Shown here: piece by piece, positions 1 to 24,000 of the stretch | How the letters are laid out: every line of letters starts with the position of its first letter | Numbering within the stretch: position 1 is the stretch's first letter | Source of the DNA: an uncultured Pluralibacter sp. | Lineage (GTDB): Bacteria > Pseudomonadota > Gammaproteobacteria > Enterobacterales > Enterobacteriaceae | Direction of reading: 5' to 3' | Length of the DNA: 24,000 nt | NCBI RefSeq assembly: GCF_913775985.1 | Contig: NZ_CAJYMB010000096.1 | Location: forward strand, 12,609 to 36,608 | Position numbers and translations under genes: made by a program | Notes under the pieces: model-generated | The model's database searches: none | What the model was told of the DNA's origin: nothing | Seen by the model: only the letters and a program-made list of their open reading frames with translations

Positions 1-53
1 CTTTTTATCGCGTTGTGTGAGTACGCGATGTTTACCGGTCCGGGAGTCTGACG

Positions 54-1574
54 ATGACAACAAACAGCTATCTTGAGTACTTTCTTACACTGCTCGGCTG
101 GGTGATCAATAACGGCCTGTGGAACGTCCTGCTTGGCACCGGCTTATTTGTTCTGCCGCTGGCGTTTAAGGTGGTGGGGATCTGGCTGAAGGTCCGTGAA
201 GAGGGGGAGGATGAAGGTAACAAGGGGATGCTGTCACTGCCCCGTATCGAGAATGCGTTGTATGCGGGGTTCCTGGTGATGCTCGCCTGCTGTGTGCCGC
301 TGATTAACGTCAGCCTCAGCACAATGCAGTACGACACGACCCGGGCCAAAACCTGTGGCGTCTGGACGCCAAAAGCGCCGGATGAAAGCGGTTATGCCGG
401 CGTGGTCTCCAGTCTCAACGACCAGACGGCCGCGGCCCCGGTGTGGTGGGTGCTGATTCATAAACTCTCCAAAGGGATTACCCAGGCGGCCGTGGCGACC
501 ATTCCCTGCCGGCCGGACATGCGGCAAATCCGCTTTGAGGTGCAGCACACGCGCATCGATAACAAAGCGCTGGCGCAGGAGCTGCAGGACTTCACCAACG
601 ACTGTTACTCAGTCGCGCTCTATCTCTGGAAGCAGCAGGACCAGGGGCAGACAAAGGACAAAACCACGCTGCGTGATATCGAATGGATCGGCAGCAGTAC
701 CTTCCTGAGCCGGTATTATCCCTCGCTACAGTCGAAACTGCCCCGGGCAGCATTCCCGTGGAGTGACAGCCGGGACAGCGGCCGGCCCAATACCGGGAGA
801 GGCGGTTATCCCACCTGCAGCGAGTGGTGGAGCAGTGCGGATACCGGGCTGAAAGCCCGCGTGAAGGACCAGGCCGACCCCGATATGTGGCTGCGCATCT
901 CAGCCGCCATGAAAATGTCAGGCTTTAATGAGAGTGACTACCAGGAAGCCGTCATCCGTCGCCTGGTAAGCCCGGAAAGCCTGACGGTCTCACAGACCGG
1001 GCATGTGTATGCCGGCTATGGCGGTAACGCTGATTTTACCCTTGATAATGCCGCGGCGCGCGTGGCCTCTGTTGCCGGCGCTTCTCTGGGCAGTCTGGCC
1101 GCGTTTCCGGCGTTTGATGCGATGCGGCAGGCGCTGCCGATGGTGCAGGCCATCCTGCTGATGGCAGTCTACGTCATGTTACCGCTGATCCTGGCGTTTG
1201 CGGCCTATGAGTTCAAAACCGTTATTACGCTGACCTTTGTGATGTTCGCCCTGAACTTCCTGACGTTCTGGTGGGAACTGGCTCGCTGGCTCGACAGCTG
1301 GCTGCTGACTGCATTATACAGCTCAGATACTCACAGCCGGTTTAATATGGCAGGGCTGCAGAACAGTACCGATGACCTTATTATGAATCTGGTGATGGGC
1401 ACTATGTTTCTAGTACTTCCTGCCGTTTGGCTAGGCGCTTTATCATGGGCAGGAGTCAATATCGCTCAATCGCTGAGCAATGCTTTTGTAAGCGGTACGG
1501 CTGAAAGCAAAAACTCAGGAGGGAAGTTAGGCGAAGCGGGCGCAAATTTGGTTGTTAATAAAGTAGGAAAATAA
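54..1574 (+). CDS. TraG N-terminal-domain-like conjugative transfer membrane protein (GI/ICE-type T4SS component)
   Basis: 506-aa ORF with GGGAG 8 nt upstream of ATG54. It has N-terminal hydrophobic helices followed by an acidic loop (EEGEDEGNKG), a large soluble middle, and several C-terminal TM helices. From memory the N-terminus resembles TraG_N proteins of pKLC102/PFGI-1/ICEclc-type transfer modules. Confidence 0.6.
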   Translation: MTTNSYLEYFLTLLGWVINNGLWNVLLGTGLFVLPLAFKVVGIWLKVREEGEDEGNKGMLSLPRIENALYAGFLVMLACCVPLINVSLSTMQYDTTRAKTCGVWTPKAPDESGYAGVVSSLNDQTAAAPVWWVLIHKLSKGITQAAVATIPCRPDMRQIRFEVQHTRIDNKALAQELQDFTNDCYSVALYLWKQQDQGQTKDKTTLRDIEWIGSSTFLSRYYPSLQSKLPRAAFPWSDSRDSGRPNTGRGGYPTCSEWWSSADTGLKARVKDQADPDMWLRISAAMKMSGFNESDYQEAVIRRLVSPESLTVSQTGHVYAGYGGNADFTLDNAAARVASVAGASLGSLAAFPAFDAMRQALPMVQAILLMAVYVMLPLILAFAAYEFKTVITLTFVMFALNFLTFWWELARWLDSWLLTALYSSDTHSRFNMAGLQNSTDDLIMNLVMGTMFLVLPAVWLGALSWAGVNIAQSLSNAFVSGTAESKNSGGKLGEAGANLVVNKVGK

Positions 1575-1579
1575 AAGAT

Positions 1580-1611
1580 AAGACGGCGACTGATGCTTTA
1601 GTCGTCGTCTT
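1580..1611. terminator. Stem-loop between convergent genes (candidate bidirectional terminator)
   Basis: AAGACGGCGACT (1580-1591) pairs with AGTCGTCGTCTT (1600-1611), 12 bp with one G-U and an 8-nt loop. It sits right after the traG-like stop and overlaps the stop of the minus-strand ORF. The U-tract is weak. Confidence 0.45.
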
Positions 1612-1999
1612 CAAGTTTTATACCAGAAGCATACCATCCTGAACCTGCATCTCCATGAGTCCTGTATTCCATAGTTGGCTTTTGACCGGATATGGGATTG
1701 TTTTCATCCATATCCTTAGCTGTTGATGAACTAGATAAGAGAGCTGAGCCAACAAAAACTAGCCCTCCCAAAAGTAGTGCCGATCCTGCGATAACCATTC
1801 CGCAAAATATAAACGCTAAAATAATTAGAGAAAATAATAAAACCGCCGGGATATTTCCAACCCAGCCGGGCATATTATGGTTAGTGGCCCATGAGACAAG
1901 CTTATGATTCAAATTGAAGAAGTTTCTTTTTAGGAACGTCCAATAAAACGCAATACGTTCGCCTCGGCGGCTGGCTCGTTCCTCTTGGTTCAGATGCAT
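1598..1999 (-). CDS. Hypothetical small membrane protein
   Basis: 133-aa ORF with two adjacent hydrophobic helices (IPAVLLFSLIILAFIFCGMVIAGSALLLGGLVFVGSALL) and an acidic C-terminus. I recognise no family. Confidence 0.45.
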   Translation of the reverse strand: MHLNQEERASRRGERIAFYWTFLKRNFFNLNHKLVSWATNHNMPGWVGNIPAVLLFSLIILAFIFCGMVIAGSALLLGGLVFVGSALLSSSSTAKDMDENNPISGQKPTMEYRTHGDAGSGWYASGIKLEDDD

Positions 2000-2143
2000 T
2001 TTAGGCTCCTGTCCTGAGTTAGAGAATTATTGTGCGACTATAGCGGATTTTTTGAGCAATTACTAATTACTGCTTCAGTACGCAGAGCTACCTAATAAAT
2101 TCTCTAAAAATCATCAGGTTAATTTTTTCCGATGCGTTACGAC

Positions 2144-2173
2144 TTGTCATCACTAAAAATGCATCATTATACT
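2144..2173 (+). promoter_or_regulatory. Sigma70-type promoter of umuDC
   Basis: TTGTCA (2144-2149), 18-nt spacer, TATACT (2168-2173). The -10 element overlaps the LexA box. Confidence 0.6.
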
Positions 2174-2189
2174 GTTTTTATATACAGTA
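2170..2189. promoter_or_regulatory. LexA operator (SOS box)
   Basis: TACTGTTTTTATATACAGTA fits the CTGT-N8-ACAG palindrome and matches 18/20 positions of the E. coli consensus TACTGTATATATATACAGTA. It lies 20 nt upstream of the umuD ATG. Confidence 0.85.
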
Positions 2190-2208
2190 TAATTTGAGGG
2201 GGCGAACC

Positions 2209-2724
2209 ATGCCGATTCCTTTAGAACAGACGATGTGTTGGGATAAAACTTCGCAGAAAAATTCAGCCAACACACCGGTTTTGATGATGGCGGCGATCGC
2301 CAGACTTACAGGTAGCAATCCATCACTGGCATGCGTTCCGTTGTTTAGCGATGGGGTTTCATGTGGGTTCCCTTCTCCTGCTCAGGATTATGTCGAAAAA
2401 CGTCTTTCCCTTGATGACCTTTGTATTCGCTATCCGGAAAGCACCTACCTGGTGCGGGCAGAAGGTGACTCAATGCGTAACGCTGGCATCAGAGACGGAG
2501 ATTTACTTATAGTTGAATGTATTCGTGAAGCTAAACACGGTGACATTGTTATCGCAGCTGTAGATGGAGAATTTACCTGTAAGAGGCTACAACTACTGCC
2601 TTCACCAGCCTTGGTGCCGGCTAACCCGGCATATTCAGCTATAGCACTGAATGACGATATTGAAACAGTTGTCTTCGGCGTGGTACGCCATCTTGTGCAT
2701 TCATTCAAGTTCAGGGACGCTTAA
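2209..2724 (+). CDS. umuD: UmuD-like S24 peptidase, polymerase V autoproteolytic subunit
   Basis: [20 protein letters not shown] carries the Cys-Gly cleavage site, GDSM carries the catalytic Ser, and GEFTCKRLQ carries the catalytic Lys. The protein is colinear with E. coli UmuD. I chose ATG2209 (GAGGGGG RBS) over the TTG2194 start in the ORF track. Confidence 0.9.
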
Positions 2725-2726
2725 CA

Positions 2727-2828
2727 GTGTTCGCCCTGGTCGATGTTAACTCATTTTACGCTTCATGCGAGACAGTTTTCAGACCCGATCTCCGTGGCAA
2801 ACCTGTGGTGGTGCTGTCTAATAACGAT
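2727..2828 (+). pseudogene. umuC: umuC fragment 1 (codons 1-34), interrupted
   Basis: GTG2727 lies 2 nt after the umuD stop. Translation gives [34 protein letters not shown], matching the E. coli UmuC N-terminus [34 protein letters not shown]. Homology ends abruptly after GAT 2826-2828. Confidence 0.9.
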
Positions 2829-2853
2829 CTGAGTGGTGAGAAGTGTTAGTTAG
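2828..2853 (+). repeat. Element A left terminal inverted repeat
   Basis: TCTGAGTGGTGAGAAGTGTTAGTTAG matches the reverse complement of 6964-6989 (TCTGAATGGCACTAACAGTTAGTAAT) at 17/26 positions. Identity is strongest in the terminal 9 nt and in the GTTAGT motif. Confidence 0.65.
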
Positions 2854-3065
2854 TTTCGAGCGTTCAATTCTTCAGTTTGAAGAAATAAATGGTCAGCTAT
2901 GAGCGAGGAGCGGACATTTACTATTCATACCTGTTTAGCGCCACACTCTTTTGAGTATTCCGATTGTCCGTACATCAGTGAGTACTCTTCCGGCGTGTTT
3001 GAGAGGCGCATTCCAGATCCGAATAGCGCCTCGCTCACCGTAAAAAACTCTTTATACTCTTTTTC

Positions 3066-5462
3066 CTAAGGTGACCTTGGTGGTTCGCCAATGCTTTTTA
3101 ACAAGGAGTTGTATTGATGAGGATCTGACGCATAAATTTTATCCAATACGTAGTTTGCCACCTTGGAAATTTCTGGAATCTCCACAGGTTTGAATCCGCG
3201 ATCAGGGATTGATTCGAGATGTGAAAACTCGTTGTTAAGTCTATTCACAAGAGCTATCGCTGTCGGATCCTCTTCGCCAAAGAATTTCTTGATCCGTTCA
3301 AAGGCATCGTTCTTGTCATCATGGTGCGGGAACTTAAAGAACAGAAATGCCTCAAGGAACTTACGGAGGTTGTTACCGAATCCATAGTATGGTTCATGAG
3401 ATTCATTCGCTCCACCTTGATTACGGCACTTGTAAATCTGATGAAACAGGTAGTTGAATTCAGTGATGTAGTCTCGCAGATATGAAGGCATCAGGAAAAT
3501 CTGACTTGCCCCTCCATTTCTCTCAACAATGAAATGTTGGTATCCACCGTGATTCCTCTCATTAGGAAGTGATATTTTCTTTAGATACTTCAAGAAATCT
3601 AGGTTGTGAGTGGATATAAAAAGCTGCTTGTAGCGATAGCTGTTTGTTCGATCTGCATTCTTGATGGGTTTCGCAATCAGGCTTTCAATCAAGCTGAACA
3701 TGAAGAAAATGTGATTTCCGTCCAGGCTGGAAATCGGGTCATCTATATAAATGATCAGATCCTTACCTTTGCTTTCTGGCTCTTCCAACTTGGCCATGAA
3801 GTAGCAGAAAGCAATCAGGCTGCATTCGCCTTCGCTCAAGTTGTAGGCAGATTTACCATCTCTGCTGACTTCAAACTTAACCGAAGTATTCTCAACATTG
3901 TCTTTGGCTTCAAGCTTGATGCCGTCATGACCAAAGAAGTGGCTGAGCAACTCATTCACTCGCTCCGCGCCCTTGCGTTCATCCTTCTGCTGACCCTGTA
4001 GACGGGTCACTTCAGTTTCTTGTTCAAGAATTTCGGCTTCAGCTTCTGTAAATGCAGTGTTGGCTGTGTCAGCATCTATCTTGAGACTGGCAATACGCGC
4101 TAATTCAATATCGTAGGTGATGTCTGAGATAAAAGACGCCACATCGGATAGCCGTAGAGATTCTCGCGCAGTGCTTTTATCGTTCTCCAGCGAAATTGTC
4201 CGGCCATTATTTTTGGCGATAAGATCATTGATGTCGCCAACGCATTGCTGAATTGCAGTCGGATCATGAATATTGACAGGCATGGGAACCTGCTGAAAAA
4301 TGGCGTTCTTTCTCTTATCCAACGCCGCCTGTAGAGCTTTGAGGTCCTGGATGTAGCCTTTCAGATGTTCAGCAAGTGCTATATTGCTGGTTTCAAATAA
4401 TATTTTTTCTTCTGCGTAGAATTTATCGCCAGTCAAAGTCAAGAAGTTAGGAATAGCTTGGATTTCAGTGGCGATAGAAGTCAGACATGAATCGATACTT
4501 GACTCCAGAGCCGAGGATTCCTTACTGAAGTGAGAGTCTAATACCTGCCAGATGTCATGAGGAAGATTCTGACGACAGAATGCGCAAGTGTCCCTCTTAT
4601 CTTTATGTAGCGGTATACCTTCCTTCACCCACATCTGGAGAGCCGTCTCATTCAACAACTCCTGAATTGGCAGAGTTGGCTTAATCAATCTTGAAAGGAG
4701 TTCTTCAGCTACCTTGCTTATTGATTCGATGTTTAGGTTTATCGATACTGTATAGGTAATATCAGGTAGGGCCTCTTGCTTCAAGAGATTGACCTTGGCT
4801 GCTTGTTCTTCGGTTGTCAGAGCTGTGAAGCTAGGTTTTTTGACTGAGCCAATGTCTTTCTTGATGCTTTCTATATTGTAGACAGCAGGACCGTAGATGC
4901 GATTCTGTTTAATCTTATTGTTGGCATGAGAACGAAGTTTGCCCTCTAGAGCATCAGACGCATTTTTATGATTGTCTTTCGTCCGATCTCGCTCTTTCTT
5001 TTTAGCTTCAAGCTCATGTCGGAGGCCCGCCTTCGATTCAACACTGCCTAGTCTAGTTTGAATTGCGGTAATAGCATCTTCGATTTCTTTGTTCTTTTCA
5101 CCAACGATAGCAAACGTCTTGATCTCGCCGTCAGTCTGATTGACCAAGAAGCTTAGATTATCGCTCACAAAATCTCGGTTGTAGACCCGAACATCGTAGC
5201 CATGGCCGGCAAGGCCTACCTGTGTCACATCACCTTTGTCACCACGAATAGTGAAATTTGGGTCCACGTAGTTGTGTGGAATGCGCCCCGTTTCCAAAGC
5301 GCGGAAAATTCGCGAGAGTGTAGTTTTACCAGAGTAATTCCGTCCGTAGAGGATGTTGAGCCTCTTGAAATTCTGGACGTTGTTGCCTGCATCCTTAAGG
5401 CTATTTTTCCAACTGAGGTCCGTAAAACTACCGAAACTACCGATGTCAACCTGACTAAACAT
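3066..5462 (-). CDS. rloC: RloC/PrrC-like ABC-type ATPase with C-terminal anticodon-nuclease-like domain (AAA_13 family defence protein)
   Basis: Walker A is GRNYSGKTT, the signature-like motif is LSEGE, Walker B/D-loop is LIIYIDDPISSLD, and the H-loop is FISTHN. The ATPase head is split by about 400 aa of coiled-coil-like sequence carrying a CxxC (DTCAFCRQNL), like a Rad50/RloC zinc hook. The C-terminus has R-x3-E (NLRKFLEAF) followed by a His (NEFSHLE), like the PrrC/RloC nuclease triad. ATG5462 has GGGGAG 5 nt upstream, so I prefer it to the GTG5468 start in the ORF track. Confidence 0.7.
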   Translation of the reverse strand: MFSQVDIGSFGSFTDLSWKNSLKDAGNNVQNFKRLNILYGRNYSGKTTLSRIFRALETGRIPHNYVDPNFTIRGDKGDVTQVGLAGHGYDVRVYNRDFVSDNLSFLVNQTDGEIKTFAIVGEKNKEIEDAITAIQTRLGSVESKAGLRHELEAKKKERDRTKDNHKNASDALEGKLRSHANNKIKQNRIYGPAVYNIESIKKDIGSVKKPSFTALTTEEQAAKVNLLKQEALPDITYTVSINLNIESISKVAEELLSRLIKPTLPIQELLNETALQMWVKEGIPLHKDKRDTCAFCRQNLPHDIWQVLDSHFSKESSALESSIDSCLTSIATEIQAIPNFLTLTGDKFYAEEKILFETSNIALAEHLKGYIQDLKALQAALDKRKNAIFQQVPMPVNIHDPTAIQQCVGDINDLIAKNNGRTISLENDKSTARESLRLSDVASFISDITYDIELARIASLKIDADTANTAFTEAEAEILEQETEVTRLQGQQKDERKGAERVNELLSHFFGHDGIKLEAKDNVENTSVKFEVSRDGKSAYNLSEGECSLIAFCYFMAKLEEPESKGKDLIIYIDDPISSLDGNHIFFMFSLIESLIAKPIKNADRTNSYRYKQLFISTHNLDFLKYLKKISLPNERNHGGYQHFIVERNGGASQIFLMPSYLRDYITEFNYLFHQIYKCRNQGGANESHEPYYGFGNNLRKFLEAFLFFKFPHHDDKNDAFERIKKFFGEEDPTAIALVNRLNNEFSHLESIPDRGFKPVEIPEISKVANYVLDKIYASDPHQYNSLLKSIGEPPRSP

Positions 5463-5838
5463 GAACACTCCCCTAGCGCTGGCTATAGGTTGCCAATTTG
5501 CAATTGAAACAGATTGTTAATCTAGTCTACTCTGAGTTTAAGGAATGTTTGAATAGGTTATTGATACATTTGATGAATAATTTTATGAACTGAAATTCAA
5601 CACCCATCTAAATGCCCCTCAAAAAGTTCATAGGTTGAGGTTGGGTAATGAAGCTGGGACCTGCTCCCACCAGGTTGAAGAACATAGAACGTTAGCTATG
5701 TCCGCTCTTGGTCCAAAGGGGAATGGCATGGAGCTGAAGTCCGCTATGAGCGAACAGCAGACGTTGACTGATGACTACTCAGTGAATTCATCGTTATTGA
5801 GCATACCCTCCCGGCAACGAACTCAATCTCAATCGTTC

Positions 5839-6348
5839 TCAGACAGCTAGCGCTAGTTGTTGATGACGCTCTATAAATTTCGCTTTGAGGGCGCTATAGC
5901 GATGAGCATCGCTCCTGCTGACTAATACAGCTGCGTGTTTTATCTCAGCATACTCTTCTGCAATGTCTTTATTTCTTCGAAGATAATCACGGAAAGCAAG
6001 ATGTCTCAATACCTGCATATCTCCGACTGCAAACGCATGGACTTGATGACTACGCTGATCACCACCTTTAATGAAATATCTGCGCCCCGCAATCCCGTTC
6101 TCACCGCGAGCAACATACCCGGCGTGGGCCATTGCTGAATGGTACTTATCCAGTTCATTGATGTCGGAAACTTCAAGTAGCATATCAATTACGGGCTTTG
6201 CTGAGAGACCATGAACTGACGTGCTTCCAATATGATGGACATGCTTAGCCATTCCACCGAGCAATGTTTTTATCAGTAAACTTTCAGCTTCAAACATCTC
6301 AGGCCATCTATCATCGTATGGCACAATAATAATCTTACGCATAAACAC
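5839..6348 (-). CDS. GrpB-family (UPF0157) nucleotidyltransferase-fold protein
   Basis: Recognisable by IVPYDDRWPEMFEAE, HIGSTSVHGLSAKPVIDMLLEV (NTase G-S...D motif), RHLAFRDYLR and AEEYAxxK. The start is either GTG6348 or ATG6342. Confidence 0.7.
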   Translation of the reverse strand: MFMRKIIIVPYDDRWPEMFEAESLLIKTLLGGMAKHVHHIGSTSVHGLSAKPVIDMLLEVSDINELDKYHSAMAHAGYVARGENGIAGRRYFIKGGDQRSHQVHAFAVGDMQVLRHLAFRDYLRRNKDIAEEYAEIKHAAVLVSRSDAHRYSALKAKFIERHQQLALAV

Positions 6349-6373
6349 ATTCTCTCTGTCCTAAGTGTGCAAC

Positions 6374-6742
6374 TCAACCCTGAACCCCGGCATTGCCTGC
6401 AGCCGGCGTTGCTTGGTGAAAAAACAGAGTCCACTGGCCCTCATCCGAACAAATCCAGCAAGAGGAACGTAATGCATGATGGCTGCCATCAGCGTAAAAC
6501 GTCCGATAGTGAAGCAGAGCGTAACCGCAGCCCATCTCCGTAAGACGGAAATCGCTGCTGAGAATATAAGGTGCAGCCTTTTCACTTAGCAGCGACGCAA
6601 TGGTCTCTGACCGGTCGACCGTCACACCTGACCGGGTGATTTCACGGAATTCAGGATGAAGAATCAGTTCCAGCCACTCCGGATCATTGCGCCTGTCGCC
6701 GTGAAGGCTGCACTCAAGCAGTCTGAGCTTCTCCAGAAGCAT
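6374..6742 (-). CDS. NTF2-like / DUF4440-type small protein
   Basis: About 122 aa from ATG6742 (the ORF track extends to 6787). The sequence LLEKLRLLECSLH...PEWLELILHPEFREITRSGVTVDRSETI...WTLFFHQATP is typical of SnoaL/DUF4440-fold proteins. It ends 25 nt upstream of the grpB-like gene on the same strand. Confidence 0.55.
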   Translation of the reverse strand: MLLEKLRLLECSLHGDRRNDPEWLELILHPEFREITRSGVTVDRSETIASLLSEKAAPYILSSDFRLTEMGCGYALLHYRTFYADGSHHALRSSCWICSDEGQWTLFFHQATPAAGNAGVQG

Positions 6743-6963
6743 TATGCTTATCCTAAAGTGATTAAGCCGGACGTTCAAATTTACCATAACAGTTCATGCG
6801 CTACTTCCGCTTCTGGCACACTACGGACGGTGACTGATCATTTCCTTTTGAAGATGCTTCTCATCGGATGCGCTCTAAAAGTTGCTAACTGATGTAGCCC
6901 TCCGGGTCTTAACACACAGAAAAAGTTAGTAATTCAATACTCATGAAAATCATGTCGTTACAT

Positions 6964-6989
6964 ATTACTAACTGTTAGTGCCATTCAGA
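6964..6989 (-). repeat. Element A right terminal inverted repeat
   Basis: ATTACTAACTGTTAGTGCCATTCAGA is the partner of 2828-2853. GTTAGT motifs also occur at 6924-6929 and, inverted, at 6967-6972. Confidence 0.65.
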
Positions 6990-6998
6990 TACAATGAT

Positions 6999-7126
6999 GG
7001 CTGCATAATAGCCCGCTCCTCAGTAGCAAAATCACTTGGGTTAAAAATGGGCGATCCCTGGTTTAAGGTTGGTCGTGAGGCTGAGAGAAAGGGAGTTGTA
7101 GCATTTTCAAGTAATTACAGCTTATA
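6999..7126 (+). pseudogene. umuC: umuC fragment 2 (codons 35-76 plus 2 nt of codon 77)
   Basis: Translation gives GCIIARSSVAKSLGLKMGDPWFKVGREAERKGVVAFSSNYSL, matching E. coli GCVIARNAEAKALGVKMGDPWFKQKDLFRRCGVVCFSSNYEL. It is flanked on both sides by unrelated sequence. Confidence 0.9.
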
Positions 7127-7131
7127 GTAAG

Positions 7132-7146
7132 TTAAGTGGAATGCAA
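7132..7146 (+). repeat. Element B left terminal inverted repeat
   Basis: TTAAGTGGAATGCAA matches the reverse complement of 18095-18109 (TTATGTGGAATGCAA) at 14/15 positions. Confidence 0.8.
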
Positions 7147-7197
7147 CATTGAGTGAGTAAACTTTGAGCAGCGATATTGCTGTCAGAGGAGAACACG

Positions 7198-8184
7198 ATG
7201 CTGATCCCACCGAATGAACAAAGCCTATTGCTGGCAGAGCGCTGGCTGAAACTGTTATCCGATCTCGGGCGGGCGCAGGGCACACTCACCGCCTACCGTA
7301 GCGCCCTTCATCATTACTTTTCGTTCTGCAGCGAGAACGGAATTGAACCTGAAAAAGCCCGGTTTGAAGACCTCGCCGCCTACATCCGCCCTCAGCTGCC
7401 TGGCATGCCTTACCCTGCGGCCAGTGCCACGCTCCAGCTGCGCCTGTCTGCTATCCGTCTCTGGTATGACTTTCTTGTTTATCAGGATATATGCAGTCTC
7501 AATCCGCTACCCCGCGCGGGTTTACCGGGTGCCATTTATACCGGGCGGGGGCTTGTCCCGCGTATCACCCGCTTACCTGTAATACCTGACAATGAACAAT
7601 GGCTGAGATTTCTTAAACATGTTTCAGCTGCTTCCCTGCGGGACCGGCTGATGCTCGCACTGGCCTATTTTGGTGCACTCCGCCGTGCAGAGGTGACAGC
7701 CCTGACGCTTGAGGATATCGACCCTGCTCATCGCCTGATCCGTATCCGCCCGGAAACAACGAAAAGCCGGCGTGAAAGGGTTGTGTGCTATGGTCCGGAC
7801 ATTACGCCGGTACTGGCAAACCTTTTCCGGCAGCTGAAGCGGGCTGGCCGGACACAGGGGGCGTTGTTCCGTTCATTTTCTGATCGTAATTACGGCACTC
7901 CTCTTTCTGTGTGGAGCTGGAGTAAAACCGTGCGCAGATGGGCTCTGGATACGGGGCTTCCACAGATTACAACCCACACCTTTCGCCATCTTCGCCTGAC
8001 CCATCTGGCTCGGGCCGGCTGGAAGCTGCATGAGCTGGCGACTTATGCTGGACACAGAGATCCGCGCACCACACAGATTTATATCCATCTGTCAGGGTCC
8101 GATCTGTCTGGCCGGATAACCGCAGCCGTAGCTGAAACCGACAGGAAAATCGCTGGCCTTATTTTTCAGGCGGGGGCTTACTGA
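7198..8184 (+). CDS. Tyrosine recombinase (XerC/D-like, small subunit of the pair)
   Basis: Catalytic motifs are present: ALRRAEV (Arg I), HTFRHLRLTH (H-x-x-R) and GHRDPRTTQIYIH (His...Tyr). ATG7198 has AGGAG 6 nt upstream, so I prefer it to TTG7177. Confidence 0.85.
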   Translation: MLIPPNEQSLLLAERWLKLLSDLGRAQGTLTAYRSALHHYFSFCSENGIEPEKARFEDLAAYIRPQLPGMPYPAASATLQLRLSAIRLWYDFLVYQDICSLNPLPRAGLPGAIYTGRGLVPRITRLPVIPDNEQWLRFLKHVSAASLRDRLMLALAYFGALRRAEVTALTLEDIDPAHRLIRIRPETTKSRRERVVCYGPDITPVLANLFRQLKRAGRTQGALFRSFSDRNYGTPLSVWSWSKTVRRWALDTGLPQITTHTFRHLRLTHLARAGWKLHELATYAGHRDPRTTQIYIHLSGSDLSGRITAAVAETDRKIAGLIFQAGAY

Positions 8185-10301
8185 TGAGTGGAAAAAAAAA
8201 CACAGTCACTTATATACCTTTCAAACGCACAGATTATCAGCTGAGCGATGCGCTGAGTCCTGAGGAAAAAGACGCGATACGTACAGGCTACCGGCGGTCT
8301 GCTGCGCTCGATCGGCCAGATTCCCTGCCATATTTGCTGCTGCCTCTGCAGGACATTGCCTCACGAAGCAGTATCAGTGTCAGACTTGCCAGAATTACCC
8401 TCCTTGCCGTTCTTGCAGAAACGCACCGGTCGGGTCAGCCCTGCTGGCAGTGGACGCAGGAAAGATGGTTAACGCTCTGTGAGCAACACTGTTCCGGCAG
8501 GCCCCTGCTTGCTGCTTTTGCCTTTCATCTCGGTCCGTTTTCTTCTCCGCTCAGCCTGCCAGTGCATGGCGCACCGTCGTTGTACGCCAGTGCTATATAT
8601 GGCCGGAGTATTGTCAGTCATGAAATTAACCGGCTGACAGACGTTCTGATCTCAATGGGATATGCCGGGCAGAATCAGAAGCACAATATGTCCGGTATGC
8701 TGGGTGTACTGATGCTGATGAACAACGACCCGCGTCTTGAAACTTTTACGACAGACCTCCTGTGGCGGGGGCAGAACTGCCACGACCGGGGAATCGCAAG
8801 AGCTACGGGGAAAATATCCTGTGCGCTTGCTGCTATGGGAATTATAGAGAGCCCCCTGAGAATGCGTAACTATCAGGAATGGCATGAAAAGCCAACACAA
8901 GGTATCGCACCTGACTGGGCGCGGTGGTGCCGGATGTGGCGGGAAACGTCGGTACTCCGCCCCCGCTCCAGAGAAACTCAGTACAGTTTTATTCTCCGCT
9001 GTGGCCTGTGGCTTGCCCGGGAAAAGCCGGAAATATGCGAGCCCTCTGACTGGACAATGGAAACCTGCGCCAGCTTTATTGCAATGGTCGGCAGACTGAA
9101 AGTAGACGAGCTGTCACTGGATACAAAGAAAGGGGGCAGACAATCAAAACGCTCAGGAGAACCCCTGATGCCGCATTCCCGCAGCCGGTTTGTTTATGCC
9201 ATTCGCCGTTTTATGCTTGATTATGAAAGCTGGGGATGGGGGCGATTAAAGTTCAGTCCGGCCCGCCATCTGTCCACGCCTGATACACCGCTGTTTCGTC
9301 AGGGCGTGAGCCCCCGCGTTATTGATGATCCGGTCTGGCTCAGACTGGTCTGGGCGAGTCTGAACCTGCGTCAGGAAGATTTGCTGAGCGAAATTCATTA
9401 TCCCCTGTCTATGCTTCAGGCTATGGCGGTTATCTGGACGCATGCCGGGCTGCGACAGAACGAGCTGTTGCGCCTGACAATGAACTGCGTTACCCCACAG
9501 GTGGATGACATTCTGCAGGAAAACAGCAGCCCTGTCCCGGCCGGTACTCTGTGCTATCTCAGCGTACCAGCCGGCAAAACGTCTAAAGCTTTTGTTAAGC
9601 CAGTCTCGTCTGTTGTGAAAAAATATGTCGATATCTGGCTCAGTGAGCGTCCTCAGGAGCAGGCAGCATTTACGGATGAACGCACCGGTGAAAAAGTTCG
9701 TTATCTGTTTCAGAACCGGGGTAAACCGGTGGGAAGAAACATAATAAATCTCACTGTCATTCCGCTTCTCTGCGCCAGAGCGGGTATGTCTGTGGAAGAT
9801 TCACGCGGTCCCATTACCAGCCACCGCGGCCGTGCTTCTGCCGTTACAGCACTGGCCAGTGTTGCCGGGGGGATGTCTTTACATGAGCTGATGCAGTGGT
9901 CCGGCCATTCATCCCCACAGTCAACCCTGCATTATATTCGTATACGTCCGACTCAGCTGGCCGCTTCGTTCGTCAAAGCCGACAGGGTCTCTCATATGAT
10001 AAGCGTGCTGATTGACCACGATCCGGAAGCCGCCAGTCTGACCGGACCCGCGACGTACTATGATCTGGGTGACTCATACTGCACGAACCCTTTCTGGAGC
10101 AGCTGTCAGCACCGGATGGCCTGCATCGGCTGCGATTTTAACCTGCTTAAAGACAGCGCGCGCGGGCTGATAATGGAGAGTAAAGCATCCATCCGGCGTT
10201 ACCTTGAAGAGGTTCCGCTCACTCCCGATGAGAGATCCATACTGGAGCAGGATGCTGAAAAGGTTGAGCGGGTTCTTACAAGACTGGATCCACAATCCTG
10301 A
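8184..10301 (+). CDS. Large tyrosine recombinase (705 aa, Tn554 TnpB-like size class)
   Basis: The start overlaps the upstream stop (TGATG). Motifs are GLRQNELLRL, SHRGRASAVT and GHSSPQSTLHYIR. There is a long N-terminal extension and a Cys-rich C-terminal tail. Confidence 0.8.
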   Translation: MSGKKNTVTYIPFKRTDYQLSDALSPEEKDAIRTGYRRSAALDRPDSLPYLLLPLQDIASRSSISVRLARITLLAVLAETHRSGQPCWQWTQERWLTLCEQHCSGRPLLAAFAFHLGPFSSPLSLPVHGAPSLYASAIYGRSIVSHEINRLTDVLISMGYAGQNQKHNMSGMLGVLMLMNNDPRLETFTTDLLWRGQNCHDRGIARATGKISCALAAMGIIESPLRMRNYQEWHEKPTQGIAPDWARWCRMWRETSVLRPRSRETQYSFILRCGLWLAREKPEICEPSDWTMETCASFIAMVGRLKVDELSLDTKKGGRQSKRSGEPLMPHSRSRFVYAIRRFMLDYESWGWGRLKFSPARHLSTPDTPLFRQGVSPRVIDDPVWLRLVWASLNLRQEDLLSEIHYPLSMLQAMAVIWTHAGLRQNELLRLTMNCVTPQVDDILQENSSPVPAGTLCYLSVPAGKTSKAFVKPVSSVVKKYVDIWLSERPQEQAAFTDERTGEKVRYLFQNRGKPVGRNIINLTVIPLLCARAGMSVEDSRGPITSHRGRASAVTALASVAGGMSLHELMQWSGHSSPQSTLHYIRIRPTQLAASFVKADRVSHMISVLIDHDPEAASLTGPATYYDLGDSYCTNPFWSSCQHRMACIGCDFNLLKDSARGLIMESKASIRRYLEEVPLTPDERSILEQDAEKVERVLTRLDPQS

Positions 10302-10414
10302 CGGATCAGATGCTTACAATGTCCGGCCTGAGGGTGTCAGCGCAGAGTCAGTACAGACGACCGAACGTCGTATCTGATATAAATCTGATTATAGCGGGCG
10401 TGATGCCGTAACTG

Positions 10415-10828
10415 ATGGAGCCGCAGATGAGAAAACAGAAGCGATGTATGGGGTATGTGGCTGTTGTGGTCGATGACTACGATCGTGCAATTGAGTATTA
10501 CACCGATAAGCTGGGCTTTACCCTGATTGAGGACACGCCGCAGCCGGGTAAGCGCTGGGTCGTGGTGACGCCGGACCCTGACAGCGACTGTGCTATTCTT
10601 CTTGCCCGCGCGTCGAACGATCGGCAGGAAGGCTTTATCGGCAATCAGTGCGGCGGACGGGTTTTTCTGTTCCTGCAGACCGACAACTTCTGGCGCGACT
10701 ACAATGCTATGAAGGCAAAAGGCGTCCACTTCTGTCAGGAGCCGCGGGAGGAAGAATACGGAATGGTTGTCGTGTTTGAGGACATCTATGGCAATCGCTG
10801 GGACCTTTACCAGAACAGACAGACCTGA
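10415..10828 (+). CDS. VOC-family (glyoxalase/bleomycin-resistance fold) protein
   Basis: GYVAVVVDDYDRAIEYYTDKLGF...GGRVFLFLQTDNFWRDY...EYGMVVVFEDIYGNRWDL is typical of the VOC fold. The true start may be ATG10427 or ATG10448. Confidence 0.7.
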   Translation: MEPQMRKQKRCMGYVAVVVDDYDRAIEYYTDKLGFTLIEDTPQPGKRWVVVTPDPDSDCAILLARASNDRQEGFIGNQCGGRVFLFLQTDNFWRDYNAMKAKGVHFCQEPREEEYGMVVVFEDIYGNRWDLYQNRQT

Positions 10829-10933
10829 AACTCTGTCACGACAGTGCCCCGGATTTACGAGAAGCATTACAGGCGTAAACCCTGTCGGGTCAGGCCCGCA
10901 GAGAGCGCTTCTGAACAATATACTGAACTGTCT

Positions 10934-10965
10934 GACCTCAGTGCAGCGGTCGCTGCACTGAGGTC
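10934..10965. terminator. Perfect 15-bp palindrome between convergent VOC and crcB genes (candidate bidirectional terminator or protein-binding site)
   Basis: GACCTCAGTGCAGCG, then gt, then CGCTGCACTGAGGTC. There is no clear U-tract on either strand. Confidence 0.45.
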
Positions 10966-10995
10966 TCGCCTGGATTAAAGGCCGTACGGTCCGGG

Positions 10996-11376
10996 TTAAC
11001 CACACAGCGTCATGATATAAAATCCGGCCGCCGTCATGGCCAGCGAACCCAGCACGTGTATCAGCACCGAGGCGGCTGCCCAGGCATAGCTGCCTGACTG
11101 CAGCAGGGCAAAAACCTCAGCTGAAAATGTGGAGAAGGTCGTCATTCCTCCACACAGCCCGGTGGTAATGAGCAGCCGCCAGGCCGGATCGAGGCCGGGA
11201 TGGCGCAGAAAATACGCCAGGGCCGCCCCGATGATAAATCCACCCAGCAGGTTGACCAGCAGCGTCCCCGGCGGCAGGTCCGGAAAAAGCGCATTCAGGC
11301 GCGCGCCCAGCTGCCAGCGGATAACACACCCTAAAGCACCGCCGGTGATGACGGCAAAAAGCTGATTCACGTTCAC
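10996..11376 (-). CDS. crcB: Fluoride ion channel CrcB/FluC
   Basis: Colinear with E. coli CrcB (LFAVITGGALGCVIRW, GTLLVNLLGGFIIG, TTGLCGGMTTFSTFSAE). GTG11376 overlaps the gpmA stop (GTGA). GTG11370 is 5 nt after AAGGAG and is an equally good start. Confidence 0.9.
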   Translation of the reverse strand: MNVNQLFAVITGGALGCVIRWQLGARLNALFPDLPPGTLLVNLLGGFIIGAALAYFLRHPGLDPAWRLLITTGLCGGMTTFSTFSAEVFALLQSGSYAWAAASVLIHVLGSLAMTAAGFYIMTLCG

Positions 11377-12086
11377 TCCTTTTTTTTAATATTCAGAACA
11401 TCACGGGACACGACCTGGGCGGCCGCATCCATCTGATATACGACCGGCACGCCGGTCGGGATGTGCAGCTGTGCCACGCTGTCGTAAGGCATGCCGTCCA
11501 GGAAGGCGGTCAGGGCGCGCAGCGTGTTGCCGTGCGCCACAACCAGAACGGAACTTCCGCAGCGTAACTGCGGTACCACAGCATGCTGCCAGTACGGCAT
11601 GACGCGGCGCAGCGTCATTTCCAGGCTTTCCGTTGCAGGCAGGTCGGCCAGCGCAACGCGGCGGTAGCGCAGATCCCGACGCAGCTGCGCCGGAGCCTCC
11701 GCGTCCGCGGGCGGAATGCCGCTGAAGCTTTTGCGCCAGAGCCGGACAGTCTCTTCCCCCATTATCCGGGCAGCGTCGTCCTTGTTCAGCCCCTGCAGCG
11801 CCCCGTAGTGGCGCTCATTCAGTCGCCAGCTCTTTTCCACGGGCGTCCAGCTGCGGTCAAGACGGTCCAGCACCCGCCAGACCGTGTGAACGCAGCGTGT
11901 CATCACCGAGGTGAAGACACGGTCGGGCATCAGGCCCGCTGCCCGCAACGCGTCACCGGCCCGGTCGGCCTCCTGCCGCCCCCTGACCGTCAGCGGCACG
12001 TCTGTCCATCCGGTAAAACGGTTTTCCCGGTTCCACTGGCTTTCGCCGTGACGCAAAAGGATCAGCGTTGCAGAGGCCACAGGCAT
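11373..12086 (-). CDS. gpmA: 2,3-bisphosphoglycerate-dependent phosphoglycerate mutase family protein
   Basis: Carries the LILLRHGESQWNRENRFTGWTDVPLT histidine-phosphatase signature, plus ERHYGALQG and VVAHGNTLRAL. I placed the start at ATG12086 because the longer ORF-track form overlaps eno. Confidence 0.85.
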   Translation of the reverse strand: MPVASATLILLRHGESQWNRENRFTGWTDVPLTVRGRQEADRAGDALRAAGLMPDRVFTSVMTRCVHTVWRVLDRLDRSWTPVEKSWRLNERHYGALQGLNKDDAARIMGEETVRLWRKSFSGIPPADAEAPAQLRRDLRYRRVALADLPATESLEMTLRRVMPYWQHAVVPQLRCGSSVLVVAHGNTLRALTAFLDGMPYDSVAQLHIPTGVPVVYQMDAAAQVVSRDVLNIKKKE

Positions 12087-12123
12087 TCCTTCTGTGCCGG
12101 ACGGGGACCGTCCGGCGGATGTG

Positions 12124-13413
12124 CTACGTGCGGCGCACAAACGCATGAAGCCCCGCGTAGTGCGCATCGTCACCCAGCGCCTGCTCAATGCGCATCAGCT
12201 GGTTGTACTTTTCCACGCGTTCGCCGCGGCACGGCGCGCCGGTTTTCAGGTGTCCCGCGCGCAGGGCCACCGTCAGGTCGGCAAGGAACGTGTCCGTGGT
12301 TTCCCCGCTGCGGTGGGACATGAACGCGCCCCAGCCGTGCCGCTGGCAGAGCGCCACGGCGTCCAGCGTTTCGCTGAGCGAGCCTATCTGATTGAGTTTA
12401 ATCAGTGCGGCGCTGGCGAGGTTTTCGTCAATGCCGCGCTGGATATACTTCACGTTGGTGACAAACAGGTCGTCACCAACCAGTTCGGCCCTGCCCGCAA
12501 GCTGCCGGTGCAAATGCTTCCAGCCCGCCCAGTCGTCCTCGGCCAGGCCGTCTTCCAGCAGGATGACGGGAAACTGGTCCATCAGCTCGCCGTAGTATGC
12601 CGTCATTTCCGCCGCGCTCAGCGCGCTGCCCTCGGTGCGCAGATGATATTTGCCGTCTGCGAAAAACTCACTTGAGGCAGGGTCCATGCAGATGCTGATG
12701 TCTTCTCCGGGCCGGTATCCGGCTTTCTCAATGGCCTGTACGATAAACGCCAGCGGGTCGCGGTTTGACGACACGGCGGGCGCAAAACCGCCTTCGTCGC
12801 CCACTGCCGCCGACAGGTTGTTGTCCAGCAGGATCTGGCGCAGCGCCTGGTAGACCTCGCTGCCCTGACGTACGGCCTCGCGCAGCGTGGGTGCGCCGTG
12901 CGGGGCTATCATGAACTCCTGAAAGTCCGCGCCCTGACCGCGGGCGTGCACGCCGCCGTTGATAATGTTCATGCACGGCACGGGCAGCAGGTTCGCCTGC
13001 AGGCCACCCAGGTAGCGCCACAGCGGCTCGTGGGAGGCCTGTGCCGCCAGCCGGGCCACCGCCAGCGACACGCCCAGAATGGCATTGGCACCCAGGCGAC
13101 TCTTGTTCTCCGTGCCGTCCAGCGCCAGCATGATGTTGTCCAGCTGACGCTGTTCGCGCACGTCGCTGCCGCGCACGGCCTGGCAGATTTCCGTATTAAC
13201 CGCCCTGACGGCATCCAGCACGCCTTTACCGCCAAAACGGTGTGCGTCACCGTCGCGGCGCTCTGCGGCCTCGCGCGAGCCGGTACTGGCCCCGGAAGGC
13301 ACCGAGGCGCGCGCCATCATCCCGTCCGTAGTCCGGGCTTCAACTTCAACGGTGGGGTTGCCGCGCGAGTCAAGAATTTCACGGGCGGTTACGTTATCCA
13401 GTGTAAAGCGCAT
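12124..13413 (-). CDS. eno: Enolase (extra, island-borne copy)
   Basis: AREILDSRGNPTVEVE, SVPSGASTGSREA, DVAASEF-like, LLLKLNQIGSL-like and SHRSGETTDTFLADL motifs are colinear with bacterial enolase. Confidence 0.92.
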   Translation of the reverse strand: MRFTLDNVTAREILDSRGNPTVEVEARTTDGMMARASVPSGASTGSREAAERRDGDAHRFGGKGVLDAVRAVNTEICQAVRGSDVREQRQLDNIMLALDGTENKSRLGANAILGVSLAVARLAAQASHEPLWRYLGGLQANLLPVPCMNIINGGVHARGQGADFQEFMIAPHGAPTLREAVRQGSEVYQALRQILLDNNLSAAVGDEGGFAPAVSSNRDPLAFIVQAIEKAGYRPGEDISICMDPASSEFFADGKYHLRTEGSALSAAEMTAYYGELMDQFPVILLEDGLAEDDWAGWKHLHRQLAGRAELVGDDLFVTNVKYIQRGIDENLASAALIKLNQIGSLSETLDAVALCQRHGWGAFMSHRSGETTDTFLADLTVALRAGHLKTGAPCRGERVEKYNQLMRIEQALGDDAHYAGLHAFVRRT

Positions 13414-13428
13414 GGTGTTTCTCCCGGT

Positions 13429-13854
13429 TCAGTCAGTCAGGTGAGTGATAAGCACATCCACCGTAAGGTGGTTGATGTAGTCCGCCGAGCGGGAGGTGAG
13501 CATTCCCATAAAGCGGTTTCGGTGCCCGGCAAGCACGAGGTCCACGCCCAGCTCCGCGATGCACTTCTCCACGTCCTCAACGCGGCGCATGGTCACCAGC
13601 TCCCGCGTGTCTACCGTCTCAGGCACGGAGGCCGCCAGCTCACTCATAAACGCTTTGCCTTTCAGCACCTCCTCCGACACGACGTCGTCCATCAGGCTGT
13701 CAGACACGTAGTTCATCTCCCGGTAGTCGTCGCTGATGTGCGCCAGGGTGATTTTCATGCCGAGCGGCTGCGCCAGCGCGACCGCCCGTTTCAGCAGAAG
13801 AGTGCCGTCGTTTTTATCGTTCACAAGTATCAGTGCGTGGGTGTAGCAGGTCAT
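13429..13854 (-). CDS. Universal stress protein (UspA family)
   Basis: 141 aa. ILVNDKNDGTLLLKRAVALA...VDLVLAGHRN...SRSADYINHLTVDVLI is typical of the USP fold. The ATG overlaps the ppaC stop. Confidence 0.8.
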   Translation of the reverse strand: MTCYTHALILVNDKNDGTLLLKRAVALAQPLGMKITLAHISDDYREMNYVSDSLMDDVVSEEVLKGKAFMSELAASVPETVDTRELVTMRRVEDVEKCIAELGVDLVLAGHRNRFMGMLTSRSADYINHLTVDVLITHLTD

Positions 13855-14759
13855 AATGAACCTCCGTTCTGGTTAAGGCGGGACTCAAGCCACGGCAGAA
13901 GCTGCTTTTTGCGGCTGAGCATGCCCGGTACGGAGCAGGAGGCGACGTTAACGCTCTCCCGCCCGGCGAAGTAAAGCGTTGAGAACCCGGTACGAATGTC
14001 GGTCAGCATCAGCACCGCCAGGCCAGCTCCCGACTGGTCTGCCAGATACGCCAGTGCTGCGAGCAGGTCGTTCATCACGGGGGCAACCTGTGACGGTGAG
14101 CTGACCTCAATCTGGGCTATGCGCACGTCGGTGCCGGCAATGACGAAGGCCTTGAGGTCCCTGTCCAGCAGCTGCTGTGCGCTGAGGCCGCTGACGTCTG
14201 TTTTTGCGGTGAGGAGGTCACGGGCGAAGGCTCTGCGGTTTACGCCAGACAGTGCGCCCAGTTCGGTCGCCGAACGGATATCGTCTTCGGTGGTGGTCGG
14301 CGAGCGAAGATTCACGGTATCACTCAGGAGTGCGCCCAGCAGAAGCACGGCGAGCGTCGGGGGCAGCATGCGGCGCGCTTCTGCGTCCATCAGCAGCCAG
14401 AGCAGCGTGGCGCTGCTGCCAACCGGGCGAATATGTACCTCCGGCGGCAGTTGCGTTATCAGCCCGCCCAGCCGGTGGTGGTCAGTGATGCCCACGACGT
14501 TGCTCCGGAGCAGGTCGTCAGGCCCCTGTGCCGGTTCGGTGAAATCGACCAGCCAGACCCGTTCATCCTTTAGCGGAAAAGCGAGCAGCGGCGGCAGCGT
14601 GAGGCCGGCGGCGTCAAAGATAAAGCGGGTTTCCCGGTTAGCCTCGCCGAGACGCCATGCGCGGGCATCCATTCCGCGCCCGGTCAGCCAGTGTGCGGTG
14701 ACGACGGTCGTGCAGATGGCGTCGCTGTCAGGATTAATGTGGCCAAAAACGTGTATCAC
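13851..14759 (-). CDS. ppaC: Family II (DHH/DHHA2, Mn-dependent) inorganic pyrophosphatase
   Basis: HVFGHINPDSDAI, ITDHHR, PVGSSATL, LLSDTVNLRSPTTT and SRKKQLLPWL are colinear with PpaC. The start is GTG14759, preceded by GGGGAGAGA. Confidence 0.88.
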   Translation of the reverse strand: MIHVFGHINPDSDAICTTVVTAHWLTGRGMDARAWRLGEANRETRFIFDAAGLTLPPLLAFPLKDERVWLVDFTEPAQGPDDLLRSNVVGITDHHRLGGLITQLPPEVHIRPVGSSATLLWLLMDAEARRMLPPTLAVLLLGALLSDTVNLRSPTTTEDDIRSATELGALSGVNRRAFARDLLTAKTDVSGLSAQQLLDRDLKAFVIAGTDVRIAQIEVSSPSQVAPVMNDLLAALAYLADQSGAGLAVLMLTDIRTGFSTLYFAGRESVNVASCSVPGMLSRKKQLLPWLESRLNQNGGSL

Positions 14760-14841
14760 AGGTCTCTCCCCATAGAGGGAAGTACGCAGGCCGGGAGGAA
14801 AGTAAGGACGGCCTGACGCACCTCCTGAAAATCAAGAGTCA

Positions 14842-14901
14842 CATCAGGCGTCATCAGCTCCTGAACGGAGCGGTTGGGAAGGGTGGAACGCCATCACCCT
14901 G
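14842..14901 (-). promoter_or_regulatory. Fluoride riboswitch (crcB RNA motif) in the ppaC operon leader
   Basis: The minus strand reads AGGGUGAUGGCGUUCCACCCUUCCCAACCGCUCCGUUCAGGAGCUGAUGACGCCUGAUG. P1 is GGGUG/CACCC, P3 is GCUCC/GGAGC, and the pseudoknot is GGCGU/ACGCC. The conserved GAUGG, AACCGC and CUGAUGA elements sit as in the Thermotoga aptamer GGGCGAUGAGGCCCGCCCAAACUGCCCUGAAAAGGGCUGAUGGCCUC. Confidence 0.9.
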
Positions 14902-14908
14902 TACTGTG

Positions 14909-14937
14909 AGTATAGAGCCGGTTGCAAAACCTGTCAG
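14909..14937 (-). promoter_or_regulatory. Sigma70 promoter of the fluoride operon
   Basis: On the minus strand: CTGACA, 17-nt spacer, TATACT. This predicts a transcription start near 14902, immediately 5' of the riboswitch. Confidence 0.7.
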
Positions 14938-14956
14938 TATTATTCCGGCGGCGCTC

Positions 14957-15556
14957 TCAGCCCGCCAGCGCAGTGCGTGCCTCGCGGAGCACCTGGCGGA
15001 TGTTTTCCGGCACTGCCGGGCTTGTGCAAAGCGACAGCGGGCTGGGGTGAGGCATAGTCAGCACCGTGACGCCGGGGCGAAGGCAGCTGACCGTCCCGCG
15101 GGCCTGCGCCGCTACGGCACCGGCCAGCACCACCACGCGCAGCGCGGGCAGATACGCCAGCACGCCCTCAAGCCAGGCGCAGCCGCTGCGGATGTCCGCC
15201 GCTGAGGGCCGTTTCTGCGGCCCGTCACTGACCCAGGGCACCGTATTCCACAGCACGCTGTCCCGGCGCGCAATACCGGCCTCCGCCAGAAACCGCCCCA
15301 GATTCTGCTGGGCCGGCCCCGGGTTATCTCGCGAAACGAACCGGGGTGACGGGCTGCTGCGCGCCGGCGACTGCAGCAGGACAAGCAGTCCGGCCCCGGT
15401 CCCGCCGTCGGCCGGATCAAACCACGGCAGTTCCACGCCGGCCTGACGCTGCCCGCTGACCCAGCGATTCAGCGCGGCTACGTGCGGCGCGGTAATCGCC
15501 GCGAGGCGCTCCTCGCGCAGAAAGGGGTCCAGCAGCGACGTGCAGGTTTCACTCAC
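14957..15556 (-). CDS. Uracil-DNA-glycosylase-superfamily-like protein
   Basis: About 199 aa from GTG15556, which overlaps the upstream TGA (GTGA). It has an alternating beta-strand/helix pattern (LLVLLQSP, VLWNTVPW, VVVLAGAVA) and a C-terminal MPHPSPLS motif like the HPSP motif of family 4/5 UDGs. The ORF-track N-terminal extension overlaps the transporter gene and is unlikely to be real. Confidence 0.45.
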   Translation of the reverse strand: MSETCTSLLDPFLREERLAAITAPHVAALNRWVSGQRQAGVELPWFDPADGGTGAGLLVLLQSPARSSPSPRFVSRDNPGPAQQNLGRFLAEAGIARRDSVLWNTVPWVSDGPQKRPSAADIRSGCAWLEGVLAYLPALRVVVLAGAVAAQARGTVSCLRPGVTVLTMPHPSPLSLCTSPAVPENIRQVLREARTALAG

Positions 15557-16713
15557 GACTTCCGGTCCAGGCCTGCCAGGCAGGGGGAAACAAAGAGTTT
15601 CCCGCTCCATGCCCCGCGCACCGTCTTCACAGCGACAAGCAGCCACATGGCGGCCAGCATGACGACAAGAAGCGCGCCGAAGCCTTTAAAGAACGCCAGG
15701 TCAACGAGGGTGGACAGCTTCAGCGTGGCGACGGTGTACACGCCCAGCGGGAAGGTAAAGCCCCACCATCCCAGGTTGAACGGAATGCCTTCACGAAAGT
15801 ATCGCACGGTTATCAGCGTGGCCAGCAGCATCCACCACAGGCCGCAGCCCCAGAAGAGAATGCCGGCAACGAACCCCACGCCCTGCGCGATGTGAGCGAT
15901 TTCCGGCATGCCCGCCGCGGCAAACACCCCGGGCGCATCGCCGCCGATGACCAGCATACCGAGCGAACCGGTGCCAATCGGCCCCAGGGCCAGCCAGCTT
16001 GAGGCTGCCATGCTTTCGTGCGGCAGCTTGTGCAGGGCCATACGCAGCAGCAGGATGGCAAGGATGCTCAGCGCCACCGGTACGGAGTAAGCCCACAGCA
16101 CGTAGCTGGTAATAATGATGCCGAGCTGCGCGTGGGTGTCGGCAATGTGCGGCGCCAGCAGGCCGCCGCTGACCGCTGCGACCTCGGCAGCCACAACCGG
16201 CAGTAACCAGACGGCCGTCATCTGGTCAATGCTGTGCTGCTGCCGGGTAAACATCATGTAAGGAATACACACGCCGCACAGCAGCGACATCGCCACGTCC
16301 AGCCACCACAGGGCGTGCGCCACCGGAATGACGTCTGCGCCCCACCGGGGAAGACCGAACGCCAGCAGGCCGTTGATGATGGTCGCCATGCCCATCGGGA
16401 TGGTGCCGAAGAACATGGACACGGTTGAATGGCCGAAGATGCGCTTTGCCTCACCGAAGTACATGACCCAGCGGGCCAGATACATCACGGCAAAAACGCT
16501 GAACAGCAGGATGTTAAACATCCACAGCCCTTCCGCGACGAGGCGCAATCCCGGAACCGGCCAGGGGAACTGCGCCAGAGACAGCGACAGGATACCGGTT
16601 CCCATGGTGGCGGCGAACCAGTTTGGCGTGAACTGACGTATGGCCTCTTTCGGGCTGCTCAGCGCGCTCAGCGGGCGTGCTCCGTTATGCAGGGTAAATA
16701 TTTTATCGTTCAT
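15553..16713 (-). CDS. TDT-family (TehA/Mae1/SLAC1-like) anion transporter
   Basis: 386 aa with about 10 TM helices. The N-terminal FTPNWFAATMGTGILS motif is characteristic of C4-dicarboxylate/tellurite-resistance (PF03595-type) transporters. Confidence 0.7.
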   Translation of the reverse strand: MNDKIFTLHNGARPLSALSSPKEAIRQFTPNWFAATMGTGILSLSLAQFPWPVPGLRLVAEGLWMFNILLFSVFAVMYLARWVMYFGEAKRIFGHSTVSMFFGTIPMGMATIINGLLAFGLPRWGADVIPVAHALWWLDVAMSLLCGVCIPYMMFTRQQHSIDQMTAVWLLPVVAAEVAAVSGGLLAPHIADTHAQLGIIITSYVLWAYSVPVALSILAILLLRMALHKLPHESMAASSWLALGPIGTGSLGMLVIGGDAPGVFAAAGMPEIAHIAQGVGFVAGILFWGCGLWWMLLATLITVRYFREGIPFNLGWWGFTFPLGVYTVATLKLSTLVDLAFFKGFGALLVVMLAAMWLLVAVKTVRGAWSGKLFVSPCLAGLDRKS

Positions 16714-16811
16714 GCCGGGATCTCCTGTGTAAACAGAAACAGTATAGGCATGCAGACGTAAATCTTTAAAACAGGTTATTCAGCTAAAATAAATCTGTAA
16801 AAGTGGTTTAT

Positions 16812-16858
16812 CCTCCCTCACCCTGCGAAAGACTGTTACTGCACCGGAGTGAGGGAGG
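16812..16858 (-). terminator. Stem-loop after the beta-propeller gene
   Basis: CCTCCCTCAC (16812-16821) pairs with GTGAGGGAGG (16849-16858), a 10-bp GC-rich stem with a long 27-nt loop. It lies 8 nt downstream of the stop. The U-tract is weak. Confidence 0.4.
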
Positions 16859-16865
16859 GACTGAA

Positions 16866-17867
16866 TCAGGCCTTCGGCGGGCTTTTAATCGTGGCCGTGA
16901 CGCGGTTCTGTTTCAGGTCAACCACCGAAATACTGAGGTCTTTATTCAGCACCCACGCGCGGGCACTGTCTTTACTGAAAACGATGGCCTGACGGGGCGC
17001 ATCCAGTCCGGTAACAGTGGCGACCACCTTACCGGCGGCGGTATCAATAACGGAGAGGCTGTTGTCACCCAGGTTGCCGCTGTAAACATAGCGGTTATCC
17101 GGTGTCAGGGCGGCACCGTAAGGGTCCTGCCCCACGGGAATGGTTGCCGTAATGGCGCGCTTCTGCGTGTCAACCACTGCGATGGTGTTGCTCCCGCTGT
17201 TAGCCGCGTAAAGCGTGCGGCCGTCGGCGCTGACAGAAATGGCGCGCAGCTTGCTGAAGCCGGTTATCTCGCCGCGAATCTCACCCGTTACGGCGTCAAC
17301 GAGGGTGATTTTATCGCCCTTAAAGTTGGTGACGTAGACGGTTTTGCCGTCCGGGCTGATTTTGATGCCCTGACGGGGCTGAGCAAAACCCGTCACAACC
17401 GAAACGGGCCGGTTGTGGGTCAGGTCATACACCGAGAGTGTGCTGGCGGCTTCGTTATTCACATACAGACGCTGACCGTCACGGCTGATGGCTGTACCGA
17501 ATGCCCCGGCCCCCAGCGGCAGCGTGGTCTCCACGTCAAGCGTCCCGGTGCTGATTTTTCTGACCACGCCGAGGCTGCTGTCTGAAAGATATACAGCCTT
17601 CCCGTCGGGGGAGAAAAGCGCATTGCGGGGCGTGACGTATCCCTTCAGCACCTTTCTGACTTTGCCGTTAACCAGGTCGTAAACCACCACGTCAGGGAGC
17701 TCACTGTAGGAGGCCACCGCCGTTTTTTCATCGGGACTGACAGCAAGAGAATTGTTGTGGATATCGCCGTCAAACGTCCAGCGCGCCTCTGCGGCACCGG
17801 CGAGGGTGCTGATGAGAAGAAGCGCCACCGCGGTCAGTCCCGGGATCCTGTATTTTTTTATCATCAT
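16866..17867 (-). CDS. Secreted YVTN/YncE-like seven-bladed beta-propeller protein
   Basis: Signal peptide MMIKKYRIPGLTAVALLLISTLAGAAEA, followed by repeated SPDGKxxYVxN / xxxxLSVID blades typical of YncE/lactonase-type propellers. Confidence 0.75.
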   Translation of the reverse strand: MMIKKYRIPGLTAVALLLISTLAGAAEARWTFDGDIHNNSLAVSPDEKTAVASYSELPDVVVYDLVNGKVRKVLKGYVTPRNALFSPDGKAVYLSDSSLGVVRKISTGTLDVETTLPLGAGAFGTAISRDGQRLYVNNEAASTLSVYDLTHNRPVSVVTGFAQPRQGIKISPDGKTVYVTNFKGDKITLVDAVTGEIRGEITGFSKLRAISVSADGRTLYAANSGSNTIAVVDTQKRAITATIPVGQDPYGAALTPDNRYVYSGNLGDNSLSVIDTAAGKVVATVTGLDAPRQAIVFSKDSARAWVLNKDLSISVVDLKQNRVTATIKSPPKA

Positions 17868-18094
17868 TTTTCCTGCATAGGGGGTGGTAAGGGATAAGAC
17901 TCATTGCCCGCTTAAGGGCTTCAGAAGAAGCGTGGCAGATAACCCCCTCTCAGGGAAATCGATTTTCCGGCTATGTCTTACCAGTTCACTTCTTTATGCT
18001 CTGAGCGGAGGTAAACTGCAGCAATTTAAGGCTGAATAAGTGGGGCTCTGGATTTCAGTCCATGAGGAATAGTTGCTCATTTTTTTTGTTTAAA

Positions 18095-18109
18095 TTGCAT
18101 TCCACATAA
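18095..18109 (-). repeat. Element B right terminal inverted repeat
   Basis: TTGCATTCCACATAA is the partner of 7132-7146. Confidence 0.8.
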
Positions 18110-18110
18110 A

Positions 18111-19152
18111 TGCTGATATGTCAGACAGAGTGATGACTATTTTGCAGCTTCTAACCCCGCGCGTGGAAATATACAGCATTGATGAGGCATTTTGTGATCT
18201 TCAAGGGGTGAGTAATCTGTTGTCGCTTGAAGAGTTTGGCCATCATATACGTACTCAGATTAAGCGAAGAACACATCTGACTGTGGGAGTGGGAATAGGC
18301 CCTACAAAAACGCTCGCCAAACTGGCTCAGTATGCAAGTAAGCGCTGGCCCGCAACGCGAGGTGTGGTAGATCTCAGTGACAGAGAGCGTCAGCGTAAGT
18401 TAATGGCTTTAGTGCCAGTTGAGGAGATCTGGGGTATCGGACGTAGGCTGGGTAAAAAACTACAATTTATGGGAATTAACAATGCACTTCAGCTGGCAGA
18501 GCTGTCACCTTCATTCATTCGTAAACAGTTCTCAGTAGTTGTTGAGCGCACGGTCAGAGAGCTGAACGGCACTCCTTGCCTCGGTTTAGAAGAATTTACT
18601 GCCCCAAAAGAACAAATCATATGCTCCCGATCTTTTGGAGAAAAACCGTCGGACGAAGTCAGCCTGCATCAGGCCATTTGCGCTCATGCTGAACGTGCAG
18701 CAGAAAAACTCCGTGCAGAGCATCAATTTTGTAAACGGGTAGCAGTTTTCATTAGTACCAGCCCTTTCTCAGAAAATGAGCTGTTTTATAAGAACCAGGC
18801 GGTAACAGAGCTTGCTGTACCCGCTCAGGATTCACGGGATATCATCAACGCGGCTATAAAGGCATTTGATACGATATTTGTCCCAGGGCACCGTTATCAT
18901 CGTGCTGGCGTGATGCTCACTGATTTCCGAAGCGCTGCTGTATCTCAATTGACCCTTTTTGATGACTTTCAGCCCCATCGAAACAGCGAGGAGCTGATGA
19001 CATTAATCGATAGCATTAATCACTCAGGTAAAGGTTCGGTCTGGTTTGCAGGGCAGGGCATTAAAAGTGATGCCACAGGCTGGAAGATGCGAAGAGAAAG
19101 ACTTTCGCCTGCCTTTACAACCAGGCTGGATGACATAATCAAGGTGAAGTAG
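18111..19152 (+). pseudogene. umuC: umuC fragment 3 (last base of codon 77 to stop)
   Basis: Translation gives ADMSDRVMTILQLLTPRVEIYSIDEAFCDLQGV...THLTVGVGIGPTKTLAKLA...IWGIGRR...LSPAFTTRLDDIIKVK, colinear with E. coli UmuC residues 78-422. Confidence 0.92.
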
Positions 19153-19269
19153 TTCTATTAATGTGCTTAACCGTCGACCCCGAATTATTGACTTTCATTG
19201 AACAATGCGTCAGGGTTTTACGGCCTGTTACATTGTGCAAAAGTTATTAAATTATGGAGGAAAGTGAAT

Positions 19270-19815
19270 ATGAGGAGTGTCGGACTAGCCTTAATACTAC
19301 CTGTTTTACTGACTGCCTGTAGTATGAGTGAGATAGCAGAAACAAATAAAAAAATTAGTGATGGTGCATCAGGGTTAATGGGCTCTTTAAGAGGGGATGG
19401 CTCAGATAATTCTTCTAAGGTCATGACTCCTCGTCAGTCAGAAAAAAAAGAATCCACTTCAAAAAGCTTCAAGATCCCTGTTGATGTTGATACGGCAGCG
19501 GCCAGAATAAAGCGAAAGTATAAGTTTTTATCCAACGATGAGTTAAGGTCGATCAGAGAAAGGAATAACGACGGCGAGTGGGTAGCTGGCGCAATAACTG
19601 ACAGCCATCAGGAATGGGATTCAATGCCCGGCAGCTATTATAAAATGGGCTCCGACTGGGGTGATTATGATGATCACCTTACTATTGAGCTCGAAAAAAA
19701 TGGTTCAGGGAGCCGTCTTTTTATAACATATAGCTCATCATCTCAAAAAAGACTGGCGAGTTCCGGATTGCAGGATTTAATAAAAAATATTAAAAGCTCT
19801 GCTGAAGGAAAATAA
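19270..19815 (+). CDS. Hypothetical lipoprotein
   Basis: ATG19270 follows GGAGGA. MRSVGLALILPVLLTAC carries the lipobox LLTAC. The gene is AT-rich and I recognise no family. Confidence 0.6.
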   Translation: MRSVGLALILPVLLTACSMSEIAETNKKISDGASGLMGSLRGDGSDNSSKVMTPRQSEKKESTSKSFKIPVDVDTAAARIKRKYKFLSNDELRSIRERNNDGEWVAGAITDSHQEWDSMPGSYYKMGSDWGDYDDHLTIELEKNGSGSRLFITYSSSSQKRLASSGLQDLIKNIKSSAEGK

Positions 19816-19822
19816 TATTTAT

Positions 19823-20569
19823 ATGAGTGTGGATAAGGTGCGTCCACACTCAATATTAAATGGGGGGACTATGTTTAATCTTTTATCATCTCTCAGAAAA
19901 AAGAAAGGATATCGTACTTTAGGATATAGTGACACACTGGACTATGTTGCTAACTTTGAGCATGCTTTAAAATTTACAAAAAAATTAGGATTTAACGAAG
20001 GCACGATTAAAGATATAAATGAAAGGCCGCTTAATTATGAAAATATGATGGAGTATGTGTGCTTTGCAACGGGCTTGCGAGATTTCAAATCTTCCGCAAG
20101 ACAATGTATTAAATGGTGTCATTTTTTAAAACCTTATTTTGAAGATGCTTTAGGTTGCAGAATATGGACAACTGTTGGCCAAATATGGAAAGGTGATGAA
20201 AGTATTTATGACCCATCATATGATGAGTTTGAAAGATGGTCCAGGAAGGGATTTCAGCATGAGGACTTTCTGGACAGACCAGCTTTAAATCTCCATGCGT
20301 GGTACACAACAGATACAGGGCATTTAATCGATATTTCTTATCTGAGTACTATTGCTGGTTTTTATTCTGATTGCCATGAATTTGCAGGGGAAGTGTTGAT
20401 AGGTAAGCCTGATGAAATTTTCCGTGGTCATCAGTACGTACCCATGATTGTGGGAGACAGAATAATTGAAAAAATTCAAAAAAATTCATCTATACCTTTC
20501 CTCGCTAATGATGTTGAGGAGCTTAAGTCAATTGCCATAGTGATTTATCCAGATCCTGATTATAAATAA
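19823..20569 (+). CDS. Hypothetical protein (AT-rich orphan)
   Basis: 248-aa ORF 7 nt after the lipoprotein stop, with an alternative start at ATG19871. I recognise no motifs. The coding call rests on ORF length and codon periodicity only. Confidence 0.5.
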   Translation: MSVDKVRPHSILNGGTMFNLLSSLRKKKGYRTLGYSDTLDYVANFEHALKFTKKLGFNEGTIKDINERPLNYENMMEYVCFATGLRDFKSSARQCIKWCHFLKPYFEDALGCRIWTTVGQIWKGDESIYDPSYDEFERWSRKGFQHEDFLDRPALNLHAWYTTDTGHLIDISYLSTIAGFYSDCHEFAGEVLIGKPDEIFRGHQYVPMIVGDRIIEKIQKNSSIPFLANDVEELKSIAIVIYPDPDYK

Positions 20570-20579
20570 CGCAAGATAG

Positions 20580-20608
20580 TTGACGGTTATTTGAGCCATT
20601 GCTAATAT
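20580..20608 (+). promoter_or_regulatory. Near-consensus sigma70 promoter facing a structured non-coding region
   Basis: TTGACG (20580-20585), 17-nt spacer, TAATAT (20603-20608). No ORF starts within several hundred nt downstream. Confidence 0.6.
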
Positions 20609-20655
20609 CCACTTTGCTTAGAAGTCGCTACGGCGACCATCCAAAACCCCAGTAA

Positions 20656-20793
20656 CCTGAGAGGGGTGCCTTCGGGCGGTTACCAGCTAATGCTTCAGCG
20701 GTCTGAGAGAAGCGCCTTCGGGTGACTGCCAGCTAAAGTCCCGAAAACCTGAGAGGGACGCCTTTGGGCGGGAAACCCGTTTAACCTTTGAAA
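20656..20793 (+). repeat. Three tandem 46-bp imperfect repeats, each with a CTGAGAG box and a UUYG-capped hairpin
   Basis: Units start at 20656, 20702 and 20748: CCTGAGAGGGGTGCCTTCGGGCGG..., TCTGAGAGAAGCGCCTTCGGGTGA..., CCTGAGAGGGACGCCTTTGGGCGG... The first two also share CCAGCTAA. Confidence 0.7.
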
Positions 20794-21027
20794 ACGGGAA
20801 CCATAACCTGGTCAAGGTTACCGGTTGAGAATGACCGGCTATCACATCAATGATTCACGTCTTTATGATGATGAATTGTCTACAAAGGAGCTGAATCAGG
20901 CTCTGATCTTTCACTACGTTATGATTCTTTTCAGGGATTCGCCCTGAGTTTCGTACGACTTTTGCACCGACGGATAAGGTCATTTGGTACATTTGGCCGC
21001 TTACGGCGTTGCATTAGGAGCACGAAG

Positions 21028-21080
21028 CTGCGCGGCGTCACTTGTGAAGTGGCGAAGACACTACCAAGTGACGCGCGCAG
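21028..21080. repeat. Long inverted repeat (16-bp stem, 20-nt loop)
   Basis: CTGCGCGGCGTCACTTG (21028-21044) pairs with CAAGTGACGCGCGCAG (21065-21080), with one bulged nucleotide. Confidence 0.7.
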
Positions 21081-21096
21081 CGCATAACGTCTCAAC

Positions 21097-21115
21097 CCAC
21101 GTACGACGTGGTTTT
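21097..21115 (+). terminator. Candidate intrinsic terminator
   Basis: CCACGT, loop acg, ACGTGG, followed by TTTT. Confidence 0.45.
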
Positions 21116-21498
21116 CAACGTTTTACTACCATCTGACCAACATGTAGCCCGTGTCAGTACGGTTTTAAAATCACTTTCACATCAACGTAAGCACGACGGG
21201 AGGCCGTCTGAACGTTCAACTATCAGTAAGGAGGAAATCGACTCGGTATCGATGGCGACACTACGAGCAGTAGTGTTGGAGGCAGCTTGACGTAAGTCAG
21301 CTCTGCATAAGCAGCAAACAGATCAGAGATCTGGGGTGCCTCGCAAGAACTCAACAATTCGCCGCCCCGATGCACAGATACCAGTCGAGACGCAGGAAGC
21401 GCAAAAGCAACCGTGTCGTCGGGGAATGAATTGCTGGTCTACAGATCCGTCTGCTTCTTTACAAGCAGAGGGACGTGTATGCCTTTGGAGAGAGTGAA

Positions 21499-22398
21499 AT
21501 GTCCAGATTCAGTAAACAGCTGTGCAAACAACTCGTCACGCTTGCCCGTCAGGGGCGGGGAAGTTATAAAACGGTGGCTGACCGTTCAAGAATTGCAGAA
21601 CGTTTTTCTGAACGACTGTCTGAACTGAATATTCAGATCAGGGACGTAAAACATATTAAAACTTCCCACATTGAAAAGTATATTGAGAGCAGGAAGGCAG
21701 ACAATTTGTCTCTGAGGACGTTACAGAATGAGATGTCGGCTATCCGTTCTGTTTTATTGTCAGCAGGAAGAAATAAACTGGCCGATCCCAGGTACACTAA
21801 CCTGAGTAATCAGGCGCTCGGAATTTCTGGAGCTAACCGGGATGGAACTAAACTTCCTATTACAGACGAGAAACTTAATGCCGTGGTCAGTTTTGCTCAA
21901 AGAAAAGATGAAGGCGTTGCTCTTGCTGTGCAACTTTCCCGATATCTTGGATTGAGAACAGAAGAAACCGTTCAGTCTGCAAAGTCTTTAAAGACATGGA
22001 AGCAGGCACTGATTAATAATCATGAGCGTGTCCGTGTTGTTTTCGGGACTAAAGGCGGACGTCCAAGGGAAACGACAGTTTTTAATCGCGAAAAAGTTTT
22101 ATCAATTCTTGATAAGGCAATTCATTATGTCAGTGAACATAACGGAAAACTGATTGATAAACCCTCTTTGCATACCGCTATTGATCGCTACCGTAATATT
22201 GTAAGAGAGGCAGGAATGAATGGTAAAAATGCGCCGCACAGTTTACGTTATGCTTACTCTCGCGATGCTGTGAATCACCATATTAAAAATGGAATGAGTC
22301 GTGATGAAGCTGAGGCATTAGTGTCGATGGATTTAGGGCATGGTGATGGTCGGGGACGATATATTAAACAGGTCTATTTTCGTGAGGAAACAGAATAG
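21499..22398 (+). CDS. Tyrosine-recombinase-fold 'integrase domain' protein (Integrase_1-like)
   Basis: About 299 aa from ATG21499 (GGAGAGAG upstream). Motifs are LGLRTEE (Arg), HSLRYAYS (H-x-x-R) and LGHGDGRGRYIKQVY (His...Tyr). Confidence 0.65.
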   Translation: MSRFSKQLCKQLVTLARQGRGSYKTVADRSRIAERFSERLSELNIQIRDVKHIKTSHIEKYIESRKADNLSLRTLQNEMSAIRSVLLSAGRNKLADPRYTNLSNQALGISGANRDGTKLPITDEKLNAVVSFAQRKDEGVALAVQLSRYLGLRTEETVQSAKSLKTWKQALINNHERVRVVFGTKGGRPRETTVFNREKVLSILDKAIHYVSEHNGKLIDKPSLHTAIDRYRNIVREAGMNGKNAPHSLRYAYSRDAVNHHIKNGMSRDEAEALVSMDLGHGDGRGRYIKQVYFREETE

Positions 22399-22428
22399 AC
22401 GTTTTTACACATTACTTCAGGACGTAAC

Positions 22429-22459
22429 GCCACAGCACAATCAGGGCTGTGGCTTATTT
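22429..22459 (+). terminator. Intrinsic terminator after the integrase-like gene
   Basis: GCCACAGC, 9-nt loop, GCTGTGGC, followed by TTATTT. Confidence 0.6.
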
Positions 22460-22463
22460 AAAA

Positions 22464-23081
22464 CTAATGTGAATCCTTACATGCTCTGATAACTGTCATG
22501 CGAGATACGCCAGCGAGTCTTGCTGTTTCGTTTATTGACTTTCCATTTTCCTTACGAAGCGTTCTTATTAATTCATGTTTTTCCTTGTCTGGCAGCCTTC
22601 CCCTGTATTTTCCTTTTTCCCTGGCGCTTGTAATTCCCTCCATCTGTCTTCTGCGTCGATCTTCATAATCCTTACGGGCTATTGCTGCTAACATGTCCAG
22701 CATCATATTATTCACTGCACGAAGAATACTACCGGTAAAGTCATCTGTTGATGATCTAGACAGGGCAAGATGACTTGTTGGCAGGTCAAGGCTTATTATT
22801 GAAAGTGATTTTTCATTAATCATCTTTTTCAAAGATGCCCAGCCATTATCATCCAGGCGTGAAAGCCGATCCACTTGTTCTATAAGTATCGCATCCCCTG
22901 GCTCTGTATCCTGAAGCAGTCTCATCAGCTCCGGTCGATGCAATGCTGCACCTGAAGCATTTTCAACATACCAGCCAGCTATGCGATGGTTGTGTAATTG
23001 AGCAAAGTCCTTGAGCCTCGTTTTCGCACGCAACGCATCCTGTTCCTGAGTTGAAGCACGAAGATATCCAAATATGAACAA
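22464..23081 (-). CDS. Serine recombinase (resolvase/invertase family)
   Basis: The N-terminus FGYLRASTQEQ carries the catalytic Ser, followed by LIEQVDRLSRL. The C-terminus has a helix-turn-helix (INETARLAGVSRMTVIRA). The start is TTG, preceded by GGAGGG. Confidence 0.85.
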   Translation of the reverse strand: MFIFGYLRASTQEQDALRAKTRLKDFAQLHNHRIAGWYVENASGAALHRPELMRLLQDTEPGDAILIEQVDRLSRLDDNGWASLKKMINEKSLSIISLDLPTSHLALSRSSTDDFTGSILRAVNNMMLDMLAAIARKDYEDRRRRQMEGITSAREKGKYRGRLPDKEKHELIRTLRKENGKSINETARLAGVSRMTVIRACKDSH

Positions 23082-23531
23082 AGTCCCTCCGGTAGTAACA
23101 TCAAGATAGTCACAGTTTAGTCGGTATCATTTGAATGGTAACTTAATTATATTCTGTCAATAAACTGGACAGTATTTTACAGGTATACCCTAAAGATACA
23201 GCGTGGGCTCATGCTAAAGACTTTTAAAGTTGTAGCAATTACATTTCATCACAAGACAATTCTTCATCAGCATATAGCAGACCTTCCGCGCCATATGTCT
23301 AACACCTGTGTGCTAGAAGTGGACATTGCACATCTTTATTAAGGTAGTTTAATTAATGCGCCACTGCAGTTTTGCATGACGCTCATCTAGGGAATTGAAT
23401 CCGCTACAGAGCCGGGTTCTATTCTGTTAAACTCACTGTCAAAAATTCTCAAAAAATGCAGGATAAGACATGATCTCACTGCACACCGGTAGCTGCAGGG
23501 CGGCCACATGCCAAGGGAGAGCTGTACGCAA

Positions 23532-24000
23532 ATGAACGCCGTAGAAATTGAACAAGCCATAACGGATCTCGCGGAGCAACCCTTTGAGCCCTCAGAGTTT
23601 CCTTACGCATTTCTTGAAGCCTTTGGTAACAAAGCAACGACTATCAAACGCCTTCGCGCCGGCGCATCGAACAAGTCTGATTTGGGTGGTGTTCTTCAGA
23701 GCAGCAATATTCATATACTCGTCTGCGAAGCAGGGTCGGTGACACAGATGCTGGCCGCGCTCAAGGCTAGCCCAGCGACAACTAAAGCCAAGGCGAAGTT
23801 CATCCTGGCTACAGATGGCAAAGATTTTGAAGCGGAAGACCTAATCAGCGGTCAGACTGTCGCTTGTACCTTTAAAGACTTTCCCGATCACTTCGGCTTT
23901 TTCCTGCCATTGGCGGGTATAAGTACTGTCCGTCAGATCAGTGAGAACGCTTTTGACATTCGGGCTACTAGTCGGCTGAATCGTCTATATGTCGAGTTGT
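23532..24000 (+). CDS. 5' part of a large ORF running off the window, possibly the N-terminal domain of a type IIG/IIL-like restriction-modification or other defence enzyme
   Basis: The frame is open for 156 codons from ATG23532 to the window edge, and the ORF is absent from the supplied track because it has no stop. MNAVEIEQAITDLAEQPFEPSEFPYAFLEAFGNK...KFILATDGKDFEAEDL resembles, from memory, N-termini of large fused methyltransferase/restriction proteins. The family assignment is weak. Confidence 0.35.
   Translation, partial: MNAVEIEQAITDLAEQPFEPSEFPYAFLEAFGNKATTIKRLRAGASNKSDLGGVLQSSNIHILVCEAGSVTQMLAALKASPATTKAKAKFILATDGKDFEAEDLISGQTVACTFKDFPDHFGFFLPLAGISTVRQISENAFDIRATSRLNRLYVEL

Follow-up and report, generated by a model that had tools for sequence, protein, structure and literature searches.

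On a conjugative plasmid or ICE of the Erwiniaceae, umuC has very probably received two independent insertions, by elements of different tyrosine-recombinase families, each of which uses a separate attachment site within a conserved coding motif of the gene. In the 24,000-nucleotide stretch that was analysed (the window), the three umuC pieces and the two segments of 4170 and 10984 bp that separate them were found exactly where the initial annotation had placed them (Table 1), and the proposal that two pieces of unrelated mobile DNA inserted there separately is supported. When both segments are removed, the pieces join into an ORF of 1272 nt (a multiple of three) that encodes 423 amino acids without frameshift or internal stop. 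The product is colinear with E. coli UmuC and gives a full-length match to the UmuC model NF002955 of NCBIfam (residues 1-423; 680.5 bits; cutoff 431). An uninterrupted allele is present on the chromosome of Enterobacter bugandensis. It is 93.2% identical to the joined gene at the nucleotide level and 96% at the amino acid level, and at either joint its sequence reads exactly as in the joined gene (...tctaataacgat/ggctgcataat... and ...cagcttata/tgctgatatg...). A 6-bp repeat, AAYGAY (AACGAT at 2823-2828 versus AATGAT at 6993-6998), leaves some play in where insertion 1 is bounded, and a single A (7126 or 18110) does the same for insertion 2. The term "frame-preserving", as initially applied to the insertions, means nothing beyond precise site-specific insertion.

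As had been proposed, umuC directly follows umuD, with a gap of 2 nt before its GTG start, and lies behind a LexA box, which is a perfect TACTGT-N8-ACAGTA overlapping a promoter-like TTGTCA-18-TATACT. The gene as it stands is broken between codons 34 and 35 and again inside codon 77, and the reading frame of fragment A reaches a stop six foreign codons past the junction. Pol V, the error-prone polymerase whose catalytic subunit is UmuC, is inactivated. The suggestion that the interruption is recent is supported by a dN/dS of 0.105 for the interrupted gene versus the intact allele, by the near-identity of insertion 2 to copies on other plasmids (see below), and by the closest backbone, that of Erwinia oleae (93-94% nucleotide identity), which retains an empty site 2.

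Table 1. Features of the interrupted umuDC region (positions in the window)
Feature	Position	Strand	Evidence or remark
umuDC promoter-like site TTGTCA-18-TATACT	2144-2189	+	sequence; overlaps LexA box TACTGTTTTTATATACAGTA (2170-2189)
umuD, intact, 171 aa	2209-2724	+	NF007621, 143 bits (cutoff 110); ORF list
umuC fragment A, codons 1-34	2727-2828	+	GTG start, ends ...SNND; final 6 nt AACGAT = SE "fingerprint"
Insertion 1, core-less ILE/SE-type element	2829-6998	+	4170 bp including 6-bp footprint
SE/ILE left terminus (CTGAGTGGTGAGAAGTGTTAGTTAG...)	2829-2895	+	homologous to CTGAGGG terminus of rulB ILEs and pTTS12 SE
Module-boundary palindrome, copy 1 (GCTATGAGCGAGGAGCGGACATT)	2896-2918	+	
AAA_13 ABC-type ATPase, 800 aa	3066-5468	-	Pfam AAA_13, E=4.5e-153; PADLOC candidate defence family PDC-S06
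Module-boundary palindrome, copy 2	5743-5765	+	between ATPase block and GrpB-DUF4440 block
GrpB family protein	5839-6348	-	Pfam GrpB, E=2.9e-48
DUF4440/NTF2-like protein	6374-6787	-	Pfam DUF4440
Module-boundary palindrome, degenerate inverted copy (TTCCGCTTCTGGCACACTACGGACGG)	6805-6832	-	
SE/ILE right terminus	6908-6992	+	~85 bp conserved (GTTAGT repeats ...ACTAACTGTTAGTGCCATTCAGATAC)
6-bp footprint AATGAT	6993-6998	+	Asn-Asp codon pair, presumed copied from donor umuC
umuC fragment B, codons 35-76 plus TA of Tyr77	6999-7126	+	
Insertion 2, two-tyrosine-recombinase integrative element	7127-18110	+	10984 bp
Left terminus GTAAGTTAA-GTGGAATGCAA	7127-7146	+	11-bp inverted repeat = 7136-7146
RecS, small tyrosine recombinase	7198-8184	+	Pfam Phage_integrase and SAM-like N domain; ATG 7198, ORF opens 7177
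RecL, large tyrosine recombinase, 705 aa	8184-10301	+	Pfam Phage_integrase, residues 402-588; start overlaps RecS stop
VOC/glyoxalase family protein	10415-10828	+	
Fluoride operon ppaC-usp-eno-gpmA-crcB	10996-14759	-	
crcB	10996-11376	-	177.8 bits (cutoff 125)
gpmA	11373-12080/12188	-	fluoride operon
eno	12124-13413	-	fluoride operon
usp	13429-13854	-	fluoride operon
ppaC	13851-14759	-	fluoride operon
Fluoride riboswitch upstream of ppaC	14838-14907	-	Rfam RF01734, 50.2 bits (gathering score 34)
Uracil-DNA-glycosylase-family gene	14957-15646	-	
TDT-family transporter	15553-16713	-	
YncE-like beta-propeller	16866-17867	-	
Right terminus TTGCATTCCAC-ATAAA	18095-18110	+	
umuC fragment C, Tyr77 third base through stop codon	18111-19152	+	

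The position of insertion 1, after ...SNND at codon 34, is the GAT site of the rulB/umuC-targeting integron-like elements (ILEs), later surveyed as SEs with the core intA-tfp-intB-srap. Experiments have shown ILEs to integrate at the GAT of rulB, the sequence CTGAGGG lying immediately inside the junction (Rhodes 2014, PMC4542609). Idola et al. (2023, PMC10214605) included the rulB-targeting ILEs (ILE_FH1/FH4/FH5, pGRT1/pTTS12; PMC4542609) among the SEs. Insertion 1 shares with these elements the target gene, the codon (GAT of Asp34, directly before GGN TGC), the orientation (the intA-proximal end of the full-length ILE/SEs adjoins fragment A), the inner terminus CTGAG(G/T)G, a conserved right terminus of ~85 bp ending in CATTCAGATAC, and a 6-bp footprint adjoining the right end. 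Both of its ends (motifs C and C' of the SEs) align with the reported ILE CTGAGGG and with the ends of same-codon umuC elements in pTTS12 and pHS17-127, which carry intA-tfp-intB-srap and whose Tfp and Srap are included in the SE survey. The terminal inverted repeat is weak (CTGAGTGG/CCATTCAG; 8 bp, 7 of them matching, offset by 4 bp). The junction after AAYGAT (codons 33-34) is identical in 10 umuC alleles. The footprint reads AATGAT at attR versus AACGAT at attL, and in each of the nine tabulated copies the attR hexamer is an AAYGAY that differs from the copy's own attL hexamer, which fits the SE footprint rule; a tenth copy also has AATGAT at attR, but there the attL hexamer is identical.

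In contrast to the rulB ILEs, which have the four core genes at the left end, insertion 1 contains none of intA, tfp, intB and srap, the gene set that defines SEs; it measures 4.2 kb instead of 9-16 kb and carries other cargo (PDC-S06, GrpB and DUF4440). These three are its only ORFs; neither the ORF list nor Pfam revealed a recombinase among them. The element has kept both SE termini and the footprint, the four core genes having been lost or never present. The ATPase matches the PDC-S06 HMM (PDLC04887) over its full length (E=0, 1067.7 bits, residues 3-796 of 800), a family that is a candidate for defence only. The cargo modules are bounded by palindromes, which were not seen at the left end of the pTTS12 element: at copy 1 the homology to other SE shells stops and the homology to an ATPase block of Erwinia QL-Z3 begins. 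This 28-bp palindrome marks the boundaries of cargo modules, a role that is possibly new.

Site 2, inside the Tyr77 codon of ...SSNYxLY, is used by an element with 11-15-bp terminal inverted repeats. At its left end this element encodes two tyrosine recombinases, one small and one large, which run in the same direction as umuDC. RecS aligns with XerD including the catalytic R, HxxR, H and Y, and the catalytic residues of RecL, the family of which was found in 607 PLSDB records, were read from its sequence and the alignment to RecS. Insertion 2 equals the "umuDC island" of ICEPan, pEB102, pEI70 and P. vagans C9-1 (PMC4458695) and R4' of pPV989-94 (Xu 2018, PMC5971314). All are ~11 kb long with ~60% GC, lie in umuC, encode two "XerC/XerD-like" recombinases and have the gene order recombinases, gloA, crcB, gpmA, eno, uspA, ppaC, ung, mae1/TDT, beta-propeller; we found zero structural differences. 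In those papers (PMC4458695, PMC5971314) the cargo was read as energy metabolism or glycometabolism, and termini and joint were left undefined. The crcB-motif RNA upstream of fluoride-mitigation genes identifies the operon as a fluoride-riboswitch regulon. Its architecture, RF01734 followed by ppaC-uspA-eno-gpmA-crcB, is that of GI3 of Enterobacter cloacae FRM, the operon of which was proven experimentally to confer high fluoride resistance (Liu 2017, PMC5533749); the likeness is one of architecture and, unlike for insertion 2, umuC and recombinases are unmentioned in that paper.

Five full-length copies of insertion 2 were found in other Pantoea plasmids, four of which (H1-H4) are 99.8-100% identical to it and the fifth (H5) 95.4%. 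In eight hosts, the UmuC proteins of which are only 48-70% identical, the junction is always TA/Y of Tyr77. The termini are identical or differ by one or two bases even in copies that are only 89-91% identical overall (position 9 of the left end varies between A, T and C, and one right end reads ATAAT). The same rule for termini and junction holds in the loci L009, L010, L014 and L015; the copy in P. soli has the opposite orientation. Elsewhere the family carries CBASS, a restriction-modification system, metal resistance or chlorite dismutase as cargo. Since neither a variable footprint nor a target duplication was seen in the copies compared, the sequence does not reveal the chemistry of the crossover.

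The adjacent small and large tyrosine recombinases with their catalytic residues are reminiscent of Tn554 (TnpA, TnpB, TnpC) of Staphylococcus and Enterococcus, whereas the host of insertion 2 belongs to the Gammaproteobacteria. A TnpC-like third gene is missing, only 113 bp separating RecL from the next gene, and there is no conserved third ORF after RecL in L009, L010 and L078. Nor was a host-derived hexamer, as expected for a Tn554-like 6-bp footprint from the previous site, present among the eight copies. RecS and RecL showed no BLASTP similarity to SE proteins. The initial annotation had correctly named umuC/rumB as an insertion hot spot. Its reference to tmexCD-toprJ holds for the target gene but not for the position: these SEs use a third umuC site, after ...YSID (CATCGAT; YSID/E) at about codon 101, and their recombinases are unrelated to RecS/RecL by BLASTP.

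All four states of occupancy occur on related backbones: both sites are empty in E. bugandensis, only site 1 is filled in E. oleae, only site 2 in Kluyvera and Dryocola, and both in the window. Double occupancy had been called unusual, yet the same two sites are filled in Mixta hanseatica pX22927_1 and the P. aeruginosa AR439 megaplasmid, further Pseudomonas plasmids give BLAST matches of equal extent, and both umuC sites were already noted for ICEPan (De Maayer 2015, PMC4458695). This co-occurrence here, in Mixta and in Pseudomonas megaplasmids would be explained if RecS and RecL of insertion 2 also mobilised insertion 1, as one functional system. We consider this highly improbable: the termini are unrelated (CTGAGTGG.../...CATTCAGATAC for insertion 1 versus GTAAGTTAAGTGGAATGCAA/TTGCATTCCACATAAA for insertion 2), core-less site-1 elements sit beside an empty site 2 in K. 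pneumoniae, P. agglomerans pNBBC01-3, E. hormaechei, E. oleae and Y. ruckeri, and the site-1 element of the Pseudomonas cases has its own SE core. An assembly chimera, or homologous recombination between plasmids in place of two insertions, can practically be dismissed. Apart from nested or rearranged versions elsewhere (L009, L014) nothing specific speaks for it, while all four junctions recur base-for-base in independent complete assemblies, and removal of both inserts yields an ORF matching the intact allele at both joints.

A more serious competitor, though still an unlikely one, sees insertion 1 as a scar that can no longer move. On this reading a complete ILE/SE inserted once, lost its core genes by deletion in place and later had its cargo reshuffled by ordinary recombination, its ends being relics rather than functional sites. 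The lack of a recombinase agrees with this, as does the cargo, a mosaic whose pieces share 92-98% identity with unrelated plasmid regions of Erwinia and Pantoea. Moreover, "broken" SE forms have been reported for tmexCD elements, and the window agrees with E. oleae in backbone, in the AATGAT footprint and in the first ~87 bp. However, at least eight core-less copies with differing cargo retain both termini, and three independent in-place deletions ending at one palindrome are unlikely. Where two umuC alleles share only 56-66% identity, their shell ends are 88-94% identical; conversely, alleles with 97% identity have shell ends that share 78-87%. This mismatch requires that the elements moved or were exchanged precisely at their boundaries. 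From these comparisons, it seems that SE shells without a core move from one umuC allele to another, which is possibly new. Insertion 1 itself is unable to move alone, mobilisation in trans being the most that can be expected of it.

Two independent insertions thus remain the preferred reading; site 1 was probably filled first and site 2 recently. Since both sites and one of the elements had been described before, the case is real but largely ordinary. The initial idea that the insertions are reversible found no backing: insertion 1 encodes no recombinase and derives from a family for which reported experiments gave no regeneration of the empty site, strand-biased circle formation without production of an empty site being a hallmark of SEs, and insertion 2 is not known to excise. 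The mobility that we infer for either insertion here would, in the case of insertion 2, involve catalysis by RecS and RecL via a circle with the predicted joint TTGCATTCCACATAA-AGTAAG-TTAAGTGGAATGCAA. The recombinase operon would normally be read from the LexA-controlled umuDC promoter, from which insertion 1 would now separate it by 4.2 kb. That the recombinases are under SOS control in this way is a hypothesis, one that De Maayer (2015, PMC4458695) and Rhodes (2014, PMC4542609) put forward as well.

The three umuC fragments, joined in silico, give 1272 nt and a 423-codon ORF with 0 internal stops. Its product is colinear with E. coli UmuC in alignment and matches the NCBIfam UmuC model from end to end (680.5 bits, cutoff 431). 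An intact allele with 93% DNA identity is found in the chromosome of Enterobacter bugandensis. Since this allele has exactly the joined sequence at both joints, the splitting of one umuC into three pieces, as proposed in the initial annotation, is confirmed to the coordinate. The intact alleles stem from the genome collection and not from PLSDB, where a blastn search with the joined gene found no close intact allele (best match: 81% identity over two-thirds of the gene). The proposed adjacency to umuD and the LexA box hold as well, and the box is in fact perfect. The observation is thus correct, while its interpretation was partly right. On the backbone beside the split gene, STAXI and EFASI RNAs lie in tandem just upstream of an integrase-domain ORF, which is followed by a serine recombinase gene.

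Features of the window and of the loci compared with it (L-numbers)
Record	Position	Strand	Feature	Remark
Window	2170-2189		LexA box, TACTGT-N8-ACAGTA	perfect; overlaps TTGTCA-18-TATACT promoter-like site
Window	2209-2724		umuD	stop 2 bases 5' of umuC GTG start
Window	2727-2828		umuC, first fragment
Window	2829-6998		insertion 1	site 1
Window	2896-2918; 5743-5765		palindrome GTCCGCT-N10-AGCGGAC	23-28 bp; 0 matches expected by chance
Window	about 6805-6832		palindrome	degenerate inverted copy
Window	6999-7126		umuC, second fragment
Window	7127-18110		insertion 2	site 2
Window	7198-8184		RecS, tyrosine recombinase	gene overlaps RecL
Window	8184-10301		RecL, tyrosine recombinase	705 aa
Window	14838-14907	minus	fluoride riboswitch RF01734	50 bits; then ppaC, usp, eno, gpmA, crcB
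Window	18111-19152		umuC, third fragment
Window	20664-20822		STAXI RNA	100.7 bits
Window	21238-21387		EFASI RNA	88.4 bits
Window	21475-22398		integrase-domain ORF	307 aa
Window	22464-23081	minus	serine recombinase gene	next after integrase-domain ORF
L079	7334/8287		palindrome pair
L015	2549/8967		palindrome pair
L037	5376/8384		palindrome pair
L003	6002/11534		palindrome pair
L002	16059/17632		palindrome pair
L082	3012/4072		palindrome pair
L006	2503 and 15411		fluoride element	Pantoea soli plasmid unnamed2
L009	10273-26112		two umuD-umuC copies	pHNNC189-2
L025	8126-9969		umuD-umuC cargo	with L067 (Kluyvera georgiana)
L014	16419-19300		umuD-umuC cargo
L080	4979-7614		ppaC-usp-eno	Rahnella aquatilis plasmid
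L081	5001-5028		palindrome	E. coli O158:H23 chromosome

Insertion 2, which lies inside the Tyr77 codon (site 2), encodes a small and a large tyrosine recombinase, RecS and RecL. RecS could be aligned with XerD across the catalytic R, HxxR, H and Y. Both proteins gave Xer-type matches in NCBIfam, all below threshold, and a sequence search of the PDB with RecL returned 0 matches. In BLASTP, only generic catalytic-box similarity was seen to the integrases of tmexCD elements and to the core proteins (IntA, Tfp, IntB, Srap) of the SE family. In organisation insertion 2 is reminiscent of Tn554, although a TnpC-like gene and a footprint are both missing; literature searches on umuC with Tn554 and on umuC with GInt found nothing relevant. 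Across eight hosts the ends of the element read GTAAGTTAAGTGGAATGCAA... and ...TTGCATTCCACATAAA, with variation of at most 1-2 bases and with neither a target duplication nor a variable footprint. The insertion point always separates the first two bases of the Tyr77 codon in ...SSNYxLY from the third, even though the UmuC of these hosts shares only 48-70% identity with the joined product. The joined ends form a classical core-type site, TTGCATTCCACATAA-AGTAAG-TTAAGTGGAATGCAA, which a circularised element would bear as its joint; an empty site 2, if formed, would read AGCTTATATGCTGAT. In the P. soli plasmid the fluoride element is inverted relative to umuC and the junction is shifted by a few bases; this copy also has an extra chemotaxis-receptor gene and the right end ATAAT instead of ATAAA.

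Besides the genes behind the fluoride riboswitch, the cargo of insertion 2 comprises genes for a VOC protein, a UDG-family protein, a TDT transporter and a YncE-like propeller. An identical gene order with riboswitch was shown by experiment to give high fluoride resistance in E. cloacae FRM (PMC5533749). The element has already been published as the ~11-kb, 60% GC "umuDC island" of ICEPan, pEB102, pEI70 and P. vagans C9-1 (PMC4458695), and it is R4' of pPV989-94 (PMC5971314); the published reading of the island cargo as energy metabolism stands corrected. Other Pantoea plasmids hold five full-length copies, four at 99.8-100% identity and one at 95.4%. Homologues of RecL occur in 607 PLSDB records. 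Relatives of the element that occupy the same umuC codon differ in cargo: an ATPase is combined with CBASS in pHNNC189-2 and with a restriction-modification system in pHNNC189-4, others have genes for resistance to metals and arsenic, and a P. aeruginosa megaplasmid has chlorite dismutase. Some of the site-2 elements carry a complete umuD-umuC operon beside the right end, as if replacing the disrupted gene (L025 with L067, and L014); the structure seen in Kluyvera georgiana recurs in Dryocola, Superficieibacter and Chimaeribacter. The bcp homologue on SE-6283 is a parallel case. In P. agglomerans HJS002 the cargo umuC itself hosts a core-less SE shell (SE ends without the core genes) with IS1 only.

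Insertion 1, located after codon 34 (site 1), encodes no recombinase according to ORF and domain searches. Its genes, all on the minus strand, specify an 800-aa AAA_13 ATPase, which is a full-length match to the PADLOC candidate defence family PDC-S06 (E=0), a GrpB protein and a DUF4440 protein. PLSDB contains no match to the complete insertion; its ATPase block shares 92% identity with an Erwinia plasmid region outside umuC, and the GrpB-DUF4440 block 98% with Pantoea megaplasmids. Both ends are conserved at the same umuC position in many plasmids. Core-less elements without recombinase are found at site 1 in K. pneumoniae pMTY12137 (microcin B17-like cluster), P. agglomerans pNBBC01-3, E. 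hormaechei pMB3093_2, Mixta hanseatica (ars cluster), Y. ruckeri (one GST gene) and Erwinia oleae (nitrilase-family gene and LysR). Elements that open with integrase, Tfp, integrase and Srap lie between these ends in two Pseudomonas megaplasmids, pTTS12 and pHS17-127, and their Tfp and Srap were included in the SE survey of Idola et al. (PMC10214605). Integration of ILE_FH1, the pGRT1/pTTS12 element, into rulB of pWW0 was demonstrated experimentally by Rhodes et al. 2014; it occurs at GAT, in a single orientation and with CTGAGGG just inside the junction (PMC4542609). The left junction of insertion 1 reads GAT|CTGAGTGG. In SEs, the six bases beside the left end of the donor are copied beside the right end at the new site. 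The hexamers of insertion 1 (AATGAT at the right junction, AACGAT at the left) are consistent with this rule; in 9/9 tabulated copies the right hexamer encodes Asn-Asp (AAYGAY) and is not the same as the left hexamer of that copy. Because ends, GAT junction and footprint all match, insertion 1 is, as judged from its sequence, a core-less derivative of the rulB/umuC-targeting ILE/SE lineage and a new member of this published family. It agrees with the family in site, termini and footprint, but not in gene content. If mobilised by an SE core in trans, its joint would read ...CATTCAGATAC-AACGAT-CTGAGTGG...

The frame-preserving character of the insertions could suggest an intron or intein, but this reading is rejected: the cargo is encoded on the strand opposite to umuC, the junctions are of the att type, and the same elements occur with recombinases. 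RNA folding of the left end of insertion 1 gave nothing beyond shuffled sequences (z = -0.2). A DDE transposon with target duplication might be read from the 6-bp repeat of insertion 1; this too is rejected, since no transposase is present and the two copies of the repeat are not exact, keeping to AAYGAY in every case. That the recombinases of insertion 2 mobilise insertion 1 is likewise rejected, as the termini of the two elements are unrelated.

The nearest backbone, Erwinia oleae contig95 (93-94% at the nucleotide level), has another core-less element with the same footprint at site 1 and an empty site 2, and in Kluyvera, Dryocola and related genomes only site 2 is occupied. For the joined umuC, dN/dS is 0.105 in comparison with the intact allele and 0.28 in comparison with E. 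oleae. On this evidence the element at site 1 probably came first, and that at site 2 is a recent arrival. Of the earlier proposal that the insertions are recent and/or reversible, recency is thus borne out by the dN/dS of 0.105 and the empty site in E. oleae. Reversibility lacks support, because insertion 1 has no enzyme of its own, SEs are reported not to leave empty sites behind, and excision of insertion 2 is hypothetical.

The relationships among core-less shells disagree with those among their flanking sequences. Where the umuC alleles share 56-66% identity (P. agglomerans HJS002, Mixta, Y. ruckeri), the shell ends share 88-94%, whereas between the window and E. oleae the ends are only 78-87% identical and the flanks 97%. 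This incongruence argues for site-specific exchange of the shells or of their boundaries. Homology between shells ends at a palindrome, and breakpoints fall inside it. It has a 10-nt loop in two variants and usually occurs as an inverted pair bounding cargo modules, in SE shells and elsewhere. Outside SEs, a K. pneumoniae plasmid has the GrpB-DUF4440 module with the palindrome at its boundaries, and a Pantoea megaplasmid has it with half-motifs there. The 32-nt consensus is present in 2273 PLSDB records, mostly Klebsiella and always unannotated, and no paper containing the sequence string was found. A high-copy, REP-like repeat can be set aside, because the consensus occupies about one place per E. 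coli genome (median 1 copy, in 1049 of 5426 genomes, a fifth); by eye, there is no likeness to dif/Xer-like or attC-like sites either. In the R. aquatilis plasmid, ppaC-usp-eno lies outside a two-recombinase element, beside chrA and IS110, and is bounded by palindrome copies. The E. coli O158:H23 copy is located in a lambdoid (Qin-like) prophage, where it adjoins an accessory gene and a GIY-YIG gene remnant.

It is possible, if on the unlikely side, that the site-1 elements of enterobacterial plasmids and ICEs are not merely decayed SEs but a trans-mobilised cassette system with palindrome-bounded modules as cargo. A recombinase-less shell, with a left end of about 70 bp and a right end of about 90-120 bp, would then move between umuC alleles, and cargo would be swapped as discrete modules with the palindrome as crossover point. 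This reading draws on the incongruence of ends and flanks, the at least eight different cargo sets that share the same termini, the breaks exactly at the palindrome, and the GrpB-DUF4440 module outside SEs. This possible trans-mobilised shell with its modules is the only part that might be new. Otherwise most of the biology has been described before: the hot spot is recognised, one element is published, and the other is a new core-less addition to a family already in the literature.

Two elements in a single umuC had been called unusual, which does not hold. In Mixta hanseatica pX22927_1, umuD and codons 1-34 are followed by a core-less SE shell, codons 35-76 and a two-recombinase element, and the P. 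aeruginosa AR439 megaplasmid combines a full, mer-carrying SE at site 1 with a two-recombinase element at site 2; several more Pseudomonas records give BLAST matches that are the same in extent of match. Both positions were already reported within ICEPan by De Maayer 2015 (PMC4458695). A third site, after ...YSID (CATCGAT), is occupied by the tmexCD2 element in pHNNC189-2. In this plasmid, umuD and umuC(1-76) are followed by a two-recombinase element with CBASS and then by a second umuD and umuC(1-103), interrupted at YSID by the tmexCD2 element; no 3' part of umuC lies between the two copies, which points to rearrangement between umuC-borne elements.

The umuC/rulB genes of conjugative elements therefore offer at least three separate landing sites (...SNND|, ...LY| and ...YSID|), all within the most conserved motifs of the polymerase, used by distinct tyrosine-recombinase elements and fillable in combination. 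Fluoride resistance and a defence candidate, and elsewhere CBASS, restriction-modification, and metal or tigecycline resistance, are thereby stacked behind an SOS-regulated promoter at the cost of Pol V. For annotation, a "umuC pseudogene plus hypothetical DNA" becomes a set of named elements with exact ends. If core-less shells are indeed mobilisable, they would give clinical Klebsiella and Enterobacter plasmids a simple vehicle for cassettes.

Follow-up and report, generated by a model that had tools for sequence, protein, structure and literature searches.

The 4.2-kb insertion that interrupts the plasmid-borne DNA-repair gene umuC in this 24,000-nucleotide stretch of DNA (the window), referred to here as element A, is probably a non-autonomous, core-gene-less member of the family of SEs (strand-biased circularizing integrative elements), belonging to a clade that targets the Asn-Asp/Gly-Cys codons of umuC. 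Its anatomy, its relationship to the family, its site specificity, and its footprint pattern can be read directly from the DNA and its relatives. SEs include SE-6945, SE-6283, and SE-PaeBT2436 (Nonaka/Idola/Yano; PMC9345347, PMC10214605). Experimentally validated members come from Vibrio and Photobacterium, the smallest reported SE is a cargo-free 6,353 bp, and the term "non-autonomous" is absent from PMC9345347 and PMC10214605.

The umuC insertion and its ends

With an intact UmuC query, tblastn located UmuC pieces of aa 1-34, 33-76, and 74-418 (the last at 18100-19137), in agreement with a first-pass annotation of a discrete insertion interrupting the gene. The split by element A falls after codon 34, and the middle fragment is contiguous with the remaining umuC in Erwinia oleae. 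The target, the ends of element A, and its neighbor, element B, are as follows.

2194-2724 (+): umuD (Peptidase_S24), backbone gene upstream of umuC (Pfam, tblastn)
2727-2828 (+): umuC 5' fragment, codons 1-34, ending in Ser-Asn-Asn-Asp (tblastn, 82% identity over aa 1-34)
2823-2828 (+): AACGAT, 6 bp adjoining motif C at attL, read as a "fingerprint" derived from the resident umuC (sequence; SE model, PMC10214605)
2829-2854 (+): motif C, terminal inverted-repeat arm CTGAGTGGTGAGAAGTGTTAGTTAGT, including two GTTAGT copies that overlap (sequence counts, left-end alignment)
2829-2917 (+): conserved left arm, about 89 nt (alignments)
6805-6992 (+): right arm with three GTTAGT copies (alignments, repeat search, folding)
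6964-6992 (+): motif C', ending in ACTAACTGTTAGTGCCATTCAGATAC (alignment, relatives)
6993-6998 (+): AATGAT, 6 bp adjoining motif C' at attR, read as a donor-site "footprint" (sequence)
6993-7124 (+): umuC middle fragment, aa 33-76, between elements A and B (tblastn)
7126-18109 (+): element B, a separate Tn554-like 11-kb "umuDC island" (Pfam, similarity; PMC4458695, PMC5971314)

Element A proper spans 2829-6992, and AATGAT at 6993-6998 is a carried-in 6-bp spacer that also provides the Asn-Asp codons with which umuC resumes. The first-pass left start at 2829 holds, the T at 2828 being part of the umuC codon GAT, but the right repeat arm stops at 6989 rather than 6998. With this boundary, the proposed 26-bp imperfect inverted repeats are real, their ends being conserved in relatives. 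The arms 2828-2853 and 6964-6989 are identical at 17/26 positions by manual reading, and the pair is absent from the output of an automated repeat search; such an inverted repeat alone is weak, and it is conservation among relatives that validates it. The window contains just two copies of TCTGARTGG, one on the plus strand (2828-2836) and one on the minus strand (6981-6989), against a shuffle mean of 0.34. GTTAGT shows no overall excess (seven copies in the window versus a chance mean of 6.7), and five of the seven lie in the ends of element A (2845-2850, 2849-2854, 6925-6930, 6967-6972 on the minus strand, and 6974-6979). The earlier report of GTTAGT clusters near both ends is thus accurate, save that one copy, given as 6924-6929, was off by one. 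The right arm also contains an inverted pair (6921-6933 and 6964-6976) and has a fold z-score of -2.45.

SE core genes are lacking throughout the 24-kb window, and Pfam detects no recombinase or transposase domains in the three genes of element A, as the first reading of an element encoding neither transposase nor integrase had it. The same reading held the element to be far more AT-rich than its surroundings, which fails against the umuDC backbone: GC is 0.43-0.47 in element A and overlaps that of the backbone (0.42-0.45 on the left side, 0.37-0.48 beyond 18000), being higher only in element B (0.51-0.71) and the tra region.

Relatives at the same site and kinship to SEs

Relatives of both ends were sought in PLSDB. 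In every case inspected, they lie at umuD-umuC, share the insertion point at the Asn-Asp/Gly-Cys codons, and carry unrelated cargo; some also encode recombinases. Other copies with exchanged contents were thus found, and the earlier concern that the ends might be chance sequences beside DNA unrelated to umuC is not borne out. The variety of contents is apparent from six relatives.

7.7 kb: microcin-B17-like operon
6.9 kb: ars cargo
6.2 kb: metabolic cargo
4.2 kb: Olokun cargo
3,222 bp: Erwinia oleae contig95, with LysR, nitrilase, and HTH protein; recombinase-less
1.1 kb: IS1 only

At least eight other elements, from Pantoea, Erwinia, Mixta, Klebsiella, and Pseudomonas, have the left end conserved over about 90 nt and the right end over 75-190 nt. 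Alignments of both ends show the terminal 25-30 nt to be near-invariant and the interiors unrelated; motif C is almost unchanged across seven aligned left ends, and the terminal sequence of motif C' is invariant from Pseudomonas through Pantoea. A scan for the C' pattern in one genome per species returned 23 loci, 19 of which continue with AAYGAY, then GGN and Gly-Cys-type umuC. Erwinia oleae contig95 has a backbone near-identical to that of the window (about 97% in the umuC flanks) with a different family member at the same site. Its arms diverge more than the flanks, indicating that arms and cargo travel together.

Full-length relatives identify the family. In Klebsiella pneumoniae pE16KP0218-1, ends that match those of element A on both sides enclose a core encoding IntA (385 aa), Tfp (536 aa), IntB (about 620 aa), and Srap (137 aa). 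The distance to the terminus (71-75 nt) is the same for an ATG in the left arm of element A (2899-2901) as for the start codon of intA in the autonomous relative, and this ATG is probably a vestige of that codon. The element of Pseudomonas aeruginosa NZ_CP029096, which ends in ACTAACTGTTAGCGTCATTCAGATAC followed by AACGAC and GGCTGC, encodes Tfp WP_010794484 and Srap WP_008567186, both present in the published tfp-srap census. Hence the class, earlier called poorly described, has a name, since its autonomous members are SEs with the gene order intA-tfp-intB-srap (PMC9345347, PMC10214605). Like SEs, element A ends in the imperfectly inverted motifs C/C', shows orientation-specific insertion at a few selected sites, has a gammaproteobacterial host, and bears arms homologous to those of intA-tfp-intB-srap carriers, one of them census-listed. 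Unlike them, it lacks all four core genes and, at 4.2 kb, is below the smallest reported size. Tfp homologues are not prominent among Pantoea or Erwinia plasmids, and in the published census, the Pantoea replicons visible in the table have an SE score of zero.

The flanking hexamers follow the SE rule, under which a target-derived 6-bp hexamer lies at attL and a donor-derived one at attR (PMC9345347, PMC10214605). A hexamer occupies the equivalent attL position in eight relatives, and attL and attR hexamers are non-identical in seven of eight family members, differing at synonymous Asn/Asp codon positions. Non-identity is what the fingerprint/footprint scheme predicts, whereas a transposase-made duplication would leave identical copies. 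The hexamers of element A are therefore an SE/Tn554 "footprint", and flanks first taken for an inverted repeat with a target duplication are instead motifs C and C' with a non-identical fingerprint and footprint.

Other mobile elements share some of these traits. SEs carrying tmexCD-toprJ also insert into plasmid umuC (bioRxiv 10.1101/2022.09.22.508988; PMC13491359); they resemble element A in docking in umuC on conjugative plasmids and in 6-bp footprints that served to trace moves, but they are autonomous, about 17 kb long, and have reported footprints CATCGA/TATCGA. Neither the ends of element A nor the Tfp of its clade recovered the Klebsiella tmexCD plasmids, which thus appear to carry a different SE lineage. 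CIMEs, mobile insertion cassettes (MICs), and MITEs are non-autonomous derivatives of ICEs or IS elements that rely on phage-type integrase/Xis or DDE transposases and have identical att cores or target duplications. Element A is like them in keeping only cis-acting ends, in retaining or swapping cargo, and in having a full-length relative to supply enzymes, but its SE-type ends carry non-identical hexamers.

Cargo modules and a candidate defence ATPase

As first annotated, element A has three genes, all on the minus strand (AAA_13, GrpB, and DUF4440/NTF2-like), distributed over two modules.

2892-2915 (+): hairpin-B-like palindromic repeat copy, GTCAGCT-ATGAGCGAGG-AGCGGAC, at the left arm inner edge (repeat search, alignment, folding)
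2896-5711 (no strand): cargo module 1, AAA module (similarity to Erwinia sp. QL-Z3 plasmid)
3066-5468 (-): 800-aa AAA_13 ATPase, probable ATG at 5462 (Pfam, PADLOC)
5700-5762 (+): degenerate palindromic-repeat doublet at the cargo-module junction, hairpin A 5700-5722 and hairpin B 5739-5762 (repeat search)
5737-6820 (no strand): cargo module 2, GrpB and DUF4440 (similarity to Pantoea agglomerans megaplasmids)
5839-6348 (-): GrpB-family protein gene (Pfam GrpB, 164.5 bits)
6374-6787 (-): DUF4440/NTF2-like protein gene (Pfam DUF4440, 26.8 bits, barely over the cut-off), its product labelled NTF2 family protein in the annotation of relatives

Module 1 matches part of plasmid NZ_CP037949 of Erwinia sp. 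QL-Z3 at 92% identity and lies outside umuC there; the similarity begins at the hairpin-B-like copy, and the right border there is an IS30 insertion. Module 2 is 96-98.6% identical to Pantoea agglomerans megaplasmids, in which repeat doublets occur on both sides, and the inner edge of the right arm of element A is hairpin-A-like (6805-6828). By sequence comparison, then, two modules make up a mosaic cargo, and copies of a dispersed palindromic repeat edge each of them. The modules were probably joined either through recombination at these repeats or because they accreted in tandem and then lost the inner arms.

The 800-aa protein had been called RloC-like, which is apt only at the superfamily level. 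It shares with the RloC/PrrC anticodon nucleases a full-length AAA_13 architecture (512 bits, residues 25-775), Walker A, a CxxC motif (CAFC) within the long insertion that separates Walker A from the ABC signature, and an R-x3-E motif inside a C-terminal domain of about 170 aa. However, the PADLOC PrrC model covers only the ATPase segment (499-632), and the best match is PDC-S06 (1068 bits, full length). The protein is thus best assigned to this uncharacterised PADLOC candidate family, with a candidate anti-phage and a putative nuclease role; it has no PDB relative by sequence. All 13 public contigs encoding exactly the same protein have an identical plasmid context, so that this particular copy of element A is unseen elsewhere.

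Mobility of element A

The first-pass view of a non-autonomous, defence-carrying element fits the recombinase-less insertion, recurrent ends, and variable cargo, though the class can be named and element B is an unlikely helper. A possible but unlikely alternative is that element A is an immobile relic, an autonomous SE that lost its core genes in situ in umuC and now travels only by way of its plasmid or through homologous recombination in flanking umuC. Half of the earlier idea of a deletion remnant does stand, as element A is a core-deleted derivative of full-length relatives. Partial remnants also occur: pKPN-3967 keeps 20 nt of intA, Rahnella has an intA fragment of 59 codons, and in P. 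aeruginosa an IS3 lies beside tfp. The copy is known from one context, the window holds no helper, and a circular or tandem junction of C', 6 bp, and C (attS) was absent from metagenome contigs, viral contigs, and PLSDB. Against decay in place, both arms are still complete in at least seven different recombinase-less elements, whose termini hardly vary and whose cargo is unrelated, and random loss in situ would more often leave core pseudogenes or delete an arm. Two near-identical backbones hold different members, and five Erwiniaceae elements have a common left-arm inner end, yet different umuC alleles, hexamer pairs, and backbones. This combination suggests movement after core-gene loss, although a recombination hotspot at the palindromic repeat, not common descent, could also account for the shared inner end.

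That the two tyrosine recombinases (335 and 705 aa) of adjacent element B mobilise element A, as first suggested, is very improbable. A-type and B-type elements do stand in tandem, with a short umuC fragment between them, in the window, Mixta hanseatica, and P. aeruginosa NZ_CP029096, but this should arise anyway if umuC is an independent target of each family (codons 34 and 76, respectively). Element B lacks tfp and srap, its termini (GTGGAATGCAA core; AAGTGGAATGCAA / TTGCATTCCAC) are unrelated to motifs C/C', and its recombinases have no meaningful BLASTP similarity to SE IntA/IntB beyond the catalytic box. B is missing alongside A-type elements in E. oleae, where its site is empty, and in P. 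agglomerans NBBC-01, K. pneumoniae, and K. michiganensis. With its fluoride-riboswitch-controlled ppaC-usp-eno-gpm-crcB cargo, element B belongs with Tn554 (TnpA/TnpB/TnpC) and the Pantoea/Erwinia "umuDC island", which resemble SE-type elements in site- and orientation-specific insertion, paired tyrosine recombinases, a carried-over core hexamer, and, for the island, umuC as target, but differ in termini, umuC site, and absence of tfp. The ICEPan island site in umuC is reported as aa 88 (PMC4458695, PMC5971314). De Maayer et al. also report that ICEPanBD442 has a distinct insertion of 13.7 kb after aa 37, with stress cargo and a mechanism left uninterpreted; this insertion is probably another member of the family of element A.

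Chance inverted repeats, with the 4.2 kb acquired by illegitimate recombination or as a DDE-transposon/MITE-type cassette, can be dismissed: despite the modest arm match, its absence from the automated search, and the ordinary GTTAGT count, conserved-end alignments across genera and the C'-pattern scan refute chance, and non-identical hexamers in seven of eight cases are unlike target-site duplications.

Because full-length relatives encode their own recombinases, a core-less SE is most naturally read as relying on enzymes provided in trans. Of the SE parts, element A retains the cis-acting ends alone: on the left, an arm of about 90 nt (motif C, two GTTAGT copies, vestigial intA start), and on the right, one of about 75-190 nt (motif C', three GTTAGT copies). 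For present-day mobilisation, we infer that IntA/Tfp/IntB/Srap from an autonomous cognate SE located elsewhere in the same cell would bind these arms and join attL to attR via top-strand exchange, and the circle would be copied out. The circle would take along the 6 bp adjoining motif C and paste into another umuC, where the donor's 6 bp would finish beside motif C'. The cargo, a PDC-S06/AAA_13 candidate defence ATPase module and a GrpB/DUF4440 module, would have been assembled separately. The published census, being defined by tfp-srap synteny, is blind to core-less elements such as element A.

The interruption of umuC and the anatomy of element A

Because matches to an intact UmuC query in a tblastn search fall in three pieces, umuC contains two breaks, one due to element A, a 4.2-kb insertion, and the other due to element B, a neighbouring island. 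The insertion of element A into umuC, proposed in the first-pass annotation, is upheld by this split between aa 34 and aa 33-76. The features concerned are as follows.

2727-2828: UmuC aa 1-34
2828-2836, plus strand: TCTGARTGG at the left end
2828/2829-2853 and 6964-6989: left and right 26-nt arms
2829-6992: element A, with its genes on the minus strand
6981-6989, minus strand: TCTGARTGG at the right end
6993-6998: separate hexamer, outside element A proper, whose right border is 6992
6993-7124: UmuC aa 33-76
~7126-18109: element B
18100-19137: UmuC aa 74-418

The two copies of TCTGARTGG are the only ones in the window, where 0.34 would be expected. The 26-nt arms are identical at 17 of 26 positions, a weak match taken alone, and the pair is not among the repeats listed by a repeat search of the window. 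These arms are conserved in 7-30 relatives and form imperfect terminal inverted motifs (13-19 bp) of the kind that bound elements of the strand-biased circularizing integrative type (SEs; PMC9345347, PMC10214605), in which motif C marks the left end and motif C' the right. The inverted-repeat ends recognized earlier are retained with a correction on the right, where the arm stops at 6989 and the element at 6992. Similarly, the clustering of GTTAGT stands as to position, with five of seven copies lying ≤26 nt from the left end or ≤68 nt from the right end, but not as an enrichment, since 6.7 copies are expected window-wide. The supposed AT-richness fails against the umuDC backbone, with GC at 0.43-0.47 within element A, 0.42-0.45 leftward and 0.37-0.48 past 18000. 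Promoter and terminator scans were not better than those of shuffled sequence.

Between the ends lie three genes, which encode an AAA_13 protein (800 aa), a GrpB protein and a DUF4440/NTF2-like protein. Gene calls and a domain search of the window ORFs agree with the original description of three minus-strand genes and no transposase or integrase; no recombinase domain was found in any of them. The four core genes that SEs carry at the motif C end, intA-tfp-intB-srap, are missing, and element A is therefore classifiable only as a non-autonomous SE derivative. Tn554-family elements, in contrast, hold tnpA-tnpB-tnpC within the element, and none of these lies in 2829-6992.

Core-less and autonomous relatives at one umuC site

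BLAST searches of PLSDB returned 85 records for the 184-nt right end and 20 records for the 76-nt left end. As the first-pass annotation had envisaged, such a search reveals copies with different cargo, and some relatives with recombinase genes; all those opened sit between umuD and the remainder of umuC. The aligned family ends are near-invariant (left CTGAGTGGTGAGAAnnGTTAGTTA, right ACTAAYTGTTAGYnnCATTCAGATAC), whereas the interiors are unrelated. No recombinase gene is encoded in the elements of pKPN-3967, Mixta, HJS002, NBBC-01 or K. michiganensis.

Table. Family members and their flanking hexamers. attL and attR denote the 6 bp adjoining C and C', respectively; sizes of PLSDB relatives are derived from C/C' motif positions.
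Member; size; cargo; attL; attR
Element A (window); 4.2 kb; AAA_13, GrpB, DUF4440; AACGAT; AATGAT
Erwinia oleae DAPP-PG531 contig95; 3,222 bp; LysR, nitrilase-type CN hydrolase, HTH protein; AACGAT; AATGAT
K. pneumoniae pKPN-3967 (L003, NZ_CP026186, 1734-9467); 7,734 bp; microcin B17-like operon; AACGAT; AACGAC
Mixta hanseatica; 6,937 bp; ars + MFS, GNAT, LysR genes; AATGAT; AATGAC
P. agglomerans HJS002; 1,128 bp; IS1 only; AACGAT; AACGAC
P. agglomerans NBBC-01; 6.2 kb; metabolic genes; AACGAT; AACGAC
K. michiganensis (L009, NZ_CP056139, 15946-20117); 4,172 bp; Olokun OloA/OloB; AATGAT; AACGAC
pE16KP0218-1 (L008, CP052287, 1698-25345); 23.6 kb; SE with core genes; AACGAT; AACGAT

Judging from matching hit coordinates, the Olokun element is present in ~15 Klebsiella/Enterobacter/Raoultella plasmids. 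A sibling element with a microcin B17-like TOMM operon and a 3'-5' exonuclease occupies the same umuC site in ~10 K. pneumoniae IncFIB megaplasmids. Altogether, at least eight core-less derivatives share one umuC codon junction in Pantoea, Erwinia, Mixta, Klebsiella and Enterobacter, on conjugative plasmids and draft-genome contigs. As cargo they bear, among others, a candidate defence gene (PDC-S06), the Olokun system, a microcin B17-like operon and genes for arsenic resistance and metabolism. The E. oleae contig has nearly the backbone of the window, sharing its TraG_N ORF (506 aa) and umuD ORF (176 aa) and being ~97% identical in the umuC flanks, and holds another recombinase-less member at the same junction; the arms of the two elements are clearly more diverged than these flanks.

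Autonomous relatives link these ends to known SEs. pE16KP0218-1 has the same left end and, starting 71 nt inward from it, genes in order for IntA (385 aa), a protein of 536 aa, IntB (annotated too short; ~620 aa) and a 137-aa protein; the same right end lies 23.6 kb from the left end. The 536-aa protein, Tfp, is 68% identical to a protein of P. aeruginosa IncP-2-type megaplasmids. In one P. aeruginosa sequence, NZ_CP029096, this protein (WP_010794484) and the downstream Srap (WP_008567186) are listed, at the same coordinates, in the published tfp-srap synteny table (Idola et al. 2023, PMC10214605 Additional file 3). The right end of that element, ...ACTAACTGTTAGCGTCATTCAGATAC|AACGAC|GGCTGC, has the same motif C' at the same umuC site, so that the ends of this family are homologous to those of an SE counted in the literature. 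Both relatives contain the core genes intA-tfp-intB-srap. The 23.6-kb element carries an intact umuD-umuC pair as cargo, while the plasmid's own umuC is disrupted; SE-6283 similarly carries a bcp copy yet inserts into bcp (PMC9345347). The pE16KP0218-1 element could be composite.

At 12003-12260 in a plasmid of Rahnella aquatilis (L010, CP042359), the family left arm stands outside umuC, flanked by ...TAATAATTAT|CTGAGTGG and followed by a 59-codon intA-like fragment, tfp being absent; it is an off-target or rearranged relic. The Rahnella H145 element was rejected as autonomous, its 458-aa ORF past the left arm having no similarity to Tfp.

A scan for the C' pattern in one genome per species gave 23 loci, in Pseudomonas, Rahnella, Mixta, Erwinia, Raoultella, Pantoea, Pseudescherichia and some probable contaminants. 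At 19 of the 23, C' is followed by AAYGAY, GGN and a Gly-Cys-type umuC continuation. What is targeted is the Ser-Asn-Asn-Asp|Gly-Cys motif conserved in Y-family polymerases, and the use of few selected integration locations, a trait of SEs, is evident in both the PLSDB relatives and these genome loci. In SEs, the hexamer adjoining C comes from the target and that adjoining C' is carried from the donor (PMC9345347, PMC10214605). The family follows this rule, which does not require identity: attL and attR differ in seven of eight elements (Table), and every difference falls at a synonymous Asn/Asp codon position. From sequence comparison, this pattern would be expected if the elements hop between umuC alleles and unexpected for a duplication made by a transposase. 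A DDE-type MITE or mobile insertion cassette should likewise have IS-like terminal inverted repeats and an identical target duplication, whereas element A and most relatives have differing hexamers, and its full-length relatives would encode transposases, whereas those of element A encode tyrosine recombinases. These comparisons establish the anatomy, family, target and footprint pattern of element A.

Cargo modules and the 800-aa protein

The cargo of element A consists of modules found elsewhere. The segment 2896-5711 shares 92% identity with plasmid NZ_CP037949 of Erwinia sp. QL-Z3, where the AAA gene lies ~5 kb from an intact umuDC and outside it. That module (L001, 6001-8815) is near antirestriction, DUF1380 and DNA-methyltransferase-like genes of leading-region type. 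An intA-like start downstream of it was rejected, as it belongs to an IS30 transposase gene. The segment 5737-6820 matches P. agglomerans megaplasmids at 96-98.6% identity.

The module borders share a repeat doublet, made up of hairpin A (GTCCGCTCCTGGCACAAAGCGGAC), ~15 nt and hairpin B (GTCCGCTATGAGCGAAAAGCGGAC), with a strong fold (z = -6.7). Copies occur at every cargo-module border of element A and at both inner arm edges (2892-2915, 5700-5762 and 6805-6828), giving the order C-arm and hairpin B, AAA module, hairpin A and hairpin B, GrpB-DUF4440, hairpin A and C'-arm. In the megaplasmids, GrpB-DUF4440 has doublets on both flanks; the QL-Z3 AAA module has this hairpin B at its border and is truncated by IS30, whose insertion forms its right border. 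Other copies were found in loci L002 (6007, 7112 and 9449) and L011 (5050 and 6155). The doublet is a dispersed intergenic repeat, present at 986 places in 473 PLSDB plasmids, with at most 15 in any one megaplasmid of Pantoea or Duffyella, and rare in E. coli. Hairpin B of the left arm holds an ATG at the same distance from the terminus as the intA start in pE16KP0218-1 and the R. aquatilis plasmid. A reading of GCTATGAGCGARRAGCGGAC (2896-2915, 5743-5762) solely as a vestigial intA start was dropped, because it is half of a palindromic doublet dispersed on hundreds of plasmids. The doublet could be REP/BIME-like or an SE accretion scar. Its copies at the borders may be scars of tandem accretion with inner arms lost, recombination points for cargo loading, or a coincidence. 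Element A does not qualify as an integron gene cassette, for which an attC site and an IntI-associated array would be expected: intI is absent, and the doublets are not tied to integron integrases in the loci examined.

RloC and PrrC combine an ABC-type ATPase, a coiled-coil/CxxC insert and a C-terminal anticodon-nuclease domain with an Arg-Glu-His triad. Pfam AAA_13 matches the whole length of the 800-aa protein, in whose sequence CAFC and R-x3-E motifs are visible. The PrrC HMM aligns to the ATPase segment only, and a PDB sequence search returned nothing. The name 'RloC-like' given earlier is reasonable at the superfamily level, with candidate membership in the family itself. The protein matches PADLOC PDC-S06 (PDLC04887) at full length (1067.7 bits, residues 3-796 of 800), a candidate single-gene defence family; papers mentioning this family yielded no experimental validation of it. 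The GrpB and DUF4440 genes had no defence match.

Element B, mobility and significance

Element B is a Tn554-like island of ~11 kb with tyrosine recombinases of 335 aa and 705 aa. E. oleae contig95 has uninterrupted sequence at its position (CAGCTTAT|ATGCTGAT, L031 ~230-300), which fixes the borders of element B and makes elements A and B independent. The corresponding flanks in the window are GCTTAT|AGTAAG... (7120-7130) and ...CCACATAA|ATGCTG (18100-18112), and the right junction seems to carry a non-identical hexamer, as in Tn554 and SEs. A fluoride riboswitch (Rfam RF01734, 50 bits; 14838-14907, minus strand) lies upstream of a minus-strand operon for Mn-pyrophosphatase (DHH), Usp, enolase, a phosphoglycerate-mutase-like protein and CrcB, that is, fluoride-sensitive enzymes and an exporter. 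By its gene content, element B looks like a mobile fluoride-tolerance island. It is the known 'umuDC island', alias R4', whose genes were earlier termed 'glycometabolism/stress'; the available portions of those papers do not mention the riboswitch (PMC4458695, PMC5971314). Downstream of umuC, a STAXI RNA motif (20664-20822, plus strand, 100.7 bits) and an EFASI RNA motif (21238-21387, plus strand, 88.4 bits) directly precede a PF12835/PF12834 integrase gene (21475-22398).

An A-type SE, ~130 bp of umuC and a B-type element stand in tandem in three distant hosts with different cargo: that of the window (2829-18109), Mixta hanseatica (L004, 1479-10001) and a P. aeruginosa megaplasmid (L012, ~20000-34500). 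Either the two umuC sites are targeted independently, or A-type and B-type elements interact in a way not yet recognised.

On the best-supported view, element A derives from an SE, is non-autonomous and could be moved in trans. Recombination of attL with attR in SEs yields a circle, joined at attS, with no empty donor site and a top-strand bias (PMC9345347, PMC10214605). Cognate IntA/Tfp/IntB/Srap supplied in trans could move element A by copy-out and paste-in, as described for SEs. The initial proposal of a non-autonomous mobile element holds for its core-less structure and SE-family ends; its present-day mobility we infer, no attS junction having been found. The main rival, an immobile relic that decayed in situ, draws on this and other negative results. 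The circular or tandem junction CATTCAGATAC-N6-CTGAGTGRT had no match in metagenome or viral contigs, and a synthetic 171-nt query of right arm plus left arm found no place in PLSDB covering ≥80% of its length. An exact look-up of the AAA protein gave 13 contigs, all with the same plasmid context and none with a second insertion site, and no helper SE was evident in Erwiniaceae among Tfp relatives or in the published census table. Decay is nevertheless disfavoured, since many independent core-less members keep intact arms, and five Erwiniaceae members have an inner arm boundary in common although their umuC alleles and backbones differ. Mobilisation by the element B recombinases, as first envisaged, is unlikely despite the recurring tandem in Mixta and P. 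aeruginosa, because the termini and recombinases of element B are unrelated to those of SEs and A-type elements occur without it (K. pneumoniae pKPN-3967, P. agglomerans NBBC-01, K. michiganensis and E. oleae).

The descriptions of SEs date only from 2022-2023 and present them as autonomous, with hosts mainly in Vibrio, Pseudomonas and allies (PMC9345347, PMC10214605). Their census counts tfp-srap genes and is therefore blind to core-less derivatives. No description of such derivatives was found in the literature, and the term 'non-autonomous' is absent from both papers. The first-pass view of a poorly described class accordingly fits the core-less members but not the autonomous family, which already has a name. 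The 13.7-kb insertion with stress cargo after UmuC aa 37 in ICEPanBD442, reported by De Maayer et al., is probably a further member of this umuC-targeting family.

If the core-less derivatives are mobilisable in trans, SE-type transposition reaches further than reported. SE machinery has already been linked to the movement of tmexCD-toprJ into umuC, where such SEs are documented (bioRxiv 10.1101/2022.09.22.508988; PMC13491359). umuC would then be a predictable place to search for new plasmid-borne defence systems, and the 6-bp footprints could be used to trace plasmid-to-plasmid moves. A bolder reading, which we consider rather improbable, is that conserved SE arms form an empty 'shell' with plasmid umuC as its docking place; interchangeable cargo would be loaded into it by recombination at the palindromic doublet, and rare autonomous SEs would move it in trans, making it a functional analogue of integron cassettes. 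Were it true, non-autonomous tyrosine-recombinase elements of this kind would be a widespread class that has gone unrecognised, and umuC would be a general docking site for cargo and defence on enterobacterial conjugative plasmids.

Follow-up and report, generated by a model that had tools for sequence, protein, structure and literature searches.

The window analysed here, a stretch of 24,000 nucleotides, contains a 10,984-bp site-specific integrative element, which lies precisely within the DNA-repair gene umuC (7126/7127 to 18109/18110). The family of which it is a member is large, apparently has no name and is distantly related to staphylococcal Tn554. As the best explanation overall, we consider it probable that this is a umuC-targeting element with a short and a long recombinase, which forms a circle with a dif-like joint and inserts by an exchange at a fixed border.

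The insertion point lies within the Tyr codon of the UmuC motif SSNYxLY/GDMS (Table 1). When 7127-18110 is removed in silico, the in-frame motif FSSNYSLYADMSDRVM is regained, and the frame is restored with equal precision in five other element-bearing umuC alleles. As this holds for all six alleles, the target was neither duplicated nor deleted. A blastn search in distant mode found no close match among plasmids to an uninterrupted copy of the window's own umuC allele, and the empty site is thus deduced from the frame restoration in the six alleles. GTAAG (7127-7131) and A18110 are part of neither umuC nor the terminal repeats. Because A7126 equals A18110, AGTAAG at 7126-7131 is an equally valid reading. 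The right inverted repeat (IRR) matches the reverse complement of the left one (IRL) at 14/15 positions. At two or fewer mismatches, the window contains two repeat matches, where 0.05 are expected, and no shuffle reached two. The GC content is 54-68% in the element versus 40-47% in the flanks. An earlier note on this DNA had described the 15-bp repeats, the lack of a target duplication and six junction nucleotides outside umuC and the repeats, and had proposed a comparison with other umuC alleles; all three descriptions hold, and the five further alleles have the same precise junctions. The genetic context, a umuD-like gene followed by umuC, is that of an SOS operon. In this window, umuC is also interrupted upstream by a second, 4.2-kb insertion.

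Table 1. Features of the element and of the interrupted umuC gene, with positions in the window.
Feature	Position	Strand	Remarks
S24-peptidase gene (umuD-like)	2194-2724		Directly 5' of the umuC start; Pfam Peptidase_S24
umuC codons 1-34	2727-2828	+	Read from sequence
Middle umuC fragment (NDGCIIARS...FSSNYSL + T of Tyr codon)	6993-7125	+	Left arm (B) of the target
6-nt core spacer AGTAAG	7126-7131	+	Element's own; A7126 ambiguous with A18110
Left terminal inverted repeat (IRL)	7132-7146	+	TTAAGTGGAATGCAA
Short tyrosine recombinase	7198-8184	+	328 aa; TnpA-like and Xer-like; R..K..HxxR..H..Y motif complete
Long tyrosine recombinase	8184-10301	+	705 aa; N-terminal helical extension of ~375 aa, then catalytic domain
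VOC/glyoxalase-family cargo gene	10427-10828	+	
Fluoride operon ppaC(DHH/DHHA2)-usp-eno-gpmA-crcB	10996-14759	-	
crcB	10996-11370	-	
gpmA	11373-12080	-	
eno	12124-13413	-	
usp	13429-13854	-	
ppaC	13851-14759	-	
Fluoride riboswitch aptamer	14838-14907	-	Rfam RF01734; upstream of ppaC
UDG-superfamily protein	14957-15556	-	
TDT/SLAC1 anion transporter	15553-16713	-	
YncE-like beta-propeller	16866-17864	-	
Right terminal inverted repeat (IRR)	18095-18109	-	Top strand TTGCATTCCACATAA
Host target 6 bp, then 3' part of umuC	18110-19152	+	Target ATGCTG at 18110-18115
344-aa ORF	start 18118	+	3' umuC part; begins at Met of the DMS motif

Both recombinases contain a Pfam Phage_integrase domain and a complete set of catalytic residues (R424, K465, H547, R550, H575 and Y584 in the long protein), and their reading frames overlap in the sequence cTGATGa. 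The long recombinase has the C-terminal motif YC-x7-C-xHxxAC-xxC, which it shares with Tn554 TnpB. Its AlphaFold model (mean pLDDT 65.5) is confident in the N-terminal helical domain only; a Foldseek comparison of this model with the PDB returned nothing significant (top match IntI4, E 0.055), and a PDB profile search with the large-recombinase family gave no match. For the short recombinase, the top curated-model matches are XerC/XerD, yet at 99 bits against a cut-off of 335, and the top PDB match is XerD. No homologues of TnpC, Srap or Tfp were detected by tblastn in any of the six frames of the window, where the best TnpC (DUF6262) match has an E-value of 0.1 over 16 aa. The earlier picture of a 328-aa and a 705-aa tyrosine recombinase joined by TGATG, with no third small gene beside them, is therefore confirmed, as is that of a complete fluoride-resistance cargo.

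This cargo consists of a riboswitch-controlled fluoride-resistance operon and four further genes. The operon genes were assigned by Pfam and NCBIfam, and the RF01734 aptamer scores 50.2 bits versus a gathering score of 34 (E 2.3e-11). [quoted passage not shown] On sequence grounds, our operon counts among these FRM-type riboswitch resistance operons, with function tested for the homologous FRM operon only. The element itself was superficially described in 2018 as the R4' fragment of pPV989-94, with 10.7 kb within umuC, two integrases and the genes gloA, crcB, gpmA, eno, uspA, ppaC, ung, mae1 and HET-E-1 (Xu et al. 2018, PMC5971314). Neither this paper nor the FRM paper (PMC5533749) identified the ends, spacer, family or mechanism.

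The family comprises 544 plasmid records, with hosts that include Klebsiella, Citrobacter, Enterobacter, Salmonella and E. coli, and 307 protein clusters at E<=1e-30 in a representative library. Complete E. coli genomes contained no copy of this element. Among Pantoea, it is present in strains such as P. vagans FBS135 and P. agglomerans ZJU23. Its members have nothing in common but the overlapping short and long recombinase genes at the left end, terminal inverted repeats of 13-15 bp and a 6-nt spacer adjoining the left one. The target is almost always the same umuC codon and the usual orientation that of umuC. Over 10,984 bp, copies of the element share 99.96-99.98% identity, whereas the adjacent umuC sequences share only ~68%. 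Relatives with the same ends carry ars/cop genes (pAR1aC), restriction-modification (K. grimontii), CBASS (K. pneumoniae) or other cargo (pUM505 and Paracoccus), and the first gene after the large recombinase varies in every one of them (VOC, ArsR, restriction endonuclease, CD-NTase). Cargo-less versions of 3.4-3.6 kb, made up of the two genes and the ends, are found in an IS256 transposase gene of Rhodococcus and a UvrD-like gene of Terracidiphilus. One further large recombinase (locus L008) is 31% identical over 721 aa to the long recombinase of the element.

We surveyed 80 loci in species-representative genomes. IRL is preceded by A[G/T/A]T[A/T]AG in 66/71 loci, and the spacer hardly varies between the 66 left junctions that were recovered, including those of relatives with 50-70% identical recombinases and wholly different cargo. 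The 60 scored attL sites comprise 42 with AGTAAG, 15 with ATTAAG and three single variants; 54 of them are flanked by the umuC site, and there are 49 distinct flank sequences. None of 31 right ends has an element-type spacer, and most continue into the host 6 bp and umuC. The spacer is thus found at the end near the recombinase genes, and the host 6 bp adjoin the opposite end. In one copy (L004), the sequence is AGTATG, similar to GTATG in umuC. Judged by these junctions, the six nucleotides are the element's own spacer and not carried-over target DNA, because they are invariant in the 66 left junctions and never resemble a previous umuC target. [quoted passage not shown] Next to the spacer, IRL keeps the pattern TTAnnTGGAAT in hosts as far apart as Pantoea and Rhodococcus. 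Of IRR, elements that differ in cargo share only about the last 13 nt. Other than the outermost 13-15 nt and a short left-end block (GTAAACTTTGA), no subterminal repeats or arm-type sites are conserved between elements.

We propose that the two recombinases act jointly on a circular form. Its joint, IRR-AGTAAG-IRL, would constitute a dif-like core of arm, 6-bp spacer and arm, and is expected to read ...TTCCACATAA-AGTAAG-TTAAGTGGAA...; 18/28 positions of this predicted joint agree with E. coli dif, as do 8-9 of 11 positions of its arms with the XerD arm. The joint would recombine with a degenerate umuC site, ...CTnT / AYGSNG / AYATGAG.... Productive exchange would always occur on one strand, at the left spacer border, which resembles Xer/IMEX reactions and not the footprint mechanism of Tn554 and SEs. 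With this border fixed, the element would retain its own spacer at attL and leave the host 6 bp at attR. The second strand is probably handled by replication or repair, since the two 6-bp regions, of element and host, share the first and often the last base only. Replication or repair likewise deals with the second strand in CTX-phage/Xer (IMEX) integration and in integron cassette insertion. Excision by the same rule would restore umuC (...TTATATGCTGAT...) and regenerate an identical joint. We infer this one-strand mechanism solely from the junction pattern. Genome contigs, scanned for the pattern IRR-N6-IRL that a circular or tandem joint would show in nature, gave no matches. In metagenomes, one match was found on a contig (L011; CCATTCCACATAA-AGTAAG-IRL), which may represent a tandem or an attR insertion. 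Two matches in viral contigs were discarded: both are perfect palindromes, neither is accompanied by a recombinase pair, and they are probably unrelated Xer-type sites.

The recombinase genes lie within the umuDC transcription unit, ~65 nt in, and a crude consensus scan recognised no sigma70-like promoter between 6900 and 7300. Normally, therefore, they may be expressed from the umuDC promoter, which is under SOS control. For the copy in this window, SOS read-through is unlikely, given the 4.2-kb insertion further upstream in umuC.

As regards the recombinases, the earlier comparison of the element with Tn554 and SEs stands for Tn554. The short recombinase is clearly homologous to TnpA (25% identity over 336 aa, E 8e-18; BLAST, dbsize 1e8). 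The large recombinase is more weakly related to TnpB: hhalign with the large-family profile gives E 2.8e-5 and a probability of 74% over 235 columns within 376-653, the Cys motif included, in an alignment that is confined to the C-terminal half, with the N-terminal 375 aa unalignable. Tn554 of Staphylococcus (TnpA 361 aa, TnpB 630 aa, TnpC 125 aa) likewise has a short and then a long tyrosine recombinase at its left end and inserts site-specifically into a conserved gene without target duplication. In contrast, the element has no TnpC/DUF6262, which is required for or stimulates transposition in Tn554, it has clear 15-bp inverted repeats, its target is umuC instead of radC, and its hosts are Proteobacteria. 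In Tn554, the 6 bp adjoining the tnpA end are the host core (GATGTA in radC), where the element has its own invariant spacer, and the 6 bp of the donor are passed on to the opposite end of the new insertion (PMC10214605). Recombinase-pair homology and the lack of a duplication are thus shared with the Tn554 family, while tnpC and the deposition of the donor 6 bp at the right junction are not.

Overlapping short (~330-350 aa) and long (~700-830 aa) genes and full-length homology of the long protein place the element, at the level of sequence, where it really belongs, among the TnpC-less long and short pairs of Proteobacteria and Actinobacteria (Van Houdt et al. 2012, PMC3414803). These include the actinobacterial 'Tn554-related' pairs, some without TnpC, and identity to the long recombinases of Rhodococcus/Streptomyces plasmids is 32-35% over the full length. 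The copy on Rhodococcus pRZP2 shares the overlapping pair and the end motif (TTACGTGGAAT / ATTCCACAGAA) with the element and likewise has a 6-nt spacer, but differs in its lack of cargo and in its location in the IS256 transposase gene rather than umuC. Ends, spacer and target were left undefined in that study (PMC3414803). The end architecture seen here, a 6-nt spacer with TTAnnTGGAAT ... ATTCCACAnAA, is a criterion defined in this analysis and not taken from the literature. Two further candidates were rejected: in the BIM 'bipartite modules' (PMC3414803), the second gene is not a recombinase, and NC_019144, considered as a circular Tn554, is an unrelated small plasmid.

At least four separate users of umuC can be told apart: the present family, which occupies two sites, elements of the GInt/ILE type, and one other insertion. 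GInts, or integron-like elements, in rulB (Rhodes 2014, PMC4542609; Bardaji 2017, PMC5385486) resemble the element in their site-specific insertion into a umuC homologue, their variable adaptive cargo and the position of the recombinase genes just inside the 5' junction, and the mobility of ILEs into rulB was demonstrated experimentally. They differ in having three recombinase-fold genes and a ginD/tetR-like gene, and in their insertion position (GAT of YSID/E, ~70 nt downstream); the gene content ginA-ginB-ginC-ginD is not that of the element. The GInt-type module of pUM505 is a separate element 150 nt downstream. The 'T3SE-ILEs' in rulB of P. syringae may belong to the same family as the element (candidate L061). 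No evidence links the PAGI-97B XerD islands (PMC8373256) to it.

Could the element instead be an SE, which copies one strand together with six bases at its left end and deposits these as a footprint at the next right end? The SEs (SE-6283, SE-6945 and the tmexCD-toprJ SEs) look similar, with short and long RHRY recombinases, imperfect terminal repeats of 13-19 bp, six extra nucleotides with a 6-bp junction logic and no duplication, and umuC is a known hotspot of tmexCD-carrying SEs (PMC10214605; PMC9134201). A strand-biased exchange is probably common to both. In SEs, circles arise by recombination of attL with attR, and no empty donor site is left. We nevertheless regard this identity as very improbable, and the SE part of the earlier comparison is not supported. 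Of the four essential core genes intA-tfp-intB-srap, tfp and srap are absent; BLASTP against IntA, Tfp, IntB and Srap of the tmexCD1 SE of pHNAH8I-1 gave no match at E<=10, and hhalign of the large family with IntB gave E 0.22 over 18 columns. SEs have the attB 6 bp at attL and the donor footprint at attR, whereas the arrangement found here is the reverse, invariant and without a moving footprint. SE membership is already refuted. An exact Tn554-style transposition, with AGTAAG as a frozen donor footprint, would fit the TnpA/TnpB homology, the gene order and the lack of a target duplication, and the AGTATG of the L004 copy could be read in the same way. Still, a single hop from umuC predicts AYGSNG, which was seen in 0/66 left and 0/31 right junctions, across clades with 50-100% identical recombinases. 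As the 6 bp at the tnpA end are host core in Tn554 but not host sequence here, and TnpC is absent, we consider this mode improbable.

A conventional cut-and-paste island, in which both strands are exchanged 6 bp apart and the heteroduplex is followed by biased repair or by selection against wrong-spacer copies, is unlikely, though less so. Both recombinases have full catalytic sets, wrong-spacer copies would be unable to move and might disappear with time, and Tn916 and CTnDOT tolerate heterologous overlaps. However, such a process should leave immobile type-2 copies as fossils, in which AGTAAG follows IRR or a umuC 6-mer precedes IRL, yet there are none among the 31 right and 66 left ends, and the two overlaps agree at positions 1 and 6 only. 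The dif-like ends might also suggest that host XerC/XerD move the element as an IMEX, its own recombinases being accessory or serving another purpose. The resemblance of the joint to dif and of the short recombinase to XerC/XerD speaks for this, and IMEX/CTX-phage XerCD integration and integron attC x attI recombination share with the element, as a mechanistic analogy only, the dif-like core, non-homologous overlaps and an outcome that can be explained if a single pair of strands is exchanged at a fixed border. IMEXs, however, by definition have no recombinase of their own and integrate at dif via host XerCD, so that the shape of the core is all that is common. The element encodes two recombinases, and these genes and the ends are the only module conserved across hundreds of elements, cargo-less ones included. 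Its target is a protein-coding motif and not dif or attI, and the Xer model scores far under its cut-off; mobilisation by the host Xer proteins is thus highly improbable. That the element is an immobile relic, which owes its spread solely to the transfer of plasmids and to homologous recombination in the flanking umuC sequence, deserves next to no credence: the large recombinase gene is disrupted in one plasmid record (NZ_CP022520), but near-identical elements with base-perfect junctions are found in umuC alleles whose divergence is too great for homologous exchange, and there are 49 distinct flank sequences.

Taken together, the family now has testable defining features in its ends, its spacer and its target consensus. 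It is possible, though we hold this only tentatively, that the element represents an unrecognised major class, characterised by a short/long pair, dif-like ends, an invariant spacer of its own, single-strand exchange resolved by replication, SOS-coupled mobility and two umuC-dividing clades. If so, the class would span Gamma- and Alphaproteobacteria, Acidobacteria and Actinobacteria and leave no footprint, and two sister clades would split umuC, one inserting at codon ~77 and the other, in the opposite orientation, at codon ~42. Its co-orientation just inside the LexA-controlled umuDC operon would couple mobility to the SOS response, and resistance and anti-phage cargo would be shuttled between plasmids; family cargo comprises fluoride, arsenic or copper resistance, restriction-modification, CBASS, or none. 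The invariant spacer provides a clean prediction that separates the mechanism from those of Tn554 and SEs. It could also shed light on the way in which short and long recombinases function as heteromeric pairs. Plasmid umuC/rulB has repeatedly been called a 'hotspot' of resistance or virulence without a clear account of the machines that use it. Recognition of the family would improve the annotation of plasmids, in which the current label is only 'tyrosine-type recombinase/integrase'.

The insertion that splits umuC between 7126/7127 and 18109/18110 is one member of a family of mobile elements that is defined by its ends and two recombinase genes. An earlier note had described 15-bp terminal inverted repeats (IRL and IRR) and a pair of overlapping tyrosine recombinase genes, and both descriptions hold. 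Allowing up to two mismatches, IRL matches the 24 kb at just these two places; chance would give 0.05 matches, and none of the shuffles had as many as two. The 328-aa (small) and 705-aa (large) reading frames overlap as TGATG, both score as Phage_integrase and both contain the R/K/HxxR/H/Y residues, which in the large recombinase (R424, K465, H547, R550, H575 and Y584) are invariant family-wide. The absence of a third small gene beside them also stands, as no homologue of TnpC, Srap or Tfp was found in any frame of the window. The GC content is 54-68% within the element and 40-47% outside.

Features of the umuC region and of the element inserted in it (window positions)
Feature	Position	Strand	Remarks
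TraG_N gene			upstream of umuC
S24-peptidase (umuD-like) gene	2194-2724		upstream; umuC starts directly after, at 2727
umuC, codons 1-34	2727-2828
First interruption of umuC	2829-6992		4.2 kb
AAA_13 ATPase gene	3066-5468	minus	within first interruption
umuC, middle part	6993-7125/7126
Spacer	7126-7131		AGTAAG
IRL	7132-7146		TTAAGTGGAATGCAA
Small recombinase gene	7198-8184		328 aa
Large recombinase gene	8184-10301		705 aa
VOC gene			beside recombinase genes
UDG-superfamily gene, TDT/SLAC1 transporter, YncE-like propeller			upstream of fluoride operon
Fluoride riboswitch	14838-14907	minus	50.2 bits (gathering score 34); ahead of fluoride operon
Five-gene fluoride operon		minus	DHH/DHHA2 Mn-pyrophosphatase, universal stress protein, enolase, dPGM-type phosphoglycerate mutase, CrcB
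IRR	18095-18109		14/15 reverse complement of IRL
umuC, 3' part	18110/18111-19152
STAXI RNA	20664-20822		100.7 bits; downstream of umuC
EFASI RNA	21238-21387		88.4 bits; downstream of umuC
Integrase_1/Phage_int_SAM_2 gene	21475-22398		beyond both RNAs

The window is a conjugative-plasmid-like Pantoea region, and plasmid-borne copies of the element in P. vagans, P. agglomerans and P. anthophila are 99.96-99.98% identical; none was found in the E. coli genomes searched. Here, umuC is interrupted twice, the element being the second interruption. Excising 7127-18110 in silico restores an in-frame ...FSSNYSLYADMSDRVM..., and the same removal in five other umuC alleles, all of them strongly diverged, yields SSNY(E/A/S)LY(G/A)D(M/L)S. 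Insertion is therefore precise, with no deletion and, as the earlier note had stated, no target duplication. The first interruption, after SNND at codon ~34, also encodes GrpB and DUF4440 proteins and contains no recombinase or transposase gene. The 27 nt at its right end (reverse complement GTATCTGAATGGCACTAACAGTTAGTA) adjoin the identical umuC codon in P. aeruginosa pUM505, where their neighbour is a Tn3-family transposase.

The six extra junction nucleotides, GTAAG plus A18110, are likewise confirmed and, since A7126 equals A18110, can be read as a single block, AGTAAG, that abuts IRL. [quoted passage not shown] In those systems, the target supplies the 6 bp beside the recombinase end, and the 6 bp brought along from the donor arrive at the opposite end and hence change with every hop (PMC10214605). 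Tn554 in radC, for instance, is flanked on its tnpA side by host GATGTA. The element shows the reverse placement and a constant spacer. Among the 71 loci with sequence upstream of a large-recombinase match, 66 have the 6-mer A[G/T/A]T[A/T]AG directly before the best match to IRL that lies ahead of the recombinase pair (AGTAAG in 42, ATTAAG in 15 and single variants in 3 of the 60 scored), and this spacer is constant even across clades whose recombinases are 50-70% identical. The left flank is the umuC SSNYxL site in 54 of the 60, with 49 distinct flank sequences. These loci yielded 31 right ends: most run into a host 6-mer (AYGSNG and variants) and on into umuC, and none is followed by an element-type spacer. 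Because the spacer never changes, it is the element's own DNA, and the interpretation as carried-over nucleotides does not hold.

The observed products all read B-[element spacer]-IRL ... IRR-[host 6 bp]-B'. The alternative, with a host 6-mer at the left junction (attL) and AGTAAG at the right (attR), was never seen among the junctions recovered. Such uniformity would result from a one-strand exchange at the left spacer border. In the most economical scheme that we infer from the junction sequences, a single strand pair would be exchanged at this fixed border, the intermediate would be finished by replication or repair, and excision by the same rule would regenerate an intact umuC and the identical joint. 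Completion of a one-strand exchange in this way is known for XerCD with CTX-type phages and for IntI with cassettes. The predicted circle joint, (TTGC)ATTCCACATAA-AGTAAG-TTAAGTGGAAT(GCAA), has inverted arms flanking the 6-bp spacer. It agrees at 18/28 positions with E. coli dif, and its arms share 8-9 of 11 positions with the XerD arm. Agreement between the umuC site (consensus ...AAcTAcGcgCTnT, then AcgncG, then ataTGag...) and the element is confined to base 1 of the 6-mer, often base 6 as well, and a right arm that opens with a TATG-like sequence.

The only natural joint, IRR-like (CCATTCCACATAA)-AGTAAG-IRL, lies at 8095-8124 of the metagenome contig Ga0265780_10000131 (L011), upstream of a recombinase pair whose cargo is metal resistance; to its left are genes of amino-acid metabolism. 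The joint could represent a tandem array or an insertion into or next to another element's right end. Two low-GC viral contigs from IMG/VR (L101, 4439-4466; L102, 132-159) contain a perfect palindromic dif-like site, ATTCCACATAA-GGTATA-TTATGTGGAAT, with arms identical to the family's right-end arm and no recombinase pair nearby.

The earlier assignment to a Tn554/SE-like group stands for Tn554 and fails for the SEs. The small recombinase is 25% identical to TnpA of Tn554 (from pWBG14, with ErmA as bait) over 336 aa (E 8e-18), scoring 86 bits against TnpA and 54 bits against the XerD structure. For the large recombinase and TnpB, BLAST gives 23% over 288 aa (E 0.047), and hhalign with the large-family profile E 2.8e-5 over 235 columns, from the catalytic domain on into a common post-catalytic motif, YC-x7/8-C-xHxxAC-xxC. 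Neither recombinase matched IntA, Tfp, IntB or Srap of the tmexCD1 SE from pHNAH8I-1, and the profile comparison with IntB gave E 0.22. Long proteins of Rhodococcus and Streptomyces plasmids, 32-35% identical to the large recombinase over nearly full length, were called 'Tn554-related' by Van Houdt et al., some of them without TnpC (PMC3414803). On sequence grounds, we assign the element to a TnpC-less branch of the Tn554 lineage and not to the SEs.

Related copies with the same ends bracket different cargo in Pantoea (P. agglomerans pAR1aC, 16.6 kb, arsenic and copper resistance), Klebsiella (K. grimontii, restriction-modification and an ATPase; K. pneumoniae, type II CBASS), Pseudomonas (P. 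aeruginosa pUM505, large ATPase genes) and Paracoccus (dehalogenase and others). Conservation between these elements is limited to the spacer, the outermost 13-15 nt and a short block that follows IRL. The large recombinase has tblastn matches in 544 plasmid records, chiefly from Klebsiella, Escherichia, Citrobacter, Pantoea, Enterobacter and Salmonella, and HMMER matches in 307 clusters (E<=1e-30; 1.84 billion representative proteins); species-representative genomes yielded 80 loci in Gamma- and Alphaproteobacteria, Acidobacteria and others. Copies without cargo, 3.4-3.6 kb long, occur in a Rhodococcus IS256 transposase gene and a Terracidiphilus UvrD-like gene, so the two recombinase genes plus the ends are a sufficient unit. 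Among Klebsiella relatives, p13190-VIM (L008 11185-16114) has anti-phage-type cargo with WYL and MPN/JAB proteins, and pWCGKP294-2 (L018 14272-18584) a complete type II CBASS (CD-NTase, E1/JAB, SAVED). In a Methylomonas/Methylobacter clade (L073-L081, L094), IRL lies just 270-815 nt upstream of a large-recombinase match that covers ~2.7 kb, so the genes may be arranged differently here, a fused or rearranged small recombinase being one possibility.

The cargo in the window had been called a complete fluoride-resistance island, which is a fair description by homology. The gene order is identical to that of the E. cloacae FRM operon, which is experimentally fluoride-induced and needed for high resistance (PMC5533749). 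The element itself had been published before as a description: the whole fragment was reported as R4', a 10.7-kb insertion 'mediated by phage integrases' in the umuC gene of pPV989-94, with no analysis of ends or mechanism (PMC5971314). The family's defining architecture, target consensus and spacer rule were not found in the searchable literature, whose incompleteness means that this absence is no proof of novelty. Taken together, the observation in the earlier note is confirmed and its interpretation partly supported.

umuC is a target for further elements. A sister clade of two-recombinase elements (31-34% identity; IRL TTATTTGGAATTGAC; spacer TCTATG/TATATG) occupies a second position, between ARS and xEAK at codon ~42, in opposite orientation and often just 114 nt from an element at the first position in the same umuC copy (L018 10780-10830; L035 30-60; L067 ~8660-8680; L071 ~8075-8095). 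In pUM505 (L017 22665-22830), umuC carries a further cut ~70 nt past the right end of the element, between YSID and E, by a module of the GInt/ILE type (rulB integron-like elements) with a 430-aa integrase and a 578-aa protein, so that a single gene hosts three different mobile elements. At L040 (19765-21965) and L088 (9458-13377), several solo right ends lie close together, each followed by a umuC 3' fragment, a pattern that suggests one insertion within or after another and a way for elements to exchange cargo and right ends. The P. soli copy (L005), with a different right end and an additional chemotaxis-receptor gene, is a similar case. Opposite orientation in umuC was seen in this copy and in Stutzerimonas (L053). 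In P. soli the junction is shifted (host 6-mer TATGGT), which suggests partial symmetry in the way the target site is read.

From the junction to the recombinase start codon is ~65 nt, the element runs in the same direction as umuC in 54/60 cases, and a scan of 6900-7300 found no sigma70-like promoter. For the family, it is therefore plausible that the recombinases are expressed by read-through from the LexA-controlled umuDC promoter, as Rhodes et al. argued for the rulB ILEs (PMC4542609). In the window, however, the 4.2-kb first interruption sits between the umuDC promoter and the element.

Follow-up and report, generated by a model that had tools for sequence, protein, structure and literature searches.

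A STAXI RNA heads an ORF-free stretch upstream of a PF12835 gene and may belong to an enterobacterial mobilization module

The repeat locus described here, found in a 24,000-nucleotide stretch of DNA from an uncultured Pluralibacter sp. (the window), belongs to the STAXI RNA family and forms the 5′ domain of a ~0.9-kb ORF-free stretch that runs through a long hairpin and a second RNA motif, EFASI, to a gene of the protein family PF12835. On balance, we read STAXI as the 5′ portion of a non-coding RNA in a mobilization module, which would also comprise a candidate oriT. The value lies in the context and not in the motif: STAXI and EFASI frame a near-invariant hairpin 5′ of a gene assigned to the MpsA family.

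Results

Identification of the repeat locus

A covariance-model search assigned positions 20664–20822 of the forward strand to Rfam STAXI (RF01728) with 100.7 bits (gathering score 40.5, E = 8.5e-21), the match spanning the full model (positions 1–153). This E-value places the repeat pattern far beyond chance. The preliminary description, made from the letters alone, had not recognised the locus and had considered a novel non-coding RNA, which is superseded by this assignment and by that of EFASI (RF02957) further downstream. The element was already catalogued in 2010 as the STAXI motif and is hence not new, with no function assigned to it. The original account reported tandem pseudoknots with UUCG loops in mobile DNA of Enterobacterales, surrounded by genes for SSB, topoisomerase, antirestriction or 'XerCD-type integrase' proteins (Weinberg et al. 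2010, Genome Biol 11:R31, PMC2864571). Both traits are found in the window, where the loops read C(UUCG)G in units 1 and 2 and C(UUUG)G in unit 3, and where a PF12834/PF12835 gene lies downstream (Table 1). The window copy shares at most about 77% DNA identity with any copy in the plasmid collection. A genome-wide pattern scan returned many chance matches in unrelated phyla, and STAXI was confirmed only for loci of Enterobacterales.

Table 1 Features of the STAXI–EFASI stretch in window coordinates.
Feature	Position	Strand	Details and basis
Sigma-70-type promoter	20580..20608	+	TTGACG-17-TAATAT, TG-extended -10; promoter scan
5′ leader hairpin	20626..20639	+	GUCGC-UACG-GCGAC; first hairpin of Rfam STAXI model
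STAXI unit 1	20637..20683	+	a 20646-20650/a′ 20663-20667, ACCCC/GGGGU
STAXI unit 1, helix b	20652-20657/b′ 20678-20683	+	GUAACC/GGUUAC
STAXI unit 1, inner hairpin	20668-20677	+	GCC-UUCG-GGC
STAXI unit 2	20683..20729	+	a/a′ GCUUC/GAAGC; b/b′ GCGGUC/GACUGC; inner GCC-UUCG-GGU
STAXI unit 3	20729..20775	+	a/a′ GUCCC/GGGAC; outer helix b/b′ only 2 bp; inner GCC-UUUG-GGC
Terminal variant STAXI unit	20776..20819	+	CCCGUUU (20776-82)/AAACGGG (20792-98)
Terminal variant unit, second helix	20783-88/20814-19	+	AACCUU/AAGGUU; Rfam model pairing
Variable spacer	20823..21026	+	Local hairpins CCGGU/ACCGG (20821-20838) and CAGGG-AUUCG-CCCUG (20932-20946)
Long hairpin	21027..21081	+	Perfect 10-nt arms GCGUCACUUG (21035-21044) and CAAGUGACGC (21065-21074)
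Terminator-like hairpin	21097..21115	+	CCACGU-ACG-ACGUGG-UUUU; weak; sequence inspection
Conserved box	21127..21147	+	TACCAUCUGACCAACAUGUAG; consensus yACCnnCUGAcc.ACACGUA
EFASI RNA motif (RF02957)	21238..21387	+	88.4 bits, gathering score 51.2
Tyrosine-recombinase-fold protein, 299 aa	21499..22398	+	PF12834 + PF12835; Pfam search

Structure and covariation of the array

The array opens with a 5′ leader hairpin, continues with three canonical 46-nt units and closes with a degenerate terminal unit. The three direct repeats start at 20637, 20683 and 20729, corresponding to a spacing of 46 and 46 nt, and are 65–77% identical. Tandem Repeats Finder missed this array because the units are too divergent, and a separate repeat search recovered them. 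The preliminary description had the number and spacing of the units right but took them for simple hairpins, whereas each unit is a pseudoknot, both helices of which covary inside the window and across 39 units. Non-canonical pairs are flagged for unit 3 in the Rfam alignment. Similarly, the previously listed hairpins CCCGUUU/AAACGGG and UAACCU/AGGUUA are both present but make up a single degenerate terminal unit, for which the Rfam model pairs AACCUU with AAGGUU. This unit corresponds to about positions 118–153 of the STAXI model, carries the conserved motif ACCUUUGAAAAC and closes nearly every STAXI array compared. The Rfam consensus has one canonical unit fewer than the window copy, accounting for a model match that starts inside unit 1, and the alignment places the model's first hairpin on the inner hairpin of unit 1 and not on 20626–20639.

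Across the 39 units, which stem from about 25 loci and were pre-selected for an intact inner hairpin with 11 register-shifted or non-canonical candidates dropped, 96.7% of the cells pair, compared with 33–53% in slid controls. Double-sided changes were observed at 11 of the 14 pairs, and the observed pairing level was reached by none of 500 shuffles. The unpaired bases CCAAU and UGAGA are invariant in the STAXI units. Nested-only minimum free energy folding of the array was only mildly better than that of shuffles, with z values of −1.9 for the plus and −0.65 for the minus strand, so that the structural evidence is the covariation and not the folding energy. The earlier view of a selected, structured non-coding locus is thus borne out, as compensatory changes keep the pairing and the promoter is conserved.

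Promoter and 5′ leader

The near-consensus promoter noted previously lies directly ahead of the array, and transcription is predicted to start at ~20615–20617. Scoring at least 8/12, an equivalent promoter was detected at 30 of 36 distinct STAXI loci versus 4 of 35 control windows, its −10 element usually ending 11–15 nt upstream of the start of the Rfam STAXI model. A sigma-70 promoter at such a fixed distance favours RNA as the working form. The leader hairpin, likewise found where it had been described, begins within about 10 nt of the predicted start, and a GUYGY-loop-RCRAC hairpin downstream of the promoter occurs in the other STAXI loci too. In agreement with the initial remark that no credible ORF is present, no ORF >60 aa exists between 20609 and the gene start at 21499.

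Spacer, long hairpin and EFASI

The spacer 3′ of STAXI is variable and contains the two short hairpins as originally listed. It is followed by the long hairpin, previously described as having 16 bp, whose arms GCGUCACUUG and CAAGUGACGC are near-invariant and whose outer and apical helices are variable and covary. The hairpin was found in all of the STAXI–EFASI loci (21/21), and among 23 viral-contig matches, 14 have it 5′ of a PF12835 gene. No Rfam family matched 21027–21081 at E ≤ 1, and a literature search with the arm sequences yielded only coincidental primers; the near-invariant hairpin is a new observation of this work. It could serve as an oriT inverted repeat, as a site of RNA processing or protein binding, or as both.

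A terminator-like hairpin proposed earlier is present but was not flagged by the terminator scan, and its conservation in close relatives only led us to reject it as a conserved 3′ end. About 55–60 nt 3′ of the long hairpin lies a conserved box, TACCAUCUGACCAACAUGUAG, which in an informal comparison does not fit the nick-site consensus sequences of RP4, pMV158 and pC194/phiX. To our knowledge, none of the MOB_M systems has a known nic site.

EFASI starts 415 nt after the end of STAXI and ends 111 nt before the integrase-like gene, outside the coordinates given in the preliminary description. The Rfam family description (RF02957) locates EFASI between STAXI and an integrase gene, and the published order of STAXI, a few hundred bp, EFASI and 'integrase' is reproduced here. 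Like STAXI, EFASI is an orphan Rfam motif with no assigned function. An additional helix 3′ of the EFASI model (21365–21372/21417–21424), which the model does not include, covaries as well.

The downstream gene and comparison with SGI1

By sequence comparison, the encoded protein is a distant homologue of MpsA, the atypical, tyrosine-recombinase-like relaxase of the Salmonella island SGI1. PF12835 scores 195.7 bits for the window protein and 43.5 bits for MpsA, and the two proteins share 22% identity in BLASTP (E = 4e-7). Their catalytic Arg, Lys, HxxR and LGHG..Y motifs are in register, and Tyr288 is the predicted nucleophile of the window protein. PF12835 serves as the signature of MpsA-type relaxases (PMC10484663), and the placement of the gene downstream of STAXI–EFASI in this family is new here. 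The window protein could also be a true integrase, as suggested by its own core-binding-like N-terminal domain, which MpsA lacks, and by its location in Salmonella, where what looks like an island edge is no more than about 3.5 kb away.

The SGI1 module consists of the P5 promoter, an about 700-nt primary RNA, oriT, the sgm-sRNA and mpsA/mpsB (Kiss 2019 PMC6414798; Nagy 2021 PMC9299015), and experiments have shown that the sgm-sRNA is needed for transfer (PMC9299015; PMC6414798). For comparison, the SGI1 region was taken from one Salmonella record in the plasmid collection; a search for SGI1 in E. coli genomes via a published primer found none. Both systems have a near-identical type of promoter (ttgacg-16-taatat in SGI1, TTGACG-17-TAATAT here), a 0.7–0.9-kb mostly non-coding stretch toward a PF12835-family gene, for which a transcript is presumed in the window, inverted repeats in mid-stretch and a structured RNA domain just 5′ of the gene. 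The sgm core of SGI1 shows UUCG-capped hairpins and the 10-mer CCAGCCAAUG. In the window, the near-invariant inverted repeat with its covarying extensions lies between promoter and PF12835 gene as a putative oriT, and EFASI holds the place that the sgm-sRNA has in SGI1. However, the Rfam models of STAXI and EFASI gave no match to the P5–mpsA region of SGI1 at E ≤ 10, and the parallel is therefore one of architecture and not of demonstrable RNA homology. Furthermore, in SGI1 MpsB is encoded by a gene of its own, while the window protein has a core-binding-like domain (PF12834) fused to it and no small gene follows after 22398, the next gene being a convergent resolvase (22464–23081). The function of the SGI1 module was tested by experiment.

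Distribution

The order STAXI, hairpin and EFASI is fixed in 21 loci, with the PF12835 gene coming next in the loci of larger elements. Relaxase-less small plasmids carry the non-coding module intact, with STAXI at 139 bits and the gene absent, and two otherwise unrelated small plasmids have only the roughly 930-bp module in common. STAXI also occurs 5′ of ssb and ardC operons, there without hairpin or EFASI, indicating that STAXI itself is not tied to oriT. STAXI and hairpin are both present in a TAI-like locus. According to a 2026 preprint, MOB_M relaxases are tied to MPF_G ICEs, and TAI islands carry an 'oriT' resembling regions upstream of MOB_M genes (bioRxiv 10.64898/2026.01.13.699239). 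None of the MOB_M seed accessions of that preprint is among the cluster members listed for the window protein. In the neighbourhood of the window locus, Pfam, NCBIfam and PADLOC returned nothing for the two upstream ORFs, and PADLOC gave no match among the neighbouring proteins.

Discussion

In the mobilization reading that we favour, a single primary RNA would start at the STAXI promoter and span the entire stretch, which together with the gene would form a conjugative mobilization module of SGI1-like build (P5, about 700-nt RNA, oriT, sgm-sRNA, mpsA). STAXI would be the structured 5′ domain stabilising the primary transcript or directing its maturation, the central hairpin would be the candidate repeat of oriT or else a site of RNA processing, and EFASI would be the counterpart of the transfer-essential 3′ sRNA. 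Two initial proposals, a long leader of the integrase-like gene and a link to conjugation, find support. Since STAXI without the other elements is also found ahead of establishment operons (ssb, ardC), it most likely serves transfer and establishment transcripts as a generic 5′ leader or protein-binding RNA domain.

A wider generalisation, which we advance tentatively, is that STAXI, hairpin and EFASI are the RNA-plus-oriT half of MOB_M (MpsA-family) relaxase modules in Enterobacterales. On this view, the PF12835 protein would recognise the hairpin as the core of oriT, maturation of the primary transcript would yield a transfer-required RNA like the sgm-sRNA, and relaxase-less plasmids and TAI-type islands would be hitchers mobilized in trans. 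If true, two orphan Rfam motifs would gain a function, and RNA-dependent conjugative mobilization would extend beyond SGI1, the one system in which a self-encoded small RNA is known to be essential for this process. If the parallel holds, such mobilization would be common among the ICEs, genomic islands and small plasmids of enterobacteria, TAI-type islands of O157:H7 among them, and many annotated 'integrases' would be relaxases.

STAXI might instead act only in cis, as a generic 5′ leader of whichever operon comes next that stabilises the mRNA, brings about processive antitermination or blocks Rho or RNase E loading, devoid of any relaxosome or oriT role. In line with this explanation, STAXI follows directly on a promoter, shares the strand of the gene after it, with the next ORF 16–150 nt away, and occurs ahead of int-like, ssb-type and ardC operons alike. 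We nevertheless consider it rather unlikely, given that the small plasmids keep promoter, STAXI, hairpin and EFASI without a downstream gene, and that a 5′ stabiliser would not need three to four conserved pseudoknots whose junction bases are invariant.

The tandem 46-nt pseudoknots with their invariant unpaired bases could also point to a trans-acting protein-sequestering RNA, either a CsrB/RsmY-like sponge or ToxI-like units that are cut apart, each binding protein. The survival of the module without the downstream gene is consistent with such a role, and protein binding was also considered for the sgm-sRNA by the SGI1 authors (PMC9299015; PMC6414798). ToxI-type antitoxins resemble the locus in being tandem 36–46-nt pseudoknot RNA repeats behind a promoter. 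However, the toxin endoribonuclease gene is absent here: the repeats are followed by neither a ToxN/AbiQ/CptN-type gene nor any ORF >60 aa, and no PADLOC match was found nearby. In contrast to ToxI arrays, this one shows a defined beginning and end of non-repeat type, specialised first and last elements, and divergent units. An antitoxin RNA of a type III system was rejected, with no ORF >60 aa in 20609–21498 and no PADLOC match, and protein sequestration as the function of STAXI appears improbable to us.

Single-stranded DNA as the working form, acting in conjugation or replication as a priming site, single-strand origin or part of oriT, was raised by Weinberg et al. 2010 (PMC2864571) and again in the preliminary description. 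STAXI is indeed associated with SSB, ArdC, topoisomerase and a relaxase-like gene and is found on a 3.1-kb rolling-circle (Rep_1) plasmid, and the central hairpin, a perfect Watson–Crick repeat, would fold on either strand and could be an oriT inverted repeat. For the repeats themselves this reading is not favoured and seems quite improbable, since G–U at the closing pair of the inner stem, seen in 30 of the 39 units, would give A–C mismatches on the other strand, and C(UUCG)G loops stabilise RNA rather than DNA (PMC2864571). In addition, the promoter is position-locked to STAXI. The Rep_1 plasmid carries STAXI in antisense orientation to rep; the displaced strand of pC194-type plasmids is the rep-sense strand, which would therefore bear the STAXI complement.

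Iterons, an oriV or a chance repeat have next to no probability, as the three regularly spaced direct repeats (46 bp) vary in sequence yet keep their pairing, the opposite of iterons, no rep gene is among the neighbouring ORFs, no known oriV or iteron family was matched, and the Rfam E-value speaks against chance; an iteron-type oriV was accordingly rejected.

The 11 kb adjoining the locus are 99.9% identical to Pantoea plasmids, and a mosaic breakpoint is located at ~20928 within the spacer, where 94–98% identity to Citrobacter and Klebsiella plasmids begins abruptly. STAXI and EFASI RNAs have been picked up by RT-qPCR in E. coli vesicles (PMC12370729).

Identity and anatomy of the STAXI array

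The preliminary description had presented the non-coding stretch as an unrecognised RNA, a label overturned by an Rfam scan, which identified the known family STAXI (RF01728; full model, 100.7 bits against a gathering threshold of 40.5, E = 8.5e-21) and, further downstream, EFASI (RF02957; 88.4 bits, gathering 51.2). STAXI was described as a pseudoknot occurring in two, usually three copies, with SSB, topoisomerase, antirestriction and XerDC-integrase genes as neighbours, and in a comparison of RNA with ssDNA the authors preferred RNA because of the UUCG loops (Weinberg et al. 2010, PMC2864571). Given the Rfam match and the published description, the locus is a textbook case of a catalogued motif without assigned function rather than a new RNA; elements of this kind were known before.

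All features listed in the preliminary description are present in the sequence, among them the leader hairpin and the three 46-nt tandem units; the leader hairpin is the true equivalent of the first hairpin of the Rfam model. The array holds one canonical unit more than the Rfam consensus, so that the model match starts inside unit 1. Whereas the repeats and their UUCG loops are real, each unit forms a pseudoknot rather than the simple hairpin suggested before. From 5' to 3', it comprises a linker CCAGCYAAUG, the first strand of helix a (5 nt), a 1-nt spacer, the first strand of helix b (6 nt), UGAGA, a', an inner hairpin GCC-UUCG-GGY and b', with the last C of b being the C of CUGAGA. Likewise, the CCCGUUU/AAACGGG and UAACCU/AGGUUA pairings exist, not as separate hairpins but as the two helices of one degenerate terminal unit, which ends almost all STAXI arrays compared.

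Features of the non-coding region and its downstream gene, in window numbering unless another locus is named
Feature	Position	Strand	Detail	Basis
Sigma-70 promoter	20580–20608	+	TG-extended, TTGACG-17-TAATAT	promoter scan
Leader hairpin	20626–20639	+	GUCGC-UACG-GCGAC	
Three direct repeats	starts 20637, 20683, 20729	+	spacing 46 and 46 nt	repeat search
Helix a/a', units 1–3			ACCCC/GGGGU, GCUUC/GAAGC, GUCCC/GGGAC	
Helix b/b', units 1–3			GUAACC/GGUUAC, GCGGUC/GACUGC, 2 bp only	
STAXI match	20664–20822			Rfam
Degenerate terminal unit	20776–20819	+	CCCGUUU/AAACGGG and AACCUU/AAGGUU	
Long hairpin, perfect 10-nt arms	21035–21044 and 21065–21074			repeat search
Terminator-like element	21097–21115	+	CCACGU-ACG-ACGUGG-UUUU	
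Conserved box	21127–21147		consensus yACCnnCUGAcc.ACACGUA, ~55–60 nt 3' of long hairpin	
EFASI match	21238–21387			Rfam
Tyrosine-recombinase-like ORF	21499–22398	+	299 aa, PF12834 + PF12835	Pfam
Second STAXI copy, Salmonella locus L153	13988–14140		followed by DUF3085, ArdC	
Second STAXI copies, loci L035, L051, L036			followed by ssb	

Base pairing, strand and transcription

Loci were gathered by scanning a single genome of each species for a pattern, where real hits were found in Enterobacterales only, and from further plasmid and E. coli records. The covariation set comprised 39 distinct units from ~25 loci, each required to have an intact 3-bp inner hairpin, which excluded 11 of 50 candidates as register-shifted or non-canonical. 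On the pseudoknot structure 96.7% of 546 cells were paired, versus 33–53% with the partners slid by 1–3 columns, double-sided changes occurred in 11 of the 14 pairs (110 such cells), and none of 500 shuffles reached any observed covariation measure, bearing out the selected base pairing proposed earlier. At the closing position of the inner hairpin, 30/39 units have G-U, which would read A-C on the other strand; the structure is therefore assigned to the + strand, on which the downstream gene is also encoded. Energy folding restricted to nested pairs was unimpressive (z = −1.9 for the + strand and −0.65 for the − strand).

The near-consensus promoter is present as described and leads into ~890 bp, as far as the start of the gene, that are devoid of any ORF >60 aa (window ORF search). 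A sigma-70-like site of at least 8/12 was found in 30 of 36 distinct STAXI loci, compared with 4 of 35 control windows (75 nt upstream), and its −10 end lies 11–15 nt upstream of the STAXI model start in nearly all promoter-positive loci; in the window, 17 nt separate it from the leader hairpin. STAXI and EFASI RNA from other loci has been detected in E. coli vesicles by RT-qPCR (PMC12370729). The terminator-like sequence reported 3' of the array exists, but it was not called by a terminator scan and, across the 21 aligned spacers, is kept in close relatives only, which makes read-through into EFASI likely.

The long hairpin and EFASI

Alignment of the STAXI-to-EFASI spacer from 21 loci showed that the long hairpin surpasses every other element of the region in conservation. 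This hairpin, initially given as 16 bp, is real: its arms GCGUCACUU(G/U) and (C/A)AAGUGACGC occur in 21/21 loci, with compensatory variants (position ten changed from G/C to U/A; one plasmid with GUGUCAC/GUGACAC). The stem-loops at the apex vary and are foldable in every locus, and the outer helix extensions span 2–8 bp of sequence differing from locus to locus. No Rfam family matched the hairpin at E <= 1. Its pattern is present in 23 IMG/VR contigs, 14 of which have it 200–350 nt upstream of a window-gene homologue.

A sharp mosaic breakpoint is located at ~20928. To its right (hairpin, EFASI and gene, to ~22548) the identity to Citrobacter and Klebsiella plasmids and one E. coli chromosome is 94–98%; to its left, STAXI is found on both sides of the comparison and DNA identity is almost nil. 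This pattern suggests recombination between the STAXI part and the hairpin–EFASI–gene part.

The description of EFASI quoted in PMC12370729 places it several hundred bp 3' of STAXI and 5' of integrase genes. A conserved 3' stretch, CCCCGAUG (21365–21372), 'unpaired' in the model, pairs with CGUCGGGG (21417–21424), ~45 nt downstream and beyond the Rfam model. As this helix covaries elsewhere (UCCCGAUG/CGUCGGGA, CCCUGC/GCAGGG, CUCUGGCGCA/UGCGCCAGAG), the element probably extends beyond its model or folds in an alternative way.

The downstream gene and occurrence of the module

Homologues of the window gene, with 48–97% identity, lie ~110–140 nt after EFASI in every larger locus. PF12835 serves as a signature of the atypical relaxase type of MpsA (PMC10484663), the tyrosine-recombinase-like relaxase of the Salmonella island SGI1. 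We fetched an SGI1 fragment (L152, OX345320.1) via a published primer; its MpsA (321 aa) scores 43.5 bits against PF12835, and BLASTP aligned it with the window protein at E = 4e-7 (22% identity, 209 residues). The aligned motifs comprise the GLRxEE arginine, GTKGGRxR, HxxR and LGHG...Y, with the tyrosine at Y288 in the window protein and Y319 in MpsA. At the sequence level, the window gene is thus homologous to MpsA. According to a 2026 preprint, the relaxases found most often on chromosomes are those of MOB_M (TcpM, MobK, MpsA and relatives), which are tied to MPF_G ICEs or solitary and frequently annotated as integrases, and O157:H7 TAI islands carry just an oriT-like region resembling those upstream of MOB_M genes. 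A TAI-like urease-bearing locus contains STAXI (134 bits) and the long hairpin without the PF12835 gene. At two other loci a C4 antisense RNA (RF01695) lies ~0.4 kb 3' of the PF12835 gene (L031, 2177–2263; L097, 5408–5494), in agreement with an old remark placing c4 RNAs close to STAXI in some cases.

Two otherwise unrelated E. coli plasmids (L123, NZ_CP059920.1 2197–3128; L126, NZ_CP100506.1 2195–3083), a 3.1-kb rolling-circle Rep_1 plasmid and one of 5.3 kb, share only a ~930-bp block of 90% identity, reaching from the promoter to 64 nt beyond EFASI, including the long hairpin, lacking the PF12835 gene and making up ~30% of the 3.1-kb plasmid. ColE1-type plasmids of Pantoea, Rahnella and others also combine STAXI, hairpin and EFASI without this gene. 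The module is intact on these gene-less plasmids (STAXI 139 bits), so selection acts on it even where no ORF lies downstream. Second STAXI copies without hairpin or EFASI head SSB or ArdC operons, which makes STAXI a 5' domain of general use in transcripts for establishment and transfer; hairpin and EFASI are specific to the PF12835 gene. Each of six loci with second copies (L153, L023, L036, L051, L107, L032) has a strong promoter of its own before an operon encoding DUF3085, ArdC, DUF1281 or SSB. Another conserved element, CCCCGACGGGAA...UUCCCG, precedes the first ORF there, together with a Shine-Dalgarno-sequestering hairpin.

Comparison with SGI1 and functional interpretation

In SGI1, a ttgacg-16-taatat promoter drives a 650–700-nt primary RNA spanning the 125-bp oriT with its three inverted repeats; the 3' part, just 5' of mpsA, is the sgm-sRNA, which acts in trans and without which there is no mobilization, and the 5' part is dispensable, yet aids maturation (PMC6414798, PMC9299015). 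The window follows the same order of TTGACG-17-TAATAT, STAXI, inverted repeat, EFASI and MpsA-family gene. This resemblance is architectural: the STAXI and EFASI models yielded no match to SGI1 at E <= 10. The sgm-sRNA core (L152, OX345320.1, 3774–4051, − strand) has the UUCG-capped hairpins CCGCC-UUCG-GCGG and GCGCGCUUCGCGC, as well as a 10-mer, CCAGCCAAUG, equal to the STAXI linker consensus, for which chance is possible (roughly 1e-3).

We propose that the STAXI promoter would give rise to a single primary transcript over the whole stretch, with the long hairpin as putative oriT, EFASI as an sgm-like RNA and STAXI as a stabilising or maturation domain. The initial suggestions of a leader for the integrase-like gene and of a role in conjugation gain partial support. 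Against the proposal stand the missing RNA homology to SGI1, the core-binding-like domain that the window protein itself carries and the location of the Salmonella gene near an island edge, where a real integrase is possible; moreover, we know of no nic site for MOB_M relaxases. A purely cis-acting leader is a rival, one that the modules on gene-less plasmids speak against. A protein sponge or type-III-antitoxin-like RNA would be a further alternative, but no toxin gene (no ORF >60 aa) follows the repeats. Another rival takes ssDNA as the functional form; RNA is favoured over it by the fixed position of the promoter, the G-U pairs and the C(UUCG)G loops. Iterons are contradicted by the covariation. 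The remaining interest of the mobilization reading, as a functional hypothesis, is that it would connect an uncatalogued hairpin and two orphan motifs with MpsA-type mobilization.

Flanking DNA

Several Pantoea plasmids match positions 7104–18120 at 99.9% identity, and the window most likely represents a Pantoea-type plasmid. This 11-kb block harbours a fluoride riboswitch (RF01734, 50.2 bits; 14838–14907, − strand) together with eno, a TDT/SLAC1-type transporter, a YncE-like beta-propeller and two tyrosine recombinases, and looks like a mobile fluoride-response island. A UmuC/ImpB-type polymerase ORF (18118–19152, + strand) lacks about the first 75 IMS-domain positions and starts exactly at the right island boundary (18120), apparently truncated by the insertion. 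Directly 5' of the STAXI promoter, the + strand ORFs 19198–19815 (205 aa) and 19823–20569 (248 aa) had no Pfam, NCBIfam or PADLOC match. Over approximately its first 480 nt, the former lies within a stretch matching the Citrobacter and E. coli loci at 74% identity; Salmonella has a 203-aa ORF at the equivalent position.
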